Positions 1 through 64,000 are shown, counted from the first letter of the stretch. The stretch: 64,000 nt of DNA from an uncultured Gemmatimonadaceae bacterium (GCA_963790305.1 CAWBOC010000002.1:64001-128000), one strand, 5' to 3'. The notes: a model not told the origin generated them from the letters alone. Program-made: numbers and translations.

Positions 1-577
1 TGGCGCCGAGCTCGAGGCGCTCCTCGAGGGACGGCAGCCCAATACGCCCAAGCCCTCGCGCATCCACCGGAGCTCGCGCGTCCCGCTATGGCAGCTCGCG
101 ACCGCGGGCACGCTCGTCGTCGCGCTCGGCGCCGCCGCGCTCTTCTCGAGCCGCGGAAGTCTGCCGACCAAGACGGGACTCGCCGCGCAGCCGCCGGAGG
201 CATACTCGCGCTGCCCGCGCGCTACGCAGGTCGCGACGGTGCCGTATCGCGTGATGGTCGATCCGGTCGGCGTGCGGAAGCGCGGTGCCGACATCAAGGT
301 CGCGTACGACGTCTGCGGACTGAAGAAGGGGACGACCTACGAGGGCGTCATCGTCGCCAAGAAGCAGCAGAGCAAGGTCGGCCGCTTCCTCCGCGGCACC
401 GAGCCGGTCGAGATCCGCTTCACCGAAGAGGCGCTCTCCGCCCGCTCACGCCAGGAGCGCACGATCGCCACCCGCAAGCTGCCGTCCGGCACCTACTCGC
501 TGACGGTGAGCATCACCGATGGGAAGGATCGGGTGCGGAACGTGGCCACGACGTTCGAGATAGCGAAAGACAAATGA
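1..577 (+). CDS. 3' part of a membrane-anchored protein (TM helix plus C-terminal beta-rich domain); 5' end outside window
   Basis: Frame of ORF 239..577 stays open back to position 2 (GAELEALLEG...LWQLATAGTLVVALGAAALF...); stop TGA 575-577. Confidence 0.65.
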   Translation, partial: GAELEALLEGRQPNTPKPSRIHRSSRVPLWQLATAGTLVVALGAAALFSSRGSLPTKTGLAAQPPEAYSRCPRATQVATVPYRVMVDPVGVRKRGADIKVAYDVCGLKKGTTYEGVIVAKKQQSKVGRFLRGTEPVEIRFTEEALSARSRQERTIATRKLPSGTYSLTVSITDGKDRVRNVATTFEIAKDK

Positions 578-675
578 GGCGCTAGAGGCGCTAAAGGGCG
601 CTAGAGGCGCTGAACTTGCGCACGCCTGTAGCGCCCTAGCGCCTTTAGCGCCCCTAGCGCCTCTAGCGCCTCTAG
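576..675. repeat. Inverted tandem-repeat hairpin: (GAGGCGCTA)x~4, 17-nt loop, (TAGCGCCTC)x~5
   Basis: Read directly; fills the gap between two convergent genes and overlaps both stop codons. Confidence 0.9.
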
Positions 676-1895
676 GCCTCGTCCCTCGTTCGTCCCATGG
701 CTATCCCGTCCGCCCCAAACCTTTCCCGAAGCTTGTCCACCGCCCGCACCAGCGCCCGGTCGCGGGCGGTTTCTTCTTCTCCAGAAGTCGCCGCCTCGAA
801 CAGCGCCAGCTGATCGGCGTCCGGATCGGCGGCGAGCGACGACAGCGCGACACCGAGGAGCCGTGCCGGAACGCGGCGGCCAGACCGCAGCTTCGCGAGC
901 AATCCCTTGGCGACGCCGTGAATCACGCGGTCGGCGATTACGCCGCGCGGAAGGGTACGGCTCGCCGAGCGTGTGCGAAAATCGAAGTCGCGAAGGCGAA
1001 CGGTGATCGTGCGCGCGGTCATGCCATCGGCGCGCAGGTCCGAGGCAGCGCGCGTCACGAGCGCGAGCAGCTCGTGACCCAGCGCGTCGTCGCTCCGAAT
1101 GTCCTCGGAGAACGTCTCATCGCGGGAGATGCTCTTCGCCTCGCCCCGCGATTCCACCTCCGAGCGATCAATGCCACGCACGCGCTCGTACAGCCACTCC
1201 CCCTCGCGATCGCCTAGCCAGCGGGAGAGCGTCACGGCGTCGTACGGGAGCACATCGCGCACGCTCTTCATCCCGAGCTTCGCCAGCCGCTCCTGGAACT
1301 TCGGACCCACCAGCGGCAGCTCGGCCAGCGCGAAGGTGGCGAGGAATTCGCCTTCGTGGCCGGGATCGACGACGTGTACCCCGGTGGCGCCCGTTCCCGG
1401 TTTCGGCTTGGCGCGCTCCACCGCGAGCTTGGCCACCAGCTTCGACGTTCCGCCGCCGATCGAGACCGAGAGCCCGATCGCTTCCATCACCGCATCGCGA
1501 ATGCGGCGAGCCGTCGTCTCGAGCGACTCGTTATGGTAGAGCGCCTCGGTGCCAGCGAGATCCATGTACCACTCATCGATGCTGGCGGACTCGACGACCG
1601 GAGCAAACCGATCGAGGACCGCGCGAATCTCACGGTGTTTTCGGGAGCACGCCTTGCCTGGCACAGGGACGCACATCGCCTGCGGACACAACCGAAGCGC
1701 TCGAGAAATTGGCATCGCGCTCCGAACCCCGAACTTTCGCGTCTCGTACGACGCGCTGCACACGACCCCTCGGCTCTCGCGAGTGCCCCCGACGATCAGC
1801 AGCTCGGCCTTGCCCGCTCCCTCGGGATCGACCATGCGCGCGACAGCGACGTAGAAGGCGTCGGCGTCGGCGAGGAGGATGCGCGGATGGGCCAT
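672..1895 (-). CDS. dinB: DNA polymerase IV (Y family)
   Basis: ILLADADAFYVAV, RGVVCSASYETRKFGVRSAMP, SIDEWYMDL, SKLVAKLA and little-finger KSISRDETF motifs. Confidence 0.95.
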   Translation of the reverse strand: MAHPRILLADADAFYVAVARMVDPEGAGKAELLIVGGTRESRGVVCSASYETRKFGVRSAMPISRALRLCPQAMCVPVPGKACSRKHREIRAVLDRFAPVVESASIDEWYMDLAGTEALYHNESLETTARRIRDAVMEAIGLSVSIGGGTSKLVAKLAVERAKPKPGTGATGVHVVDPGHEGEFLATFALAELPLVGPKFQERLAKLGMKSVRDVLPYDAVTLSRWLGDREGEWLYERVRGIDRSEVESRGEAKSISRDETFSEDIRSDDALGHELLALVTRAASDLRADGMTARTITVRLRDFDFRTRSASRTLPRGVIADRVIHGVAKGLLAKLRSGRRVPARLLGVALSSLAADPDADQLALFEAATSGEEETARDRALVRAVDKLRERFGADGIAMGRTRDEA

Positions 1896-2002
1896 AGGTG
1901 GTCGAGGTGGTCGAGGTCGTCGAGGTTATCAAGGTAGCCATCGGTCGCGGAGATCTTGAAGGCCTCGATCACCTGGACCACCTTGACGACCTCGACAACC
2001 TC
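1896..2002. repeat. Inverted tandem-repeat hairpin: (AGGTGGTCG)x~4.5, loop, (ACCTCGACC-like)x~4.5
   Basis: Read directly; starts at the base next to the dinB start codon and ends 9 nt before the M48 GTG. Confidence 0.9.
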
Positions 2003-2011
2003 CTTCTGCCC

Positions 2012-4039
2012 GTGGCCTTAACTCAAGAGCAGTTCGATACGCTCGTCGCCCGCCTGACCCGCGAGGCGGCGGCACAGCCGCTGTGGTACAAGATCCGGGT
2101 GTTCGTGTTCGCGATGCTCGGGTATGCGTACATCTTCGGCGTCCTCGCCCTCATCCTCGCGATTGTCGGCGGAGTCGCCGTTCTGGCTGCGCGCGGGCAT
2201 GCAGTCATTCTCCTAAAGAACATTGCCCTTCCGTTAGTGATCTTCGCGTGGGTGGTGGGCAAGGCGCTGTGGGTCAAGCTGAATCCGCCGACGGGCAGGC
2301 GGTTGGCGCGCGAGGAGGCGCCACGTCTGTTCGCCGCGATCGACGACATCTGCGCCAAGATCGATGCGCCTCGCGCCGATGTCGTTCTCCTCACCGATGA
2401 CTACAACGCCGCCGTCTCTCAGATTCCGCGCCTTGGGGTCTTCGGCCTGCATCGGAATTACCTGATCGTAGGACTGCCGCTCATGCAGGCGTTGCCGCCC
2501 AACGAATGGCGCGGCGTACTCGCTCACGAGTTCTCGCACCTCTCCCGTGCCCACGCGCGGTTCTCGAATTGGATCTACCGCGTGCGCAGGACGTGGTTTC
2601 AGCTCATGGATACGCTGGAGAACGAGCGGCAGAGCGGGGGCACCTGGATCTTCAAATGGTTCTTTCACTGGTATGCGCCGTACTTCGGTGCGTACTCCTT
2701 CGTGCTGGCGCGTCGTGATGAGTTCGAGGCCGACGCATTGGCCGCGCGCGTCGTAGGGCCGGACGCGATGGCTCGTGGCTTTCTGATGTCCAGCATTCGC
2801 GCGCGGCTTCTGTCGGAGGCGTTTTGGCCGCAGGTGCATCGCCAGATCATTACGCAGCCGACACCGCCCGAAGACCTGCACTCGCGCATGTCGAACATCC
2901 TTCGTGCGCCAGTCGAGCCGACGTCGGCGCGGCAGTGGGGGCTCGATGCTCTCGCGCTCGAGACGGGAAGCGCCGATACCCACCCATCGCCGCGGGACCG
3001 GATTGCGGCTCTCGGCGTCGACATCGAAGGGGAATTGCAGACCGGAGACGCTGCAGCCGCGCCTATCGACGAGACAGCTGCCGAGCATTTCCTCGGGCCA
3101 TTGGCAACGGAGGCGACCGAGTCGTTCGACGACGAATGGCAGAAGAACGCACTCGAGTCGTGGCAGCAACGGCACGAGGAAGAGGTGCGCGAGGAAGCGC
3201 GACTCAACGAGCTGGAGGAACGCCACGATGCGCTCGATGACGCGGAGCTCTGGGACCTGGCGCGGCTGATCGACGCGCGCCGCGGCGCCGACGCGGCAGA
3301 GCCTTACCTGCGGAAGGTGCTGACACGCGTTCCGCGGCACGCGGCGGCATCGTACGCGCTCGGCTACAACCTGCTCGCAGCCGATAACGAAGAGGGAATT
3401 CGGCACATCGAGACGGCGATGGAGGTCGATCCGGATGCGATCCCTCCCGGATCACGCACCATCGCCGCCTTTCTCCGCCGCCGCGGCCGTATCGAAGACG
3501 CCGTGCACTACGAAGGGCGCGCCGAGGAGCAGGAGACGATTCAAATGGCCGCCGCGAAGGAGCGTGAGTCGGTTTCCCGAAAGGACTCGATGATCGCCCA
3601 CGAGGTGGATAATGCGGTGCTGGATGAACTCCGCGCGGCGCTGTCCAGGTTCGATCGCATCAGAGCCGCGTGGCTGGTCCGCAAGGTCGTGACCCACCGC
3701 CCCGAGCATCCTCTCTATGTGCTCGGCATCGATCTGGGACCGGACCGGAAATCGTGGCTCCGCGCCCACGGCATATCGATAGGCGAGAAGGAGCGCGATC
3801 CACTCATCCAGGCGCTCGCGAATACGCTCCCGTTCCCTGGGGAGGCATTCGTCGTTCCCCTGAATGCCGAGAATGCGTGGTTGAAAAAGAAAATGAAGAA
3901 GATCGCCAGTGCGCGGTTCTATGAGCGAAGCGCGGAGGCACGCACTAGAAGACCCGCCGGAGAATCGCTCTTCCCGCGTAGCGCAGGCGATCGCGCCAGG
4001 GGAGTCGACCAAAGTTCGTCCTCACCACCCCGGACGTGA
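2012..4039 (+). CDS. M48 (HtpX/Ste24-like) zinc metallopeptidase with C-terminal TPR-like region
   Basis: Two N-terminal TM helices, HEFSH (HExxH), EFEAD and DTHPS motifs. Start placed at GTG 2012 because the ORF-track N-terminus is translated repeat. Confidence 0.88.
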   Translation: MALTQEQFDTLVARLTREAAAQPLWYKIRVFVFAMLGYAYIFGVLALILAIVGGVAVLAARGHAVILLKNIALPLVIFAWVVGKALWVKLNPPTGRRLAREEAPRLFAAIDDICAKIDAPRADVVLLTDDYNAAVSQIPRLGVFGLHRNYLIVGLPLMQALPPNEWRGVLAHEFSHLSRAHARFSNWIYRVRRTWFQLMDTLENERQSGGTWIFKWFFHWYAPYFGAYSFVLARRDEFEADALAARVVGPDAMARGFLMSSIRARLLSEAFWPQVHRQIITQPTPPEDLHSRMSNILRAPVEPTSARQWGLDALALETGSADTHPSPRDRIAALGVDIEGELQTGDAAAAPIDETAAEHFLGPLATEATESFDDEWQKNALESWQQRHEEEVREEARLNELEERHDALDDAELWDLARLIDARRGADAAEPYLRKVLTRVPRHAAASYALGYNLLAADNEEGIRHIETAMEVDPDAIPPGSRTIAAFLRRRGRIEDAVHYEGRAEEQETIQMAAAKERESVSRKDSMIAHEVDNAVLDELRAALSRFDRIRAAWLVRKVVTHRPEHPLYVLGIDLGPDRKSWLRAHGISIGEKERDPLIQALANTLPFPGEAFVVPLNAENAWLKKKMKKIASARFYERSAEARTRRPAGESLFPRSAGDRARGVDQSSSSPPRT

Positions 4040-5648
4040 AGAAGGTCTTTCGCGAGTAGTCGATCGCACAGTCGATCGTCACCGGGCGGCCTTCGCGCGT
4101 GATCTCGAGGGCGCGCGCAAGCACCGATTGGATCTCGGCGGAGTGACGAAGCTGCAGGCATTCGACGCCCACGCCGCGGCAGATCGCCTCGACGTCGTAG
4201 TCGCCGATGATGCTTGCCGTCTTCCGGTTCAGGGCGGTGTGCTGAAATTGCGCAATCTGCGCCAGCTCGCGGTCGCGCAGCACGACGACGACGACCGCTG
4301 CTCCCTGACTCGCCGCCGTCAGGAGCTCCAGCCCCGTCATGAGGAAGGCGCCGTCGCCCGCGAGCGCCACCACCGGCGCGCCGGGGCGCGCCAGCTTGGC
4401 GCCGATCGCCGCCGGCACCGCGTAGCCCATGCAGGAGTAGTCGATGGGACCGAGGAAGCGCCCGGGTGCATTCAGGCGCAGCATCTCCATGGCGATGAAC
4501 GTCCCATTGCCACTGTCGGTCGTGAAGATCGTCTCCTCGCCAAACGTTCGCTGGAGCGCTTCGAGGAGCGCGAAGGGCGGCACGCGACTGGTGTCGCCAG
4601 CGCCTAACCATTCCGTTCGCACGGCATCGTGACCTCGACGAATGCGCTCCCGGAGCCCGTCGTCGCGCGGGCGCTGGGTGAGTCGCCGCAGCAAGGACTC
4701 GACGAACCGGGCGGCGTCACTCTGAATCGCGAGCGCCGTCTTGTGATTGCGTCCGGGAACGCTGGCATCGATGTCGACGTGAATCAGTGGTCCCGGGGGC
4801 TCGAGCCCATAGCTCGCCGTCGCCACCTCGCCAAACCGGCATCCGATGGCGAGAGTTGCATCGCACTCGCGGGCGATCTCGCGGGCGAACGCCGGCGCGG
4901 CGGCGCCGAAACCGGGCCACAGGAAGAGCGGGTGCGTCTCGGGAACGACGCCCTTTCCTTGATAGGTCGTCGACACGGGCGACTCGAGTCGCTCGATGAG
5001 CTCGACCACTTTCGCGCTCGCGGCGCCCAACCCGAGATACACCAGCGGACGCTTCGCGCTATTGAGAATCGCGGCCGCTTGCGCGGTGTCCGCCTCGACG
5101 GCGGTCGCGGTGGGGACAAACGGCACTTCGTCGCTGACGTCGTGAGACAGCAGATAGAGCTCTGCCGGCACCTCCACGAACACCGGACCTGGCGCGCCCG
5201 CCCGTGCGATCTCGCACGCCTTACGAATCGTCGCGTACAGCTCGCGCGCGGTTCCCGGCCGGAACTGCGCCTTCGTGACCGGTGCGACCATCGCGGCCTG
5301 ATCGACGTCGTGCAGCTGAAACGCCCGCCCGGTGTCCCGACGAATCCCACAGCCGAGGACCAGCATTGGCACCGTGTCCATGAACGCTTCGGCGATGCCG
5401 GACATCGCATGTGTAAGTCCGGCGCCAGGCACCACGTTCACGCAGGCCATCCGCCCGGAGGCGCGCCATGCTCCGTCGGCCATGAACGACGCGCTCTGTT
5501 CGTCGGTGACGAGGATCGTGCGCACGCGCTTCGACTGGGCGAGCGCGTCGTACAATTCAATGTTGTGGGTGCCGGGAATGCCGAAGGCGAGCTCGATACC
5601 CTCATCCTCGAGCGCGCGCGCCACGAGGCGTCCGCCGATCTCAGCCAC
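3945..5648 (-). CDS. Thiamine pyrophosphate-binding enzyme (acetolactate synthase-like family)
   Basis: FGIPGTHN, DEQSASFMADG, GPVFVEVP and MGYAVPAAIGAK...GDGAFLMTG motifs. Confidence 0.9.
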   Translation of the reverse strand: MAEIGGRLVARALEDEGIELAFGIPGTHNIELYDALAQSKRVRTILVTDEQSASFMADGAWRASGRMACVNVVPGAGLTHAMSGIAEAFMDTVPMLVLGCGIRRDTGRAFQLHDVDQAAMVAPVTKAQFRPGTARELYATIRKACEIARAGAPGPVFVEVPAELYLLSHDVSDEVPFVPTATAVEADTAQAAAILNSAKRPLVYLGLGAASAKVVELIERLESPVSTTYQGKGVVPETHPLFLWPGFGAAAPAFAREIARECDATLAIGCRFGEVATASYGLEPPGPLIHVDIDASVPGRNHKTALAIQSDAARFVESLLRRLTQRPRDDGLRERIRRGHDAVRTEWLGAGDTSRVPPFALLEALQRTFGEETIFTTDSGNGTFIAMEMLRLNAPGRFLGPIDYSCMGYAVPAAIGAKLARPGAPVVALAGDGAFLMTGLELLTAASQGAAVVVVVLRDRELAQIAQFQHTALNRKTASIIGDYDVEAICRGVGVECLQLRHSAEIQSVLARALEITREGRPVTIDCAIDYSRKTFFTSGVVRTNFGRLPWRDRLRYAGRAILRRVF

Positions 5649-7158
5649 GCGCGGCCGCCACCATCGAGCCCGCTTCGTCGCGTACCGCTTCGGCCACGCG
5701 GTCGGCGAGAGCCATCACCGTGACGTACGGATTGATCTCGAGCGCATCGGGGAACAGGCTCGAGTCGGCCACGCGGAGCCATGGAATGCCATGGACGCGC
5801 CCCCACGAGTCGGTGACCGAGTCGCGCGTGTCGCGCCCCATTGCGCATCCACCCATGAGGTGCGCCGCCGACACCGAGATCGTGCCGGGCAGGAAATGCC
5901 GCTCCGTCACGAGCTCATCGACGCGATTCGCGTCCTCGCGCTCGATCAGCGGCGGCCGCGCCGACGGCGCGTGCACGCGGAGGGCACCCGCGGCGAAAAA
6001 GATGCGGGCGGACATTTGCGTCGCGCGCACCAGGGACGCAATCGTCCCCCGCGCCAGCTTGTAATGAACCACCGGGCGTCCGTGCCGGTCGACCGCGATC
6101 CGATTGCCATCCGACGCACGGTCCACGGCGAGCACGAGAATCATCTGCAATCGAGGGAACGCGCGCATGAGTCGCGCGTGCGACTCGCCCAACCCAGTGA
6201 GGTTCTTCGCGGTCACGAAGGGGAAGTACATGCAGGTCTCGAGGACGTAGCCCTCCTCCGCCGAGCGGTCGAGGAAATAGCTCTTCGGGTGGCCGACGTC
6301 GTTCGTGATCTGATGGTCGTGTTCCGCCACGAGGATGTGGGCCGGGTGACACGTGAACCCCTGCCCGAGCGCGGGAAGTCGATCGCGGAAGCCCGACCGC
6401 AGCAGGAGCGCGCTCGAACCAATGGACCCGCCGCACAGCACGATCGTGCCCGCTCCGATGCGATATTCGCCCGGTCGCCACTCCGATGGCCGCCCCTTCT
6501 CCCCGGCGCGCTTCTCGCGGACGCGCACGACCACGGCGCGCTCTTCCACACGCAGCACCTCGGCCCGAGTCACGACTTCGACTCCCTGACGTTCCGCCGC
6601 GGGAAGCTGCACGCGATGCGTGCCCTGTTTGGCCAGGTTCGGGCAGCCAAGGTTGCATAACGACGAGCCGACGCAGCCGCGCAGGTTGAGTGGAAACTGC
6701 TCGGCATGAAGACCGATTCGCGCGCACCCCGTGACGAAGAGCCGGTTGTTCTCGTTGAGGTCAGCCTCCTCGAGCAGGTGAACGCCGTTCTCATCCATCA
6801 CGATCTGTGAGCGACGCGCGATGTCGTCGTGGGTGAGACCGGGAACGTCCCAGGCGCGAATCACGCGTTCGGGCGCGACGAGTGACGTGCCAGTGTATAC
6901 GACGGTGGAGCCGCCATACGCGCGGCCGAACGCGAGCGTCATCGTGCCGTCAGCGGTGAGAAACCCGCCACCATCCTCGTACAGCGCGTCGGCCATCTCG
7001 ATCTCGCGCCCGGTGAACTCGTGGTCATCGAGACGCGGGCCCTGCTCGAAGAGGAGGACGCGCAGTCCGTCGCGCGCGAGCGGCGCGAGTGCGCGCGCAA
7101 CGGTTCCTCCTCCGGCCCCGGAGCCGACGATGATGACGTCGGCGTCGACGGAGATCAT
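5641..7158 (-). CDS. GMC family oxidoreductase (flavoprotein subunit)
   Basis: DVIIVGSGAGGG, YGGSTVVY, CVGSSLCNLGCP, AHLMGGC and VADSSLFP..INP motifs; ATG 7158 overlaps the upstream stop. Confidence 0.9.
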   Translation of the reverse strand: MISVDADVIIVGSGAGGGTVARALAPLARDGLRVLLFEQGPRLDDHEFTGREIEMADALYEDGGGFLTADGTMTLAFGRAYGGSTVVYTGTSLVAPERVIRAWDVPGLTHDDIARRSQIVMDENGVHLLEEADLNENNRLFVTGCARIGLHAEQFPLNLRGCVGSSLCNLGCPNLAKQGTHRVQLPAAERQGVEVVTRAEVLRVEERAVVVRVREKRAGEKGRPSEWRPGEYRIGAGTIVLCGGSIGSSALLLRSGFRDRLPALGQGFTCHPAHILVAEHDHQITNDVGHPKSYFLDRSAEEGYVLETCMYFPFVTAKNLTGLGESHARLMRAFPRLQMILVLAVDRASDGNRIAVDRHGRPVVHYKLARGTIASLVRATQMSARIFFAAGALRVHAPSARPPLIEREDANRVDELVTERHFLPGTISVSAAHLMGGCAMGRDTRDSVTDSWGRVHGIPWLRVADSSLFPDALEINPYVTVMALADRVAEAVRDEAGSMVAAARG

Positions 7159-7559
7159 CGGCGCACCGCCCAGCCCCGAGCGCTGGCGCGGTAGCCGAGG
7201 GTGGTCTGCACTTCCGGCCGCGCGTAGTAGCCGAGGAAGATGAGGGTGCGCAGTCCCCAGACGCCGCGGCGCACGAGTGGAATCGGCGAGTACTGCATGG
7301 CGTCGAGGAAACGCGCTCGGCGGGCCGCACCGAGCGCGTGGAAGCGCCGCCCCCAGCGGAAAAGGGGAAGGGTGTCGAGTATTCGGACGAGCAGCGTCAG
7401 CTGCCGCCGCGCCGCGGGCGGTCGCTTGGCCAGCACCTGCGCGATGGATGCGTTGACCTCGCGCCACGCCGCTTCGTCGAGCGTGGCGGCGTCCGGCACC
7501 ATCGTTATGGCGAGAGCACGAAAGGGCGCCTGGAGCGAGCTCGGAAGGGCCGTGTCCAC
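7155..7559 (-). CDS. Small partner subunit, gluconate 2-dehydrogenase subunit 3-like
   Basis: FRALAITMVP...RRFHAL...LRTLIFLGYYARPEV..LGY pattern; coupled to the GMC gene. Confidence 0.65.
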   Translation of the reverse strand: MDTALPSSLQAPFRALAITMVPDAATLDEAAWREVNASIAQVLAKRPPAARRQLTLLVRILDTLPLFRWGRRFHALGAARRARFLDAMQYSPIPLVRRGVWGLRTLIFLGYYARPEVQTTLGYRASARGWAVRR

Positions 7560-7621
7560 GTGCGCCAAGGTAGCCTTGGGCCCGGAGTCACGCGAGACGC
7601 CCTGCTGGCACAACAGCATTA

Positions 7622-7827
7622 CTGGCATCCAGGTTCAAAGGGGGGACGCGGATAACACGGATTTAGCGGATCAGGCGGATCGTTCTTGGAGCCGTGAACT
7701 CTCCTCGCGCAACAACAAAAACAACTGTCTTTGTGGCTGCAGAGGAAAGTTCAATGCGCCCAGGAACAATCCGCCTGATCCGCCAAATCCGTGTTATCCG
7801 CGTCCCAACTTTGAACCTGGATGCCAG
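7622..7827. repeat. ~206-bp near-perfect fold-back (MITE/REP-like) containing 9-bp-period CGGAT repeats
   Basis: CTGGCATCCAGGTTCAAAG..GGGACGCGGATAACACGGATTTAGCGGATCAGGCGGAT at left; reverse complement at 7761-7827; pairing continues to the centre. Confidence 0.9.
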
Positions 7828-7843
7828 CGCTAAACTGTTAGGC

Positions 7844-8878
7844 TCAATGACAAACGCCACCGCCAGAATCGCGAGACGTACCGCCCTCGACCGGAATGAA
7901 AGACCACGCATACCGGTTGTTACCGAGCGCGAGTGCGAGCACGCCGTGCGTGTCGTTGATTCGCGCTTCGCTGTTCGGAAGAATGGTCGAAAACTCGTAA
8001 AACCCCGCGCCCCCGGTTCCGACGGTGAAGTGCCGAATGCCCCGTCGCGTATCGAGGTTCCCCTCGGGATCCTGCGGCGCGAACCGCTCGTAGAGATGGT
8101 CGTGTCCGGAGACGACGACGTCGACGCCTCTGGCGTACAGGATGTCCCAGAACTGCTGCATCTCGTATTGGCTCCCGTGCCGTCCGGAGCTGAAGCGCGG
8201 GTGGTGGAAGTACGCGATCGTGCACCGGGTTCGGTGGCGCGCGAGATCGGCGATGAGCCAGAGGCGTTGCGCGACGTCCCCAACGCAGGTGCGGCCATCC
8301 TCTGGAGAGGTTTTTGGCGGCGGGCAGGCGGACCACTGCGTCATGCTGTTCAACACGATGACGTGCCACCGGCCCAGGTCGTAGCTGTAGTAGCCGCCGG
8401 GCGGCGTACTCACCGGGAAGAAGTAGGCGAAGTAACCAGCGGCTCCCGGCGTCAGATACTCGTGGTTGCCGGGCGCCGGCCGCGTGCGCGCCTTGTGCCG
8501 GCCCCAGGTCGGCTCATAGCACAACAGATAATCCGACAGAGATCCGAACTCGTAGGCGTTGTCACCGACCGCCATGACGGTGCCCGGAATTCGGTCGAGT
8601 ATGCGCGCCGTCGATTCCGCTGGCGTTAGGTGTGGTGGCGTGATCTCGGCGGGATTCTCGGGGTCATAGCAGCGCGCAATGTCTCCCGCGCCGACCAGAA
8701 TTGGCGGTCCTCCTGGGGCGGCCCATGGATTCCGGGGCAGGTCGACGAGCCAACGGGCGAGATCGACGTCGGGGCTCTCTTCTGCGGGCGGTGCTGAAGG
8801 GGAATCGTTGCAGGCCGCGATGGCGAGTGCGCCAATCATCGCGGGAATGACGCCGCGAATTGGACGAAGGGCTCTCAT
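7844..8878 (-). CDS. Calcineurin-like metallophosphoesterase lipoprotein
   Basis: Lipobox AIAAC; GAGDIA, GDNAY, GNHEY, HHP and SGHDH motifs. Confidence 0.88.
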   Translation of the reverse strand: MRALRPIRGVIPAMIGALAIAACNDSPSAPPAEESPDVDLARWLVDLPRNPWAAPGGPPILVGAGDIARCYDPENPAEITPPHLTPAESTARILDRIPGTVMAVGDNAYEFGSLSDYLLCYEPTWGRHKARTRPAPGNHEYLTPGAAGYFAYFFPVSTPPGGYYSYDLGRWHVIVLNSMTQWSACPPPKTSPEDGRTCVGDVAQRLWLIADLARHRTRCTIAYFHHPRFSSGRHGSQYEMQQFWDILYARGVDVVVSGHDHLYERFAPQDPEGNLDTRRGIRHFTVGTGGAGFYEFSTILPNSEARINDTHGVLALALGNNRYAWSFIPVEGGTSRDSGGGVCH

Positions 8879-9048
8879 GCTGACGGTCCTCCTCTGCGTC
8901 AAAATGATCTCTGGCCAGGTCACTCGGCAAAAGGCCGGCCGCCCGGCGACGCAGAACCCGAAACCTCCAATCAAACCCTCCGGTACGTCCTAATGTCCCA
9001 TCCCTCGCGAGCCGAACTGGCCCGCTCAAACCGTCGCTCGGGGGAACA

Positions 9049-10077
9049 ATGCTCAGGTTACGCTACTTCGCCGCGCTCGCCATCGCGGCGCCGCTCGTCG
9101 CGCAGACGCCGGAACGGCACACGCTGCGCGGCACTCGTGTCGCCGTCTACGATCTCGTTGGAGATGTTCGCGTCGTCGAAGGTACGGGACGCGATGTCGT
9201 GGTCGAGGTGACGCGTCGGGGCGCGGACGCCAGTCAATTGCGTGTCGAGACGGGCGACATCGGCGGGGTGCCGACGCTTCGCGTCATCTTCCCCTTTGAC
9301 CGCATCAGCTACCGCGACGAGCACGGCAACTACAGCATCTCCGACCTCCGCGTGCGCGACGACGGCACCTTCGGTCACGGAGGCGGCCGGCGCATCTCGA
9401 TCTCTTCTCGCTCGGGCGCCGAGGCGGCGGCCGACCTCGTCGTGCGCGTGCCCTCGGGTACCACGCTCGATCTCAAGGTCGGCGTCGGCAGCGTGTCCGC
9501 CGAGGGAACGGGTTCCGATCTCTCACTCGACGTCATCGCGGCCAATGTCACGCTCAGCGGGACGCGGGGTAACGTGCTCGTGGAGACGGCGTCCGGAAGC
9601 GTCGAGGCACGGGACACCCAGGGGAACCTCGACATCGACACCGGCTCCGGAAGCGTGGAGCTCAAGGGCGTCCGCGCGACCAGCCTTCGCGTCGATACCG
9701 GCTCGGGCTCGGTGCAATGCGAGAACGTGACCGCCGACGAGATCGACATCGACACGGGATCTGGCGCGGTCGACATCGGAACGGCGAGCGCGAGAACCGT
9801 TCGCGTGGATGTCGGCAGCGGCTCCGTCGACGTCGCGCTCTCTCGTGAGGCGAAGGATGTCTACGTCGACACCGGCTCCGGCAGCGTGACGTTACGCGTG
9901 CCGGAATCGATCGGCGCTGACGTCGACTTCTCCACCGGCAGCGGCGACATCGACAGCGACCTCCCGATCACGATTCAGGGGCGCGGCCGCGGCTCGCTCA
10001 AGGGACGCATTGGCGACGGTGCCGCGCACATCACGGTGTCGACGGGCTCGGGGGGGATCCGGATCCGTCGCGCGTAG
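9049..10077 (+). CDS. DUF4097-type beta-strand-repeat secreted protein
   Basis: Signal peptide; many xDTGSGSV repeats. Confidence 0.85.
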   Translation: MLRLRYFAALAIAAPLVAQTPERHTLRGTRVAVYDLVGDVRVVEGTGRDVVVEVTRRGADASQLRVETGDIGGVPTLRVIFPFDRISYRDEHGNYSISDLRVRDDGTFGHGGGRRISISSRSGAEAAADLVVRVPSGTTLDLKVGVGSVSAEGTGSDLSLDVIAANVTLSGTRGNVLVETASGSVEARDTQGNLDIDTGSGSVELKGVRATSLRVDTGSGSVQCENVTADEIDIDTGSGAVDIGTASARTVRVDVGSGSVDVALSREAKDVYVDTGSGSVTLRVPESIGADVDFSTGSGDIDSDLPITIQGRGRGSLKGRIGDGAAHITVSTGSGGIRIRRA

Positions 10078-10549
10078 GCAGGTGGTCGAAGCTGAGAACG
10101 CGCGGGATGATCCACCCGCCGTCCTTCTTCTGCCAGAGCGTTACGAACCGGGCGACCGTGTAGGTGGGTGCACCGCGCTCTCTGAATGTGTGCACCCCCA
10201 CCTGCACGGCGCCGAAATCCTTGATCGGGTAGACGCGCAGGGTGCCGGGGACGAGCTCTCGGCGTATGCCTCGCTCGCGAGGGCATGATTCGGTGAGCCG
10301 CCGGAAGGATTCGCGAACCTGCGGCCCGCGCTCGAGGCCTGTCTTGTCGTGATAGAACTCAATGTCGTCGGTGAACAGTGAGTTCGTCTTCTTGATGTCG
10401 CAGCTGACGAAGGCGGCATCGAAAAGGATGCTGTCCATGCGAGCGAGCTCATCGTACAGCGGGCCCGACGTCGAAGGATCGGACTGGGCCGCAGCGGACA
10501 CGGCGAGCATGGCCGACAGCGCGCCGGCGAGCCAGGTGGACGTGCGCAA
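10031..10549 (-). CDS. Secreted NTF2-like (DUF4440) protein
   Basis: TTG start with GGAGG RBS; signal peptide; DIEFYHDKTG, GAVQVGVHTF and W..RVLSFDH motifs. Confidence 0.82.
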   Translation of the reverse strand: MRTSTWLAGALSAMLAVSAAAQSDPSTSGPLYDELARMDSILFDAAFVSCDIKKTNSLFTDDIEFYHDKTGLERGPQVRESFRRLTESCPRERGIRRELVPGTLRVYPIKDFGAVQVGVHTFRERGAPTYTVARFVTLWQKKDGGWIIPRVLSFDHLPTRDGSGSPPSPSTP

Positions 10550-10582
10550 CGTTGCCTCCAGGTGGTCAGCGAGATACAGCCC

Positions 10583-11970
10583 CTACGCCGACGTACTGGA
10601 ATGGTTTCCCGCGAGCACCGGTGCGACGGGCGCAGCGATCGGAATGATGAGTCGCGCCTCGGCGCCGCGCGCCTCGGCACGATTGTGCAGCGTGAGTGTG
10701 CCGCCGTGCGCCTCCGCGATCTGCCGACTCAATACGAGACCAATGCCTGTACCGTCGGCCTTCGTGGTATAGAATGGCACGAACAGGTTCGCGCTGTGCG
10801 CGATCCCATGCCCATCGTCGATCACTCGGAGCTCGAGGGCATCGTCGTTGCGTTGCCACTCCACGCGTACCGAGCCTCCCGTCTCGATCGTCGCGTCGAC
10901 GGCGTTGCGCACCAGGTTGATCAGGAGCTGCTCGAGCTGATCGGCGTCGGCCTGAATGCGAAGCGCAGGGCCCTCGCGGACCTCGACGCGCGCTCGCTTC
11001 TCGAGCTCGGCCGCGCGATGCACCCACGCCGAGACATCGACGGTTGACATGCGCGGGCGCGGGAGTCTGGCGAGTCTCGTGTAGGACGTCATGAATCGAC
11101 CCAGCGATTCCGAGCGCGCGCCAATGATGGAGAGTCCCCGCTCGACGTCCTGCAGCCAGTCGTCAGGCCGTGGCGATCGGCGTAGCAGCTGTTGAATGCT
11201 TCCCACGATCGAGCGAATGGGCGCCAGCGAGTTGTTGATCTCGTGACCGAGCACACGCACGAGTCGCTGCCACGCCTGGCGCTCTTCATCGCGAAGCGCC
11301 CGGCTCAGGTCCGAGACGACGACCAGCTGGTGGGGAAGCCCTCCCTGCCGGAACGTGCTTCGCCGGATCTCGACGCGCCCTGACGGGCGCGTGCGATCGC
11401 CGCCAGGCAAAAAGGAGTCGACGACGCGGCGCGGCTCTCCGTCGAGAAAGGCTTGCAGCCCCAGGTCCGATGCCTGACGACCGAGCAGTCGCTCGGCCGA
11501 TTGCCCAACGAGTCGCCCGCCGGCGCGATTGACGAGACGGAGTGCGTTGTGGTCGTCGAACGCGAAGATGGCGACGTCGATCTCCTCCATGATCCGGCGA
11601 AGCAGCGCGGTCGCCTCGAGTGCGCCGAGCCGCTGGTCGCGGAGCGGATCGCGGAGCGCGTTGACCTCGTGCATTGCCTGACCGAGCGCGTCATCGAGGC
11701 GGCCGCCGCGCGCGCGGATGGAGTAGTCGCCCTCTCGTAAGGCAGCGATGAGATTCGCCAGCGTCTGCAGCGGCCGTACGACCCGTTCGCGCAGGGCGAT
11801 CGCGAAGAGCCACCAGAACAGGAGCACCAGCAGCGAGAGCGTCCACGAAAGCTTGAGCGAGTAGTTTCCCGTCCAGAGCAGGACGAGCGAGACGATAACG
11901 GCCGGAAGGCCGCCAGCGAGGGCGAGCCGTTGGACGTATTGGTCGTGATCGAGACGCTGGCGTCGTCGCT

Positions 11971-11974
<4 letters not shown>
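10583..11974 (-). CDS. Membrane sensor histidine kinase (NtrY/NtrB-like)
   Basis: Two TM helices, H-box LGHEINNSL, N-box NLVRNA, DDGHG, PFYTTK and GTGIGL; GTG overlaps the regulator stop. Confidence 0.92.
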
Positions 11975-13341
<1,367 letters not shown>

Positions 13342-13400
13342 GTCCGGGAAGGTATTGCGGGGGTGGCGAGTGGGGGAGACGATGGTCTCCGACCGAAGCT

Positions 13401-15593
13401 TCACGCATTGTGGGGCACCTTGACCACGACGTTCGTGGTCGACGCGTTCCCAGAGACGTCGGTGCACCGCACGGTGATCGTGTAGATCCGCTCCGCACCC
13501 GGGCCCGACCGCTCGGCCCTGACGTTCAGCGTGAGGGCACCGGTGATCTCCCAATCCGGCTGCGTGTTGCCGTCACCAATGCCATTGGCGGGTTCATTGC
13601 TCGCAACCGACACGATGCGGCAGGTCGGGTTCGCGTCGCAGATATCGGTCACGTCGACCGTAATGACCGCCGGCCGCATCTTGTGATTCGGCGGCCAGAG
13701 CGTGTTCGGCGTCGCGATGGCGGAATGGATTTCGGGCGGAGTGGTGTCCACGACCTCGATCACGACCTCAGCGCGGCTCGCGCCGCCGAAGCCGTCGTCG
13801 GCAATGACGGTAATGACGTGTCGTCCGAGTGGAAGTGCCACGGTGGGCTGTACGCCAGTGACCGTCCCGAACGGCCCACTCCATTCGAGGTGGAGGGCGT
13901 CGCCGTCGGGATCACTCGAGAGGCGCCCGTCCAGCTGCAGCGTCGCTCCGTGATGGCGATTGCATTCGACCGTCCGGTCGCTGCCTGCACTCGCCACCGG
14001 GCGGCGGTTGATGATCCACTCGCCGTCGTGCTTGATGTCGTTGTAGTTGAGCCAGATGTCGCCGCGAGCGGGATCAGCGAGCCGCAGCCGGCCGTTCGCA
14101 TGTCCGTTCACCGGCACCGAGAAAACGAAGCCGTCATCGCCGAACTCCTCGAGGCAGGCGCGGCCCCCCTGGTGCCACTCCCCCTCACGCGCTGTGACGC
14201 GCCAGGTGTTGCTCACCCTGTCATTCCACTCCGACGCATTCCGGCTCGTCTCGGACCTGGGGCGGGCGCAGGCGAACCGATGACGTCCGGAGGGCTCAGC
14301 CGAGCTCCAGCGACCATCCGATCCTCGCAGCACCGCCGCGTTCCCACCAGTGCCTCGGTCGCCGGCTCGCCAGCTCCACACTGCGTACGGCTGCCGCTCC
14401 TCGTTGGGCTCGCGGTCCGCGAAATCGATTCCCGGATCGCGAGACGCGCCGAAGAGGTCGAAGCTGATCAACGGGATGTTGCACGCAGCGAGATTGACCA
14501 CGTCGGCCGGCTCGACCAGCCCCGGATGATCGGATGAAAGCCAGAGCAGCGCCGTCCGATCCTCGCCGATGACGCGAAACTGGTTGTTGGCGATGAGCAG
14601 CGTCTGCCGGGTTTGCGGCGTGTCGCCGTCCGTCTCTACGGTCGTGCAGATGTCGACGATACCGCCCGACTTCTCGACCTCGAAGTTCTTCACGTAGCGG
14701 ATGTCCTGGTTGGCCGGCATGTAGCCATTGTGCGTCAGTCCGCCGAACTCAATGCCGAGCGCGCCGATGATGACCTGCTTGTCCATGGCGAGCAGCTCGC
14801 GGCGTGACGGCCAGCGGTTTACCAGGTCCCCAACGCGATCGGCCCTGCTGAAGATCTTCGATCCGAAGAAGGCGTTCAGTGGCTGGACAACCTCGCTGGT
14901 GTGTCCCTCGACGTACGCCTCGAAGTCCAGAATCACGATCTCTTCGTCATTATCCTCGAGCCATTCCGAAATCTCCTGGATGCCAAACCCAAACGAGCGG
15001 TCGAGCGGGCTGCACCCGACGTGCTGCTCCTCCGGTTCTTCCCCCTCGTCTTCCTCGAGATCCGCGCCGTGACACAGCCGGACCAAGCCGTTGAACCAGT
15101 GCAGGTCGAGCCAGAGCATACGCGAGCCGAGATCGAGCTGGTCGCTCATCGACCACACCTGGTTCGGGTCGAGGACGTAGCCGTCAGCCCAGTTGTTGAA
15201 AGCGTTGTGCGTCGCGAGGTGCGTGACCCAGTTGATGGGCTCATCGATCGCGAGGGTCCGCTGATTCGCGAGCGCCCAGTCCGCCCACGTTCCCCGGAAG
15301 TCCGCGCCCACGAAATGACGATGGTCGTTGATGCAGCGGTCGTCGCTCGTGACGAGGGGTGTCCCGCGATTGTCCAACGCCAAGCCTCGATCGCACCGCG
15401 GACCGCTCTCCAACGGAGCACAAGCCGCCCCGCCCTCGAACCCACAGTCGGGAACAACCGAGTTGGCACTCAGCGCCACTTCCGGAGGGCTGCCACTGGG
15501 CTCGGGTGACGTCAGATCGTCTCTTCGATCCGAGCAGGCGATCGTTGCGAGGACGACGAACCCAATGGCGATACGACTCCGGAGCGTCTGCAT
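13401..15593 (-). CDS. Lipoprotein with PI-PLC X-like phosphodiesterase domain and C-terminal PKD/Ig-like domains
   Basis: Lipobox ATIAC; ATHNAFN, NQVWSMSDQLDLGSR..LDLH..LCHG; SSDPDGDAL and LWPPNHKM segments. Confidence 0.75.
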   Translation of the reverse strand: MQTLRSRIAIGFVVLATIACSDRRDDLTSPEPSGSPPEVALSANSVVPDCGFEGGAACAPLESGPRCDRGLALDNRGTPLVTSDDRCINDHRHFVGADFRGTWADWALANQRTLAIDEPINWVTHLATHNAFNNWADGYVLDPNQVWSMSDQLDLGSRMLWLDLHWFNGLVRLCHGADLEEDEGEEPEEQHVGCSPLDRSFGFGIQEISEWLEDNDEEIVILDFEAYVEGHTSEVVQPLNAFFGSKIFSRADRVGDLVNRWPSRRELLAMDKQVIIGALGIEFGGLTHNGYMPANQDIRYVKNFEVEKSGGIVDICTTVETDGDTPQTRQTLLIANNQFRVIGEDRTALLWLSSDHPGLVEPADVVNLAACNIPLISFDLFGASRDPGIDFADREPNEERQPYAVWSWRAGDRGTGGNAAVLRGSDGRWSSAEPSGRHRFACARPRSETSRNASEWNDRVSNTWRVTAREGEWHQGGRACLEEFGDDGFVFSVPVNGHANGRLRLADPARGDIWLNYNDIKHDGEWIINRRPVASAGSDRTVECNRHHGATLQLDGRLSSDPDGDALHLEWSGPFGTVTGVQPTVALPLGRHVITVIADDGFGGASRAEVVIEVVDTTPPEIHSAIATPNTLWPPNHKMRPAVITVDVTDICDANPTCRIVSVASNEPANGIGDGNTQPDWEITGALTLNVRAERSGPGAERIYTITVRCTDVSGNASTTNVVVKVPHNA

Positions 15594-15896
15594 TGGCGCA
15601 CCTCGTCGAGAGGAAGCTCTGCGGCCGCGGACTTCTGTTTTGGACATCGAAGGGGAGTCGCTCGCGAGCCCCAGCGGAGCAGGGGAGCTCGCTGCACACG
15701 GTGCGACCGGACGTCAGCAGACCGGGTTGCGCTGAATGACTCTTCCGGGCCTAGGATACGCCGGGAGCTCGAGCGACGCAACCACAAGGTATCCGGGACC
15801 ACCGGGGTCTCATCGGTCGTCGTTAGGGTGTTGTGGCGCCACACCTCCCTCGCCTAACGCCTCATTGTGACCGACCGGAACCTCCTCCGCCCGGGT

Positions 15897-16691
15897 CTAA
15901 GCGATTCGCTCGGGTTCCAGAACTCTCTCCACGACCTTGCCATTGACGACGCTGACGTAGTACACCTTCGCGCCCGCGCGCGTCGACACCACGCGCTTGA
16001 CCTCGTTGTCCTCGAAGTAAATGCCTGCATCGTTGTCGCAGGCGTATCCGGGCTTCATTTCACCCGAGCCGATCAGCTTCTGATACAAGGGTCTGCGCCC
16101 GGGTTCACGATCGTAGTGCGGAGAATGGCTGCCCTTCAGAAATCCCAGCCCTTTGACCGTCGTGAGCTCCTTCGGCCTGGAATCCGTCGTTCCCTCCTCG
16201 AACCAGCAGAGCGAGCCCGCACTGGCGCCGCCGAGCACGATGCCTCGATCCCATGCTTGCCTGAGAACCACATCGATACCTTGCGCCTTCCAGATCGCCT
16301 GCTGATTCAGCGTGTTACCGCCTGAGGCGACGATCCCATCCATCGAGAGAAAGACCTCCTCCCAGCTCTGCGCTTGTCGTGTGCTGGCGATGAAGCTCTC
16401 CTGGACGAAGGGCCGAACATCGAGCTCCGCGCAGTTCTTGAACCAGGTGATGATCCCATCGGCGCGATCGGCCGAGGCGGTCGGCAGATAACAGAGCCGC
16501 GGCCACTTCTTTCCGGTGAGCTCCGCCATGTAGCGAATGAAGGCTTGGCCAAATCCGCCACCAGCGATCAGGATCTTCCGTGTCGCTGCGCCGCTGCGCG
16601 ACACGCCTTGCAGATCGGCGGCGCGAAGGTGACCGGTCCAGAGCGCCAGGGAGCCCGCGGCTGACGAGAGAACGAACTGTCGTCTCTTCAT
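15897..16691 (-). CDS. pepE: Peptidase E (S51 family) with Tat signal
   Basis: MKRRQF twin-arginine signal; YLPTAS, GGNTLN, GASAG and SPHY motifs. Confidence 0.85.
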   Translation of the reverse strand: MKRRQFVLSSAAGSLALWTGHLRAADLQGVSRSGAATRKILIAGGGFGQAFIRYMAELTGKKWPRLCYLPTASADRADGIITWFKNCAELDVRPFVQESFIASTRQAQSWEEVFLSMDGIVASGGNTLNQQAIWKAQGIDVVLRQAWDRGIVLGGASAGSLCWFEEGTTDSRPKELTTVKGLGFLKGSHSPHYDREPGRRPLYQKLIGSGEMKPGYACDNDAGIYFEDNEVKRVVSTRAGAKVYYVSVVNGKVVERVLEPERIA

Positions 16692-16863
16692 GCTCCTCCC
16701 CGTGTGGGTGGGAATCTCGAGGCTTCAGAGTATGCGTCCGCCGGGCGACGTCGGCAACACGTGGACCTCGCTGCCTTGACGCGCGTCTCGCGGCAATCCA
16801 TGTAATGAGCAGCCGCTGACCGCTCGGCGGCCACCTGCCTGATAACCGCGGTGGAGGTGTGTT

Positions 16864-19800
16864 ATGGCAAGACGAGTGCGTTACCTCGCGGCGATTCTCC
16901 TCGCCGCGCTGGCCGCCGGCGCGGCGCACGCCCAGACGCAGCAAGACCGGACCGTCACCGGCCGCGTCACCGACATCGACACCGGCGAGCCACTCGTCGG
17001 CGCGCAGATCGCGGTGAAGGGCATGATCGGCCGAGGGACGGTGGCGGGTGATGACGGGGCATTCTCGCTGCAAGTCCCGGCAGTGGACGTCGTGCTGAAC
17101 ATCCGCCGCATCGGCTACCCGATGCGGGAGGTGCCGGTCCCCGTTGGCACTGGCGCCGTCACGGTCACGCTGCGGAAGGACGTCCTCAAGCTCGAGCAGG
17201 TGGTCATCACCGGCCCGGCCTCGGGGATCTCGCGGCGCCATCTCGCGAACTCGGTCGCGTCCATAGACGCTGAGGACCTGACGAGGGTTCCCGCGATCAG
17301 CATCGAGCAGGCGTTTCAAGGGAAGCTCGCTGGCGCGCAGATCCAGTCGAACACCGGCGCGCCCGGCGGAGGCAACCGGATCCGCATCCGCGGCATCTCG
17401 TCGATCCTCGGGAACTCCCAGCCCTTGTACGTCGTCGACGGCGTCATCGCCAGCGACGTCGCCATCGCCTCCGGAACGAACCGGATCACGAAGGCGTCCG
17501 GCTCGGTCACGATCGCGGTGCCGAGTCAGGAGAATCCCATCAATCGGATCGCCGACCTCAATCCGGACGACGTCGAGAACGTCGAGGTGCTCAAAGGCTC
17601 GGCGGCAGCCGCCATCTACGGCTCGAAGGCCTCCGGCGGCGTCGTGATGATCACGACCAAGCGCGGGCGCGCGGGCCGGCCCCAGTTCACGGTGCGGCAA
17701 GGTGTCGGTACCGCACGCCTCGCGTACAAGGAAGGCTCGCGTCGCTTCCAGAGCCTCGCGGCGGCGCGAGCCGCCTTCGACCCGAACAACACCCGCGGTG
17801 ACGCCTTTTGGGCGACCGCCTACAACCCGGCCAACAACTTCTCGTACGAAGATCTGCTGTTCGGAGAGAAGCCGATCAACTACGAGACCTCCTTCAGCGT
17901 CAGCGGCGGCTCGAACGTCACCCGGTACTTCGTCTCGGCACTCCTCCGACGCGACGAGGGGATCGTGAAGAACACGTTCGCGGACAAGAAGAGCCTCCGC
18001 GTCAATCTCGATCAGAACTTTGGCTCGCGCGTCACGCTGAGCGCCGGGTCCGAGCTCGTTCGCAACTCAGCCGACCGCGGACTGTTCGGCAACGACAACG
18101 CCGGCAACTCGATCTACTACACGGTCACCAAGCTCCCCAGCTTCTACGACTTTCGACCATCGGGCGGGACGTATCCCGTCAATCCGTTCTATGCCAGCAA
18201 TCCCTTCCAGACGATCGACATGCTCCAGAACCGCGAGGTCGTCTGGCGGAGCATGAGCAACGCGCGCGTGCAGTTCGAGGCGCTGAATGGAGCGACGCAT
18301 CAGCTGCGCTTCATGGCGATGGGCGGGGTGGACGTCTTCACCCAGCGCAACAACGTGTTCTCGCCGCCGGAGCTGTTTTACGAGGACGACGACGGCCGGC
18401 TCGGCACCGCGATCGCGTCGTACGCGCAGAACCTTCAGTACAACGCCAACTTCAACGCGGTCCACGTCTTCACTCCCCGCGCGTGGCTGTCGTTCACGTC
18501 TCAGCTCGGGACGCAATACGAGGTGCGGGACCTCGACCAGACGCGGACCGCGGGTGAGAACCTCCTCGGGGGATTGGCGGTTCCAGACGCCGGTACCGTG
18601 CGCGATCTCGACATCGAGCAGCTCAAGGTCAACGACTTCGGGTATTTCGTGCAGACCGAGGCGCTCGCGTGGGACAAACTGCTGCTGACCATGGGCGTGC
18701 GCGCTGACCGGAGCAGCAACAACGGCGACGTCGGGAAGTTCTACTTCTTCCCGAAGTATGCCGCGTCGTACCGCATGCCGGATCTCATTCCGGGAATGGT
18801 CGACGAGCTCAAGGTGCGAGCCGCGTACGGCACCACCGGAAACCAGCCGCAGTACGGACAGAAGTTCACGAACCTGACGTCGGGCAGCATTGGCGGTCTG
18901 GGCGGGTTCTCGTTCGGCACGACGCGTGGGTTCGCCCAGATCCGCCCGGAGCTACAGCGGGAGCTCGAAGGCGGCATCGATGCCTCGCTTCTCGGGAATC
19001 GCGCGCAGCTCGAGCTCACCGGCTTCCAGCGCAACATCTCGGATCTGCTCATTCAGCGCACGCTCGCTCCGACGACCGGCTTCTCGCAGGAGGTCTACAA
19101 CGGCGCTTCGATGCGCGTCCGTGGCTTCGAGGCGTCGCTGAATGCATTTCCCATCCAGACCGAGGCACTCGGCGGCATCAGCTGGAACGTGCGCATCAAC
19201 TTCGGCCTGAACCGCAGCAAGATCACCAGGCTTCCGGTGGCGGCGTTCCTCATCAGCACACCCCAGGTCGGCGCGATCCAGATCAAGGAAGGTCAGTCGG
19301 CGACCCGGCTCGTCGGCAACGACACGGTGGGCGTCGCCGGGACCTGCCCCCCCACCCGGTCGATCCGTCCGTCTGCTCGACGCGTGTGGTCGGTAACGTC
19401 GTCCCGGTCTACATGGGCGACGCGAGCCCCGACTACACCGGCGGCATCGGCAACGAGGTGCGCTGGAAGGGCCTCAGCCTGTACGGCCTGCTCGATCGCC
19501 AGAAGGGTGGGATGCTCGCCGCCGGCACATGGCGGCATTTCGACCTCGGTCAGAACTCCCGCGACTACGACGATCCGGGCCCGGATCCGACGAAGACGTT
19601 AGGCAAGTGGCGCACCGACACGTACCTCAAGGTCACCCGCATTTACTACCAGGACATTTCGTACTGGAAGTTGCGCGAGCTGACGCTCAGCTATGACGTC
19701 CCGCAGCGGTTCGTCAGCCGCGTTGCTGGCGCGAGGACGGCGCGGCTCTCGTTGAGCGGCCGCAATCTGAAATGGTGGACGAACTTCCGCGGCGGCGATC

Positions 19801-19910
19801 CGGACTTCGCGAACTTCGGCGGTACCCCGGAATCGGTGCAGCGGAACCGTGAGTTGGCCGCGTACCCCGCGAGCCGGCAATTCTGGGCCAACGTTCAGGT
19901 AGGGTTCTGA
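16864..19910 (+). CDS. susC: SusC/RagA TonB-dependent outer membrane receptor, split by a 1-bp frameshift at the C7 run 19347-19353
   Basis: QPLYVVDG and DLNPDDVENVEVLKGSAAAAIYGSKASGGVVMITTK; the second frame carries the C-terminus (KLRELTLSY...YPASRQFWANVQVGF). Confidence 0.92.
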
Positions 19911-19912
19911 CC

Positions 19913-21325
19913 ATGCGGCCATCAGCCATAGCCCGAGTCGTCGGCGTCGCCGCGGCCCTCAGCGCCTGCGAGCCAGTCACCGTTCCAAATCTCAACAACC
20001 CGAGTATTGAGTCGCTCACCGACAATCCCACGATTGGAGTGGTGAATACCGCGACCGTCGGGATGCTGATCAATCTGCGTGGCCGCGTCGGCGTCGAAGC
20101 GTCCGCAATGGGAATTCTCGGCAAGGAGTCGTACAACCTGGACCAGGCAGAGCCTCGCAACGTGCTCAGCTATCTCCAGGGCCCGATCGAGCCGGGCGGC
20201 TTCGTTCAGGATCTGGGCTGGACGGAAGGCTATCGCAACGTCATCCAGGGCCTCACGATCCTCGAGGCCGTCGATAGGATCGCCGAGACGCCGACGCCCA
20301 CGACTGCGTCGTACAGCCCGCAGCAGAAGGAAGGAATCCGCGGCTTCGTCAAGACGATCATGGCAATGGAGTTGCTCACCCAGGTCCGTATTCGCGACGC
20401 GGTGGGTATCGTCATCGACGTGTCGGCGAACCCGTCGGCACCGCTTGGGGCTGTCGTGTCCAAGGCGGAGGCGCTCACCAGGATCGTCGCCCTGCTGAAC
20501 GAGGCGAAGACGCACCTCCAGGCCGCCGGAACGGCATTCGCGTTTCCGCTTCACTCCGGCTTCGCGGGATTCAACGTTCCGTCCACGTTCCTTCAGGTGA
20601 ACCGCGGGATCGCGGCGCGCGCGGAAGTCTATCGCGAGCAGTGGGCGGCGGCCTTGACCGCCCTGGGCGAGTCCTTCATCAATGTCACGACGCCGACGCC
20701 CGCGAGGCTCGCGTTAGGCGCGTACCACGTTTTCAGCGCCTCCTCCGGTGACCTCCTCAACCCGTTGTTCGACCAGACGCCGACACGATTCTACGTGCAT
20801 CCGTCCATCCTGACTGGCGCACAGACTCGCGTCGGTGGAGCGCCGGACCTGCGGCTGTCCACGAAGACAGCGCCAGGAACGGCGCGCACGACCGTGACGG
20901 TGCAGGGCACGCACAAGTTCATGAACTATCCGACGAGTACATCCCCCGTGCCGATCATCAAGAACGAGGAGCTGATCCTGCTCCGGGCCGAGGCGCGGTA
21001 TTACAGCGCCGACCTCACGGGAGCGTTGGCGGACCTCAACTTCGTCCGGGTCAACTCCGGCGGGCTCGCTCCGCTCACCCTCGCAGACATCGCGACCGAG
21101 GCGGCATTCGTCACTGAGCTGCTGTACAACCGTACCTACTCGTTGCTGTTCGAAGGAGGTCATCGGTGGGTGGACTACCGGCGGTACGACCGCCTCGCAC
21201 AGCTGCCGAAGATCAACACGCAAATCAACGAGAAGACGTTTCCGTACGTGATGTTTCCGGCCGACGAGTGCAACCAGCGGGACCCGAAGCCTCAGCCTGG
21301 ATGCTCGGAGGTCGTCGGCCAGTAG
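19913..21325 (+). CDS. susD: RagB/SusD nutrient-binding outer membrane lipoprotein
   Basis: Lipobox ALSAC; PIIKNEELILLRAEA and LLFEGGHRWVDYRRY motifs; directly after susC. Confidence 0.92.
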   Translation: MRPSAIARVVGVAAALSACEPVTVPNLNNPSIESLTDNPTIGVVNTATVGMLINLRGRVGVEASAMGILGKESYNLDQAEPRNVLSYLQGPIEPGGFVQDLGWTEGYRNVIQGLTILEAVDRIAETPTPTTASYSPQQKEGIRGFVKTIMAMELLTQVRIRDAVGIVIDVSANPSAPLGAVVSKAEALTRIVALLNEAKTHLQAAGTAFAFPLHSGFAGFNVPSTFLQVNRGIAARAEVYREQWAAALTALGESFINVTTPTPARLALGAYHVFSASSGDLLNPLFDQTPTRFYVHPSILTGAQTRVGGAPDLRLSTKTAPGTARTTVTVQGTHKFMNYPTSTSPVPIIKNEELILLRAEARYYSADLTGALADLNFVRVNSGGLAPLTLADIATEAAFVTELLYNRTYSLLFEGGHRWVDYRRYDRLAQLPKINTQINEKTFPYVMFPADECNQRDPKPQPGCSEVVGQ

Positions 21326-21497
21326 GGATGCGACTCCGGTACAGCTGCAACCGCGCGGTGCGGGCGCGTGCTCGCGGAGGTGGCCATGCAACTCCGGACC
21401 GTGTGCGTCGAGTTGGCGTCACAAAGCATCCCGGACGAGTAGCCTATGATTCCTGAACTTCCGGGCGCGGTAGCCCGAGAGCAATGCCGAGCTGAGC

Positions 21498-21989
21498 TCA
21501 GATCATCACTGCAGAAGCCCACGACGTTACTACCTGACTCGCGGATGTAGAACTCCGTGGTGCCGTAGAACGTGTCGTGCCGCGCCTTGACCACCGGGGC
21601 TCCCTGTGTCTGCCGCTCGATCGTGTCGAGGTCGCGAAGGACGGAACGGTGATGAAGAGCGCCGCGCTGCGGCCAGTCAGCTCCGTGCCGACGTCGGATC
21701 GTCGGCAATGACCTGGCGCGGGTCTGGTACATGATCTCGACGCCATCTTTCTTGACGCTGGCGAAGATGAGCTTTCTGGCCGGACCGGGCACCTCGTTCT
21801 CCTGGCAAAGCCCAGTCGGTCCGTCCAAAACTCCACCGAAGGACCAACGGCATTGACGATGAGGACCGGCGCGAGTGCAGTCAGGGCATATGAAGGGATT
21901 GGCATGGCTTCTCTCCTGACCGAGGGTTGAGCGATGAGTATCGCAGGAGCGAGCGAAAAAGCGATGATGGACAGTGCGGGCGTACGCAT
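21498..21989 (-). pseudogene. VOC/glyoxalase-family gene with several frameshifts
   Basis: LAPVLIV..SVEFWTDRLGF, FASVKKDGVEIMYQ and VVKARHDTFYGTTEFYIRE..NVVGF lie in different frames. Confidence 0.75.
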
Positions 21990-22090
21990 GGGTTTGTTGC
22001 CTCGGGGTAACCAGCGATATCTATACTCGACTGAACGGTGGATAATGCCATCCAGTCCCTGTGTGGAAACAGGATAGGGGCTCGGGACTC

Positions 22091-22108
22091 GTATTGGAAA
22101 AATCCGAC
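22091..22108 (-). promoter_or_regulatory. Candidate operator for the adjacent AraC regulator (GTCGGATTTTTCCAATAC)
   Basis: AT-rich box between the divergent VOC and AraC genes; assignment is inference only. Confidence 0.3.
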
Positions 22109-22143
22109 GTGGAGCCGATCAATCGAATCAGAGGTATGTCGAA

Positions 22144-22938
22144 GTGCCGCCGCCGCCCTCCCTGGCGCACCTCGTCGCGTGCCTCTGGGAGATGCGCATT
22201 CCAACGATTGCGGAAAAGCGCGTGCGCATCCTTCCCAACGCCTGCATCGACATTGTGGTCTACGCCAGCGACACGTCGCACGGCGAGGGGACGGCCGGGA
22301 TCGTCGCGCCGCCGCATTGCAGCTTCGTCGTCGGATCGACCTTGCGGAGCTTGATCGTTCGCAGCGTAGGCTGGAGGCATATCGTGGGCGCGTCGCTGCT
22401 TCCGGCCGGCGTTCAACCGCTCCTTGGTGTACCGGCCCGCCTCATTGGTGAAAGCATCGCGCTACTAGACGACATCATCGGCTCGAGCGCGGTCGAAATG
22501 GAAGAGCGCATATTGTCGACGACCGGCGATCGCGCCCTCTCGCGGATGGCCGATGCCCTGGTCCGCCTGCGCGCGTCCCGAGAAGTTCACCCCGTGATTG
22601 CGCGCGCCGTCCACTCGGTCCGGACTGCGGGCGGTCAGAAGCGGATGGACGCGCTGGCGAACGAGACGAACCTCTCCACGCGGCAGCTCGAGCGCGCATT
22701 TCTCGAGCACGTCGGGCTCAGCCCGAAAACATATTCCCGGCTGGTGCGCTTCGATCGCGCCGTACGCGGGATCGGCGCTCGCGGCACGTTGCCCTGGTCG
22801 CAATTCGCACTGGCTCACGGGTACAGCGACCAGGCACATTCGATCAACGAGTTCAAAGAGTTCGCCGGGATCACGCCGGCGCAATTCGAGAGCGAGCTGG
22901 CGACAGGGGAGCTTCGGCCTGTAGTAGTTGACCTATAG
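22144..22938 (+). CDS. AraC family transcriptional regulator (DUF6597-like N-terminus)
   Basis: RILPNACIDIV and LSTRQLERAF..VGLSPK..R..RF...GYSDQAH..EFKEFAG.TP; native start unclear. Confidence 0.85.
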   Translation: MPPPPSLAHLVACLWEMRIPTIAEKRVRILPNACIDIVVYASDTSHGEGTAGIVAPPHCSFVVGSTLRSLIVRSVGWRHIVGASLLPAGVQPLLGVPARLIGESIALLDDIIGSSAVEMEERILSTTGDRALSRMADALVRLRASREVHPVIARAVHSVRTAGGQKRMDALANETNLSTRQLERAFLEHVGLSPKTYSRLVRFDRAVRGIGARGTLPWSQFALAHGYSDQAHSINEFKEFAGITPAQFESELATGELRPVVVDL

Positions 22939-22987
22939 GCAACGGCCGAGGTTCGATGATCTAAACCCGTGATTCCGGAAACGGAAG

Positions 22988-23200
22988 GTGACCGAAACCC
23001 TCTGGCACGACGTCAAATTCGCTCGGCGCAAACTCGCGCGGGCGCCGCTGCTGGTCGCGGTCGGCGGCTGTCGATCGCACTCGGCATACCCGCGACGACG
23101 TCGGTGTTCACGATCGTCAATGCGGCCCCGCTCCGTCCGCCGCCGATCGACCACGCGGACCGGCTCGCCATTCACGAGATCACCGTACCGCGACCGACTT
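22988..23200 (+). pseudogene. 5' remnant of a MacB/ADOP-type ABC permease
   Basis: ETLWHDVKFARRKLARAP, then in another frame LSIALGIPATTSVFTIVNA.PLRPPP..ADRL; rest of gene absent. Confidence 0.7.
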
Positions 23201-23496
23201 CGGAGATTTTTTCATGTTCAGGCGCGCTGTTTCTACGATCGTCTCTTTCCACGAGTGCGCTGGCTGCTTCTGGATGCGCCGCAGGGAGAATATTTCATTG
23301 TCGGGATCGCGCGCGATCTGGGGCTTCGACCGCAACCTCGACGTGCGACCCGCCGTACTGCGATCCGACGCAGCTCAACTCGTGGCTCCCCTCACCGAGG
23401 CCCTCGCTCTCGCCGCAGTTCAACTGGCAAGCGGCCAACCCAGGTGAGAGTCGATGAGATCAACCGGGCCATCGCGGGAGCCCAGGATTGTGCAGC

Positions 23497-24058
23497 ATGA
23501 GCACTCCCGTTTCCTTTGAGTGGGATTGGCAGCGAGCCGAATACTTCGCGGCCGAGCGCGAATGCGGGCCACGCGCCGGCGCGGCCTCGAGCCGCACGTC
23601 GGCTCCTCGTGCTGTCGGCGATTGGTTTCGCCCTGTTCGTGTTCGCCTATTGGTCTCGCGGCATTCTGACGCCTCACACTGCGGTCGTCCTTGTCCTTCT
23701 CACTTTTGGACTTCCGTGGCTGGGCTCGTTTCGGGGAATGGATCGCGCCACGCATTCGCGCTCGGCGGTTTGCACGAAGCTGTTTACCCGCCTATGGACG
23801 TACCGCGGCAGCGCTCGATAACACTGGGCTCACGCTCCGGTGGCAGGATAGCAGCGTACAGCTTGGCTGGACGACGTTCACGAGATTCGCTGAGACGGTC
23901 GAGTTCATCCGCTTTATCAGTCGCCCAAGTCGGCCATTTTCCTGCCTAAGCGTGCTATGCAAGCGGACGAGGTCGACACGGTACGCGCACTCGCTCAAGG
24001 TGGAATGGCGGGGCGTGGAATCGAGGTGCCAAAACCAGCTGGCGAACGTGGGCGTTAG
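23497..24058 (+). pseudogene. YcxB-like membrane protein, multiply frameshifted
   Basis: Two TM segments, LDNTGLTL..SSVQLGWTTFTRFAET and FLPKRA spread over several frames; ends at TAG within GTTAGAC. Confidence 0.6.
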
Positions 24059-24103
24059 ACAACAGCCGGGCATCGTAGACCTGTAGCCCTTGCGCACGCT
24101 TCC

Positions 24104-24526
24104 GTGACCGCGTCTCCATTGATCTCCACACGCCTCTCCTGGCTCAGTGCGATACTGCTCCTGCTGGGTGGCCTCGCGCTCCTCTTCGCCTCGGACACCA
24201 TCCTCCCGCGCCTCATTCCGTCTTTTCCGGCGGCTGGTGCTTGGCTGGGGCAGGTCCTGGCCGCCACCTGGCTTGCCATCGCGACCCTCAACTGGCTGAG
24301 CCGCTCCGTGTTGCTCGGCGGGATCTACGGCCGCCCCGTTGTCCTGACCAATGCCGTGCTCTACTTCATCACCGCGATAGTGCTGCTCAAGATCGTCACG
24401 TGGGCCGCCGCTCCGGCCGCGCTCTGGCTGGTCGTCGTCCTGACCGTACTCCTCGCCGGGGCCTACGGCTGGCTCCTCTTTCGCGGCCCGCTTGAGCGCG
24501 ATTTCGAGGTTTCCCGTCGCTCGTAG
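24104..24526 (+). CDS. Small 4-TM membrane protein
   Basis: Hydrophobic 140-aa ORF with GGIYGRPVVLTN motif. Confidence 0.75.
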   Translation: MTASPLISTRLSWLSAILLLLGGLALLFASDTILPRLIPSFPAAGAWLGQVLAATWLAIATLNWLSRSVLLGGIYGRPVVLTNAVLYFITAIVLLKIVTWAAAPAALWLVVVLTVLLAGAYGWLLFRGPLERDFEVSRRS

Positions 24527-24585
24527 TGCGGCGAGAGGGGGGCGTGGACTGCCAGGCCTTCGCCGAAGCGCCTGTGGCCCCTGCT

Positions 24586-24664
24586 GTCTAACGTGCGGTG
24601 CAGCCAACGAGCACATTAAGGAGGCGGCTTCGCCGCTTGGTTATTGGTGCTCGTGCGGTTAGGC
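24586..24664 (+). mobile_element. Degenerate integron attC-like site
   Basis: GTCTAAC (RYYYAAC) ... ACGAGCAC/GTGCTCGT stem ... GTTAGGC (GTTRRRY); the L' box appears to be missing. Confidence 0.5.
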
Positions 24665-24737
24665 GGCGCCCCGAGCGTTGCGACGATCCAGCCTAGGCGG
24701 CAGCCCTCGCGCGCGTCTGTGCACCTCGGAGACTTTC

Positions 24738-25157
24738 ATGAAGCTCTACACGTACCTCAACTACGGCGGCAACTGTCGCCAGGCGTTCGAGTTCTACGTC
24801 CAGCACCTCGGCGGCAAAATCACGGAGATCACCACGCACGGCGAGATGCCGGAGGCGAGCAACCCGCCGCCAAACTGGAGGGACGCCGTCCTCCACGCGC
24901 GGATGACACTCGGCGAGACGGTCCTTCTCGGAGCGGACATCCCGCCGGACCGTTTTCAGCCCATGCGCAGTGCCTATCTCACGCTGATCGTGGATAGCAG
25001 CGCCGAAGCAGAACGCATTTACGACCTCCTGAAGGATGGCGGGCAGATCTTCATGCCCATGGAAGAAACCTTTTTTGCCCGCCGGTTCGCCATGCTCAGG
25101 GATCGGTTCGGGACATCGTGGATGTTGCTTCACGAGCACGCGCCGGCGAGCAAATAG
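24738..25157 (+). CDS. VOC family protein (PhnB-like)
   Basis: YLNYGGNCRQAFEFY, VLHARM and MPMEETFFARRFAMLRDRFGTSWM motifs. Confidence 0.9.
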   Translation: MKLYTYLNYGGNCRQAFEFYVQHLGGKITEITTHGEMPEASNPPPNWRDAVLHARMTLGETVLLGADIPPDRFQPMRSAYLTLIVDSSAEAERIYDLLKDGGQIFMPMEETFFARRFAMLRDRFGTSWMLLHEHAPASK

Positions 25158-25163
25158 CGATTC

Positions 25164-26483
25164 GTGAGTGAGCTCCGCCGCACGATGCGCCTCCCCGACG
25201 CCACCGCGATGGTGGTGGGGATCATCATCGGCGCCTCGATCTTCGTGCAGCCGTCGGAGATCACACGGCTCGTGCCCGACGCAGGCGGCATTGCGCTCGT
25301 CTGGGCGCTCGCCGGCGTCCTCACGCTCGTCGGTGCCTTGATCTGCGCCGAGCTCTCCTCGGCGTTCCCGCGCACGGGCGGCGTGTACGTGTTCCTGCGC
25401 GACATCTTCGGGCCGCCCGTGGGATTCCTCTGGGGCTGGGCGATGTTCTGGAGCATGCACACCGGCATCATCGCGGCGATCGCCGTCGTATTCGCGCGGT
25501 ACGTCGGCTATTTCGTTCCGCTCGGCACGACCGGAATCAGGATCGTCGCGGTGGCTGCGATCCTCGGTCTATCGGCCTTCAACTGTCTCGGGATCCGGCA
25601 CGGCAGCCGGCTCCAGACCATCGTCACCGGCGCCAAGCTCGCCGCCATCGTGTTGCTGATCGTCGGCGGCCTAACGATTGCGCCCGGCGGCGCAGCCACC
25701 GTCAGTGCCCCCGCGGATTTCGGGACATCCGACATCCTGCTCGGACTGGTGGCTGGGCTCTTTGCCTTTGGCGGCTGGCACATGGTGACCTACACCGCCG
25801 GCGAGACGGTGCATCCCGAACGCACGATCCCACGATCTCTCGTGCTTGGCACGCTGATCGTCACCGTCTGTTACATCGCCCTGAACGCCATCTATCTGCG
25901 AGTGCTGTCGATCGACGGTGTCACCGCTTCCACCCGTATTGCGGCGGATGCCGCCGAAGCGCTCGTCGGTCCCGTCGGCGCGACGCTGGTCGCGATTCTG
26001 GTCATCCTCTCCACATTCGGTGCCGTCAACGGCATCATCCTCGCCGGCCCGCGTGTCTACTTTTCGATGGCCAATGACGGCCTGTTCCTCAAGTGGGCAG
26101 CGACGGTACATCCCGGTTTCGGCACGCCCGTCCGAGCCATCGCTCTCCAGGGCCTATGGGCGTGCGCATTGGTGATGACCGATACCTACCGCGGCCTGTT
26201 CACGCGCGTCGTGTACACCGAGTGGATTTTCTTTGGCCTGCTCGCCGTCGGCGTGATACTCCTTCGGAGACGGCCTGGCTACGCACCACCGTTCCGCATG
26301 CCGTGGGCTCCCGTGCTGGCGTTAGGCTTCGCCGCGTCGTGCATCGCAATCGTCGTCAATCAGGTTCTCTCGGACCCCGTGAATAGCTTCATCGGGCTGG
26401 CGGCGGTCGTGGCCGGCCTGCCCGTGTATTACTTCTGGGTTGCCCCGCGGATGCGCGACACACGAGGAGCCATCGCGACGTGA
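25164..26483 (+). CDS. APC family amino acid permease
   Basis: GIIIGASIF, AELSSAFPRTGGVY and FAFGGW motifs; about 12 TM helices. Confidence 0.92.
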   Translation: MSELRRTMRLPDATAMVVGIIIGASIFVQPSEITRLVPDAGGIALVWALAGVLTLVGALICAELSSAFPRTGGVYVFLRDIFGPPVGFLWGWAMFWSMHTGIIAAIAVVFARYVGYFVPLGTTGIRIVAVAAILGLSAFNCLGIRHGSRLQTIVTGAKLAAIVLLIVGGLTIAPGGAATVSAPADFGTSDILLGLVAGLFAFGGWHMVTYTAGETVHPERTIPRSLVLGTLIVTVCYIALNAIYLRVLSIDGVTASTRIAADAAEALVGPVGATLVAILVILSTFGAVNGIILAGPRVYFSMANDGLFLKWAATVHPGFGTPVRAIALQGLWACALVMTDTYRGLFTRVVYTEWIFFGLLAVGVILLRRRPGYAPPFRMPWAPVLALGFAASCIAIVVNQVLSDPVNSFIGLAAVVAGLPVYYFWVAPRMRDTRGAIAT

Positions 26484-27457
26484 TCGTAGACTTTCACAAC
26501 CACTACTACCCTCCGGCTTACCTCGAGGCCATCAAGGCTGGCGGACTCAAGGTCAAGATGGACTACGACGCCGAGAAGAACCCGCGCCTCCATTACCCCG
26601 GCGACTACAACATCCTCGTCCCCGGCCATCGCGACCTCGACTTCCGCGAAGGGGTCCTCGACGACCAGGGGGTAACGCACCAGGTCCTGACGTTCACCAC
26701 CCCTGGCGTGCACTACGAAGAGCCGGCGACAGCCGTCCGCCTGGCGCGAATCGTCAACGATGCATTTGCGGCCGAAGTTTCGCGGCGAAAGCATTTCACG
26801 GCGCTCGCCACGCTTCCTCTCAACGACCCTCGAGCCTCGGTCGCGGAGCTCGAGCGGGCGATTCGCGAGCTCGGCCTTCGGGGCGCGATGGTATTCAGCA
26901 ACGTGAATGGCACCGGGCTCGACGAAGCCGTCTACATGCCGCTCTGGGAAAAAGCGAATGAGCTTGGCGCGGTCATCTACATCCACCCCGCGCATCCGCT
27001 GGGTGTCGAGGCAATGGAGAAGTACTGGCTCATGCCGCTCGTCGGCTTCCTGATGGACACCACGCTGGCGGCGGGGAAGCTCGTGTTCAGCGGAATCGTC
27101 GAGCGCTTCCCACGCATCACCTGGGTGCTCACGCACATGGGAGGCGCCGTGCCCTACCTCGCGGAGCGCATGGATCGAGGCTACGAGGCGTTCGCGGAGT
27201 GCCGTGCCAACATCAAGCAGAAGCCGAGCGCCTACCTGAAGCGCTTCTACTACGATACGGTCAACTTCGACAACGCGGCACAGCGACTGGCGCTCGAGTT
27301 CGCCGGCGTGGACCACATCGTGGCCGGCAGCGACTACCCACACCAGATCGGGAGCATCCCGAAGATGCTGTCGAGCATTCGCAATCTTTCCCTCACGGAC
27401 GCAGAGCGCGCGAAGATCCTCGGCGGGAACGCCGCGCGGCTCCTGGACCTCACATGA
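26480..27457 (+). CDS. Amidohydrolase-2 family protein (ACMSD/decarboxylase-like)
   Basis: VDFHNH, IYIHP, THMGGAVP, FYYDT and GSDYPH motifs. Confidence 0.9.
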   Translation: MIVDFHNHYYPPAYLEAIKAGGLKVKMDYDAEKNPRLHYPGDYNILVPGHRDLDFREGVLDDQGVTHQVLTFTTPGVHYEEPATAVRLARIVNDAFAAEVSRRKHFTALATLPLNDPRASVAELERAIRELGLRGAMVFSNVNGTGLDEAVYMPLWEKANELGAVIYIHPAHPLGVEAMEKYWLMPLVGFLMDTTLAAGKLVFSGIVERFPRITWVLTHMGGAVPYLAERMDRGYEAFAECRANIKQKPSAYLKRFYYDTVNFDNAAQRLALEFAGVDHIVAGSDYPHQIGSIPKMLSSIRNLSLTDAERAKILGGNAARLLDLT

Positions 27458-28896
27458 AATGGCCCGCGCGAGCAGCAGTGCTCGTGGCGTTCTCGACACC
27501 CGCCGTCTCACTCGCTGCCCAAAACAGCAGGCTGTCGGCCGCCGACTCGGCACTCATTGGGCGCATCCTTCTCGCCGAGGATCGGCGCGATTCCACGGAT
27601 GGCGCGCTCGCGGAGGGATCGCGGCACGCGGATGGACGCGTGCGCCTCCTCGCACGCCGCGCTGAGGGCCGCATCCGGGATCCGCGATTCAGCGCGCGCG
27701 ATTCCCTCGCGCCGGGTCGCGCGCCCATGGTATGGCCCGAGCCCGCGTGGCGGCTGCGATATCGCGCCGTGACCGCTCGGCGTGGCGAGTGTGCGGTTCT
27801 CCGCTCGGCGCTTGCCGACAGCGCCTGGCCCGTTAGGCTTCACGCCGTCGGTCTGATCGGTCCGCAGTGCACGACGGACGACTCGCTTGCCTTGGTACTG
27901 CGCCAATGGGTCGACGCGCTCCCTGCCGCCCCCGCTCGGCGGTCAACGGGGGGAGTATCGTGGCACCCAGCGGCACACGCCATCGTTGCCCTCGCACGCG
28001 TGCGTCCGAACGAAGCGCGACCGCGCGTTCGCCGGCTCGCGAGGCATCGGCAGTGGCACGTGCGCAGCTACGCCGCGCGCGCGGCCGCGACGCTGTCGGA
28101 CACGCTCACCCTGCGAGCCCTCGCTCGCGACACGAGCGACAACGTAAAGGAAGTCGCTATTGAATCGTTGGCAAAGCTCACGGGTCACGTCGACGACGAG
28201 GCCTTCCTCGCCGCGCTGCGGGCCAATGGTGCGCAGGCGGTGCGAGCTGCCGCACTCGCGCTCAAGGGCTCTTCGCGCGCGGACGTCGCCGCGGCCGCCA
28301 ACGCTACGTTCGAGCGGTGGGTCGCTCGTGCCAACGCTTCCGAGCGGGACGTGCGCATCGCCCTGCTCGAGGCGGCTGGGCGTCCGGCGAGCGACGACCG
28401 CCCGCCTCCCGTTCGCGTCGAGCTTCCAGCACAGGCGGTCGCCCTCGCCCTCGGCGCCAATGTACGGTTGCGCGTGACGATGGCGCCGTCGAGCGGTGGC
28501 GGGTCGTTCCTGGTGCGACTGCGTGGCGACGTCGCGCCGATGATGGCCGCACGGATTCTCGCCCTGGCACGGGCACGGTACTACGACGGGCTCAGCTGGC
28601 ATCGCGTGGAGCACGATTTCGTGATTCAGGGAGGAAGTCCCGACGCCAACGAGTACGTGGGGTTGGCGCAGTATCTTCGCGACGAGCTTGGCACGGTGCC
28701 TCACGTGCGAGGCACCGTCGGAATGAGCACGCGCGGGCACGACACCGGGGATGCGCAGTGGTTCGTCAACCTGAAGGACAACCTGCGCCTCAACGCCGAC
28801 TACACGGTGTTTGCGGAGGTCGTCGACGGCATCGACGTCGTCGATGGCATTCTCGAGGGCGACGTGATGGCGAAGGTGACCGTAGCGAGACCGTGA
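27454..28896 (+). CDS. Secreted HEAT-repeat protein fused to a C-terminal cyclophilin PPIase domain
   Basis: Signal peptide, Ala/Arg-rich helical repeats, YYDGLSWHRVEHDFVIQGG, RGTVGMSTRGHDTG.AQWFVNL and YTVFAEV. Confidence 0.85.
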   Translation: MKWPARAAVLVAFSTPAVSLAAQNSRLSAADSALIGRILLAEDRRDSTDGALAEGSRHADGRVRLLARRAEGRIRDPRFSARDSLAPGRAPMVWPEPAWRLRYRAVTARRGECAVLRSALADSAWPVRLHAVGLIGPQCTTDDSLALVLRQWVDALPAAPARRSTGGVSWHPAAHAIVALARVRPNEARPRVRRLARHRQWHVRSYAARAAATLSDTLTLRALARDTSDNVKEVAIESLAKLTGHVDDEAFLAALRANGAQAVRAAALALKGSSRADVAAAANATFERWVARANASERDVRIALLEAAGRPASDDRPPPVRVELPAQAVALALGANVRLRVTMAPSSGGGSFLVRLRGDVAPMMAARILALARARYYDGLSWHRVEHDFVIQGGSPDANEYVGLAQYLRDELGTVPHVRGTVGMSTRGHDTGDAQWFVNLKDNLRLNADYTVFAEVVDGIDVVDGILEGDVMAKVTVARP

Positions 28897-29432
28897 GCAG
28901 CAGCGTTGCCATTCTAGCGATTGTGGGCGCGTCTGGCGTCGGGAAGACGACGGTGCTCCACCTGCTGACAGCGCGTCGCCTTCCCGGCGTCGGGTGCTAT
29001 CACTTCGACAGTATCGGCGTGCCGTCTCCGGAGGCAATGAGCCGCGAATTCGGCGGTCCCGAGAACTGGCAGGCAGCGATGACCGACCGATGGATCGAGC
29101 GACTCGCGGCGAACGACGATGGCGTTGACGTCGCCGTTCTCGAAGGGCAGACTCGACCTTCATTCCTCGCGGCCGCGTTCACTCGCTGCGGCGTCGAACG
29201 CGGGGACATTGTGCTGCTCGATTGCTCACCCGACGAGCGGCATGTGCGGTTGCACGGTCCGCGGTCCCAGCCGGAGCTGGCAACGCCTCGGATGGATTCA
29301 TGGGCGGCGTACCTTCGCGGGCAGGCGGATGCGCTTGGCATTGCCGTCTACGATACCACCAGCACGGAGCCGGCAACGGTCGCGGATGCTCTCGCGAAAC
29401 ACGTCGAGACGCTGCGTCGCGTCGGGCGCTAA
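28893..29432 (+). CDS. P-loop nucleoside-monophosphate-kinase-like protein
   Basis: Walker A GASGVGKT, HFDSIGVP and VLEGQ; GTG overlaps the previous stop. Confidence 0.8.
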   Translation: MSSSVAILAIVGASGVGKTTVLHLLTARRLPGVGCYHFDSIGVPSPEAMSREFGGPENWQAAMTDRWIERLAANDDGVDVAVLEGQTRPSFLAAAFTRCGVERGDIVLLDCSPDERHVRLHGPRSQPELATPRMDSWAAYLRGQADALGIAVYDTTSTEPATVADALAKHVETLRRVGR

Positions 29433-29483
29433 CGCCTTCGACTCTCTCCACTCGGTATGAACCCTCATTATGGAGCTCTCGAT

Positions 29484-30140
29484 ATGTCGGAAGGTCTCAG
29501 GCGCAAACTGACCGTCGTGTCCCTGTGCGTGATCGCGATCGCCTGCTCGAAGGACTCGTCGCCGCCGCGATCCGATTCCGCCGCTCCTGCACCGTCGGAC
29601 GCGGCGCCCGCAGCGCCCGATTCGTTCCGAGTGGCTTTCGAGACGACGCGCGGCAACTTCGTCGTCGACGTCATCCGCGCATGGTCCCCTCGAGGAGCCG
29701 ACCGTTTCCATCAGCTCGTCGACGCCGGATACTTCACGGACGTTGCCTTCATCCGCGTTCTGCCGGGATTCGTCGCGCAGTTCGGAATGCATGGCGATCC
29801 GAACGTGAATCGCCGCTGGGAACGCCCAATCGCCGACGACCCGGTCGTCCAGAGCAACAAGCGAGGGACGATCGTCTTCGCCACCAGCGGTCCGAACACG
29901 CGTGGCAATCAGTTCTTCATCAACTTCTCCGACAACGCGAGGCTCGACGGGATGGGGTTCTCTCCATTCGGCCGCGTGGTGGAAGGCATGAGCGTCGTCG
30001 ACTCGATCTACGCCGGTTATGGTGAGACGCCCGACCAGTCCCGCGTTGGCGCGGAGGGCAACGCATACCTCAAGCGAGAATTCCCCCGGCTCGACTACAT
30101 CGAGTCGGCGAGAATCGTCAGTCCCGCACTGAACCCTTGA
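29484..30140 (+). CDS. Cyclophilin-type peptidyl-prolyl isomerase lipoprotein
   Basis: Lipobox IAIAC; FETTRGNF, RVLPGFVAQFG, NTRGNQFFINF and PFGRVVEGM motifs. Confidence 0.92.
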   Translation: MSEGLRRKLTVVSLCVIAIACSKDSSPPRSDSAAPAPSDAAPAAPDSFRVAFETTRGNFVVDVIRAWSPRGADRFHQLVDAGYFTDVAFIRVLPGFVAQFGMHGDPNVNRRWERPIADDPVVQSNKRGTIVFATSGPNTRGNQFFINFSDNARLDGMGFSPFGRVVEGMSVVDSIYAGYGETPDQSRVGAEGNAYLKREFPRLDYIESARIVSPALNP

Positions 30141-30183
30141 GTGCCGGGGCACGTAGGGTTCTATGCAATCACCAGGACTTCTC

Positions 30184-30504
30184 ATGGACCGACGCTCCAA
30201 GCTCTGGTTGGCGTTCGCTTCGCTCTTCAACCTCATTAACGCGGCCGGCGGGGGGTACGCCGTCGCGATGGGCGAGGAGCTCCATGGCGCGGTCCACGCC
30301 GGTCTGTTGATCGTCGGTTCCTTCTGGGCCTGGCGGCTCGCCACGCGCGCCGGGAAGCAGGATGCGCTGAGCCTGCCAAGTGGAGCGGCCCTGGAGCAGC
30401 TGCAGCAGTCGGTGGATGCGATCGCGCTCGAGGTCGAGCGTATCAGCGAGGCGCAGCGGTTTAGCGTGAAACTCCAGCAGCAGCGAGTCGAGCCGGACCG
30501 CTGA
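30184..30504 (+). CDS. Small membrane protein with C-terminal coiled coil
   Basis: Two TM helices, then LEQLQQSVDAIALEVERISEAQRF; AGGA RBS. Confidence 0.7.
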   Translation: MDRRSKLWLAFASLFNLINAAGGGYAVAMGEELHGAVHAGLLIVGSFWAWRLATRAGKQDALSLPSGAALEQLQQSVDAIALEVERISEAQRFSVKLQQQRVEPDR

Positions 30505-30537
30505 ATCGTTGACGAGCGGCGTTTTAGAGGCGACATC

Positions 30538-32059
30538 ATGCGCATGCCCATCGTGTGCCGCACTCTCGCGCCGGTACTGAGCCTCGCCCTGTTCGGGGAC
30601 GTTCTCGGCGCCCAGAGTCCCGTCGGGATGTTCGAGGGGCAAACCGACATTGGCCGCCCACGGCGCTCGGGATCCGTGTCATACGACGCGCAGCGCCAGT
30701 CATATCTGATTGCCGGCTCGGGTCGGAACATGTGGGACGACCGCGACGAGTTCCGGTTCGCGTGGAAGCGGATGACGGGCAACTTCATCCTCTCCACCCG
30801 GGCGCGTTTCATCGGTGCCGGAGTCGAGGAGCATCGGAAGATCGGCTGGACCATCCGTCCGTCGCTCGCAACCAACAGCGCGCACGTGAGCGCGGCGCTG
30901 CACGGCGACGGGCTGATGTCGCTCCAGTTCCGTCGAATCACCGGTGGGTTGACGGAGGAGTCCAGGTCACCCAGGAGCGTTCCGGATTCGGACGCGGTGA
31001 TCCAGCTCGAGCGGCGCGACGGCGTTTATCTCATGTCGGTGGCGCGTTTCGGCGACACGCTGGTCACGCAGGAGCTCGCCGGCGTGTCGCTTCCCGATAC
31101 GGTGTACGTCGGCCTGTTCGTGTGCGCGCACAACGACACCGTGGTGGAGCGGGCCGCGTTCAGCAACGTGCGCATCACCACGCCGGCCAAGCGGGGGTTC
31201 GTCCCGTATCGCGAGTACATCGGCAGCAACCTGGAAATCCTCGATGTCGCGACTGGCAATGCGACGATCGTGCATCGATACCGCGGATCATTTCAGGCGC
31301 CGAACTGGACTGCCGATGGCAAGGCGCTGATCTACGCGCAGGAGGGGCGCCTCCACCGCTTTGACCTCGAGACACGGGCGTCGACGGTGATCAACACGGG
31401 GTTCGCGACGCGCAACAACAACGATCACGTCCTTTCGTTCGACGGCCGGATGATGGGCATCAGTCATCACGCCGTCGAGGACAGTGGTGCGTCGATCATC
31501 TACACGCTGGCGGCGACCGGGGGCACCCCAACGCGTGTAACCACCAAGGGTCCATCGTACCTGCATGGCTGGTCCCCCGATGGTCGCTGGCTGGTCTACA
31601 CCGGCATTCGAGGCGACGAAGCAGACGTCTACAAGATTCCCGTCACCGGTGGCGACGAGGTGCGCCTAACGGCTGCACCCGGACTGGACGATGGAGCGGA
31701 GTTCTCCCCCGACGGTGCGTACATCTACTTCAACTCGTCGCGCAGCGGCCGGATGCAGATCTGGCGGATGCGCCCCGACGGCAGCGCACAGGAACAGGTC
31801 ACGGACGACGGCTTCAACAACTGGTTCCCGCACATCTCGCCGGACGGTAAGATGGATCGCGTTCCTCTCCTATCCGGCGTCCGTCGCTGCGGACGATCAT
31901 CCGTTCTACCAGCGTGTGCTGCTCCGGTTGATGCCCGTCGGTGGCGGCCCGTCGCGAGTCATCGCCTATGTGTATGGTGGCCAGGGAACGATCAACGTAC
32001 CGTCGTGGTCGCCTGACGGAAAGCGCCTGGCGTTCGTAAGCAACTCGAGGATGCGATGA
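30538..32059 (+). CDS. TolB-like PD40 beta-propeller protein; 1-bp frameshift near 31850
   Basis: WSPDG/FSPDG repeats; removing one base at 31849-31852 joins SPDGK to WIAFLSY...GGQGTINVPSWSPDGKRLAFVSN. Confidence 0.85.
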
Positions 32060-34149
32060 TGCGTTTCCATGCTCTCGCGGTGGCGGCGGCGATGATCTGC
32101 TGCTCCCCTTCGCGCGTGTCGCAATCGCCACCCAATGATCTCGCGGCTCGCGTGACCATCTATCGCGACACGTACGGCATTCCCCACGTGTTCGGCGAGA
32201 CGGACGCCAGCACCATGTTCGGCTTCGCCTACGCGCAGGCGGAAGACAATTTCTGGCGCATCGAGGACAACTACATACGCTCGCTCGGCCGGCGCGCTGA
32301 AGTCGACGGCGAGGACGGCGTGGGCGGCGACCGTCGCAACCACGCGCTCGAGATCCCGCGTCTCGCTCGGGAAGAGTATGCGCGCCTGCCACAACCGATG
32401 CGCGCGCTGCTCGATGCCTTCGCCGCGGGGCTCAACGCGTACCTCGCCGATCATCCCGAGGTGCGTCCGCGAGTGTTGACCCGCTTCGAACCATGGTTTC
32501 CGCTCGCGTACATTCGCTACAACTACTACCAGAGCGGCTTCTTCTGGGGCGCGGGTTTCCGCCCCGCCGACCTCCAGGTTGCGCTGGATGATTCGCTGCT
32601 CGACTCGAAGCATCTCGGATCGAATGGGTGGGTAATCGGTCCGAGCAAGAGCGCGACCGGCCACGCGATGCTGTTCATCAATCCGCATCTGCCGTTCTTC
32701 GGCTACGGCCAGGTCTACGAAGGTCACATCAGGAGCGCCGAAGGCTGGAACTTCACCGGGTACACCCGCCTCGGGTTTCCCTTTCCGTACGTGGGGCATA
32801 ACGAGTCGCTCGGCTGGGTGAGCACCGACAACTCCGCCGATCAGGCCGATCTCTATGCCGAGACGTTCGACGATCCCGCGCGCCCGCTCGCGTATCGCTA
32901 TGGAACGGGCTATCGCCTGGCGACGGCCTGGACCGACACGATCCTGGTGAAGACCGGCACAGGGATGGAGCGGCGGGCCATCACGCTCCGAAAGACGCAT
33001 CACGGGCCCATCCTCGGCATGCGCGATGGCAAACCGCTTGCCCTCAAGATGGCGAAGCTCGAGAGCGACGGCTGGTTAGGCGAGTGGTACGCCATGACCC
33101 GCGCGCGCCGAGTGTCGGAGCTCGAAAACGCAATGCGGCCGCTGAACATGCTGTTCGGCAACGTCATGGCGGCGGACGCGGACGGGAACACCTTCTACCT
33201 CTACAACGCAGCGGTGCCGGTACGCGACCCGCGCTTCGACTGGTCCGGGGCGGTCAATGGCAGCGATCCGGCGACCGAATGGCGCGGCTATCACGCGTTC
33301 GAAGACCTGCCGCAGCTCACCAATCCGCCCACGGGGTGGATGCAGAACTGCAACACGACACCCTTTCTGCTCACGAGCAGCGGCAATCCCGATCCCTCCA
33401 GGTTTCCGCGGTACATGGTGACCGAGGGCGACAACTGGCGCGGGCTCGTTTCCCGCCGGATTCTCGAATCGACGCCCAAGTTCACCTGGGACGGCTGGGT
33501 GCGCGCCGCGTTCGACACGTACGCCATCGCCGCCGATTCGCTATTGCCCGGCTTGCTGCGCGACTTCGCGGCGGACTCCGCACGCAACGGTCGCCTCGCT
33601 TCCGCGATCGACACACTGACGCGTTGGAATCGGCGAAGCGATACCGCCTCGGTCGCGATGACGTTGTTCGATCGCTGGCAGGACGCGCTGCGGCCAGGCA
33701 TAACGAGGCTTGCGGCGCTGGACACCGCGGTGGCTCGCCTGGAGCGTGACTGGGGTACGTGGCGGGTGCGCTGGGGCGAGATCAATCGTCTTCAGCGCGT
33801 CGACGAGCGCGTGGACCAGCAGTTCTCCGACGTCCGGCCCAGCATTCCGGTGATGGGCGCGGGCGGCCAGCACGGGACCGTGTTCACGTATTACGCCGCG
33901 CCCGTGTCCGGCCAGAAGCGGCGGTATGGCGTAGCCGGTGGGTCGTACGTCAGCGTGGTGGAATTCGGTCCGACGGTGCGGCGACTGGCGGTGCACACGA
34001 TGGGCGCCAGCGGGGATCCGCAGTCGCCGCACTACTTCGATCAAGCCCCGTTGTATGCACGCGGCCAGTTCAGGCCGGCGTGGTTTACGCTCGAAGAGAT
34101 CAAGGCAAACCTGGAGCGAGAATACAAACCGAGGCGCTCCGGACAATGA
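32056..34149 (+). CDS. Penicillin acylase family (peptidase S45, Ntn hydrolase)
   Basis: IYRDTYGIPHV, YAQAED, GSNGW (beta-chain Ser), NPHLP, HHGP and SPHYFDQA motifs. Confidence 0.93.
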   Translation: MMRFHALAVAAAMICCSPSRVSQSPPNDLAARVTIYRDTYGIPHVFGETDASTMFGFAYAQAEDNFWRIEDNYIRSLGRRAEVDGEDGVGGDRRNHALEIPRLAREEYARLPQPMRALLDAFAAGLNAYLADHPEVRPRVLTRFEPWFPLAYIRYNYYQSGFFWGAGFRPADLQVALDDSLLDSKHLGSNGWVIGPSKSATGHAMLFINPHLPFFGYGQVYEGHIRSAEGWNFTGYTRLGFPFPYVGHNESLGWVSTDNSADQADLYAETFDDPARPLAYRYGTGYRLATAWTDTILVKTGTGMERRAITLRKTHHGPILGMRDGKPLALKMAKLESDGWLGEWYAMTRARRVSELENAMRPLNMLFGNVMAADADGNTFYLYNAAVPVRDPRFDWSGAVNGSDPATEWRGYHAFEDLPQLTNPPTGWMQNCNTTPFLLTSSGNPDPSRFPRYMVTEGDNWRGLVSRRILESTPKFTWDGWVRAAFDTYAIAADSLLPGLLRDFAADSARNGRLASAIDTLTRWNRRSDTASVAMTLFDRWQDALRPGITRLAALDTAVARLERDWGTWRVRWGEINRLQRVDERVDQQFSDVRPSIPVMGAGGQHGTVFTYYAAPVSGQKRRYGVAGGSYVSVVEFGPTVRRLAVHTMGASGDPQSPHYFDQAPLYARGQFRPAWFTLEEIKANLEREYKPRRSGQ

Positions 34150-34727
34150 AGAAAGTCATCCTGCAGGAGTTCGTGTCGCTCGACGGCCTCGCCGCGGGCC
34201 CGAATGACAGTGTCGACTTCGTCCCCGCGTCCATGCAGGGCGACCAGCGATTCGGTCAACGCCAGACAGAATTTCTCGATTCCATCGACACGATTCTGCT
34301 CGGACGCGTGACATACGAGATGTTCGCGCAGCACTGGCCCAAGGTCACATCAGGACCCGACCAGCCCTTCGCCGACAAGTTGAACGCGATTCCAAAGGTC
34401 GTGTTCTCCAGCACGCTCGACCGAGCGCCGTGGGGCTCATACCCTGACGCCAAGGTCGTGAAGACTGCCGCTGTGAAGGAAGTGGCGAAGCTGAGGCAAG
34501 GATCCGGGAAGGACATGGTGATCTGGGGGAGCATATCGCTCGCGCAGTCACTCATGAACGAAGGGCTGATCGACGAATACCAGTTGGTGGTGTGCCCGCT
34601 GGTCCTCGGAAGAGGACGATCGCTCTTTCCCGAGAAGAACGACGCAGCCAACATGAAGCTGCTCACGACGCAGCCGTTCGACCGCGGTGCGGTTCTCCTC
34701 GCGTACACGGCGGCCAAGACGCGATAG
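34146..34727 (+). CDS. Dihydrofolate reductase-like (RibD C-terminal) protein
   Basis: VSLDG, LLGRVTYE, KVVFSSTL, GSISLAQSL and LIDEYQL.V.P..LG.G motifs. Confidence 0.9.
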   Translation: MKKVILQEFVSLDGLAAGPNDSVDFVPASMQGDQRFGQRQTEFLDSIDTILLGRVTYEMFAQHWPKVTSGPDQPFADKLNAIPKVVFSSTLDRAPWGSYPDAKVVKTAAVKEVAKLRQGSGKDMVIWGSISLAQSLMNEGLIDEYQLVVCPLVLGRGRSLFPEKNDAANMKLLTTQPFDRGAVLLAYTAAKTR

Positions 34728-34741
34728 CGCGGAAACTACCA

Positions 34742-35245
34742 ATGCATTTCTTGACCATCGTGAAGCCTGTCAGCGCAGTCGCGATCTCCCTCCACATCCT
34801 GGGGGCCGCGTGCTCCCCGACATCTCGCGAGTCTCCGAGTGACGCGAACGCCGGCATCGACTCACTGAACGCTCGCCTGGTGCAGGCATATCGTACTCGG
34901 GATCCTCGAGCCTACGGGACGCTGTACACCGACAGCGCGGTGTTCGAATGGCCGGCGTTCAATACGGTTCGAGGCCGCGCCGGGATGGAGGCGATGGCGC
35001 GCAGCAATTGGGCCGCCCTCAACGACATGGACCTGCGGCTGTCTGTTGCGTCTCGGCGCGTCGCATCCGATCACGCCACCGAATTCGGGGCGTTCGAACA
35101 ATCCTGGCGGGACTCCAGTGGCGCGCGCATGGCGGAGTTCGGCCGATACGTGGCCGTTGTCGCCCGCGGCAACGATGGCACGTGGCGGATCGACCGGTTC
35201 TTTGGCTTTTCAGACTCGACCAGGCCCGTGACGGCGAGGCCGTGA
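34742..35245 (+). CDS. NTF2-like (DUF4440) lipoprotein
   Basis: Lipobox LGAAC; LYTDSAV, ATEFG and GRYV.V..R..DGTWRI motifs. Confidence 0.78.
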   Translation: MHFLTIVKPVSAVAISLHILGAACSPTSRESPSDANAGIDSLNARLVQAYRTRDPRAYGTLYTDSAVFEWPAFNTVRGRAGMEAMARSNWAALNDMDLRLSVASRRVASDHATEFGAFEQSWRDSSGARMAEFGRYVAVVARGNDGTWRIDRFFGFSDSTRPVTARP

Positions 35246-35249
35246 GCGC

Positions 35250-37640
35250 CTAACGGAACGGGGGAAACGCGCCGGAGTTCAGCAGGCTCCAACGCTTGTC
35301 CGGCGCATTTCCAGCGTCCTCGTTCGCGATCGGCAACGTGAATAGGAAGCTGCTTCCCTCGCCAGGCTCGCTCTCGACCCAGATCTTTCCGCCGTGGGCT
35401 TCGACGATCCCCTTCGCGATCGCCAGGCCAAGACCAATGCCGCGGTGATCCCGCCGGTTCGCCTGCCAGAACTGTCCGAAGATGTGCGGGAGATGCTCGG
35501 CGGCGATTCCCGGGCCCGTATCACGAACCTCGAATTGCACCGCGCCCTCGGCAGGCCTGCAGCGCAGGACGACGCGGCCTCCTCTCGGTGTGAACTTGAT
35601 CGCGTTGCCGATCAAGTTCGAGAACACCTGCTGTACGCAATGGGGATCGGCCAACACCGGCTCGTCGTCGCCCGCTTCCATGGCGAGATCGACCGAGCTC
35701 GACGTCGCCAGCGATCGCAGCGTCTCGACCGCCTCGACGACGAGTGACTGGGAGGACATGCGACGTGTCTCGATGGCGAGGCGTCCGCTCTCCATGCGCT
35801 TCACATCGAGCAGGTCCTGCACGAGCCGGTTCATCCGTTCGCCAGCGCGTTGCACGATCGACGCGTGACGACGCGTCGGCGAGTCCGGCGGAGCGGAATC
35901 GAGAAGCAGCTCGGCCGCCATGAGCATCGTGTTGAGCGGATTGCGCAAGTCGTGCGCGACGACGCCGAGCATCTGGTCACGCGATCGCGTCGCCTGCTCG
36001 CTCTCGTGATAGAGCCGCGCATTCTCGACCGCGAGCGCGGCCCGCCGCGCGAGCTCCTCCGCCAGCTCGAGGTCCCGCTCATTGTACCGCCGGCTGTCGC
36101 CGGTCGTAAACCACACCACCGCCCCGATGATCTTGTCCGCCACCTTCAACGGGACTGCGGCAACTGATGTCGGCGCCAGGGCGAGAATGACGGCTTCATG
36201 CTCCTTATCGAGAGCATGCTGGGCAATGAGCGTGTTGTCGATCTCGGAGATGAGCGTGGGCTCTCCGTCCATCAGAGCGCGATGCAGATGGGGAACGAGT
36301 CGGCCCTCGCGTACCCACTTCGTGATGTGCTGCAGCAGCGGTTCCTTTTCTGGATCGGCGTGCGCGATGCCAAGGCGCTGCACCGCGCCGTTCCGGTCCA
36401 GGATGTCCACCGTGCAGAAGTCCGCGAACGTCGGCACGGCGAGCTGGGCCAGGTTGGCGAGCGTCGTGTGATAGTCGAACGACGCGCTGAGCAGCCGGCT
36501 CGCGTCAGCGAGAAATTCCGCGCGACGCTGCTCCTCCTCGGCGGCGGAGCGCCGAGTCTGCTCTTCGATGAGCTTGAGCGCGGTGAGCTCGGCCTCGTGC
36601 TGCTCGGTAATGTCCTGTCCCGCGCCAATGATCTGCGCCGGCAGGCCCGCGTCATCCAGGACGACGCGTCCCTCCACATTGAAGACCCGTATCTCATCCG
36701 GCGGACGGACGATACGATGCTTGACCTTGAAGCTCGTCCCTGCCGTAACGGCCGCGTCGATCGTCTCGCGGACCAGGTCGAAGTCATCGGGATGAACGCG
36801 CTGCAAGATCACTCCCGGAGAGAGCCTGGTGTCGGGCTCGAATCCGTATATCCGATACAGCTCGTCGGATCCACGGAGCTCGTTCGTGGCGATGTCCCAC
36901 ACGAAGCTCCCCACGTGTGCGATCGACTGCGCTTCGGCCAGCTGTGCCTCGCGGCTGCGGAGCTCCGCCTCCACGAGCTGCCGCTGGCGAACGTCCTCGC
37001 GCAGCGCCTCTTCCACACGATTGCGGTAGATCGCCGCGCCAAGCGTCGCGGCGGCGGCCCGCAGCGCCGAAATGGTGGCGCGCGCCCACTCGCGGTCGCT
37101 GTCATCGTGCGCGAAGCCGAGAAACCCCCACCAGGCTTCACCCACAAACACAGGGACCACGGCCACCGAGCGAAGCCCGAGTGACTCGAAGTAGGGGCGC
37201 TCGGACGGAGGGAACGAGGACACAGGACCGTCGAAGACGTCGCCATGCTCCAGACCGGCCCAGCGGGCCAGCCCCCTCGAAACCGGGTCGAACTCGGTCC
37301 GGGCGGGATCGTCGCCAAAGGGCTCGAAGCCTGGCGCGACCCACTCATGTTGCATTCGCATCCAGAGCGTGCCCTGGGCGTCCCGATCGGCGGCGAACAG
37401 GTAGACGCGGCTGACTTCCGCCGCGCTGCCCAGCCGGGAGAGCACGTCGCGGATGTCGCTATCCCAGTTGGCGGTTCCCAGGAATCGCGCGGCGGCGTAG
37501 GAGACCGCGTTGAGGATTGCTTCGCGTCGGCGAATCGCCGCCTCGAGACCGAGCACACGCGGGTCGTCCAACGCGCTGAGACTGGGCACCATGAACTCGC
37601 GGGTGACCGATCCCAGGGCGCGCTCCATACTCTCATTCAT
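35250..37640 (-). CDS. Cytoplasmic GAF-PAS-GAF sensor histidine kinase
   Basis: GAF, PAS (VHPDD), GAF, H-box [23 protein letters not shown] and GIGLGL. Confidence 0.93.
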
Positions 37641-37840
37641 GCGAGCCACTCGCGCGCGATGGAGCAGCTATCGCGGTCGCGAGCTCCGGTGAAGGAATCG
37701 GGCGCTGGACGTACTCACATAGTGTAGCGCTTTTCGGGCTCCGGCGCACGCCGAGAAACGGTCTTTTCCATGCAGCAATCGGGGGGTGGGTGGCATCCAA
37801 CAATTCAAACTTTCGTGGCGACTCCTTCGGGGAGGCTTCA

Positions 37841-38218
37841 ATGCACGTTGGACGATTCGCCGTCGCGGCGGCCAGTGTTGGTGTAGTGCTCGGGGTGACC
37901 GTGTTGTTCCAGGGCCGTCCCGCCGCTGCGCAGGCTCAACCGGATGTGGTTCGCGCCCGCTCGATCGAGCTCGTCGACGGTCGAGGTCGCGTGCGCGCGC
38001 AGCTCAACGTCGAGTCCAGTGGCGAGGTCGTGTTCCGACTACGAGACTCCGCGGGCACGATTCGGGTCAAGCTGGGCGCATCGGAGGACGGATCTGGTCT
38101 CCTGCTCGCCAATGAGGCCACGGAGCCGGGCGTGCACATTGTCGCCAACAGACGGGCGACGTCACTGACGGTCCAGCGAGGTGAGCAGAGACGCGTCATC
38201 ACGCCCGAAGCGAGGTAG
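37841..38218 (+). CDS. Secreted hypothetical beta-rich protein
   Basis: GGAGG RBS, signal peptide and VVRARSIELVD..GRVRA.L motif. Confidence 0.7.
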   Translation: MHVGRFAVAAASVGVVLGVTVLFQGRPAAAQAQPDVVRARSIELVDGRGRVRAQLNVESSGEVVFRLRDSAGTIRVKLGASEDGSGLLLANEATEPGVHIVANRRATSLTVQRGEQRRVITPEAR

Positions 38219-38248
38219 TCGAGGTGCTCGAGCACCTCGACCACCTCG
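38211..38248. repeat. Minimal inverted 9-bp repeat palindrome
   Basis: CGAGGTAGTC GAGGTGCTC GAGCACCTC GACCACCTCG; lies between convergent genes and contains the TAG at 38216. Confidence 0.85.
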
Positions 38249-38252
38249 GACT

Positions 38253-39293
38253 TCAGATCGTCGCCGGGACGCTACGCGACGAAATCGCCGCCTCTTCCTC
38301 CGTCATCTCCGCCGGAATGTCGGCAAAGAGCGGCGTGCTGAGATAGCGCTCGCCGGTATCAGGAAGCATGCAGAGAATGCCCGATCCCTTGGGCGCATCG
38401 GCGGCTATCTGGATCGCGCCCGCGAACGTGGCACCGGCCGAGACGCCAACGAAGATCCCTTCCTTTTGCGCGAGCTGACGGCTCCACTTCATCGCCTCGG
38501 GGGCCGGGATCGTGAGAACGCGGTCGACAAACCCCATGTCTACCGCATCTCCAGCGAGCTTGGGGATGAAGTCGGGGCTCCACCCCTGAATCGGGTGCGG
38601 CTTCCAGGACGGATGTCTGGACGCGGGTGATCCGTCGTCCTTCCGTGCCTGCTTCGTCCCGCTGGTGAGCATCGGTGCGTCGGCCGGCTCGCACACGATG
38701 ACCTTCGTCTCGGGACGCTCCTTGTCGAGCACGCGAGCGACGCCCTTGAGCGTGCCGCCGGTCCCGATGCCCGTGACCCAATAGTCCAGGCGCTCTCCAG
38801 CGAAATCCTTCACGATCTCGCGCGCCGTCGTTCGCGAGTGGTAATCGGAGTTCGCCTCGTTCTCGAACTGCCGCGTGAGAAACCAGCCGTTCGCCTCGGC
38901 GAGCTCTACCGCCTTCCGCACCATCCCGGTGCCGCCTTCGGGTGCAGGCGTGAGGATGACCTTGGCGCCGAGGAAGCGCATCAGTCGCCGGCGCTCGACG
39001 CTGAAGCTCTCCGCCATCGTAACGACGAGCGGGTATCCCTTCTGCGCGCACACCATCGCCAACCCGATGCCAGTGTTCCCGCTCGTCGCCTCGATCACCG
39101 TCTGCCCCGGCTTGAGCGCGCCCGTGCGCTCGGCGTCCTCGATCACCCCGAGGGCGAGGCGATCCTTGACGGATCCCAGCGGGTTGAACGCTTCGATCTT
39201 GACGTAGAGGCTGACGTGCGTGGGGGCGAGGCTGTTGATGCGGACGACAGGGGTATTGCCTACGGTTTCGAGGATGTTGGCGAAGCGAGTCAT
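38253..39293 (-). CDS. cysK: Cysteine synthase A
   Basis: NPLGSVKDR (PLP lysine), EATSGNTGIG, GTGGT, HPIQG and PDTGERYLST motifs. Confidence 0.95.
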   Translation of the reverse strand: MTRFANILETVGNTPVVRINSLAPTHVSLYVKIEAFNPLGSVKDRLALGVIEDAERTGALKPGQTVIEATSGNTGIGLAMVCAQKGYPLVVTMAESFSVERRRLMRFLGAKVILTPAPEGGTGMVRKAVELAEANGWFLTRQFENEANSDYHSRTTAREIVKDFAGERLDYWVTGIGTGGTLKGVARVLDKERPETKVIVCEPADAPMLTSGTKQARKDDGSPASRHPSWKPHPIQGWSPDFIPKLAGDAVDMGFVDRVLTIPAPEAMKWSRQLAQKEGIFVGVSAGATFAGAIQIAADAPKGSGILCMLPDTGERYLSTPLFADIPAEMTEEEAAISSRSVPATI

Positions 39294-39364
39294 GGACGCT
39301 CCTCAGGTGTTGGTGCTCGCGATGATGATATTGCTAACCGCAGGCTCAGCGGCCCGGTTCCAGC

Positions 39365-39504
39365 AAGGCGAATGCGGAATGCGGAATGCGGATTGAAAGC
39401 GTAAGACCTTGAAACGTGGAGGGCTCCGAGTCACGGATCGGAGCCCTGCACCTGTACGGTCTTACGCGTTTAATCCGCATTCCGCATTCCGCATTCTCGC
39501 CCTT
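39365..39504. repeat. ~140-bp fold-back with inverted 7-bp repeats (GAATGCG)x3 / (CGCATTC)x3
   Basis: Outer repeat arms plus inner stems GCGTAAGACC/GGTCTTACGC and AGGGCTCCGA/TCGGAGCCCT. Confidence 0.9.
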
Positions 39505-41524
39505 ACGGTGCCTCGGCGACCGCTTCCTTCGGCGTGTACCGCTCGAACCACGACCTGAGGTACAGCTGCGTCCTCATGAAGTTCGACGGCTTCGACGACG
39601 TTCCGTGGTACTCCTCGTTGAAGCGCACCATGGCCGTCGGCACCTTCCGGTACTTCAGCGCCTGATAGTACTCCTCGGTCTGCGAGATCGGCGTCCGCAG
39701 GTCGAGCACTCCCGTCATCAGCATGGTCGGCGTCTTCACGTTGCCGACGTACATGAGGGGGGAGAGCTTGAGGTAGAGCGACGGATCCTCCCACGGCGGA
39801 TTCGGGAAGCGGTTGTATCCCCAGAGGTTGATGTCCGTCGTGCCGGCGAAGCTGAGCCAGTTCGTCACCGGACAGTTGGCTGACGCCGCCGCGAAGCGAT
39901 CGGTGTGGCCGACGATCCACGAGGTAAGCACGCCGCCGCCGCTGCAGCCGTACACGAACATTTTCTTCGCGTCGATGTAGCCGCGGCCGAGCAGGGTGTC
40001 GACCGAGGCCATCAGATCGTCGTAGTCCTTGCTCGGATAGGCATGCTTGATCGCGTTACCGAATGCGCTCCCGTAGCCCGTGCTGCCCCTCGGATTCGTG
40101 TACAGCACGACGTAGCCGTTCGCCGCGTGCTCCTGCCATCCGAAGTTGAATCCGACGTTGTACATCGCGTGTGGTCCGCCATGAATCACCAGCATCATGG
40201 GGTATTTGCGGCGCGGATCGAAGTCGGGCGGCTTGACGACCCATCCCTGAATGCGATAGTCGTCCAGCGACTTGACCCACAGCTCCTCGACGGCGCCTAA
40301 CGTCTTGCCGGCGAGCACATCCTCGTTGACGCTCGTCAGGCGGCGAATCGCCCCGGGCGTCTTGAGCGCGAAGGTGACGACGTCGGTCGGGGCCTGGAAG
40401 CTGCTCTGCAGCCCGACCGCGGTCGCGCCGCGAATGTCGGTAATGGTGAGGAGGTGCGCTCCGGTCGTGATGGCGCGCGGCTCGCCACGGAGCGGCGCGA
40501 ACCAGAGGTTGCGCGAGCCCTTGTCCTCGACCGTGAAGTAGATCCCGGAGCCATCGCCCGCCCACTCGAGCTGCATTGGCGAGCGGTCGAGCGACGCGGT
40601 CAGCGCGCGCGGGCTCGAGCCGTCGGCGTTCATCACGTAGAGGGTTGCGTCACGCCAGGTGTCGTCCGTCCAGTCGAAGCCGGTGTAGGCGATCAGCCGT
40701 CCATCGGGGGAGACGACGGGGTCACCGTCGGGACCCTTCCGGGTGGTGAGCTGCTTCACCTCACCCGAGGCAACGTCCACCGCGTAGACTTCGCTCTCGT
40801 TGAACTGGTAGTCCGCGTCCGGATCGCGAAGCGCGCCGAACACGAGTCGGCGGCCGTCCGGGCTCCAGCGCCCCGGGCCGTGCTCGAAGTCCCCGCTCGT
40901 GAGCTGCCGAGGGGTTCCTCCATCAGCGGGGACGATGAAGAGGTGACGATATCCGTCGTCGACGTAGCCCTGCCTATCGAGCCGGTAGCGGAATCGAGTG
41001 ACGACCCGCGGCGGCTCCGTCCATTTCGCCCCCTTGGGCGCGGCGGGCATCCCAATGTCCCACTTCTCCTTGCTGAGCACGAGCATGCGGAACGCGAGGG
41101 ACTTCCCGTCGGGCGACCACTCGAGGTCGGCCGGCGACTCGGTCACGCGAGTGAGCTGCGATGTCCCGCCTTCGGCATCCATCCATCGAACGAACAGCTG
41201 CGTTCCGCTGGGCTCGCCCTTGGCGAGGTACGCGAGGCGGGTCCCATCGGGCGACCATTTGGGGCTCGATCCGTTGACGAGGAAGCGATTCCGCGACCCG
41301 TCGGCGTTCATGATCCACAGCGAGGCTTCCCACTTGTCGTTGAGCTTGTCGACCCAGCGGCGCGTGTAAATGACCTGACGCCCGTCGGGTGAGAGCTGTG
41401 GGTCTGCGACATCCTCCCACTCCAGATAGTCGGCGAGCGCGAGTCGCTTGGCCGGCGCTTGCGCGGCGAGGGAGGCGGCAACGACGAAGGACGCGAGGAA
41501 CGCGGTGAGACGAAGGGTAGGCAC
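39503..41524 (-). CDS. S9 family peptidase (prolyl oligopeptidase/acylaminoacyl peptidase)
   Basis: Signal peptide, WSPDG propeller repeats, IHGGPH, NPRGS, GCSGGG (Ser), DLRT (Asp) and EYHG (His). Confidence 0.93.
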   Translation of the reverse strand: MPTLRLTAFLASFVVAASLAAQAPAKRLALADYLEWEDVADPQLSPDGRQVIYTRRWVDKLNDKWEASLWIMNADGSRNRFLVNGSSPKWSPDGTRLAYLAKGEPSGTQLFVRWMDAEGGTSQLTRVTESPADLEWSPDGKSLAFRMLVLSKEKWDIGMPAAPKGAKWTEPPRVVTRFRYRLDRQGYVDDGYRHLFIVPADGGTPRQLTSGDFEHGPGRWSPDGRRLVFGALRDPDADYQFNESEVYAVDVASGEVKQLTTRKGPDGDPVVSPDGRLIAYTGFDWTDDTWRDATLYVMNADGSSPRALTASLDRSPMQLEWAGDGSGIYFTVEDKGSRNLWFAPLRGEPRAITTGAHLLTITDIRGATAVGLQSSFQAPTDVVTFALKTPGAIRRLTSVNEDVLAGKTLGAVEELWVKSLDDYRIQGWVVKPPDFDPRRKYPMMLVIHGGPHAMYNVGFNFGWQEHAANGYVVLYTNPRGSTGYGSAFGNAIKHAYPSKDYDDLMASVDTLLGRGYIDAKKMFVYGCSGGGVLTSWIVGHTDRFAAASANCPVTNWLSFAGTTDINLWGYNRFPNPPWEDPSLYLKLSPLMYVGNVKTPTMLMTGVLDLRTPISQTEEYYQALKYRKVPTAMVRFNEEYHGTSSKPSNFMRTQLYLRSWFERYTPKEAVAEAP

Positions 41525-41587
41525 GGGAGCCCCGGGAGAAGGGAGGTATCTATTCTGGCTCACGGGCGCCATTCGCGCTACTCTCGA

Positions 41588-41692
41588 GAGGTCGTCGAGG
41601 ATGTCGAGGTGGTCGAGGTAATCGAGGTGCAAAACGCATCGCATTCCAGCAGATTCAGCCCCTTGGCCACCTCGACCACCTCGACCACCTCG
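41588..41692. repeat. Inverted tandem-repeat hairpin: (GAGGTGGTC-like)x~4.5, loop, (GACCACCTC)x3
   Basis: Read directly; the right arm lies within the apparent 5' end of the amine oxidase CDS. Confidence 0.88.
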
Positions 41693-43015
41693 GCGCTCGA
41701 CGTCGCGATCGTCGGCGCTGGCGTCGCAGGGCTTGCGGCGATGCGCCTGCTCGAGGAGCGGGGAATTCGCACCTGCGTTCTCGAGGCGCGCGACCGCATT
41801 GGCGGGCGCATTTACACCGTTCGAGACCCGCGGCTGGCGCATCCCTTGGAGCTGGGGGCGGAGTTCGTCCACGGCAGCGCCCCGGAGCTGCTCGAAATTG
41901 CGCGCGACGCACGCCTGCTCCTCTACGCCGTCGAAGGCGAGCGATGGCGCTCCCGGCGCGGCCGACTATCGCACCTCGATGATTTCTGGGAACAGCTTCA
42001 GACGATCAGCAGGCATCTCGACGCCAGGAGATCAGACCGCCCATTTGCCGAATTCCTCGGCGATGCACCGGGCGGGCGGGGTGCGGCAGATGCTCGATCG
42101 CTGACTCGAGCGTTCGTGGAAGGCTTTCACGCCGCGGACGTTCGGAGGATTGGCACCAAGGCGCTGGCCGACGGCGGTATTCCGAGCGATGAAGAGGAGC
42201 AGCGCCAGCTTCGAGTGGGGGACGGCTACGACCGTGTTCCTGAATGGCTGGCGAGTGGACTACGCGATCGCATTGCCACGAACGCGGTCGTCGAGCGGAT
42301 CGACTGGGAAGAAGACCGTGTGGAGATCTCGGTTCGTCGAGGCAACGAGCCTGCCACGACCGTCGCTGCTCGCGCCGCGATTATCACTGTCCCGCTCGGC
42401 GTTCTGCTCGCGGCGGCGGGGGAGCCCGGAGCGATCACGCTCTCGCCAGCACCACCGGTCGTCGCTCGCATTCGCGACTGCCTGACGATGGGAAGCGTGA
42501 CACGCGTCGTCTTTCTCTTTCGGGAGCGCTGGTGGACCGATCGCCCGCGCGGCGACTCGCTCGAATCCATGAGCTTCCTGCACGGCGATTCAGGAGACGT
42601 GGAGGTCTGGTGGTCGCTGCATCCGGCCCGCGTGCCGGTACTGGTCGGATGGGCGGGGGGACCGGCCGGCCTGCGACTGGCCGGTCGGGACCCAGCCGAA
42701 ATCCAGGATCGCGCGCTCGCGGCCCTGGCGAAGAATCTTGGGGTCTCGCGTCGCCGAGTTTCCGCGCAGGTCGAGGCATTCTGGACGCATGATTGGCAGA
42801 ACGACCCCTTCTCGCGGGGCGCGTACAGCTACGCACTCGTCGGGGGCTCTGAATCGGCGGCGCAACTCGCGCGCCCGATCAAGGGTACGCTGTGGTTCGC
42901 GGGGGAGGCGGTGGATCCGGAAGGGAGAAACGGCACCGTGCACGGCGCAATCGGCAGCGGGCGGCGCGCCGCGCAGTCATTGCTGCGCGCCCTCGAGCGC
43001 GCGAGCCCGCGCTAG
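41663..43015 (+). CDS. Flavin monoamine oxidase family FAD-dependent oxidoreductase
   Basis: DVAIVGAGVAG, LEARDRIGGR, ELGAEFVHG and FAGEA..GTVHGA motifs; start uncertain (TTG 41663 or GTG 41627). Confidence 0.9.
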   Translation: MATSTTSTTSALDVAIVGAGVAGLAAMRLLEERGIRTCVLEARDRIGGRIYTVRDPRLAHPLELGAEFVHGSAPELLEIARDARLLLYAVEGERWRSRRGRLSHLDDFWEQLQTISRHLDARRSDRPFAEFLGDAPGGRGAADARSLTRAFVEGFHAADVRRIGTKALADGGIPSDEEEQRQLRVGDGYDRVPEWLASGLRDRIATNAVVERIDWEEDRVEISVRRGNEPATTVAARAAIITVPLGVLLAAAGEPGAITLSPAPPVVARIRDCLTMGSVTRVVFLFRERWWTDRPRGDSLESMSFLHGDSGDVEVWWSLHPARVPVLVGWAGGPAGLRLAGRDPAEIQDRALAALAKNLGVSRRRVSAQVEAFWTHDWQNDPFSRGAYSYALVGGSESAAQLARPIKGTLWFAGEAVDPEGRNGTVHGAIGSGRRAAQSLLRALERASPR

Positions 43016-43044
43016 TCCCCACGTGCGCTGATTATCATCCAACC

Positions 43045-44049
43045 ATGCGTTTTCCATCGATTCTGCTGACCGCCGCGATCCTTTCGACCGCCGTCGGGCG
43101 AACCGTCGCGGCGCAGGACACGACCCGCGCGCCGCGCCCCGATAGCGCCACCGTAGACTCGTCCACGGCGACGGCCACCACTCCGGCCACGGTCAAGAAG
43201 CCGGTCGCGACCCGGCCGCCGAGGCCCGCCCCGGTGTGGCCTGTCAAAGGTCCGCTCCCGCTTCCGGGATCGATCCTCCCGCACTCGCGGATCGTCGCGT
43301 TCTACGGGAACCCGCTTTCGAAGCGAATGGGTATCCTCGGCGCCCTTCCGCCCGAGCGCATGCTCGCCAAGCTCGACACCGTGGTCGCGGAGTGGCGTGC
43401 CGCCGATTCCCTCACGGTGGTTCAGCCGGCGCTGCATCTGATCGCGGTCGTCGCGCAGGCGGCGGCCGGCCGGGACGGGAAGTATCGCGCGCGCATGGCC
43501 GACACCCTGATCGACCGCGTGCTGGGCTGGGCGCAGACACGAAACGCCATCGTCTTCCTCGACATCCAGGTCGGGAAGAGCACGCTGCAGGACGAGCTGC
43601 CCCGGTTCGCGAAGTACCTCGCCCTGCCTAACGTCCACCTGGGCATCGACCCCGAATTCTCGATGAAACGTGGCGGACGCCCGGGCGAGCGCGTGGGCAC
43701 GTACGACGCGGCGGACATCAACTACGCCACATCGTTCCTTGCCGGCCTCGTGACGCAGCACAACTTGCCGCCGAAGGTGTTCGTCGTGCACCGGTTCACG
43801 CGGCCCATGGTCACGAATACGAGCAAGATCACGCTCGACCCTCGCGTGCAGATCGTAATGCACATGGACGGATGGGGATGGCCGTCGCTGAAGAAGGAAT
43901 CCTACCGGCGCTACATCTACCAGGAGCCCGTGCAGTTCACGGGATTCAAGCTCTTCTACCACAACGACACGAAGGCCGGCTACCCGCTGATGACACCGGC
44001 GCAGGTTCTCCTGCTCGAGCCCAGGCCGGTGTACATCCAGTACCAGTAA
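43045..44049 (+). CDS. Secreted conserved hypothetical protein
   Basis: Signal peptide, Pro/Thr linker, then globular domain (IVAFYGNP, LDIQVG, HLGIDPEF, MDGWG, GFKLFY). Confidence 0.8.
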   Translation: MRFPSILLTAAILSTAVGRTVAAQDTTRAPRPDSATVDSSTATATTPATVKKPVATRPPRPAPVWPVKGPLPLPGSILPHSRIVAFYGNPLSKRMGILGALPPERMLAKLDTVVAEWRAADSLTVVQPALHLIAVVAQAAAGRDGKYRARMADTLIDRVLGWAQTRNAIVFLDIQVGKSTLQDELPRFAKYLALPNVHLGIDPEFSMKRGGRPGERVGTYDAADINYATSFLAGLVTQHNLPPKVFVVHRFTRPMVTNTSKITLDPRVQIVMHMDGWGWPSLKKESYRRYIYQEPVQFTGFKLFYHNDTKAGYPLMTPAQVLLLEPRPVYIQYQ

Positions 44050-44070
44050 CCGTGCGTCCTGGAGCGCCGA

Positions 44071-44565
44071 ATGCTCGTCCTGCTCCGCCACGTGTTCGCG
44101 ATTCTCGTGCTGCCCGTCGTAATGGCCATCGTCGTTCCCAGCTGGCTGCTCACGCGATACGCCCTGGTTGATTCGCGATGGAGCGACGGCTCAGCGCTGA
44201 TGTGGCCAATGCGCGGGCTCGGCGCGATCCTCTTGCTCGCCGGATTTCTGCTATTCGCCTGGTGCGTGAGCCTGTTCGCGCGCGTGGGACAGGGGACGTT
44301 GGCGCCGTGGGATCCCACGCGACGCCTCGTCGCGGTCGGTCCCTACCGGTACATTCGCAACCCGATGATCACCGGCGTCGCGACCGTGCTGGCGGGATGG
44401 GCGGTCTTCACCGGATCGTGGGTGCTCGCCCTCTGGTTCCTCACCTTCGTCGCGTTCAATTCGGTGTACTTCGTGCTCGTGGAAGAGCCCGGGCTCGAGC
44501 ACCGGTTTGGCGCGCCCTACCGCGAATACAAGGCGCAGGTTCCCCGGTGGATTCCTCGCCGTTAG
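44071..44565 (+). CDS. Isoprenylcysteine carboxylmethyltransferase/PEMT family membrane protein
   Basis: GTLAPWDP, GPYRYIRNPM and EEP.L..RFG..Y..YK..VPRWIP motifs. Confidence 0.9.
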   Translation: MLVLLRHVFAILVLPVVMAIVVPSWLLTRYALVDSRWSDGSALMWPMRGLGAILLLAGFLLFAWCVSLFARVGQGTLAPWDPTRRLVAVGPYRYIRNPMITGVATVLAGWAVFTGSWVLALWFLTFVAFNSVYFVLVEEPGLEHRFGAPYREYKAQVPRWIPRR

Positions 44566-45989
44566 GCTGACAGCCGCGCCTTCGGCTCCATGGCGATGGG
44601 GAACCGGAGGCGAAAGCGAGCACCGCCCTCATCCCGGTTCTCGGCAGTGACGGTTCCGCCGTGCTCGGTGATGATCTCGCGTGCGATCCAGAGGCCGAGT
44701 CCCGTGCCCTTGCCGACGGGCTTGGTGGTGAAGAAGCGGTCGAAGACACGTTCCGCGACGCCGGGCGCGAAGCCCGGGCCCGTGTCCTCGACGCAGAGCC
44801 ACACCTGCGTGGGATCGCCGCCCGTCGTGATGCGGACGAGACGCGGACCGCTGCGGCCTTCCATCGCCTGCACGGCATTGATCACGAGATTGAGCACGAT
44901 CTGCTCGAGCCTGCTCGCGAATCCCCGGATCGTCGGCAGTCCTTCGGGAAGCTCGGACTGTATGGAAACGCGCTGGTCGCGCAGCAGCGGGCGGAGCACG
45001 GCGAGCGCCTGCGTCGCGACCCGCGACAGCGAGATGGCGTCGTCTCGGGCCTCACGCGGATGCGACACACGGAGGAGATCGCGAACGACCTCGGCGGTCC
45101 GCCGCGATTCCTTGATGATGCCGTCCACGTCCTCCCGCTGTGAGGCGGTCAGCGGCGTCGTCTTCAGCATCTCGGCGAGCATCGAGATGGAGGCGAGCGG
45201 GTTGTTGACCTCGTGGACGACCGTCGCCGCGAGCGTTCCCACGGCCGCCAGCTTGTCAGCCTCCTGGAGGCGAACCGCCAGCGCGCGCTCCTCGGCGTCG
45301 CGCTGTACCTGCGCCGTCAGGGCGCGCCGCAGCGTCTGCGCCTGACGAGCCGTCGCGTAGGTCGCGGCGCCCCCGGCGACGGCGAGGAAGAACATTCGCG
45401 CGCCTTCGTCGAACAGCGACGATCCCGCCATGACCGGGGTGTCGAGCGGGTTGCCCACGAGGACCAGCCGGCCGGTCACGACGAGAAGCGTGACGAGCGC
45501 TCCGTACTCGGCGATCGCCAGCGTCGAGACGCCAGCCGCACGGCGCCAGGAATTGGTGAGCGACTGAGCGGCGATGATCAGGGTGTACGCGAGGAACATC
45601 GGCGACTTCACCGCCAGCTCCGCGCGGCCGAACACCCCGTAGCCGGCGAGCAGCACGGTGAGCGCTGTCGTGTCCACTATGGCGTTCAGCGTCGAGAGCC
45701 ACCGGGGCGCTTGTCCCTTTCGGTGAAACACCAGCTGCTGGCCCGCCGTCCACAGCAGCATCGGGACGAGCACCGCCGCATTGACGCGGTTCAGGGACTG
45801 AGTTAGCCGAGTGGCGTACAGCGCGCTGGCGACGGCGAGCAGCACCAACACCACCGCGCGCACGCCATTGAGCACCCGCTCGCTGCGTACCCGCTCGACG
45901 TCGAGCAGGTGCGTGGTGAGCTGCGCGATAAGTGACGTGGGCGTGTCGGCAGCGGAGGGCTGCTGCCCGAATGCGGGTGGCGGGACCAT
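44562..45989 (-). CDS. Multi-TM sensor histidine kinase
   Basis: About 6 TM helices, HEVNNPL, NLVINA, DTGPG and FFTTKPVGKGTGLGL; start uncertain. Confidence 0.9.
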   Translation of the reverse strand: MVPPPAFGQQPSAADTPTSLIAQLTTHLLDVERVRSERVLNGVRAVVLVLLAVASALYATRLTQSLNRVNAAVLVPMLLWTAGQQLVFHRKGQAPRWLSTLNAIVDTTALTVLLAGYGVFGRAELAVKSPMFLAYTLIIAAQSLTNSWRRAAGVSTLAIAEYGALVTLLVVTGRLVLVGNPLDTPVMAGSSLFDEGARMFFLAVAGGAATYATARQAQTLRRALTAQVQRDAEERALAVRLQEADKLAAVGTLAATVVHEVNNPLASISMLAEMLKTTPLTASQREDVDGIIKESRRTAEVVRDLLRVSHPREARDDAISLSRVATQALAVLRPLLRDQRVSIQSELPEGLPTIRGFASRLEQIVLNLVINAVQAMEGRSGPRLVRITTGGDPTQVWLCVEDTGPGFAPGVAERVFDRFFTTKPVGKGTGLGLWIAREIITEHGGTVTAENRDEGGARFRLRFPIAMEPKARLSA

Positions 45990-46096
45990 CTCCGACGAAT
46001 GGACTGATGATCGCGAGCGAGGGTCACGCCTCGCATTGCGATTCGGGGCGCCGCGGAGCATCGTCAACACCATGCGAGGCTCGGCCAGCGGAGCGT

Positions 46097-46285
46097 TTGA
46101 AATGCGAGCGGTGCAGCGCACGGCTCGGGCTGTCCGGAGGGACGGTCTGCTCCGGATGCCGCGAGCTGTTGTGCGGCCGACACTTCGGCCCGGGAACGGG
46201 GTCGCTGTGCGACGCCTGCCGCAACCCGCTTCGCCGCCGCCGAAGCCTCCTCCGGCCGTGGATACGTACCCGCGGCGCTGGTTAG
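46097..46285 (+). CDS. Small Cys-rich zinc-finger-like protein (62 aa)
   Basis: GGAG then TTG; CERC...CSGC...CGRH...CDAC; occupies an otherwise empty gap. Confidence 0.55.
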   Translation: MKCERCSARLGLSGGTVCSGCRELLCGRHFGPGTGSLCDACRNPLRRRRSLLRPWIRTRGAG

Positions 46286-46296
46286 CGCGAGAGCCG

Positions 46297-46722
46297 CTAC
46301 GTTCCCTTCGGCTTCAATCGTTTCACGTTACGAAGCGCTTCCTGTTGCTCCGGCGTCAGCAGGTTCTTGATGCGAACGAGGAGCGCCATGTGCGCTCGCT
46401 TGATCTCTCGCTCGATCTCCAGGACGCGGTCCACCTGCGCCAGCGTCTGCGCCTCATCGACCCTCGCGCCCTTCACGAGCTCCGTCAGCTTCTGTGCCTC
46501 ATCCTGCATCTTCCACTGGAGATCGACGACCTTGAGCTGCAAGTCCCGAATCGACTGCGTGATGGATGTCCGTTGCTCCGGCGTGAGGCGGAGGTTCTGC
46601 TGGTGCTGCATCACCAGCTCGGGTGGATAGAGGTGCTTCGCGAAGTCCGGCTCTGGTTCCTGCGCGGCCAATGGGGTCGCGATGAGCAGCAGAAGGATCG
46701 CGTATCGGCGTGAATGCATCAT
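46297..46722 (-). CDS. Spy/CpxP/ZraP-like periplasmic protein
   Basis: Signal peptide; LTPEQ motif twice. Confidence 0.82.
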   Translation of the reverse strand: MMHSRRYAILLLLIATPLAAQEPEPDFAKHLYPPELVMQHQQNLRLTPEQRTSITQSIRDLQLKVVDLQWKMQDEAQKLTELVKGARVDEAQTLAQVDRVLEIEREIKRAHMALLVRIKNLLTPEQQEALRNVKRLKPKGT

Positions 46723-47105
46723 GACGGATTCCTTTGAGAACGTGTGGATTCTGAGGCGGGCGAACGGCCCCGCAGGTCTATCGGCGTCCAGTCGTCAGGC
46801 GATCCTACCGATGGCACCGATCGCAGCAGCTCGCTTCCCGGCGTGACCAGGAGAAAGTCCGTAGGCGACCGCCAGGCCGCCGCTCCAAGGTCCACGACCT
46901 GATGTACCATGCTCCGCGGCGTCCGATCTGGTCGCGCGAGCGGGAGTGCGATGAGGACGATGGCTGCCGCCACGGCCACCCGCGCTCCCCGCCCCCATCG
47001 CGGCGCCTCCCGGGCGATCGGCGCCCGAAAGGGCGGAATGCGAGCGCGATCTTCCTGTTTCAGTCGAGCGAACGCCTCACGGAGATCGCGATCGTCGTCA
47101 TTCAT
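46719..47105 (-). CDS. Putative single-TM anti-sigma factor
   Basis: Coupled to the ECF sigma gene; one TM helix; WRSPTDFLL motif. Confidence 0.65.
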   Translation of the reverse strand: MNDDDRDLREAFARLKQEDRARIPPFRAPIAREAPRWGRGARVAVAAAIVLIALPLARPDRTPRSMVHQVVDLGAAAWRSPTDFLLVTPGSELLRSVPSVGSPDDWTPIDLRGRSPASESTRSQRNPS

Positions 47106-47614
47106 CGGTGATCCTCCACCGTGAGCAGATCGCGAAGCCGCTGCTTGCCGCGCTCGTAATGCGTGCGCGCCGTGCCGATCGAGATGCCCATCACACCGGC
47201 GGCTTCAGCGATGGTCAGGTCCTGGTAGAACACGAGATGCAGCAGCTGCCGTTGCCGAGTGGTCAAGGTCGCCAGTGCGCCGACGAGCCGGGCCGCCGAT
47301 TCCGAGTGAACGACCACCGTTGCCGGGTCGGCCGATGGGTCGGCGCGATCGGTCAGCGACGTGGATCGAAACCGTTGCAGTGCGCGCCACCGACGGTGCT
47401 CCGCGGCTGTTCGCCGAATGACCCCGAAGAGCCAGGTCTTGAGGCTCGAGCGCGACGCGAAGACAGCCCGCCCATCCAGCACCTTGAGATAGCTCGTCTG
47501 CAACACGTCCTCCGCTTCGGTACGATCTCGGCCGCAGCACGCCATCGCCCAGGCGAAGCAGTCGGCATGGTGTCGCTCGAGCTCCGATTCGACGTTTGCC
47601 CGCGCGATCTCCAA
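47102..47614 (-). CDS. ECF RNA polymerase sigma factor
   Basis: AEDVLQ, SSLKTWLFGV and region 4 (LTIAEAA.VMG.S.GT.RTH); TTG start after GGAG. Confidence 0.92.
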   Translation of the reverse strand: MEIARANVESELERHHADCFAWAMACCGRDRTEAEDVLQTSYLKVLDGRAVFASRSSLKTWLFGVIRRTAAEHRRWRALQRFRSTSLTDRADPSADPATVVVHSESAARLVGALATLTTRQRQLLHLVFYQDLTIAEAAGVMGISIGTARTHYERGKQRLRDLLTVEDHR

Positions 47615-47760
47615 ATGCGTTCTCCGGGAGCCAATGGCGTCCTGGGAATGTGTGGGCGGACGGCCCAGCCTATATGACGGAAGGAATTCCGAAGCGCCAT
47701 CTCTGGCGAGCGGAGCGCGCCGGGCTAATTTTCCCGGCAGACCGAACCGGAGAGGCCGTG

Positions 47761-47937
47761 ATGAAGCGCAAGCACCGCCCCGTCATTCCGAAATTCGGGC
47801 GTAGTCCGGCGCCGAAGTCCGAGCGTCCACGCCCCGACGGCGACGTGCCATCGCCCGTGAAACCCGTCGTGCCGGCACGCGTGCAGGTCGTCAAGCCGCA
47901 TTCCACGTCAATGAAGTCCGGGCGCCGCGGCTCGTAG
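47761..47937 (+). CDS. Small basic Pro/Lys/Arg-rich protein (58 aa)
   Basis: GGAGAGG RBS, ATG and GC3-rich codons. Confidence 0.55.
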   Translation: MKRKHRPVIPKFGRSPAPKSERPRPDGDVPSPVKPVVPARVQVVKPHSTSMKSGRRGS

Positions 47938-47942
47938 GCCTC

Positions 47943-48018
47943 AGGGTGCTCGAGGTGCTCAGGGTGCTCCAGGTGCGGCGGCCTGTCACTCGAGCACCTC
48001 GAGCACCTCGAGCACCTG
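47943..48018. repeat. Inverted tandem-repeat hairpin: (GAGGTGCTC-like)x~4, loop, (GAGCACCTC)x3
   Basis: Read directly; fills the gap between stop 47937 and ATG 48022. Confidence 0.9.
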
Positions 48019-48021
48019 TAA

Positions 48022-48603
48022 ATGAATTCCGGCCTTCGCGACGAGCTGCTTCGCATGGACGCGCGCGATCAGACGGTGCGCGCGGAGCTCGCCGCTGACG
48101 GCTCACTTTTCAAGGGGTATCACCCGCGGATGGAAGCGGTGCACCGCGAGCACGCCGCGCGGCTGCGCGACATCATCCTCCGCGTGGGGTGGCCGGGCGA
48201 AAAGCTCGTCGGGAAGGACGGGGCGCATGCGGCGTGGCGCATCGCGCAGCACTCGATCGGCGAGCCCGCCTTCATGCGCGCCTGTCGAAAGCTGCTCGAC
48301 GAAGCGTCTCAGAGTGGCGATGCGCCGCGGTGGCAGTTCGCGATGATGGACGATCGCATTCGCGCCTTCGAAGGCGTGCCGCAGCGGTTTGGCTCCCAGC
48401 TCCGCGAGACGACTAACGGCCTCGCCCCCTACCCACTCGAGGATGTGAGCAAGGTCGAGGAGTGGCGGGCCGAGGTCGGCCTGCCGCGCCTCGGCGAGCT
48501 GCTGTCGGGGCTTCGTGAGAATCCCCCTCCAACTGCGGATGAGGTCGCCGCCAACAATGTCGCGGAGCTCGAGTGGCGTCGCAGGGTGGGCTGGATCGGC
48601 TGA
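48022..48603 (+). CDS. DUF6624-like protein
   Basis: LL.M..RDQ.VR, GWPG..LVG.DGA.AAW.IAQH and DRI....PQRFGSQ motifs. Confidence 0.85.
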   Translation: MNSGLRDELLRMDARDQTVRAELAADGSLFKGYHPRMEAVHREHAARLRDIILRVGWPGEKLVGKDGAHAAWRIAQHSIGEPAFMRACRKLLDEASQSGDAPRWQFAMMDDRIRAFEGVPQRFGSQLRETTNGLAPYPLEDVSKVEEWRAEVGLPRLGELLSGLRENPPPTADEVAANNVAELEWRRRVGWIG

Positions 48604-48605
48604 GC

Positions 48606-49160
48606 TCACCAGCCCTGTTCGTCGACGTATTCGGTGGTCGTGCTCTTCGGCATCATGAACATGAAGGCGCCGTACATCGCGTACATGATCTTCGCCTTCG
48701 TTGGAAGATCGCCCGTCTCCAGCTCCTGCTTGAGGAGACCGAGGATCTCCCTCCATCCGGCAGCGACTTTCTCCGGCGCTTTGTGCGCGGTCGTCCAGCC
48801 AGAGTGGGTAATGGTGACGCGGCACCCGCCGGCTTCCTCCTGAAGCTCCCAGGTCACGAGCGTGAAGGGTGACACGCTGCTCGTGAACATGTAGGTGTGC
48901 GAAAACTTGCGCGGCGGCTCGACGGCCACCACTTCGCCCACGATGAAGACGCGCTTCCGGTCCGGGCTGTAGTAGCGAAGCCGGCTCCCCGGTTTGAGCT
49001 CACTCTCGAGCACGGTGTTGTAGAGCGCGCGCTGGATCTTCCCCGTTTTGGTGATCTCATCCCACACGCGGTGCACCGGCACGGCAATGTGGATGGAGAC
49101 GACGTGATCGGGCAGGGGAGTGCCGGCAGCCGCGGGCTTGGATCCTGTCGGAGTGGTCAT
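48606..49160 (-). CDS. SRPBCC/AHSA1-like (START-fold) protein
   Basis: RVWDEIT, GEVVAVEPPRK, VTITH and GW..IL..LK..LETG motifs. Confidence 0.88.
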   Translation of the reverse strand: MTTPTGSKPAAAGTPLPDHVVSIHIAVPVHRVWDEITKTGKIQRALYNTVLESELKPGSRLRYYSPDRKRVFIVGEVVAVEPPRKFSHTYMFTSSVSPFTLVTWELQEEAGGCRVTITHSGWTTAHKAPEKVAAGWREILGLLKQELETGDLPTKAKIMYAMYGAFMFMMPKSTTTEYVDEQGW

Positions 49161-49504
49161 GCGCGCTCCTTGCGCGTTTGGGTCTCCAGCTCGTCCCGCA
49201 GACTGACCAGCGCCTCGGTCCACGGTCTCGTGTAGCGCGACACCCACCGGTCGACCACCTGCTGGATGGGAACGGGATTCAGATAGTTGTACCGCTCGCG
49301 CCCGTCGCGCCTCGGGATCACGAGGTCGGCATCCTCGAGCACCCGCAAATGCTGCATGACAGCGAATCGCGTGAGCTTGGGAAAGCGCTCGGCGATCGAT
49401 CCGGTCGTGAGGGGACCCTCTCGCAGATGATCGAGGATCGCTCGGCGAGTCGAGCTCGAGAGCGCCTTCCACACGGGGGCGAGAGGATCGCGGCGTCGGG
49501 GCAT
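49157..49504 (-). CDS. ArsR/SmtB family transcriptional regulator
   Basis: KALSSSTRRAILD.L, TRFAVMQHL.VLE.A.LV and GRER.NYLNPVP motifs. Confidence 0.92.
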   Translation of the reverse strand: MPRRRDPLAPVWKALSSSTRRAILDHLREGPLTTGSIAERFPKLTRFAVMQHLRVLEDADLVIPRRDGRERYNYLNPVPIQQVVDRWVSRYTRPWTEALVSLRDELETQTRKERA

Positions 49505-49593
49505 TCGGGAACGGCAAAGATGACGGAGTTCAGAATATCTGCGTGGCCCCGCGGCTCAAGCCCAACCGGAACCATCGCGAAGCCCAGCCTTGC

Positions 49594-49617
49594 ATATGTG
49601 ATAATAATGTCACATAT
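49594..49617. promoter_or_regulatory. Palindromic operator ATATGTGA-N8-TCACATAT, probable ArsR site
   Basis: Perfect 8-bp AT-rich inverted repeat between the divergent ArsR and membrane protein genes. Confidence 0.65.
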
Positions 49618-49663
49618 TCATTCCGTCAATGGTGGCGACGACATTCAACGGAAGAGGTGTACA

Positions 49664-50074
49664 ATGGGGAAGATCGGACGAACCATTCTCGCGGTGCTGG
49701 CCGGCGCCATCGTGTGGGCGGTGCTGTGGGTCGGCGGAACGCAGGCCGCGCAACGGGCCTTTCCGGCCCTGCTCGCTGTGGGACAGCCCGTCACCAATGT
49801 CGGCGCGCTCGTCGGGCTCATCCTCTATAGCGTCGCGTTGTCCGTTCTCGCCGGGTACGTGACGGCAACGGTTGCGTCGAGGGAGCCCCTGCCGGCCGTG
49901 AGAGCGCTGGCGATTGTCCAGCTCGTGCTTGGCCTCGGGTTCGAGGTCTCGGCGTGGAGTCTCACGCCGGTGTGGTACCACCTCGTGTTCCTGGCGCTGA
50001 TCGTCCCGGCGACGATCTACGGAGGCCGGCTCCGCGTTAGGCGCGGCGGGGCTGCGGCGCTGCTGCCCGTGTAA
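49664..50074 (+). CDS. Small 4-TM membrane protein
   Basis: GAGG RBS; hydrophobic ORF with PVWYHLVFL motif. Confidence 0.78.
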   Translation: MGKIGRTILAVLAGAIVWAVLWVGGTQAAQRAFPALLAVGQPVTNVGALVGLILYSVALSVLAGYVTATVASREPLPAVRALAIVQLVLGLGFEVSAWSLTPVWYHLVFLALIVPATIYGGRLRVRRGGAAALLPV

Positions 50075-50335
50075 GGCCAGGGCTGCGACGGCGGCCGGTC
50101 GGGCGACGGCCCGATTCCCTGGCCGCCGTCCGCGCACGCCTGTTTCGGACGCGAATCAACCCTCGTTGCAGCGAACAGGCCCCGGCACCCGTGTTCTCGC
50201 TGCGTCCGAGCAAAGCCCGAACTCGTTTCGACTACGCCTTTGAAATCGTCTGAACAAGTGTATCGAGCACGGTCTATCCACTGACATGTGACGGGGTTGC
50301 TCCCGTCCTCAGCGCCTCCCGTCTTGCGTCGAGTC

Positions 50336-53300
50336 ATGCCGCATCGCGCTCGTCGATTTTCTGTGCATGCACTCGCCACGGCGCTCGCGCGCTTCTCGGC
50401 GGCGATGGCAACCGTCGCGGCCACGGCCACCTGTGATGGCGCCAACGTCCTCGGGCCCGTCGGTGTCAACGAGCTCGAGCTCGAGTGGCTCAGCGATACC
50501 CTCCTCTTCGTCGAGAGCCGAGTAGCGCCGGTCCTCCGCATAACGAGCGGCGGCGCCGCGGTGAGCGATTCCCGGGTCATCTTCACCAGCGACAATCCCG
50601 AGATCGTCGCCGTGTCGCCGGCCGGTGATTCGATTCATGCGCGACGCCTCGGCACGACCGAAATGACGATTCGCGTGCTCGGGTCGCTCTTTCCGGAAGA
50701 AGGCGAATCCTGGCGCCGAACGCTGCGAGTGGTGCTCAAGGATCTCCAGCTCGACCGGTCCCTCGTGGGCCTTACCAGCGTGGGCGACACCGCGACAATC
50801 CACGCGATGCCGTTAGGTGCGGACGATCAGATCATCAATGTCCCGGTGACGTGGCGGTCCCTCGACACCAACAGGGTCTCGGTGACCGACGGACGGCTCA
50901 CCGCGCGCGGCACCGGCGCGACCGAGGTCCAGGCCATCGTGGCGGGGGATACCGCTCGCGCGGCGGTGACCGTCGAGCAGCGCCTGTCGAGCTTCGTCCT
51001 CTCGCCGGAGGCCGCCACTCTGCGCAGCATCGGCGAAGAAGTGACCATCACCGCGACCCCCGTCGACAACAACGGGGCACCGGTGCCCGGGGTGACTCCG
51101 TTCTGGGAGAGCGGGGATGCCTCAGTGGCACGTGTCGATGACGCCGGGCGCGTCACCGCGATCGGCGGGGGCATAACAATGATTTACGCCTTCAAGGGTC
51201 CCGTGCGGTCGGGAGCGCGAGTGCAAGTCACGAACGACCCGGCCACGATCGCGATCGACCCGTCGGCGGACACCCTCACGAGGCCCGGCCAGCAGCTCGT
51301 CTACACGGCGGTCGTTCGCAACGCCCAGGGCGTGCCGATCGCCAACTATCCAACGGCCTGGCGCTCTGACAACCCCGCTGTCGCGTCCGTCACGGCCACG
51401 GGCACGGTCACATCCGTGGCGGCGGGCGCCGCGCGCATCATCGGCGAAGCAGGCACCATCGCCGATACGGTCGCGCTGGTGGTTCGCGACCTCACCGTGC
51501 TCCACGTCGACAACGCCTCCAATGCCCAGCCGCGCATCGGCACCCACGCCCGACCGTTCGCCACCATTCAGGCTGCGCTCGCCGACGCGACCTCGGGTGA
51601 CACGATCGCCCTGCGTCCGGGCAACCGACCGTATGCCGAGTCTCCGGCGCTCAGTGGACAAATCTCGCTGATCGGGAACGACTCCGCCTATCGAGCGAAT
51701 GGCAGCAACAACGCCGCCCTCCTCCCGACGATCTCGCACGAGACTGGTGCCGCCGCAATCGCCGTTTCCGCCGGGTCGTCGGTGTTGCTCCGCCATGTCG
51801 CCATCCGGCACATGGTCGATGGGCCAGCGATCGACGCCAATGGCGCCGGGGTGCGCATTGAGAACGTACACGTCAATCCTGGCCAGACGTCCAGAGTTGG
51901 TCGTGGTTTCCGCATTGCGAACGCCACGGGAGCGGTGATCAGCGATAGCCGCGTGAACGCCGTCGTCGGCTACGGGATACTGCTGTCGAACGTGAGCACT
52001 GGTCTCGTCTCACGCGTTCAGGTCGTTGGCGTCGATTCCGTCGCCGGAGCCAACGGTGAGGGAATTCGCGTCGTCCGCGGTTTTGGGAACGCCGTCGAGC
52101 TGAGCGCGGTCGCGTCGACGGCCGGACCACGCATCCTCCTCGACTCGACGTCTGGTGCCCGTGCTACCGGCGACACGCTGGCGGGCCGCCACCGCCTGCT
52201 GCGCGTTCGCGCTGCGACGGGCGCGACGGTGATCGCGAACAACGTGTTCTCGCTCAACCAGCAGGCGACCGATCCGCCCTCTGGCGGAAGCGCCGTGGAT
52301 GGACGCGCGGCGCTGGAGATTCTCGAGTCTGGCGGCGTGACGCTCAGCGGCAACTCGTTCGCCGAGGCGGGGAGTACGGCGATGGACGCGATTCGTCTCG
52401 TGGATGCGCGGGGTGCGGGGATAACGATCTCCGCGAGCCGGTTCAACGGCGGCAGATTCCATATCCGGTCGACGCGCTCGACCTGGGCGCTCAGCGGCTC
52501 CCTGCTCGAGAATGCGGTGCGCGCCATCGTCGCCGAAGAGGCGGACACGATCGCAATGACCTCCGATACCCTGCGCAGTGGGCAAGGTCGAGGGTGCGTC
52601 GACGTTCGCGGCTCGTCATCGATCTCCGTCATCGACGGCTGGCTCGCCAATTGTACGGCTGCGACGGCCGATACCGGGATGGCGGCGATCACGGTCGATG
52701 GATCGGGGGCGACACTGACGGTTCGCGGCACGCGCTTCACCGGCGCGAACGAGACCGCCATCGCGTTCACGGGTGCCGTGCTCACGGTGCAGAACGCGTC
52801 GCTCTCCGGCGCGGGCACCCGCACTGTCCCGACTCTCCGCTGGCCAGCGGCCATCACGGCCACCGCGAGCTCCGCCGACGTGACCGGGTCGAGCATCGTC
52901 GACTACCGGTTGCTCAATGGCGCATCGCTGCGGGCCGGGAGCGTTCGCTTCGAGGGGAATCGTGTCTGGCGTCAGCGGCGTGGCCTCGAGGTCGCGCAGT
53001 GGGTCACGGCCAGCATCGCGAACAACGACTTCGCCGACCATGAAGTGTCGGCGCTGGTGAACGCCGAGGCGGCGGTGCTCAGTGCCCAGCCTAACTGGTG
53101 GGGCGACGGGCGCGGTCCGCGTCGCTCCGTCGCGCCCGACGCGGTGGGTGATAGCGTCGTCGGCGCGGTCAACTTCGGCACCCCGGCGGCAGCGCCACAG
53201 TTCCCGGGCGCCGCAGCCTCGGAAGATTCGCTCCGGATCGTGCGCGGGAGCGGCCAATCGGCGTTGCGCGGAACGACGCTGCCGCAGCGCCTGACCGTTC

Positions 53301-53533
53301 GCGTGATGGACCAGCAGGGGCGCCCCGTGACTGGAGTGTCCGTGCGCTTCAGAATCCTCTCGGGAGGGGGAAGCCTCGAGGGCTCGAACCTTGTAGACCG
53401 CATCTCGAACGCCAGTGGCCTCTCCGAGGTGCAGATGACGTTAGGCAGCTCGGCCGGCACCGCTACCGTCGAGGCTGCCCAGGGCAACGGCAGCAAGCGG
53501 CGCGTCGTCACCTTCACCGTGACGAGCCAATGA
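50336..53533 (+). CDS. Large lipoprotein with tandem Ig-like (Big_2) domains, right-handed beta-helix and C-terminal Ig domain
   Basis: Signal ending ATATC; W.S.[DN]..VA.V...G.VTA repeats; GTHARPFATIQAAL; NWWG; start uncertain. Confidence 0.82.
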   Translation: MPHRARRFSVHALATALARFSAAMATVAATATCDGANVLGPVGVNELELEWLSDTLLFVESRVAPVLRITSGGAAVSDSRVIFTSDNPEIVAVSPAGDSIHARRLGTTEMTIRVLGSLFPEEGESWRRTLRVVLKDLQLDRSLVGLTSVGDTATIHAMPLGADDQIINVPVTWRSLDTNRVSVTDGRLTARGTGATEVQAIVAGDTARAAVTVEQRLSSFVLSPEAATLRSIGEEVTITATPVDNNGAPVPGVTPFWESGDASVARVDDAGRVTAIGGGITMIYAFKGPVRSGARVQVTNDPATIAIDPSADTLTRPGQQLVYTAVVRNAQGVPIANYPTAWRSDNPAVASVTATGTVTSVAAGAARIIGEAGTIADTVALVVRDLTVLHVDNASNAQPRIGTHARPFATIQAALADATSGDTIALRPGNRPYAESPALSGQISLIGNDSAYRANGSNNAALLPTISHETGAAAIAVSAGSSVLLRHVAIRHMVDGPAIDANGAGVRIENVHVNPGQTSRVGRGFRIANATGAVISDSRVNAVVGYGILLSNVSTGLVSRVQVVGVDSVAGANGEGIRVVRGFGNAVELSAVASTAGPRILLDSTSGARATGDTLAGRHRLLRVRAATGATVIANNVFSLNQQATDPPSGGSAVDGRAALEILESGGVTLSGNSFAEAGSTAMDAIRLVDARGAGITISASRFNGGRFHIRSTRSTWALSGSLLENAVRAIVAEEADTIAMTSDTLRSGQGRGCVDVRGSSSISVIDGWLANCTAATADTGMAAITVDGSGATLTVRGTRFTGANETAIAFTGAVLTVQNASLSGAGTRTVPTLRWPAAITATASSADVTGSSIVDYRLLNGASLRAGSVRFEGNRVWRQRRGLEVAQWVTASIANNDFADHEVSALVNAEAAVLSAQPNWWGDGRGPRRSVAPDAVGDSVVGAVNFGTPAAAPQFPGAAASEDSLRIVRGSGQSALRGTTLPQRLTVRVMDQQGRPVTGVSVRFRILSGGGSLEGSNLVDRISNASGLSEVQMTLGSSAGTATVEAAQGNGSKRRVVTFTVTSQ

Positions 53534-55081
53534 GCCAGTGCCAGCGCTGCGGCGCGGCGATCGCGCCGGGCTCACGCTTCTGCCCGAGCTGTGGGCGGCA
53601 GGTCCTCGATCCGGGTGCATCCACGCTCCTCGTTGGCCCTGCCAATGACGCACTGCTGGCGGAGGTGCGTCATGCCCTCTCCGGGGAGTACGACATCGAC
53701 CGCGAGGTCGGCCGCGGCGCCATGGCGATCGTCTACCGTGGAACGGAAGCCGGTCTCGGACGCCGCGTTGCCCTCAAGGTCCTCCCTCCCGAGATGACCC
53801 TGAACCGGGAGCTCACCGAGCGCTTCAAGCGCGAGGCGCGCCTGGCTGCCTCGCTCGAGCATCCCAACATCATCCCCGTGTATCGGGAAGGGCAGGCGGG
53901 TCGGTTCCTGTTCATGGCGATGAAGTTCATCGAGGGCCGCTCCCTCGAGGACATCATCGCGTCGCAGGGCCCACTGCCGGTGCCTGTCGTGCTCCACGTC
54001 CTGCGGGCAGCGACGAGCGCGCTGGCGTACGCGCACGAGCGCGGCATTGTCCACCGCGACATCAAGAGCGCCAACATCCTCGTCGATCGCGACGGCCGCG
54101 TGGTGGTCAGCGACTTCGGAATCGCTCGCGCCGCCGAGGATGCGAGTCTCACCTCGACCGGGACGATGGTCGGGACGCCGTATTTCATGAGTCCTGAGCA
54201 ATGCGCCGCACGACGCATCGGGCCACAGAGCGATCAGTACTCGTTAGGGGTCGTCGCCTTTCGAGATGCTCACCGGGAGCGTGCCCTTCCAGGCCGAGTC
54301 GCTGCCGGGGATCATGCATCACCACTTCTACACGCAGGTGCCCGACGTCACGACCGCGCGTCTCGACGTCCCGCTGCCGCTGCGTGAGCTGATCGACCGC
54401 GCACTCGCGAAAAAGCCCGAGAATCGCTTTGCCTCCACGCATGCGATGCTCGCGGCCGTCGAGGCGGTTCCGTTCGTGGAAGAGGGTCGGCGCGAGGGGC
54501 TCGCACACCTTCGCGATCTCGCGCATGGTGCGCCGATTCCCGTCGTCGGCATCTCCGCACTGCCGCAGCTCGCGAGCTCGATCCGTCTCACGCCCCCGCA
54601 GCACGCGCCCGCGATACAGCCGCGCGCGGCGGCCCTCTCGAAGTGGGCCATCGTGTTGATCGCCGCGACGGTGTTGGGCGCCGGTGGGGCCGCCGCGGTC
54701 GTCCTGCGGCGACCTCCCGCACCCGTGCCGGTTCCGACTGCGGTGGTGGTCGCGCCGGAGATGACGCCACGCATCGAGCGACCGCAGGCGGCCACGCCCC
54801 CTCCCGTCGATTCGACGCGGCGCGTCGCCGAGGCACCGGCAGTCGAGTCGAAGGCGGTGGGCCGCTTGCGCGTGCGCGCCTTCCCCGCCGATGCAGAAAT
54901 CCGAGTCGACGGGCAACTGCTCGGACGTGGCGTCGTCCTCGATTCCACCGTTCGAATCGGCTCCCGGCGGCTGCGCGTTTCGGCGCCGGGCTACAAGTCG
55001 TTCGACACCACGGTCACCGTCGTGGCCGATGAGATCACCGCGCTCGCTCGCATCGCACTGCCGACACAGGACCCCGAGTGA
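53530..55081 (+). CDS. Hanks-type Ser/Thr kinase (zinc ribbon, kinase, TM, PEGA); 1-bp frameshift near 54260
   Basis: CQRC..CPSC, GRGAMA, VALKV, HRDIKSAN, DFGIA, GTPYFMSPEQ; the second frame continues EMLTG.VPF...KPENRF and a PEGA-like end. Confidence 0.9.
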
Positions 55082-56127
55082 TGACCTTCCTTCGCATCAT
55101 CGTCGTCATGATCTCGCTGACGGCATTCGCGCGACCAGGCATGGCGCAGCGCGCTCCGGGTGAAGTCCTGAGTCGTGGAGTGATCCTGTACGAGGAGCTC
55201 CAGCTGGAGCGCGCGGTCGTGCTCCTGCGCGAGGTGACATCGCCGAGCAATACCGCCGCCTCAATGGCGGAGCGCGTGCAGGCAATGAAGTATCTCGGCG
55301 CGGCGTTCTCGCTCATGGGTCAACGCGATTCGGCGATCGTGTACTTCCGACGGATGCTGGAGCGCGATCCCTTCATGGACCTCGATCCCGCCGTGTTTAC
55401 GGCGCAGGAGCGACAGCTCTTCGCACTCGCACGGCGGCAGACGTTCGTGGTGGGCGTGAGGACGCTGTCCGACACCGCGTTCCTGCCAGGACAGGGGGGC
55501 GTGTCGCTGCGGTTCGTGACGACGCAGCATGCGCGCGTGCAGGCCATCGTGCGTCACCCAACCGAGTCCGAGCCGGTGGCGACGTTCCGATGGACCGCGG
55601 AAGGCGCTTCGGAATCTCCGTGGGACGGGCTCGATCAGAAGGGAGAGCGGCTGCCAGCGGGGCGCTATCAGCTGGACGTTACCGCGACCGCCACCAACGA
55701 CTCCTCGAGTGACACGGTCACGCTTCGCTTCGACGTCAACTACCAGCACGAGCCGCTCGAGGATTCGCTCGCATTCGATCCGCGCTCCCTTCTGCCCGAG
55801 CGACGCCCCCCGTCGATCGCGCGCTCGCAGCTTGCCGCGGGGTTGGCGCTCGCGTCCTTCGCCATCGCGGTGCCGAGCGTCATCGGACATGGCGACCTGG
55901 ACGGCACCCGGAAACACGCCGTCGTGATGGCGAGCGTCACGGCCTCCGGTGGTATCGCATCGTTCTTTTTCCTGCGACGGGGCTCGGGGATTCCCGCCAA
56001 CGTCCTGGAGAACGCGCGTCGCCGCGAGCAGCACGTACGCCAGAACCGCGAGATCCGCGAGCGCAACACCGCCCGCCTGGCCGCCGCGCGCATGGTCATC
56101 ACGCCGACGATTGGAGAGTCGCGATGA
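55078..56127 (+). CDS. Secreted protein with TPR-like N-terminus and FlgD-like Ig domain
   Basis: Signal peptide, YLGAA...DSAIVYF...ERDPF, WDGLDQKG.RLPAG.Y and a C-terminal hydrophobic hairpin. Confidence 0.7.
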   Translation: MMTFLRIIVVMISLTAFARPGMAQRAPGEVLSRGVILYEELQLERAVVLLREVTSPSNTAASMAERVQAMKYLGAAFSLMGQRDSAIVYFRRMLERDPFMDLDPAVFTAQERQLFALARRQTFVVGVRTLSDTAFLPGQGGVSLRFVTTQHARVQAIVRHPTESEPVATFRWTAEGASESPWDGLDQKGERLPAGRYQLDVTATATNDSSSDTVTLRFDVNYQHEPLEDSLAFDPRSLLPERRPPSIARSQLAAGLALASFAIAVPSVIGHGDLDGTRKHAVVMASVTASGGIASFFFLRRGSGIPANVLENARRREQHVRQNREIRERNTARLAAARMVITPTIGESR

Positions 56128-56768
56128 GGACGCGCTGGTGGTTCTGGTTGATGTCCCTTGCCTGTGCCGGGCCGCTTCGCGCGCAGATCCCGGTGACGAC
56201 CGGAGTGTCCGTCTCGCTGGCCGAGCATCGGGTGACGGCGGGCGCAGGGCTCGAGCGGTCGTCAGGCACGATGTTCGGGCTGTGGGCAACGACGACGGTC
56301 CCATGGCAAGCCGTCGAGGCGCGTGCCTCGCTCCGGGCCGGGTCGTTAGGGGCCAACGAGCGCTCGGCCATCGATCGAGACGTGGGCGAAGTGAGCCTGG
56401 GCGCCAGCATTCCGGTGAGCGACTGGCTTGGCCTCGACGCCGGCGTGGTCGTTCGGCGATACGAATCGGCGCTCGCCGCCCAGCGGTGGGTGTGGGGTGA
56501 AGTCGGGATTCATGGCCGCCGGTCGATGCTCGAGGATGCCCTGAAGCTTTCGGCGGGACTGTCGATCATGCCCTGGGTGAGCGTGAGCGGGATCTCCCGC
56601 CCCGATCTCGCCGTGGCTGCGCACAGCGCGGTCGGCTACACCGCCGGCCGGCTGACCGCAACGATTCGCTACGGCCTGGAGCGATTCGATTTCCCCGCGC
56701 GCAACGATGTGCGACGACTCGAGGAGCTCTCATCCCTCGAGCTCGGCGTGGCCTGGAAGATTCGCTGA
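56124..56768 (+). CDS. Putative small outer membrane beta-barrel protein
   Basis: Signal peptide, alternating beta-strand pattern and C-terminal LELGVAWKIR. Confidence 0.65.
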   Translation: MRTRWWFWLMSLACAGPLRAQIPVTTGVSVSLAEHRVTAGAGLERSSGTMFGLWATTTVPWQAVEARASLRAGSLGANERSAIDRDVGEVSLGASIPVSDWLGLDAGVVVRRYESALAAQRWVWGEVGIHGRRSMLEDALKLSAGLSIMPWVSVSGISRPDLAVAAHSAVGYTAGRLTATIRYGLERFDFPARNDVRRLEELSSLELGVAWKIR

Positions 56769-56806
56769 GCCTGTCGCGATAGCGTTCCGGGCCCCACCTT
56801 TCCGGG

Positions 56807-59752
56807 ATGGCGACCGTCTTCCACGCCGTCCCCGAGCCCACCTCGGTGCCCGGCGCGCCCTCCCCATCGCTTTCCCAACGTGAGGCCATCGAGGCGGCGC
56901 CCGGACCCCTGCTCGTTCTTGCAGGCCCGGGTGCCGGAAAGACGTACTGCCTCATCGAGCGCATTCGCTTTCTCATCGAAGAGTGCGACGTCCCGCCCCC
57001 GCGCATCTGCGCCTTCACCTTCACCAACAAGGCCGCGGACGAGATCACGCACCGCCTCGAGCGCGCGTTAGGCGACGACGGGGCGCCGGTGAGGTCGGGG
57101 ACGATTCACGCCTTCTGCGCCGAGCTGCTCCGGGAGTATGCGGCGCGCGTGGGACTGCCGCCGGGGTTCGGGATCGCTGACGAGGACTATCAGCTCAACG
57201 TCCTGCGTCGCCTCGAGGGCCCGAAGCCATGGCATCGGCGGCTCCTCACCGAGTTCAGCGCCAACCGATTTCGGGGCGCGGCATTCGCGCGACACGAGAG
57301 CCACGAGCTCTTCGATCGCTACGAGCGATTTCTCGCGCAGCGAAAGATGGTGGACTTCGACATGCTCGTGCTCAAGGCGGCCGAGCTGCTCGAGCACACG
57401 CCCGAAGCGAAGACGATTCGCTCCCGCTGGGATGTGGTGCTCGTCGACGAATTTCAGGATCTGAACCCGGTCCAGTACCGCGTCATTCGCGAGCTCGCGC
57501 GCGATCACGAGCATCTCTTCGCCGTGGGCGATCACGAGCAGTCGATCTACTCGTTCGCGGGGGCCGATCCGGGCGTCTTCCAAAGACTGCTCAACGACTT
57601 TGGGCTGGCGAGGAAGATCCGCCTCGAGGAAAATCGCCGTTGCCCCCGGGATGTCTTTGCGTTGGCTCGGCGCCTCGTGTCGATGAACCCTCAGATGTTC
57701 GCCGACCTGCCCCCGCCGCAGGCGAACCGCGCGTCACCCCATCAACCCAGCGCGCTTTCCTTCGCCACCGACGACGCGGAGCGTGCCTGGATCGTCGACG
57801 ACGTTCGCCGGGACCAGGCCGAGTGGATGCATGACTGGGCCGAAGTGGCGCTCCTCTACCGCACGAACGAAATGGGAGAGGCACTGGAAGGGGCCTTTCT
57901 CAACGCGGGCATTCCGTGCCGTCTGGCGCGCGGGCGCGCGCTGGCCGAGGACCCCGTCGTCGCGTATGTGATCGCCGCGCTGCGGGTCATCGCGTATCCG
58001 AACGACCCGCTCCATTGCGAGGCCTTCTTCGAGGCAGTGCTGTCGCGGGTGCTCTTCGATCAGGCTCGGGTGCGGGCCGACGAGACGCGGCAGGACCTGA
58101 TCCGACAGCTCTACCACATTGCTGCGCACGTGTCCCGCGCTGGTGAGGACGGGCGCCAGGTGCATCGTGCGCTCTCGCACTGGAGAAACTTGCAGGCCAT
58201 CGGCTGTCGCCACTCGTCGTTAGGCCCGCTCATCCACGATCTCCTGTCCCAGCGTGTGGGGCAGAGGCGCTCGGTCCTCGAGGAACGGCATGACGAGCTG
58301 AGCGATCCGATCGAGCAGCCCGACGTCGTGTCGCTCGCCGATCGCCTTCGCGACGCGCGCGAGCGGCACGCAGCGATCTGCCTTCCCGACCTGCACGGCG
58401 TCGAGATCCCGCTCAAGGCCATCCTGCTCGGTCTCGGCTTCGGTGAGGTGTACACGGGGAACGTGGTCATGCCGCGATCGGAGCGCATCTCCCCGCACGA
58501 GTGCAAGACGCTCGGCCTGCCGTTAGGGCTGTTCAAGGCCGCCCAGCTTCTGGAGAGCCGAGCATTCGGCGAGCCATTCCGGAACTTCATTGCGTTCGAT
58601 CTGGAGACGACCAGCAATGACCCGGAGATCGCCGAGATCGTGGAGATCGCGGCGGTGCGCGTGAGGAACGGCAAGCCATGCGAGACGTTCAACGCGCTGG
58701 TGAAGCCTCGCGGTCCGATACCGCGTCAAGCCACCGAGATCCATGGGCTGCGTGACGCCGACGTCGAGGGCGCTTCGCGCTTCGAGGACGTGTGGCCACA
58801 GTTCCGTCGCTTCTGCGGCAGCGACGTCGTGGCCGCCCACAATGGCTACGAGTTCGACTTCCAGGTTCTCAAACGCATGGTGAAGGAGCTGGGCGGGCGA
58901 TTCGACCTGTGCATGTACGACACGCTCCCGCTCTCGTGCGATCTCCTGTCTACGAGCCACAAGCTGATCAACCTCGCGCGTGTATTCGGCATCGATCCAG
59001 GACGCTCGCACCGTGCACTCGACGACTCCCGTACTCTGGCGCAGGTCGTCATTAAGCTCGATGAGGCCAAGCTTGCGCGCTCGCGAAAAAGCGCGTTGCT
59101 CAACCTCTTGGGCCATCTCGGCGTCGCGCTTGCGCTGTGCGACCAGCAAACCCTCTGCGCCGAGGCTGCCCTCTTCCGCGATTTCGCCCGACCCTTCGCG
59201 CTAGGGCGATATAGCGGCAGTCTGGAGTTCTACGAGAACGAGGCGGCGGACAACGAGTCCGTTCCGAGCGTCGACGAGGTCATCGAGGCACTCGGCGGAG
59301 CGAAGCTCATGATGAAGATCCGCGCCGAGAAGACGGCGGAGGAGATGTATCCGAGTGCGCTGCTGCGGCTGCGCCGGTTGATCGAGCGGATTCCCGACGG
59401 AACGCTGCAGGCGCAGATCGTGACATTTCTCGAGTGCGCGGTTCTCTCGAAGTTTGATGGGCACGAGCCCGAGCGTGGCCGAGTCAACCTGCTCACGCTC
59501 CATTCCACGAAGGGGCTCGAGTTCTCACGCGTGTACATCGTCGGTTCGGAAGACGCGCACCTTCCCGGCCGCACCGCGAGCCGTGAGGCGACACCCGAGG
59601 AGGTCGAAGAGGCGCGGCGGCTGCTGTACGTGGGCATGACCCGCGCGAAAGACCGCATCGTGCTGACGCACACGCAGTCGCGCGCGGGCCGGCCTGGCGG
59701 TGGACATCGTTTTCTCGACGAGATGGGCCTGGCGCCGAGGACCATGGCCTGA
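56807..59752 (+). CDS. UvrD/PcrA-like SF1 helicase with internal DEDDh (DnaQ-like) 3'-5' exonuclease domain
   Basis: AGPGAGKT, DEFQD, VGDHEQSIY, TLHSTKGLEF and EARRLLYVGMTRAK; internal FDLETT, AHNGYEFD and HRALDD. Confidence 0.92.
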   Translation: MATVFHAVPEPTSVPGAPSPSLSQREAIEAAPGPLLVLAGPGAGKTYCLIERIRFLIEECDVPPPRICAFTFTNKAADEITHRLERALGDDGAPVRSGTIHAFCAELLREYAARVGLPPGFGIADEDYQLNVLRRLEGPKPWHRRLLTEFSANRFRGAAFARHESHELFDRYERFLAQRKMVDFDMLVLKAAELLEHTPEAKTIRSRWDVVLVDEFQDLNPVQYRVIRELARDHEHLFAVGDHEQSIYSFAGADPGVFQRLLNDFGLARKIRLEENRRCPRDVFALARRLVSMNPQMFADLPPPQANRASPHQPSALSFATDDAERAWIVDDVRRDQAEWMHDWAEVALLYRTNEMGEALEGAFLNAGIPCRLARGRALAEDPVVAYVIAALRVIAYPNDPLHCEAFFEAVLSRVLFDQARVRADETRQDLIRQLYHIAAHVSRAGEDGRQVHRALSHWRNLQAIGCRHSSLGPLIHDLLSQRVGQRRSVLEERHDELSDPIEQPDVVSLADRLRDARERHAAICLPDLHGVEIPLKAILLGLGFGEVYTGNVVMPRSERISPHECKTLGLPLGLFKAAQLLESRAFGEPFRNFIAFDLETTSNDPEIAEIVEIAAVRVRNGKPCETFNALVKPRGPIPRQATEIHGLRDADVEGASRFEDVWPQFRRFCGSDVVAAHNGYEFDFQVLKRMVKELGGRFDLCMYDTLPLSCDLLSTSHKLINLARVFGIDPGRSHRALDDSRTLAQVVIKLDEAKLARSRKSALLNLLGHLGVALALCDQQTLCAEAALFRDFARPFALGRYSGSLEFYENEAADNESVPSVDEVIEALGGAKLMMKIRAEKTAEEMYPSALLRLRRLIERIPDGTLQAQIVTFLECAVLSKFDGHEPERGRVNLLTLHSTKGLEFSRVYIVGSEDAHLPGRTASREATPEEVEEARRLLYVGMTRAKDRIVLTHTQSRAGRPGGGHRFLDEMGLAPRTMA

Positions 59753-60411
59753 TGTGGCGCGTTGGCGTCGGGGATGAGGAGGTGACCGCCGAGCATGATT
59801 CGGCGAGCTCACCGATCGTCTTCGTGTGCGCGCATGGGGCCGGCGGCAACATGGCCGATCGCGGTGTCCTCTCGGTATCGCAGGTGATGCGTGCGCAGGG
59901 CATGGACGTCGTTCGCTTCAACTTTCTGTACAAGGAGAGGCGCAGCGGGCGTCCCGACGCGATGCCCCTGCTCAAGGCCACGGTCGAGGCGGTGGTGGCG
60001 CGCACTCGCGAAGAGCTTCGACCCGACGTCGTGATTATCGGTGGGCGATCGATGGGCGGACGAGCGGCATCCATGCTCGCCGCGGATGGCTTCGCCTGCG
60101 ACGGTCTCCTCCTGCTCGCGTACCCGCTGCACCCCGCGGGAAAGCCCGATCAGCTTCGCGACGCGCATCTCCCAAGGGTCGAGGCGCCTGTACTCTGTCT
60201 CAACGGTACGCGCGATGCACTGTGCAGACGCGACCTCATGGACGCCGTACTGCAGCGCGTGGGCCCGAACTGGACGATGCACTGGCTCGACGGTGCCGAC
60301 CACAGCTTTCACGTTCTCAAGTCATCGGGGAGAACGGACGCCGAGGTGCTGGCGGAGATAGGGGAGACGAGCCGGGAGTGGGTGGAGCGGCTGGCGCGCG
60401 TCCACCGTTAG
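59752..60411 (+). CDS. Alpha/beta hydrolase (KANSL3/Abhydrolase_11-like)
   Basis: AHGAG, GGRSMGGR, YPLHPAGK, GTRD and DHSF motifs. Confidence 0.9.
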   Translation: MWRVGVGDEEVTAEHDSASSPIVFVCAHGAGGNMADRGVLSVSQVMRAQGMDVVRFNFLYKERRSGRPDAMPLLKATVEAVVARTREELRPDVVIIGGRSMGGRAASMLAADGFACDGLLLLAYPLHPAGKPDQLRDAHLPRVEAPVLCLNGTRDALCRRDLMDAVLQRVGPNWTMHWLDGADHSFHVLKSSGRTDAEVLAEIGETSREWVERLARVHR

Positions 60412-60783
60412 GCCCAGCGCGGCGGCAGGCACGGGCCCGCCGGGCACCAGGGTCCGGCTCCCGAGATCGATGCGCAGGTTGAGCCCGTCGAGCGAGCGGG
60501 CACCGAGCAGGACGAGGTCACCTCGCGCCGCGAAGACGACCAGGTCCGGCGCTGATGCTCCGGCGACATGGATGTTCGCGAAGCCCACCCCGCGCTCGAT
60601 CTCCCGTCCATCGGCGGTCACGAAGTCGACGAGGCGCTCGGGAACGAGCCCGATCGACTCGAGCACGGGCTGCGGCACCCAGGTGTACTCGCTTCCCGTG
60701 TCGACGATGACATCCGAGAGCTCGACCACGGTGCCACGCCGGGCCGGATGCTCGATCGCGATGGTCGTTCGCAGAATGCCCAT
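60322..60783 (-). CDS. Clan AA (retropepsin-like) aspartyl protease
   Basis: VDTGSEYTW and LLGARSLDGLNL motifs. Confidence 0.82.
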   Translation of the reverse strand: MGILRTTIAIEHPARRGTVVELSDVIVDTGSEYTWVPQPVLESIGLVPERLVDFVTADGREIERGVGFANIHVAGASAPDLVVFAARGDLVLLGARSLDGLNLRIDLGSRTLVPGGPVPAAALGLTVDARQPLHPLPARLPYLRQHLGVRSPR

Positions 60784-60842
60784 CGCGTCGAGCATACGGT
60801 CTTCGCCGCCGAGTGCGGCATCGAACTAGCGCGTGGCGTCTC

Positions 60843-62261
60843 TTATCGTGCCGTCCCCACCCCGGGAGCATAGAGCGACCGGAGGCGCTGTGCCCGAAAG
60901 ACGTATCCCGCATTGCCCTGGATGCTCCACGTCAGACGACCCTGGGCGTCGTACTCCTCCACTCGGCCCTCCGTACCGAAGGAAACGAGAGTGCGTCCAC
61001 CCGCGAGCGGCTGAACACTTCCACCGATTTGCGTCGTGACCCCCGGAGTGGACCCGTACGAGTGCGACAGTCGCACCGTGCGCGCCGTCTCGCTCACGAC
61101 ATAGCGCTCGGCTCGGGACTCCGAAGGATTTCCAATGTTGTCGAGAATGACGAACGTGCTGCCGCCGGCGATCCGCACCCCATGTTGATGCGCAAACGCC
61201 GGTGCGGGCGTGTCGAGGAAGGTGAACTGGTTGCGGCGGCCACCGAGCCGCCATAGCACCGCCCCGGTGCGCGTGTCGATTTTCGTGATCTCGCTCAGGT
61301 TCCGAAACGACACGAGCAGGCTGCCGTCGGTATCGAGATCGATCGCGTTGCCGTGCGTCCAGTTGACGGTTGCGCCTCGGCGTTCCGCCTCATCGACGTC
61401 GGTGATGGCGAAGTGGTCGAACGGGCTCCACTCGAACAGGAGTGCGCCATCGGCAGCGATGTGCTGGACGACGGTTCCCGTGACGCGCGCCGCCGCGAGG
61501 CCGCCGTAGGGTGTGAGGTCCACGGTGCGCGACTCGTCGCACATGATCCAGTAGCTCCCATCGGGCAGACTGATCAGATCATGGAGACGTGACGAGAGGT
61601 TGCGCGCGCAACCAAGCGTCCGGGTCACACGGCCTAACGGGTCGATCTCGACCCACGGCTCCAGATCTCCGGGGGCGGGTGTCGGCGGCCTCGCGGTGTA
61701 GCGGCCGTTGGGCTGCGCCATGAAGCTCAGCCCGGCGCCGGTCGAGAATCGGTGATACCAGACGACTCGGCCGTCATTGTCGATGACGACGCCGTACATG
61801 CCGGCCGCGAAGACGACGTACCCCGGTGCGGGATCGGCGCCACCCGCGGTGTAAACAGGGAGATCGGACGGGAGCGCGCCCGTCGTCAGGCTCACCGGTT
61901 CGCCGACCGTCACACCCCCGCTGCCATACGCAACCGGTCGGAGGCGATAGTGCTGCGCGGGCCGAAGTCTCAAGATAGGGATCGAGACCGTGTCACCATC
62001 GACTGCGACCGCGGCTGTCACGCTGTCGTCCAACGCGGGCTCGAGCCGCACGACGACGCTATCGGCGTTACGAGCGCGCACCGACATCGCAGCGGTGAGC
62101 ACGTTATGCGTGCTTGCTCGCGCGACGGCCGACTCGATCAGCGGAGCGGGGGCGCGCTCGGGCCCGGCCGGTGCGTCCGAGCATCCGGCCAGCACCCCGG
62201 CGGTGAGAAGCAGCGCCCAGCGCCCCTGGCGCCTAGGGCTTCCAGACCGCGCTGCGTCCAT
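60843..62261 (-). CDS. Arylsulfotransferase (ASST) family lipoprotein
   Basis: Lipobox VLAGC; LHDL, WTHGNAI, LVSFRN, WRLGG and FAHQHG motifs; start uncertain. Confidence 0.82.
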   Translation of the reverse strand: MDAARSGSPRRQGRWALLLTAGVLAGCSDAPAGPERAPAPLIESAVARASTHNVLTAAMSVRARNADSVVVRLEPALDDSVTAAVAVDGDTVSIPILRLRPAQHYRLRPVAYGSGGVTVGEPVSLTTGALPSDLPVYTAGGADPAPGYVVFAAGMYGVVIDNDGRVVWYHRFSTGAGLSFMAQPNGRYTARPPTPAPGDLEPWVEIDPLGRVTRTLGCARNLSSRLHDLISLPDGSYWIMCDESRTVDLTPYGGLAAARVTGTVVQHIAADGALLFEWSPFDHFAITDVDEAERRGATVNWTHGNAIDLDTDGSLLVSFRNLSEITKIDTRTGAVLWRLGGRRNQFTFLDTPAPAFAHQHGVRIAGGSTFVILDNIGNPSESRAERYVVSETARTVRLSHSYGSTPGVTTQIGGSVQPLAGGRTLVSFGTEGRVEEYDAQGRLTWSIQGNAGYVFRAQRLRSLYAPGVGTAR

Positions 62262-63942
62262 CGGGAGTGACCCGCTGCAATACCGCGCCCTGGATATCGA
62301 CTGCCCATATCGCCGGCATGTCGCAGTAGTAGTAGTACCCGCACGACTGCTTGGTGAACGAGATGGTCTGCCCATCGGTGAGCCACGCCGGGTCGCTGTG
62401 GAACGAGTAGGTTTGCCAGCCGGTGGCAAGCCGTCTCTGGTTCGTTCCATCGGCGTTCATGACGAAAATGTCGTGGGTACAGCCATAGTAGCATTCGACC
62501 TCGCGCGTGAAAGCGATCATCGAGCCGTCAGGCGACCATGCTGGCGCCGCTTCCGCCGAATCGTTCTGGGTGAGACGAACGACGTTCGAGCCGTCCGCGT
62601 TCATCACATAGATCTCACCGGCAGGATGGTCGCGCGTACTCACGAAGGCGATCTTGCCAGTACTCGACCACGTCGGATTGATGTCGTCGGCATCGTTGGT
62701 GGTCAGCTGGGCCAACCCGGTACCGTCGGGGTTGATGACGTGGATCTCCCAGTTGACGGTCCGGTAGCTCTGGAAGGCGATCTTCTGTCCGTCCGGAGAC
62801 CAGGTGGGCGACTCATCGCCGCCGGCGCTGGTCGTGAGGCGTGTCGCGTTCGTTCCATCCTCGTCCATGACGTAGAGCTCAGGGTCGCCGGAGTGTCGGA
62901 GCGTCGTAAACGCGATCCGACCGGTCGAGGACCAGGCGGGCTCCCAGTCGACGTTTGGCGTCGTCGTCAGACGCACAAGGCCGGTGCCGTCCGAGCCCAT
63001 GATGTGGATGTCGTCGTCCCTCACGAATGCGAGGAGCCGAGGTGCTTCGCACGAGATCGCGAACGCCGCCTGGGCGGTGGCACCAGGATCCACAGCGAGC
63101 GTGTGAGCAGCGGCGCCGGCCACGCGGCAATTCGCGCTCAACCCCTGGATGCTGACTGTGTAATCAGGAGCGGGCCGCAGGCGCTCGAACGTCGCGGATG
63201 CGTTCGAGCCGACGGGAAGCGTTGCGGAGGACTCCAGACTTGGCGACCGCAGGTCGAGGGTGTACCCATCCGGGTCCGTGCCCCCACCTGACGTGGCGAC
63301 TGTCACCGCCAGATTGCCGAACCTGACGCAAACGATGGAGAACGCAACGTCCGCTGTGGCACCGATCGGCACGGTGGCGACGGCCGTCTGTGCGCCCGTG
63401 ATCGTGCAGTTGGTTGCGACGCCGTTGAGTGCAACCGTATGACTCCCTTCGCGAACCCCAGCGATCGTTGTCGTTCCGTTGACCGGAACAGCCTGATTGG
63501 GTACTCCGCCTATGACGGCGACGTAGCCGTCGGGGTCGAGGTCTGCTCCGGTGGTCACGGTCGTCAGGCGCACACTCCCCACACGCGCTGTGCACGCGAG
63601 CACGAACGTGATAACCGCGATCTGGTTGCGCTCCACCCTGACCTGTCGCGGGTTCGTGCTGGTGACCTGGCAATTCACGCTCATCCCCTCGAGCTCCACC
63701 TCGTAGGTGCCTGGGGCGAGATCCGGAATCCAGATCTGGAGGCGCCCCGAGTCCACTCGATGCACCGGCCCATTCGCGACGGTGATCTGCAGGTTTTGGG
63801 TGATGACATCCTGGCCGGATGGGAGAATCAGGACCTCGATGGCGCCGAAGTTGGGAGGTTCCGCCGGGTTGTCGCACGCTCCGGCGAGGATGAGCAGCGC
63901 AGCACCTAACGCCGTGGCGACGGGTCTGGACCAGGCTCGCAT
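62233..63942 (-). CDS. Lipoprotein with Ig-like repeats and TolB-like PD40 propeller
   Basis: Lipobox LAGAC; repeated TTG.D.DPDGY/NC.V modules; P.WSPDG/WSSTG and IYVMNADG repeats. Confidence 0.85.
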   Translation of the reverse strand: MRAWSRPVATALGAALLILAGACDNPAEPPNFGAIEVLILPSGQDVITQNLQITVANGPVHRVDSGRLQIWIPDLAPGTYEVELEGMSVNCQVTSTNPRQVRVERNQIAVITFVLACTARVGSVRLTTVTTGADLDPDGYVAVIGGVPNQAVPVNGTTTIAGVREGSHTVALNGVATNCTITGAQTAVATVPIGATADVAFSIVCVRFGNLAVTVATSGGGTDPDGYTLDLRSPSLESSATLPVGSNASATFERLRPAPDYTVSIQGLSANCRVAGAAAHTLAVDPGATAQAAFAISCEAPRLLAFVRDDDIHIMGSDGTGLVRLTTTPNVDWEPAWSSTGRIAFTTLRHSGDPELYVMDEDGTNATRLTTSAGGDESPTWSPDGQKIAFQSYRTVNWEIHVINPDGTGLAQLTTNDADDINPTWSSTGKIAFVSTRDHPAGEIYVMNADGSNVVRLTQNDSAEAAPAWSPDGSMIAFTREVECYYGCTHDIFVMNADGTNQRRLATGWQTYSFHSDPAWLTDGQTISFTKQSCGYYYYCDMPAIWAVDIQGAVLQRVTPDGRSAVWKP

Positions 63943-64000
63943 GAGCCCTCCGCGAAGGGACATTTTTTAGAGCGGGAACGGACGTGCGCCGGGTGGTGGC

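Follow-up and report, generated by a model that had tools for sequence, protein, structure and literature searches.

A genome-wide word, CGTTAGGC, in a soil Gemmatimonadaceae bacterium is tentatively read as a tag upheld by molecular drive

The genome of an uncultured soil bacterium of the Gemmatimonadaceae carries 1547 copies of the hexamer GTTAGG and 855 copies of the 8-mer CGTTAGGC, for which a dinucleotide model predicts about 68; the 8-mer is present on every one of the 13 contigs. The best explanation is that CGTTAGGC is a genome-wide tag upheld by molecular drive, and not by translation or mutation bias. We found no published description of such a tag in the literature.

The window (the whole stretch of DNA that was analysed, 64,000 nucleotides) contains 31 GTTAGG copies, 21 on the plus strand and 10 on the minus strand, against 6.7 expected; 100 dinucleotide-preserving shuffles gave 6.68 ± 2.73 copies (largest 14), and 31 was reached in 0/100. 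A preliminary description of the window had listed 30 copies, all at correct coordinates, and had overlooked one (53090-53095, minus strand); the signal proved stronger than that description had assumed. The copies extend to CGTTAGG in 26/31 cases, to GTTAGGC in 22/31 and to the full 8-mer in 17/31. TTAG and CTAA together occur 52 times, 21 of them outside the motif, exactly as had been estimated. The individual copies are listed below with their state in compared genomes (G004, G005, G008, G016).

4603-4608, minus, GGTTAGGC: outside called genes; conserved in G004
7837-7842, plus, TGTTAGGC: spacer; kept in G004, ATTAGG in G008
8625-8630, plus, CGTTAGGT: antisense in gene 7844-8974 (minus), CTA-ACG (Leu-Thr); kept in G004 and G008
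12977-12982, plus, CGTTAGGA: holds the TAG stop of ORF 12553-12981 (plus); GTCAGG in G004, kept in G008
13208-13213, plus, CGTTAGGG: spacer; absent in G004 and G008
15822-15827, plus, CGTTAGGG: spacer; 31 bases to the next copy, on the opposite strand (15853)
15853-15858, minus, CGTTAGGC: spacer; convergent pair with 15822
19598-19603, plus, CGTTAGGC: holds the TAG stop of SusC/RagA-type gene 16864-19602
20713-20718, plus, CGTTAGGC: GCG-TTA-GGC (Ala-Leu-Gly) in gene 19913-21325
24658-24663, plus, GGTTAGGC: spacer
25670-25675, minus, CGTTAGGC: antisense in gene 25164-26483, CTA-ACG (Leu-Thr); kept in G004 and G008
26321-26326, plus, CGTTAGGC: GCG-TTA-GGC in gene 25164-26483; kept in G004 and G008
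27832-27837, plus, CGTTAGGC: outside called genes
31665-31670, minus, CGTTAGGC: antisense in gene 30538-32016, CTA-ACG
33075-33080, plus, GGTTAGGC: TGG-TTA-GGC (Trp-Leu-Gly) in gene 32056-34149; kept in G004 and G008
35249-35254, minus, CGTTAGGC: holds the TAG stop of histidine-kinase gene 35250-37649 (minus)
40296-40301, minus, CGTTAGGC: ACG-TTA-GGC in peptidase gene 39503-41872 (minus); kept in G004 and G008
43627-43632, minus, CGTTAGGC: antisense in gene 42892-44049, CCT-AAC (Pro-Asn); GTTCGG in G004 and G008
44561-44566, plus, CGTTAGGC: two stops, TAG of 44071-44565 (plus) and TAA of 44562-46121 (minus)
50036-50041, plus, CGTTAGGC: GTT-AGG (Val-Arg) in ORF 49178-50074; kept in G004 and G005
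50812-50817, plus, CGTTAGGT: CCG-TTA-GGT in gene 50288-53533; CGTTAGGC in G004 and G008, CTCGGG in G005
53090-53095, minus, AGTTAGGC: antisense in gene 50288-53533, CCT-AAC; GTTCGG in G004, G008 and G005
53440-53445, plus, CGTTAGGC: ACG-TTA-GGC in gene 50288-53533; kept in G004 and G008, CTCGGG in G005
54243-54248, plus, CGTTAGGG: spacer
56345-56350, plus, CGTTAGGG: TCG-TTA-GGG in gene 56124-56768; kept in G004, G008 and G005
57067-57072, plus, CGTTAGGC: GCG-TTA-GGC in UvrD-like helicase/exonuclease gene 56807-59752
58219-58224, plus, CGTTAGGC: TCG-TTA-GGC; in this genome only, closest relatives CTC-GGC
58522-58527, plus, CGTTAGGG: CCG-TTA-GGG; common to G004, with an independent gain in the same column in G016
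60407-60412, plus, CGTTAGGC: antisense in gene 60322-60795 (minus), CTA-ACG; kept in G004, G008 and G005
61633-61638, minus, CGTTAGGC: outside called genes
63905-63910, minus, CGTTAGGT: GCG-TTA-GGT in gene 62233-63963 (minus)

The word is short and exact. Information content is about zero beyond positions -1 to +6, so CGTTAGGC is not a REP or MITE; a dispersed repeat of that kind, which we considered, was ruled out, and the commonest 18-mer around the copies occurs twice. Tolerance at the ends depends on lineage: the two end letters are loose in this genome, whereas G302 uses a strict YGTTAGGC, with 348 of its 382 TTAG inside the word and C at +6 in 98%. The second most enriched form is TGTTAGGC (32 versus 1.3 in G302; 115 versus 24 in this genome).

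We shuffled synonymous codons 30 times within each of the 3208 genes called in this analysis, a set covering only 79.5% of the genome. GTTAGG occurred 1061 times in genes versus 221 ± 10 after shuffling, and CGTTAGGC 640 times versus 39 ± 6, a 16-fold excess. TTA accounted for 5.7% of Leu codons before Gly, compared with 0.1-1.4% before most residues and 3.2% before Cys, and GGC came next after 428 of 1069 TTA codons. Both results bear out the codon-choice argument of the preliminary description. Within the window, our gene calls place 18 of the 31 copies inside genes, where 11 read as Leu(TTA)-Gly, 4 as Leu(CTA)-Thr, 2 as Pro-Asn and 1 as Val-Arg; four further copies (12977, 19598, 35249 and 44561) contain a stop codon. 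These reading frames depart to some extent from the earlier description, which had about 23 copies in genes. Genome-wide, use of the word scales with cost, conversion having reached 240 of 1715 Pro-Asn pairs (14%), 537 of 9584 Leu-Gly pairs (5.6%), 193 of 6635 Leu-Thr pairs (2.9%) and 91 of 8947 Val-Arg pairs (1.0%). The word also holds 111 of 3205 stop codons, its density is 0.55/kb outside genes versus 0.31/kb inside, and no dependence of its use on codon adaptation was found.

Comparison with relatives revealed gain by substitution at conserved residues: at conserved Leu-Gly positions, motif-rich genomes carry TTA-GGC and motif-poor relatives CTC/CTG-GGC. In an alignment of the helicase gene from 25 genomes (9 of the genus, 16 others), the motif columns encode Leu-Gly in most genomes, and TTA-GGN only in rich ones; at column 57067, TTA-GGC was present in 9/9 genus genomes, and the other 16/16 placed a different Leu codon or a Val codon, mostly CTC/CTG, in front of Gly. 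The same helicase columns were rewritten separately in G016 and in the genus. Copies are also maintained above background: of the window copies that could be aligned, G004 keeps 15 of 22 and G008 about 14 of 20, compared with a background hexamer identity of 34-35%. The conservation at orthologous positions that had been suggested as a check is present. The earlier reading of a DNA-level signal independent of translation holds, given the two orientations, several frames, stops, spacers, and columns rewritten independently across genera.

All nine genomes of the genus (9/9) are motif-rich. Outside it, only some members of a single order of Gemmatimonadota carry the trait, in a patchy pattern, and none of 102 genomes sampled from beyond the order showed it; the label "lineage-specific" is right as to the restriction to one order and misses the patchiness, since the trait was gained or lost at least 6 times among the 22 labelled genomes. 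Most motif-poor relatives hold 6-60 copies of the 8-mer, and densities span 1 per 5 kb in this genome to 1 per 0.8 kb in G016 (6360 copies). Genus g44 includes two genomes with about 4000 copies and one with 66, and whole genera are without the word. No alternative word ("dialect") was found in the two motif-poor relatives sampled; this, together with the same exact word in scattered lineages, speaks against a drive by transfer.

We then considered orientation. The 21:10 ratio of the window was not significant (binomial p=0.07), genome-wide strand counts of GTTAGG were 751:796, and the ratio was the same across the GC-skew switch of contig C5 (79:87 before, 94:105 after), so that the ori/ter strand skew hinted at in the preliminary description is gone. 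Adjacent copies shared orientation in 776 cases and were opposed in 758, and consistent polarity was not seen in 400 kb of G302. This lack of replication polarity speaks against a polar signal of the Chi or KOPS type, recognised by RecBCD/AddAB or FtsK; the analogy had been raised earlier, and we regard it as extremely improbable. An over-represented 8-mer at kilobase spacing does resemble such signals, its density (1 per 5 kb) lies within the range of E. coli Chi, and the window ratio leans the same way; however, CGTTAGGC is not co-oriented with replication, is written through rare codons, and shows an excess far above that of known Chi sites.

Copies are spaced more evenly than chance. Against a constraint-aware null (300 simulations), 17 gaps were shorter than 100 b versus 55.7 ± 7.3 simulated, gaps of 100-400 b were depleted and those of 800-3200 b enriched, and 125 gaps exceeded 6400 b versus 155 simulated. 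No clustering was found in any chromosome region, and the longest motif-free stretch (30 kb) is a sugar-biosynthesis cluster of lower GC. Even spacing and non-polarity accord with a transfer drive but do not single it out: they would also suit a site bound by some abundant protein inside the cell (nucleoid-structuring, segregation or loop-anchoring) that is present only in the rich lineages, the word being kept by selection on chromosome organisation; fewer very long gaps and the sharp specificity in G302 agree with such a site. We nevertheless consider it quite unlikely, since the span of densities up to that of G016 is odd for one structural role, copies show no regional clustering, whole genera do without the word, a candidate protein was not found, and per-site selection would hardly keep thousands of codon-overriding sites.

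Even spacing also bears on whether the word arises as a side effect of context-specific mutation or of biased repair, either methylation-linked (Dcm/Vsr in E. coli) or through a site-specific nickase biasing gene conversion: independent mutation would give random spacing, not the repulsion observed. Such an origin could suit a patchy trait that looks prone to horizontal transfer like restriction-modification genes, and the position-4 neighbours (CGTNAGGC) are mildly enriched. However, C-to-T decay of TCA is not the source, because CTC to TTA needs two changes and the orthologous residues are Leu, not Ser. The methylation idea of the preliminary description is likewise not supported by gene content: no C5 methylase (PF00145), Vsr (PF03852) or N4/N6 beta-class methylase was found in this 94.3%-complete genome, and neither the Eco57I/MmeI-like adenine methylase (64/66 genomes, distribution following phylogeny) nor the D12 adenine methylase (26/66, rich and poor both) tracks the trait. 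Taken together, we judge a mutational or repair origin very unlikely.

The word coincides with an integron recombination box. GTTAGGC fits the core GTTRRRY that integron sites carry at their crossover end, as had been remarked, and the identity proved sharper than stated: in G027:C95, a cassette array from a relative in the same order, 23 extracted attC sites run from the inverse core ([G][CT]CTAAC) to a terminal CGTTAGGC, which matches the R' end of classical attC sites at every letter, preceding 5' C included. The enriched TGTTAGGC is the complement of the attC inverse core plus the usual next base. This genome has intI only at C9:694912-695922 (449 bits, cut-off 265), and IntI occurs in 45/66 genomes of the order. 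The copies might thus be working integron sites, with double-stranded CGTTAGGC as an IntI "R box" across the chromosome, and could serve as secondary insertion sites (attG-like), new-cassette boundaries or integrase-titrating decoys. One report (bioRxiv 10.1101/2022.09.11.507474) describes integrases inserting cassettes at double-stranded genomic sites; the attG consensus given there is only GWT, so no long word would be needed, unlike the 8-mer here.

We consider this integron role unlikely. An identification of the copies as attC sites was rejected: of 1546 copies, 69 have an inverse core at 35-140 b on the upstream side and 61 on the downstream side used as control, whereas the same test in the G027 array returned 46 of 53 upstream versus 2 downstream. 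An attC site has its inverse core 50-150 b upstream, with which it forms an imperfect hairpin, and it lies between cassettes in an array beside intI; the copies lack an inverse-core partner, hairpin and flanking conservation, are spread over 13 contigs, and sit inside conserved codons without any insertion. Nor does the trait follow IntI, which scored above cut-off in many poor genomes (G291, G009, G010, G011 and others), was not found in rich G130 (99% complete), G012, G022 and G005, and is present only as a fragment in rich G016. The array of this genome carries GTTAGGG or other heptamers as its repeat, not the 8-mer; neither of two indel borders examined between the window and G004/G008 falls at a copy; and per-site selection on thousands of decoys or landing sites would be extremely weak. 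The R' box match is itself left unexplained by an uptake model.

There is a modest chance that tag and integron are functionally coupled, with the R box as the self-DNA transfer tag of motif-rich Gemmatimonadales or an IntI-derived binding module as the reader of the tag. Machinery favouring CGTTAGGC fragments would then also favour every cassette, because each cassette ends in CGTTAGGC, and incoming single strands could be harvested by IntI, by analogy with the harvest reported for Vibrio cholerae transformation in PMC12614218.

A transfer-biased molecular drive of the DUS/USS type is the best reading, which we hold tentatively and at somewhat less than an even chance; the mechanisms listed in the preliminary description are narrowed towards uptake or transfer bias, although not settled. 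DUS (Neisseriaceae, receptor ComP) and USS (Pasteurellaceae) share several traits with CGTTAGGC: each is a short non-palindromic word repeated hundreds to thousands of times, with copies in either orientation and no replication polarity; density is higher outside genes although most copies lie within them; new copies arise by point substitution at tolerant codons; the copies do not cluster; and related species have the word in common. DUS and USS are family-wide, with dialects; CGTTAGGC, in contrast, is patchy in one order with the same word throughout, is hosted in a different phylum without known competence, and rarely pairs as terminator-like inverted repeats (the genome contains just 4 convergent pairs spaced within 60 bases, 15822/15853 among them). 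HIP1 of cyanobacteria, a palindrome without settled function, is similarly a lineage-restricted, hyper-abundant 8-mer embedded in genes, but CGTTAGGC is not palindromic and no methylase follows the trait. The features seen here correspond to what PMC1939737 gives as hallmarks of uptake sequences, namely no orientation bias, a non-coding excess, many ORF copies and gain by point mutation, with one site bound per fragment.

Under transfer-biased drive, some cell-to-cell DNA transfer step would most likely prefer word-bearing fragments. The best candidate is uptake in natural transformation, as for DUS and USS, and a packaging or mobilisation bias would have an equivalent effect. Word-bearing alleles would be transferred and recombined in more often, and the word would spread by point substitution where the cost is low: Pro-Asn CCT-AAC, Leu-Gly TTA-GGC, Leu-Thr CTA-ACG, TAG/TAA stops and spacers. 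We propose that spacing is even because one copy per few hundred bases suffices, and that the distribution is patchy because copies decay to a very low background after loss of the determinant. From these patterns we infer a bias exerted during uptake or transfer, together with the existence of a sequence-specific receptor. This genome encodes ComEC, four PilT-family ATPases and four secretins, with no match to the ComEA model TIGR00426; ComEC was present in 50/50 genomes searched and secretins in 49/50, rich and poor alike, and a ComEA-like protein in 25/66 without relation to the trait. Among ComEC, secretins and ComEA-like genes, no sequence-specific receptor tracking the word was found. 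We know of no naturally transformable member of the Gemmatimonadota, and a literature search showed nothing relevant.

Codon usage is distorted by CGTTAGGC, half of the TTA codons here existing for it, and analyses of codon bias, horizontal transfer or attC prediction in such genomes should therefore mask the word. To our knowledge, only two proteobacterial families have established sequence tags that bias the exchange of DNA. Were a soil phylum that is abundant but poorly cultured to supply a third, independent case, drives of this type would prove commoner than has been assumed. Such a case would also provide a natural on/off series in which to seek the receptor, as in genus g44, and a marker for tracing gene flow in soil metagenomes. 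The identity with the integron box also opens a long-standing question to testing, namely how chromosomal integrons recruit cassettes and exchange them. If the coupling to integrons is true, it would extend uptake-type tags beyond Proteobacteria for the first time and would for the first time link a genome-wide word to cassette capture.

A pattern search located 31 GTTAGG/CCTAAC copies in the window, against 6.68 ± 2.73 expected, and none of 100 dinucleotide-preserving shuffles reached 31. All 30 sites listed in the preliminary description were correct, whereas its total was one short, as the reverse-strand copy at 53090 had been overlooked. A 5′ C is present in 26 of the 31 copies and a 3′ C in 22, with 17 forming the complete 8-mer CGTTAGGC; 31 of the 52 TTAG/CTAA tetramers lie within the word, as expected from the claim that over half of them do. 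In the whole genome, whose 13 contigs (4.31 Mb, 66% GC) include the window as C2:64001-128000, we counted 2900 TTAG, 1741 TTAGG, 1547 GTTAGG and 855 CGTTAGGC, and TTAGG was the top over-represented 5-mer (1741 vs 715.5, z = 38; maximal-order Markov model). A logo over the 1547 copies revealed a C in 79% of cases at position −1 and in 71% at +6, with essentially no information outside these positions, and the commonest 18-mer occurred only twice. These results indicate a bare 8-mer and rule out a longer dispersed repeat or MITE; no other Rfam RNA was found in the window at gathering score.

The last letter of the word is looser in this genome, where T or G is also tolerated. CGTTATGC occurs in 253 copies (3.7 times the dinucleotide model), compared to 0 in a 400-kb sample of the related genome G302 (extracts L088-L107), suggesting that reader tolerance differs slightly between the lineages. 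In G302 the consensus is tighter, with C in 87% of copies at position −1 and in 98% at +6, followed by R at +7, and the word accounts for 348 of the 382 TTAG in the sample; apart from the word, strong enrichment there was limited to TGTTAGGC. Other over-used words in the genome under study were AGGCGCT (2137 vs 1395), TCAGGAGT (333 vs 160) and AGGAGTCA (292 vs 142). Since AGCGCCT is also the top 7-mer of the relative G010, AGGCGCT/AGCGCCT may be a family-wide signal.

We then compared the coding copies with synonymous codons shuffled per gene (30 shuffles, 3208 genes). GTTAGG was observed 1061 times vs 221 ± 10 and CGTTAGGC 640 times vs 39 ± 6, in agreement with the proposal that the word is written into genes through rare codons. 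The predicted preference for TTA before Gly was likewise present: TTA accounted for 5.7% of Leu codons before Gly, against 0.1–1.4% before most other residues (Cys, 3.2%), and GGC followed 428 of the 1069 TTA codons in the gene calls. Transfer RNAs reading TTA, CTA and AGG were all found, and copy density had no link to a gene's codon adaptation. Use of the word is proportional to its cost, as seen from the fraction of each dipeptide that is written with it.

Dipeptides written as the word in the genome under study.
Pro-Asn: 240 of 1715 (14%)
Leu-Gly: 537 of 9584 (5.6%)
Leu-Thr: 193 of 6635 (2.9%)
Val-Arg: 91 of 8947 (1.0%)

Copy density was 0.55 per kb outside gene calls and 0.31 per kb inside, although the simple codon-score caller (3208 genes) covers only 79.5% of the genome, so that some copies labelled as spacer are perhaps genic. 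Stop codons lie inside the word in 111 of 3205 cases (53 TAG, 58 TAA), producing a sharp peak at gene ends, and the single window copy at 44561 provides the stops of two convergent genes.

The gene at 56807-59752, encoding a 981-aa protein with a UvrD/PcrA-type helicase fused to a DEDD (DnaQ-like) exonuclease domain, had full-length matches in 25 of 41 related genomes searched, and the orthologues of 25 genomes were aligned (the ORF picked for row L014 is incorrect). At the 57067 copy, all nine genomes of the genus have TTA-GGC, even though their proteins share just 56–87% identity; the remaining 16 rows of this column carry CTC, CTG, CTA, CTT or TTG (Leu) or GTG (Val), followed by Gly. Other copies in the gene turn over among orthologues: the column of 58522 holds the word in the genome under study, in G004 and, gained independently, in G016, and another column holds it in G002, G007, G003 and G016. 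Because the Leu-Gly residues occur in both rich and poor genomes (those with many or few copies of the 8-mer), the word was written by synonymous double substitution; with Leu-Gly as the orthologous residues, insertion and Ser-codon decay are ruled out.

Aligning the entire window showed that G004 retains 15 of 22 aligned window copies and G008 about 14 of 20 (one on an alignment gap), against a background hexamer identity of 34–35%. Conversely, 14 of 16 aligned G004 copies and all 14 aligned G008 copies were common to the window. An 11.8-kb segment (13382-25161) with a SusC/RagA-type receptor gene is absent from the syntenic regions of both relatives; its word density is normal, which points either to a deletion in G004/G008 or to acquisition from a different motif-rich relative. 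The SusC/RagA-type gene is consistent with membership of the Gemmatimonadota.

A strand skew about ori/ter, raised as a possibility on the basis of a 21:9 ratio, was not borne out. The window ratio of 21:10 is within chance (p = 0.07), the genome holds 751 forward vs 796 reverse copies, and contig C5 gave 79:87 before and 94:105 after its GC-skew switch. Adjacent copies had the same orientation in 776 cases and opposite orientations in 758. A Chi/KOPS role, in which the copies would act as a recombination or segregation signal, is barely credible alongside these balanced counts. Terminator-like inverted pairs were rejected, as only 11 pairs were no more than 60 b apart, including 4 convergent ones. 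Spacing was compared with 300 simulations, drawing equal numbers of sites randomly from the same dipeptide classes and non-coding positions.

Gaps between copies in the genome under study.
Below 100 b: observed 17, simulated 55.7 ± 7.3, z = −5.3
100-200 b: observed 29, simulated 52.9, z = −3.4
200-400 b: observed 68, simulated 102.3, z = −3.6
800-3200 b: enriched, z = +4 to +5
Above 6400 b: observed 125, simulated 154.9, z = −3.8

These results indicate that copies repel one another over a few hundred bases and that deserts are fewer than by chance; the short-range depletion was likewise observed in G302 (400 kb). The longest word-free stretch (30 kb, C13:206819-237005; extracts L108 and L109) is a sugar-nucleotide/glycosyltransferase cluster with a GC content of 63.2% and a GC3 of 0.744, vs 0.80 for the genome. 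It includes a large ORF in which a weak, sub-threshold TIR-domain match is fused to mannose-1-phosphate guanylyltransferase/isomerase domains. An intracellular binding site would accommodate the equal orientations and the even spacing; we consider it unlikely.

Each of the nine genomes of the genus carries 382–1006 8-mers, whereas most relatives outside it carry 6–60, with 100–440 of the reversed control word. Counts at least twice the control were found in 12 of 301 phylum genomes sampled, all 12 in the same order as the genome under study, and 0 of 102 genomes outside the order came near this threshold. The highest counts were those of G016 (6360), G302 (4469), G295 (4141) and G239 (3896); G291 has 66 copies, though congeneric with G295 and G239. 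In an RpoB phylogeny covering 26 genomes (from 30; no match was obtained for G012 or G018, and G009, partial, and G296, with an in-frame stop, were left out), the rich/poor label requires at least 6 changes among 22 labelled rows, 4 forced by well-supported branches, and 100 of 500 label shuffles do equally well. The unpublished genomes G015, G084, G123 and G202 entered the tallies as motif-poor rows only. "Dialects" in poor relatives were rejected, with no comparable dispersed 8-mer in G291 (227 kb) or G010 (400 kb). The top words of G291 were tandem heptamer arrays (8-mers in 67–78 copies vs 3–7 expected); extracts L031-L050 hold many short (GCAGAAA)n arrays, often followed by GTGAAC. A public search returned soil-metagenome contigs of relatives, rather than raw reads, carrying 5–13% of sampled words; in four soil-metagenome runs at 90% likeness, again contigs of relatives, 0 of the 15 listed joints (of 30) fell at a copy, and there were no end pile-ups.

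We investigated the phyletic patterns of six candidate determinants over 50–66 chosen genomes, and none tracks the trait of being rich. The Eco57I/MmeI-like methylase occurs in 64 of 66 genomes with identity following phylogeny, the D12 methylase in 26 of 66, rich and poor, ComEC in 50 of 50, secretins in 49 of 50, and a ComEA-like HhH protein in 25 of 66 with no relation to the trait. Integron integrase (IntI) exceeded the cut-off in 45 of 66, rich and poor alike, and was not found in the rich genomes G130, G012, G022 and G005, with only a fragment in G016. In the genome under study, the Eco57I/MmeI-like methylase (1021 aa, C7:233022-236087) adjoins an SNF2-type helicase, the pair spanning C7:233022-238370 (extract L079); for a restriction-type gene, it is unusual to be so widespread in the order with identity following phylogeny. 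Two secretin genes near contig ends (C3:186336-186845 and C11:42842-43351), with equal scores and ORF lengths, probably represent two assemblies of a single repeat, or else the product of a recent duplication. Neither Vsr nor a C5 or an N4/N6 beta-class methylase was found in this genome (94.3% complete). A repair or mutation bias is quite improbable.

The remark that the word equals an integron core site was confirmed within the order. In poor genomes, the sparse 8-mers are clustered on one strand at ~550-b spacing. A large cassette array (G027:C95:1-24000, extracts L083-L084) yielded 23 attC sites of a single sequence type, classical in form, in which an inverse core is followed by a conserved stem and then by a terminal CGTTAGGC; this makes the word, 5′ C included, the attC R′ end in that array. 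Similar same-strand clusters adjoin intI matches in G027:C80 and G025:C26. The genome under study has its own intI (C9:694912-695922, 449 bits vs a cut-off of 265, TIGR02249), followed, within C9:694912-726000 (extracts L081 and L082), by ~30 kb of small, low-scoring ORFs with a conserved repeat of ~60 b whose mid-repeat heptamer varies (GTTAGGG, GTCTAAGG, others). Parsing this repeat as a classical attC did not succeed, and a G027-type attC profile gave no match to this genome at E < 0.001 (nhmmer). The genomic copies were rejected as attC sites: of 1546, only 69 have an inverse core on their upstream side and, as a control, 61 have one downstream, whereas the same test on the G027 array gave 46 of 53 vs 2. 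Neither of two inspected indel borders against G004/G008 had a copy. Integrases are reported to target double-stranded sites in the genome for cassette insertion, with a consensus of GWT only (bioRxiv 10.1101/2022.09.11.507474), and transformation reportedly feeds cassettes to a chromosomal integron (PMC12614218); a tag-integron link is thus conceivable, although an integron-linked role of the copies seems somewhat unlikely.

Among the titles and abstracts listed, neither the word nor any uptake sequence of Gemmatimonadota is described; the papers listed for the word itself concern unrelated sequences and primers, and those on Gemmatimonad integron attC sites, natural transformation or competence include nothing relevant. 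The size of the excess, gains by point substitution at conserved residues, cost scaling, upkeep above background, equal orientations, the non-coding excess and copy repulsion point to a bias in fixation with the DNA segment as its unit; translation, mutation bias and a polar replication or segregation signal do not fit this set of evidence. The set matches hallmarks of uptake sequences as outlined in a published account (PMC1939737), and we therefore rank transfer-biased molecular drive first, as a tentative reading. The word would then be maintained by such drive, working in a manner putatively like the DNA uptake sequences of Neisseriaceae (DUS) and Pasteurellaceae (USS), a likeness known here from sequence patterns.
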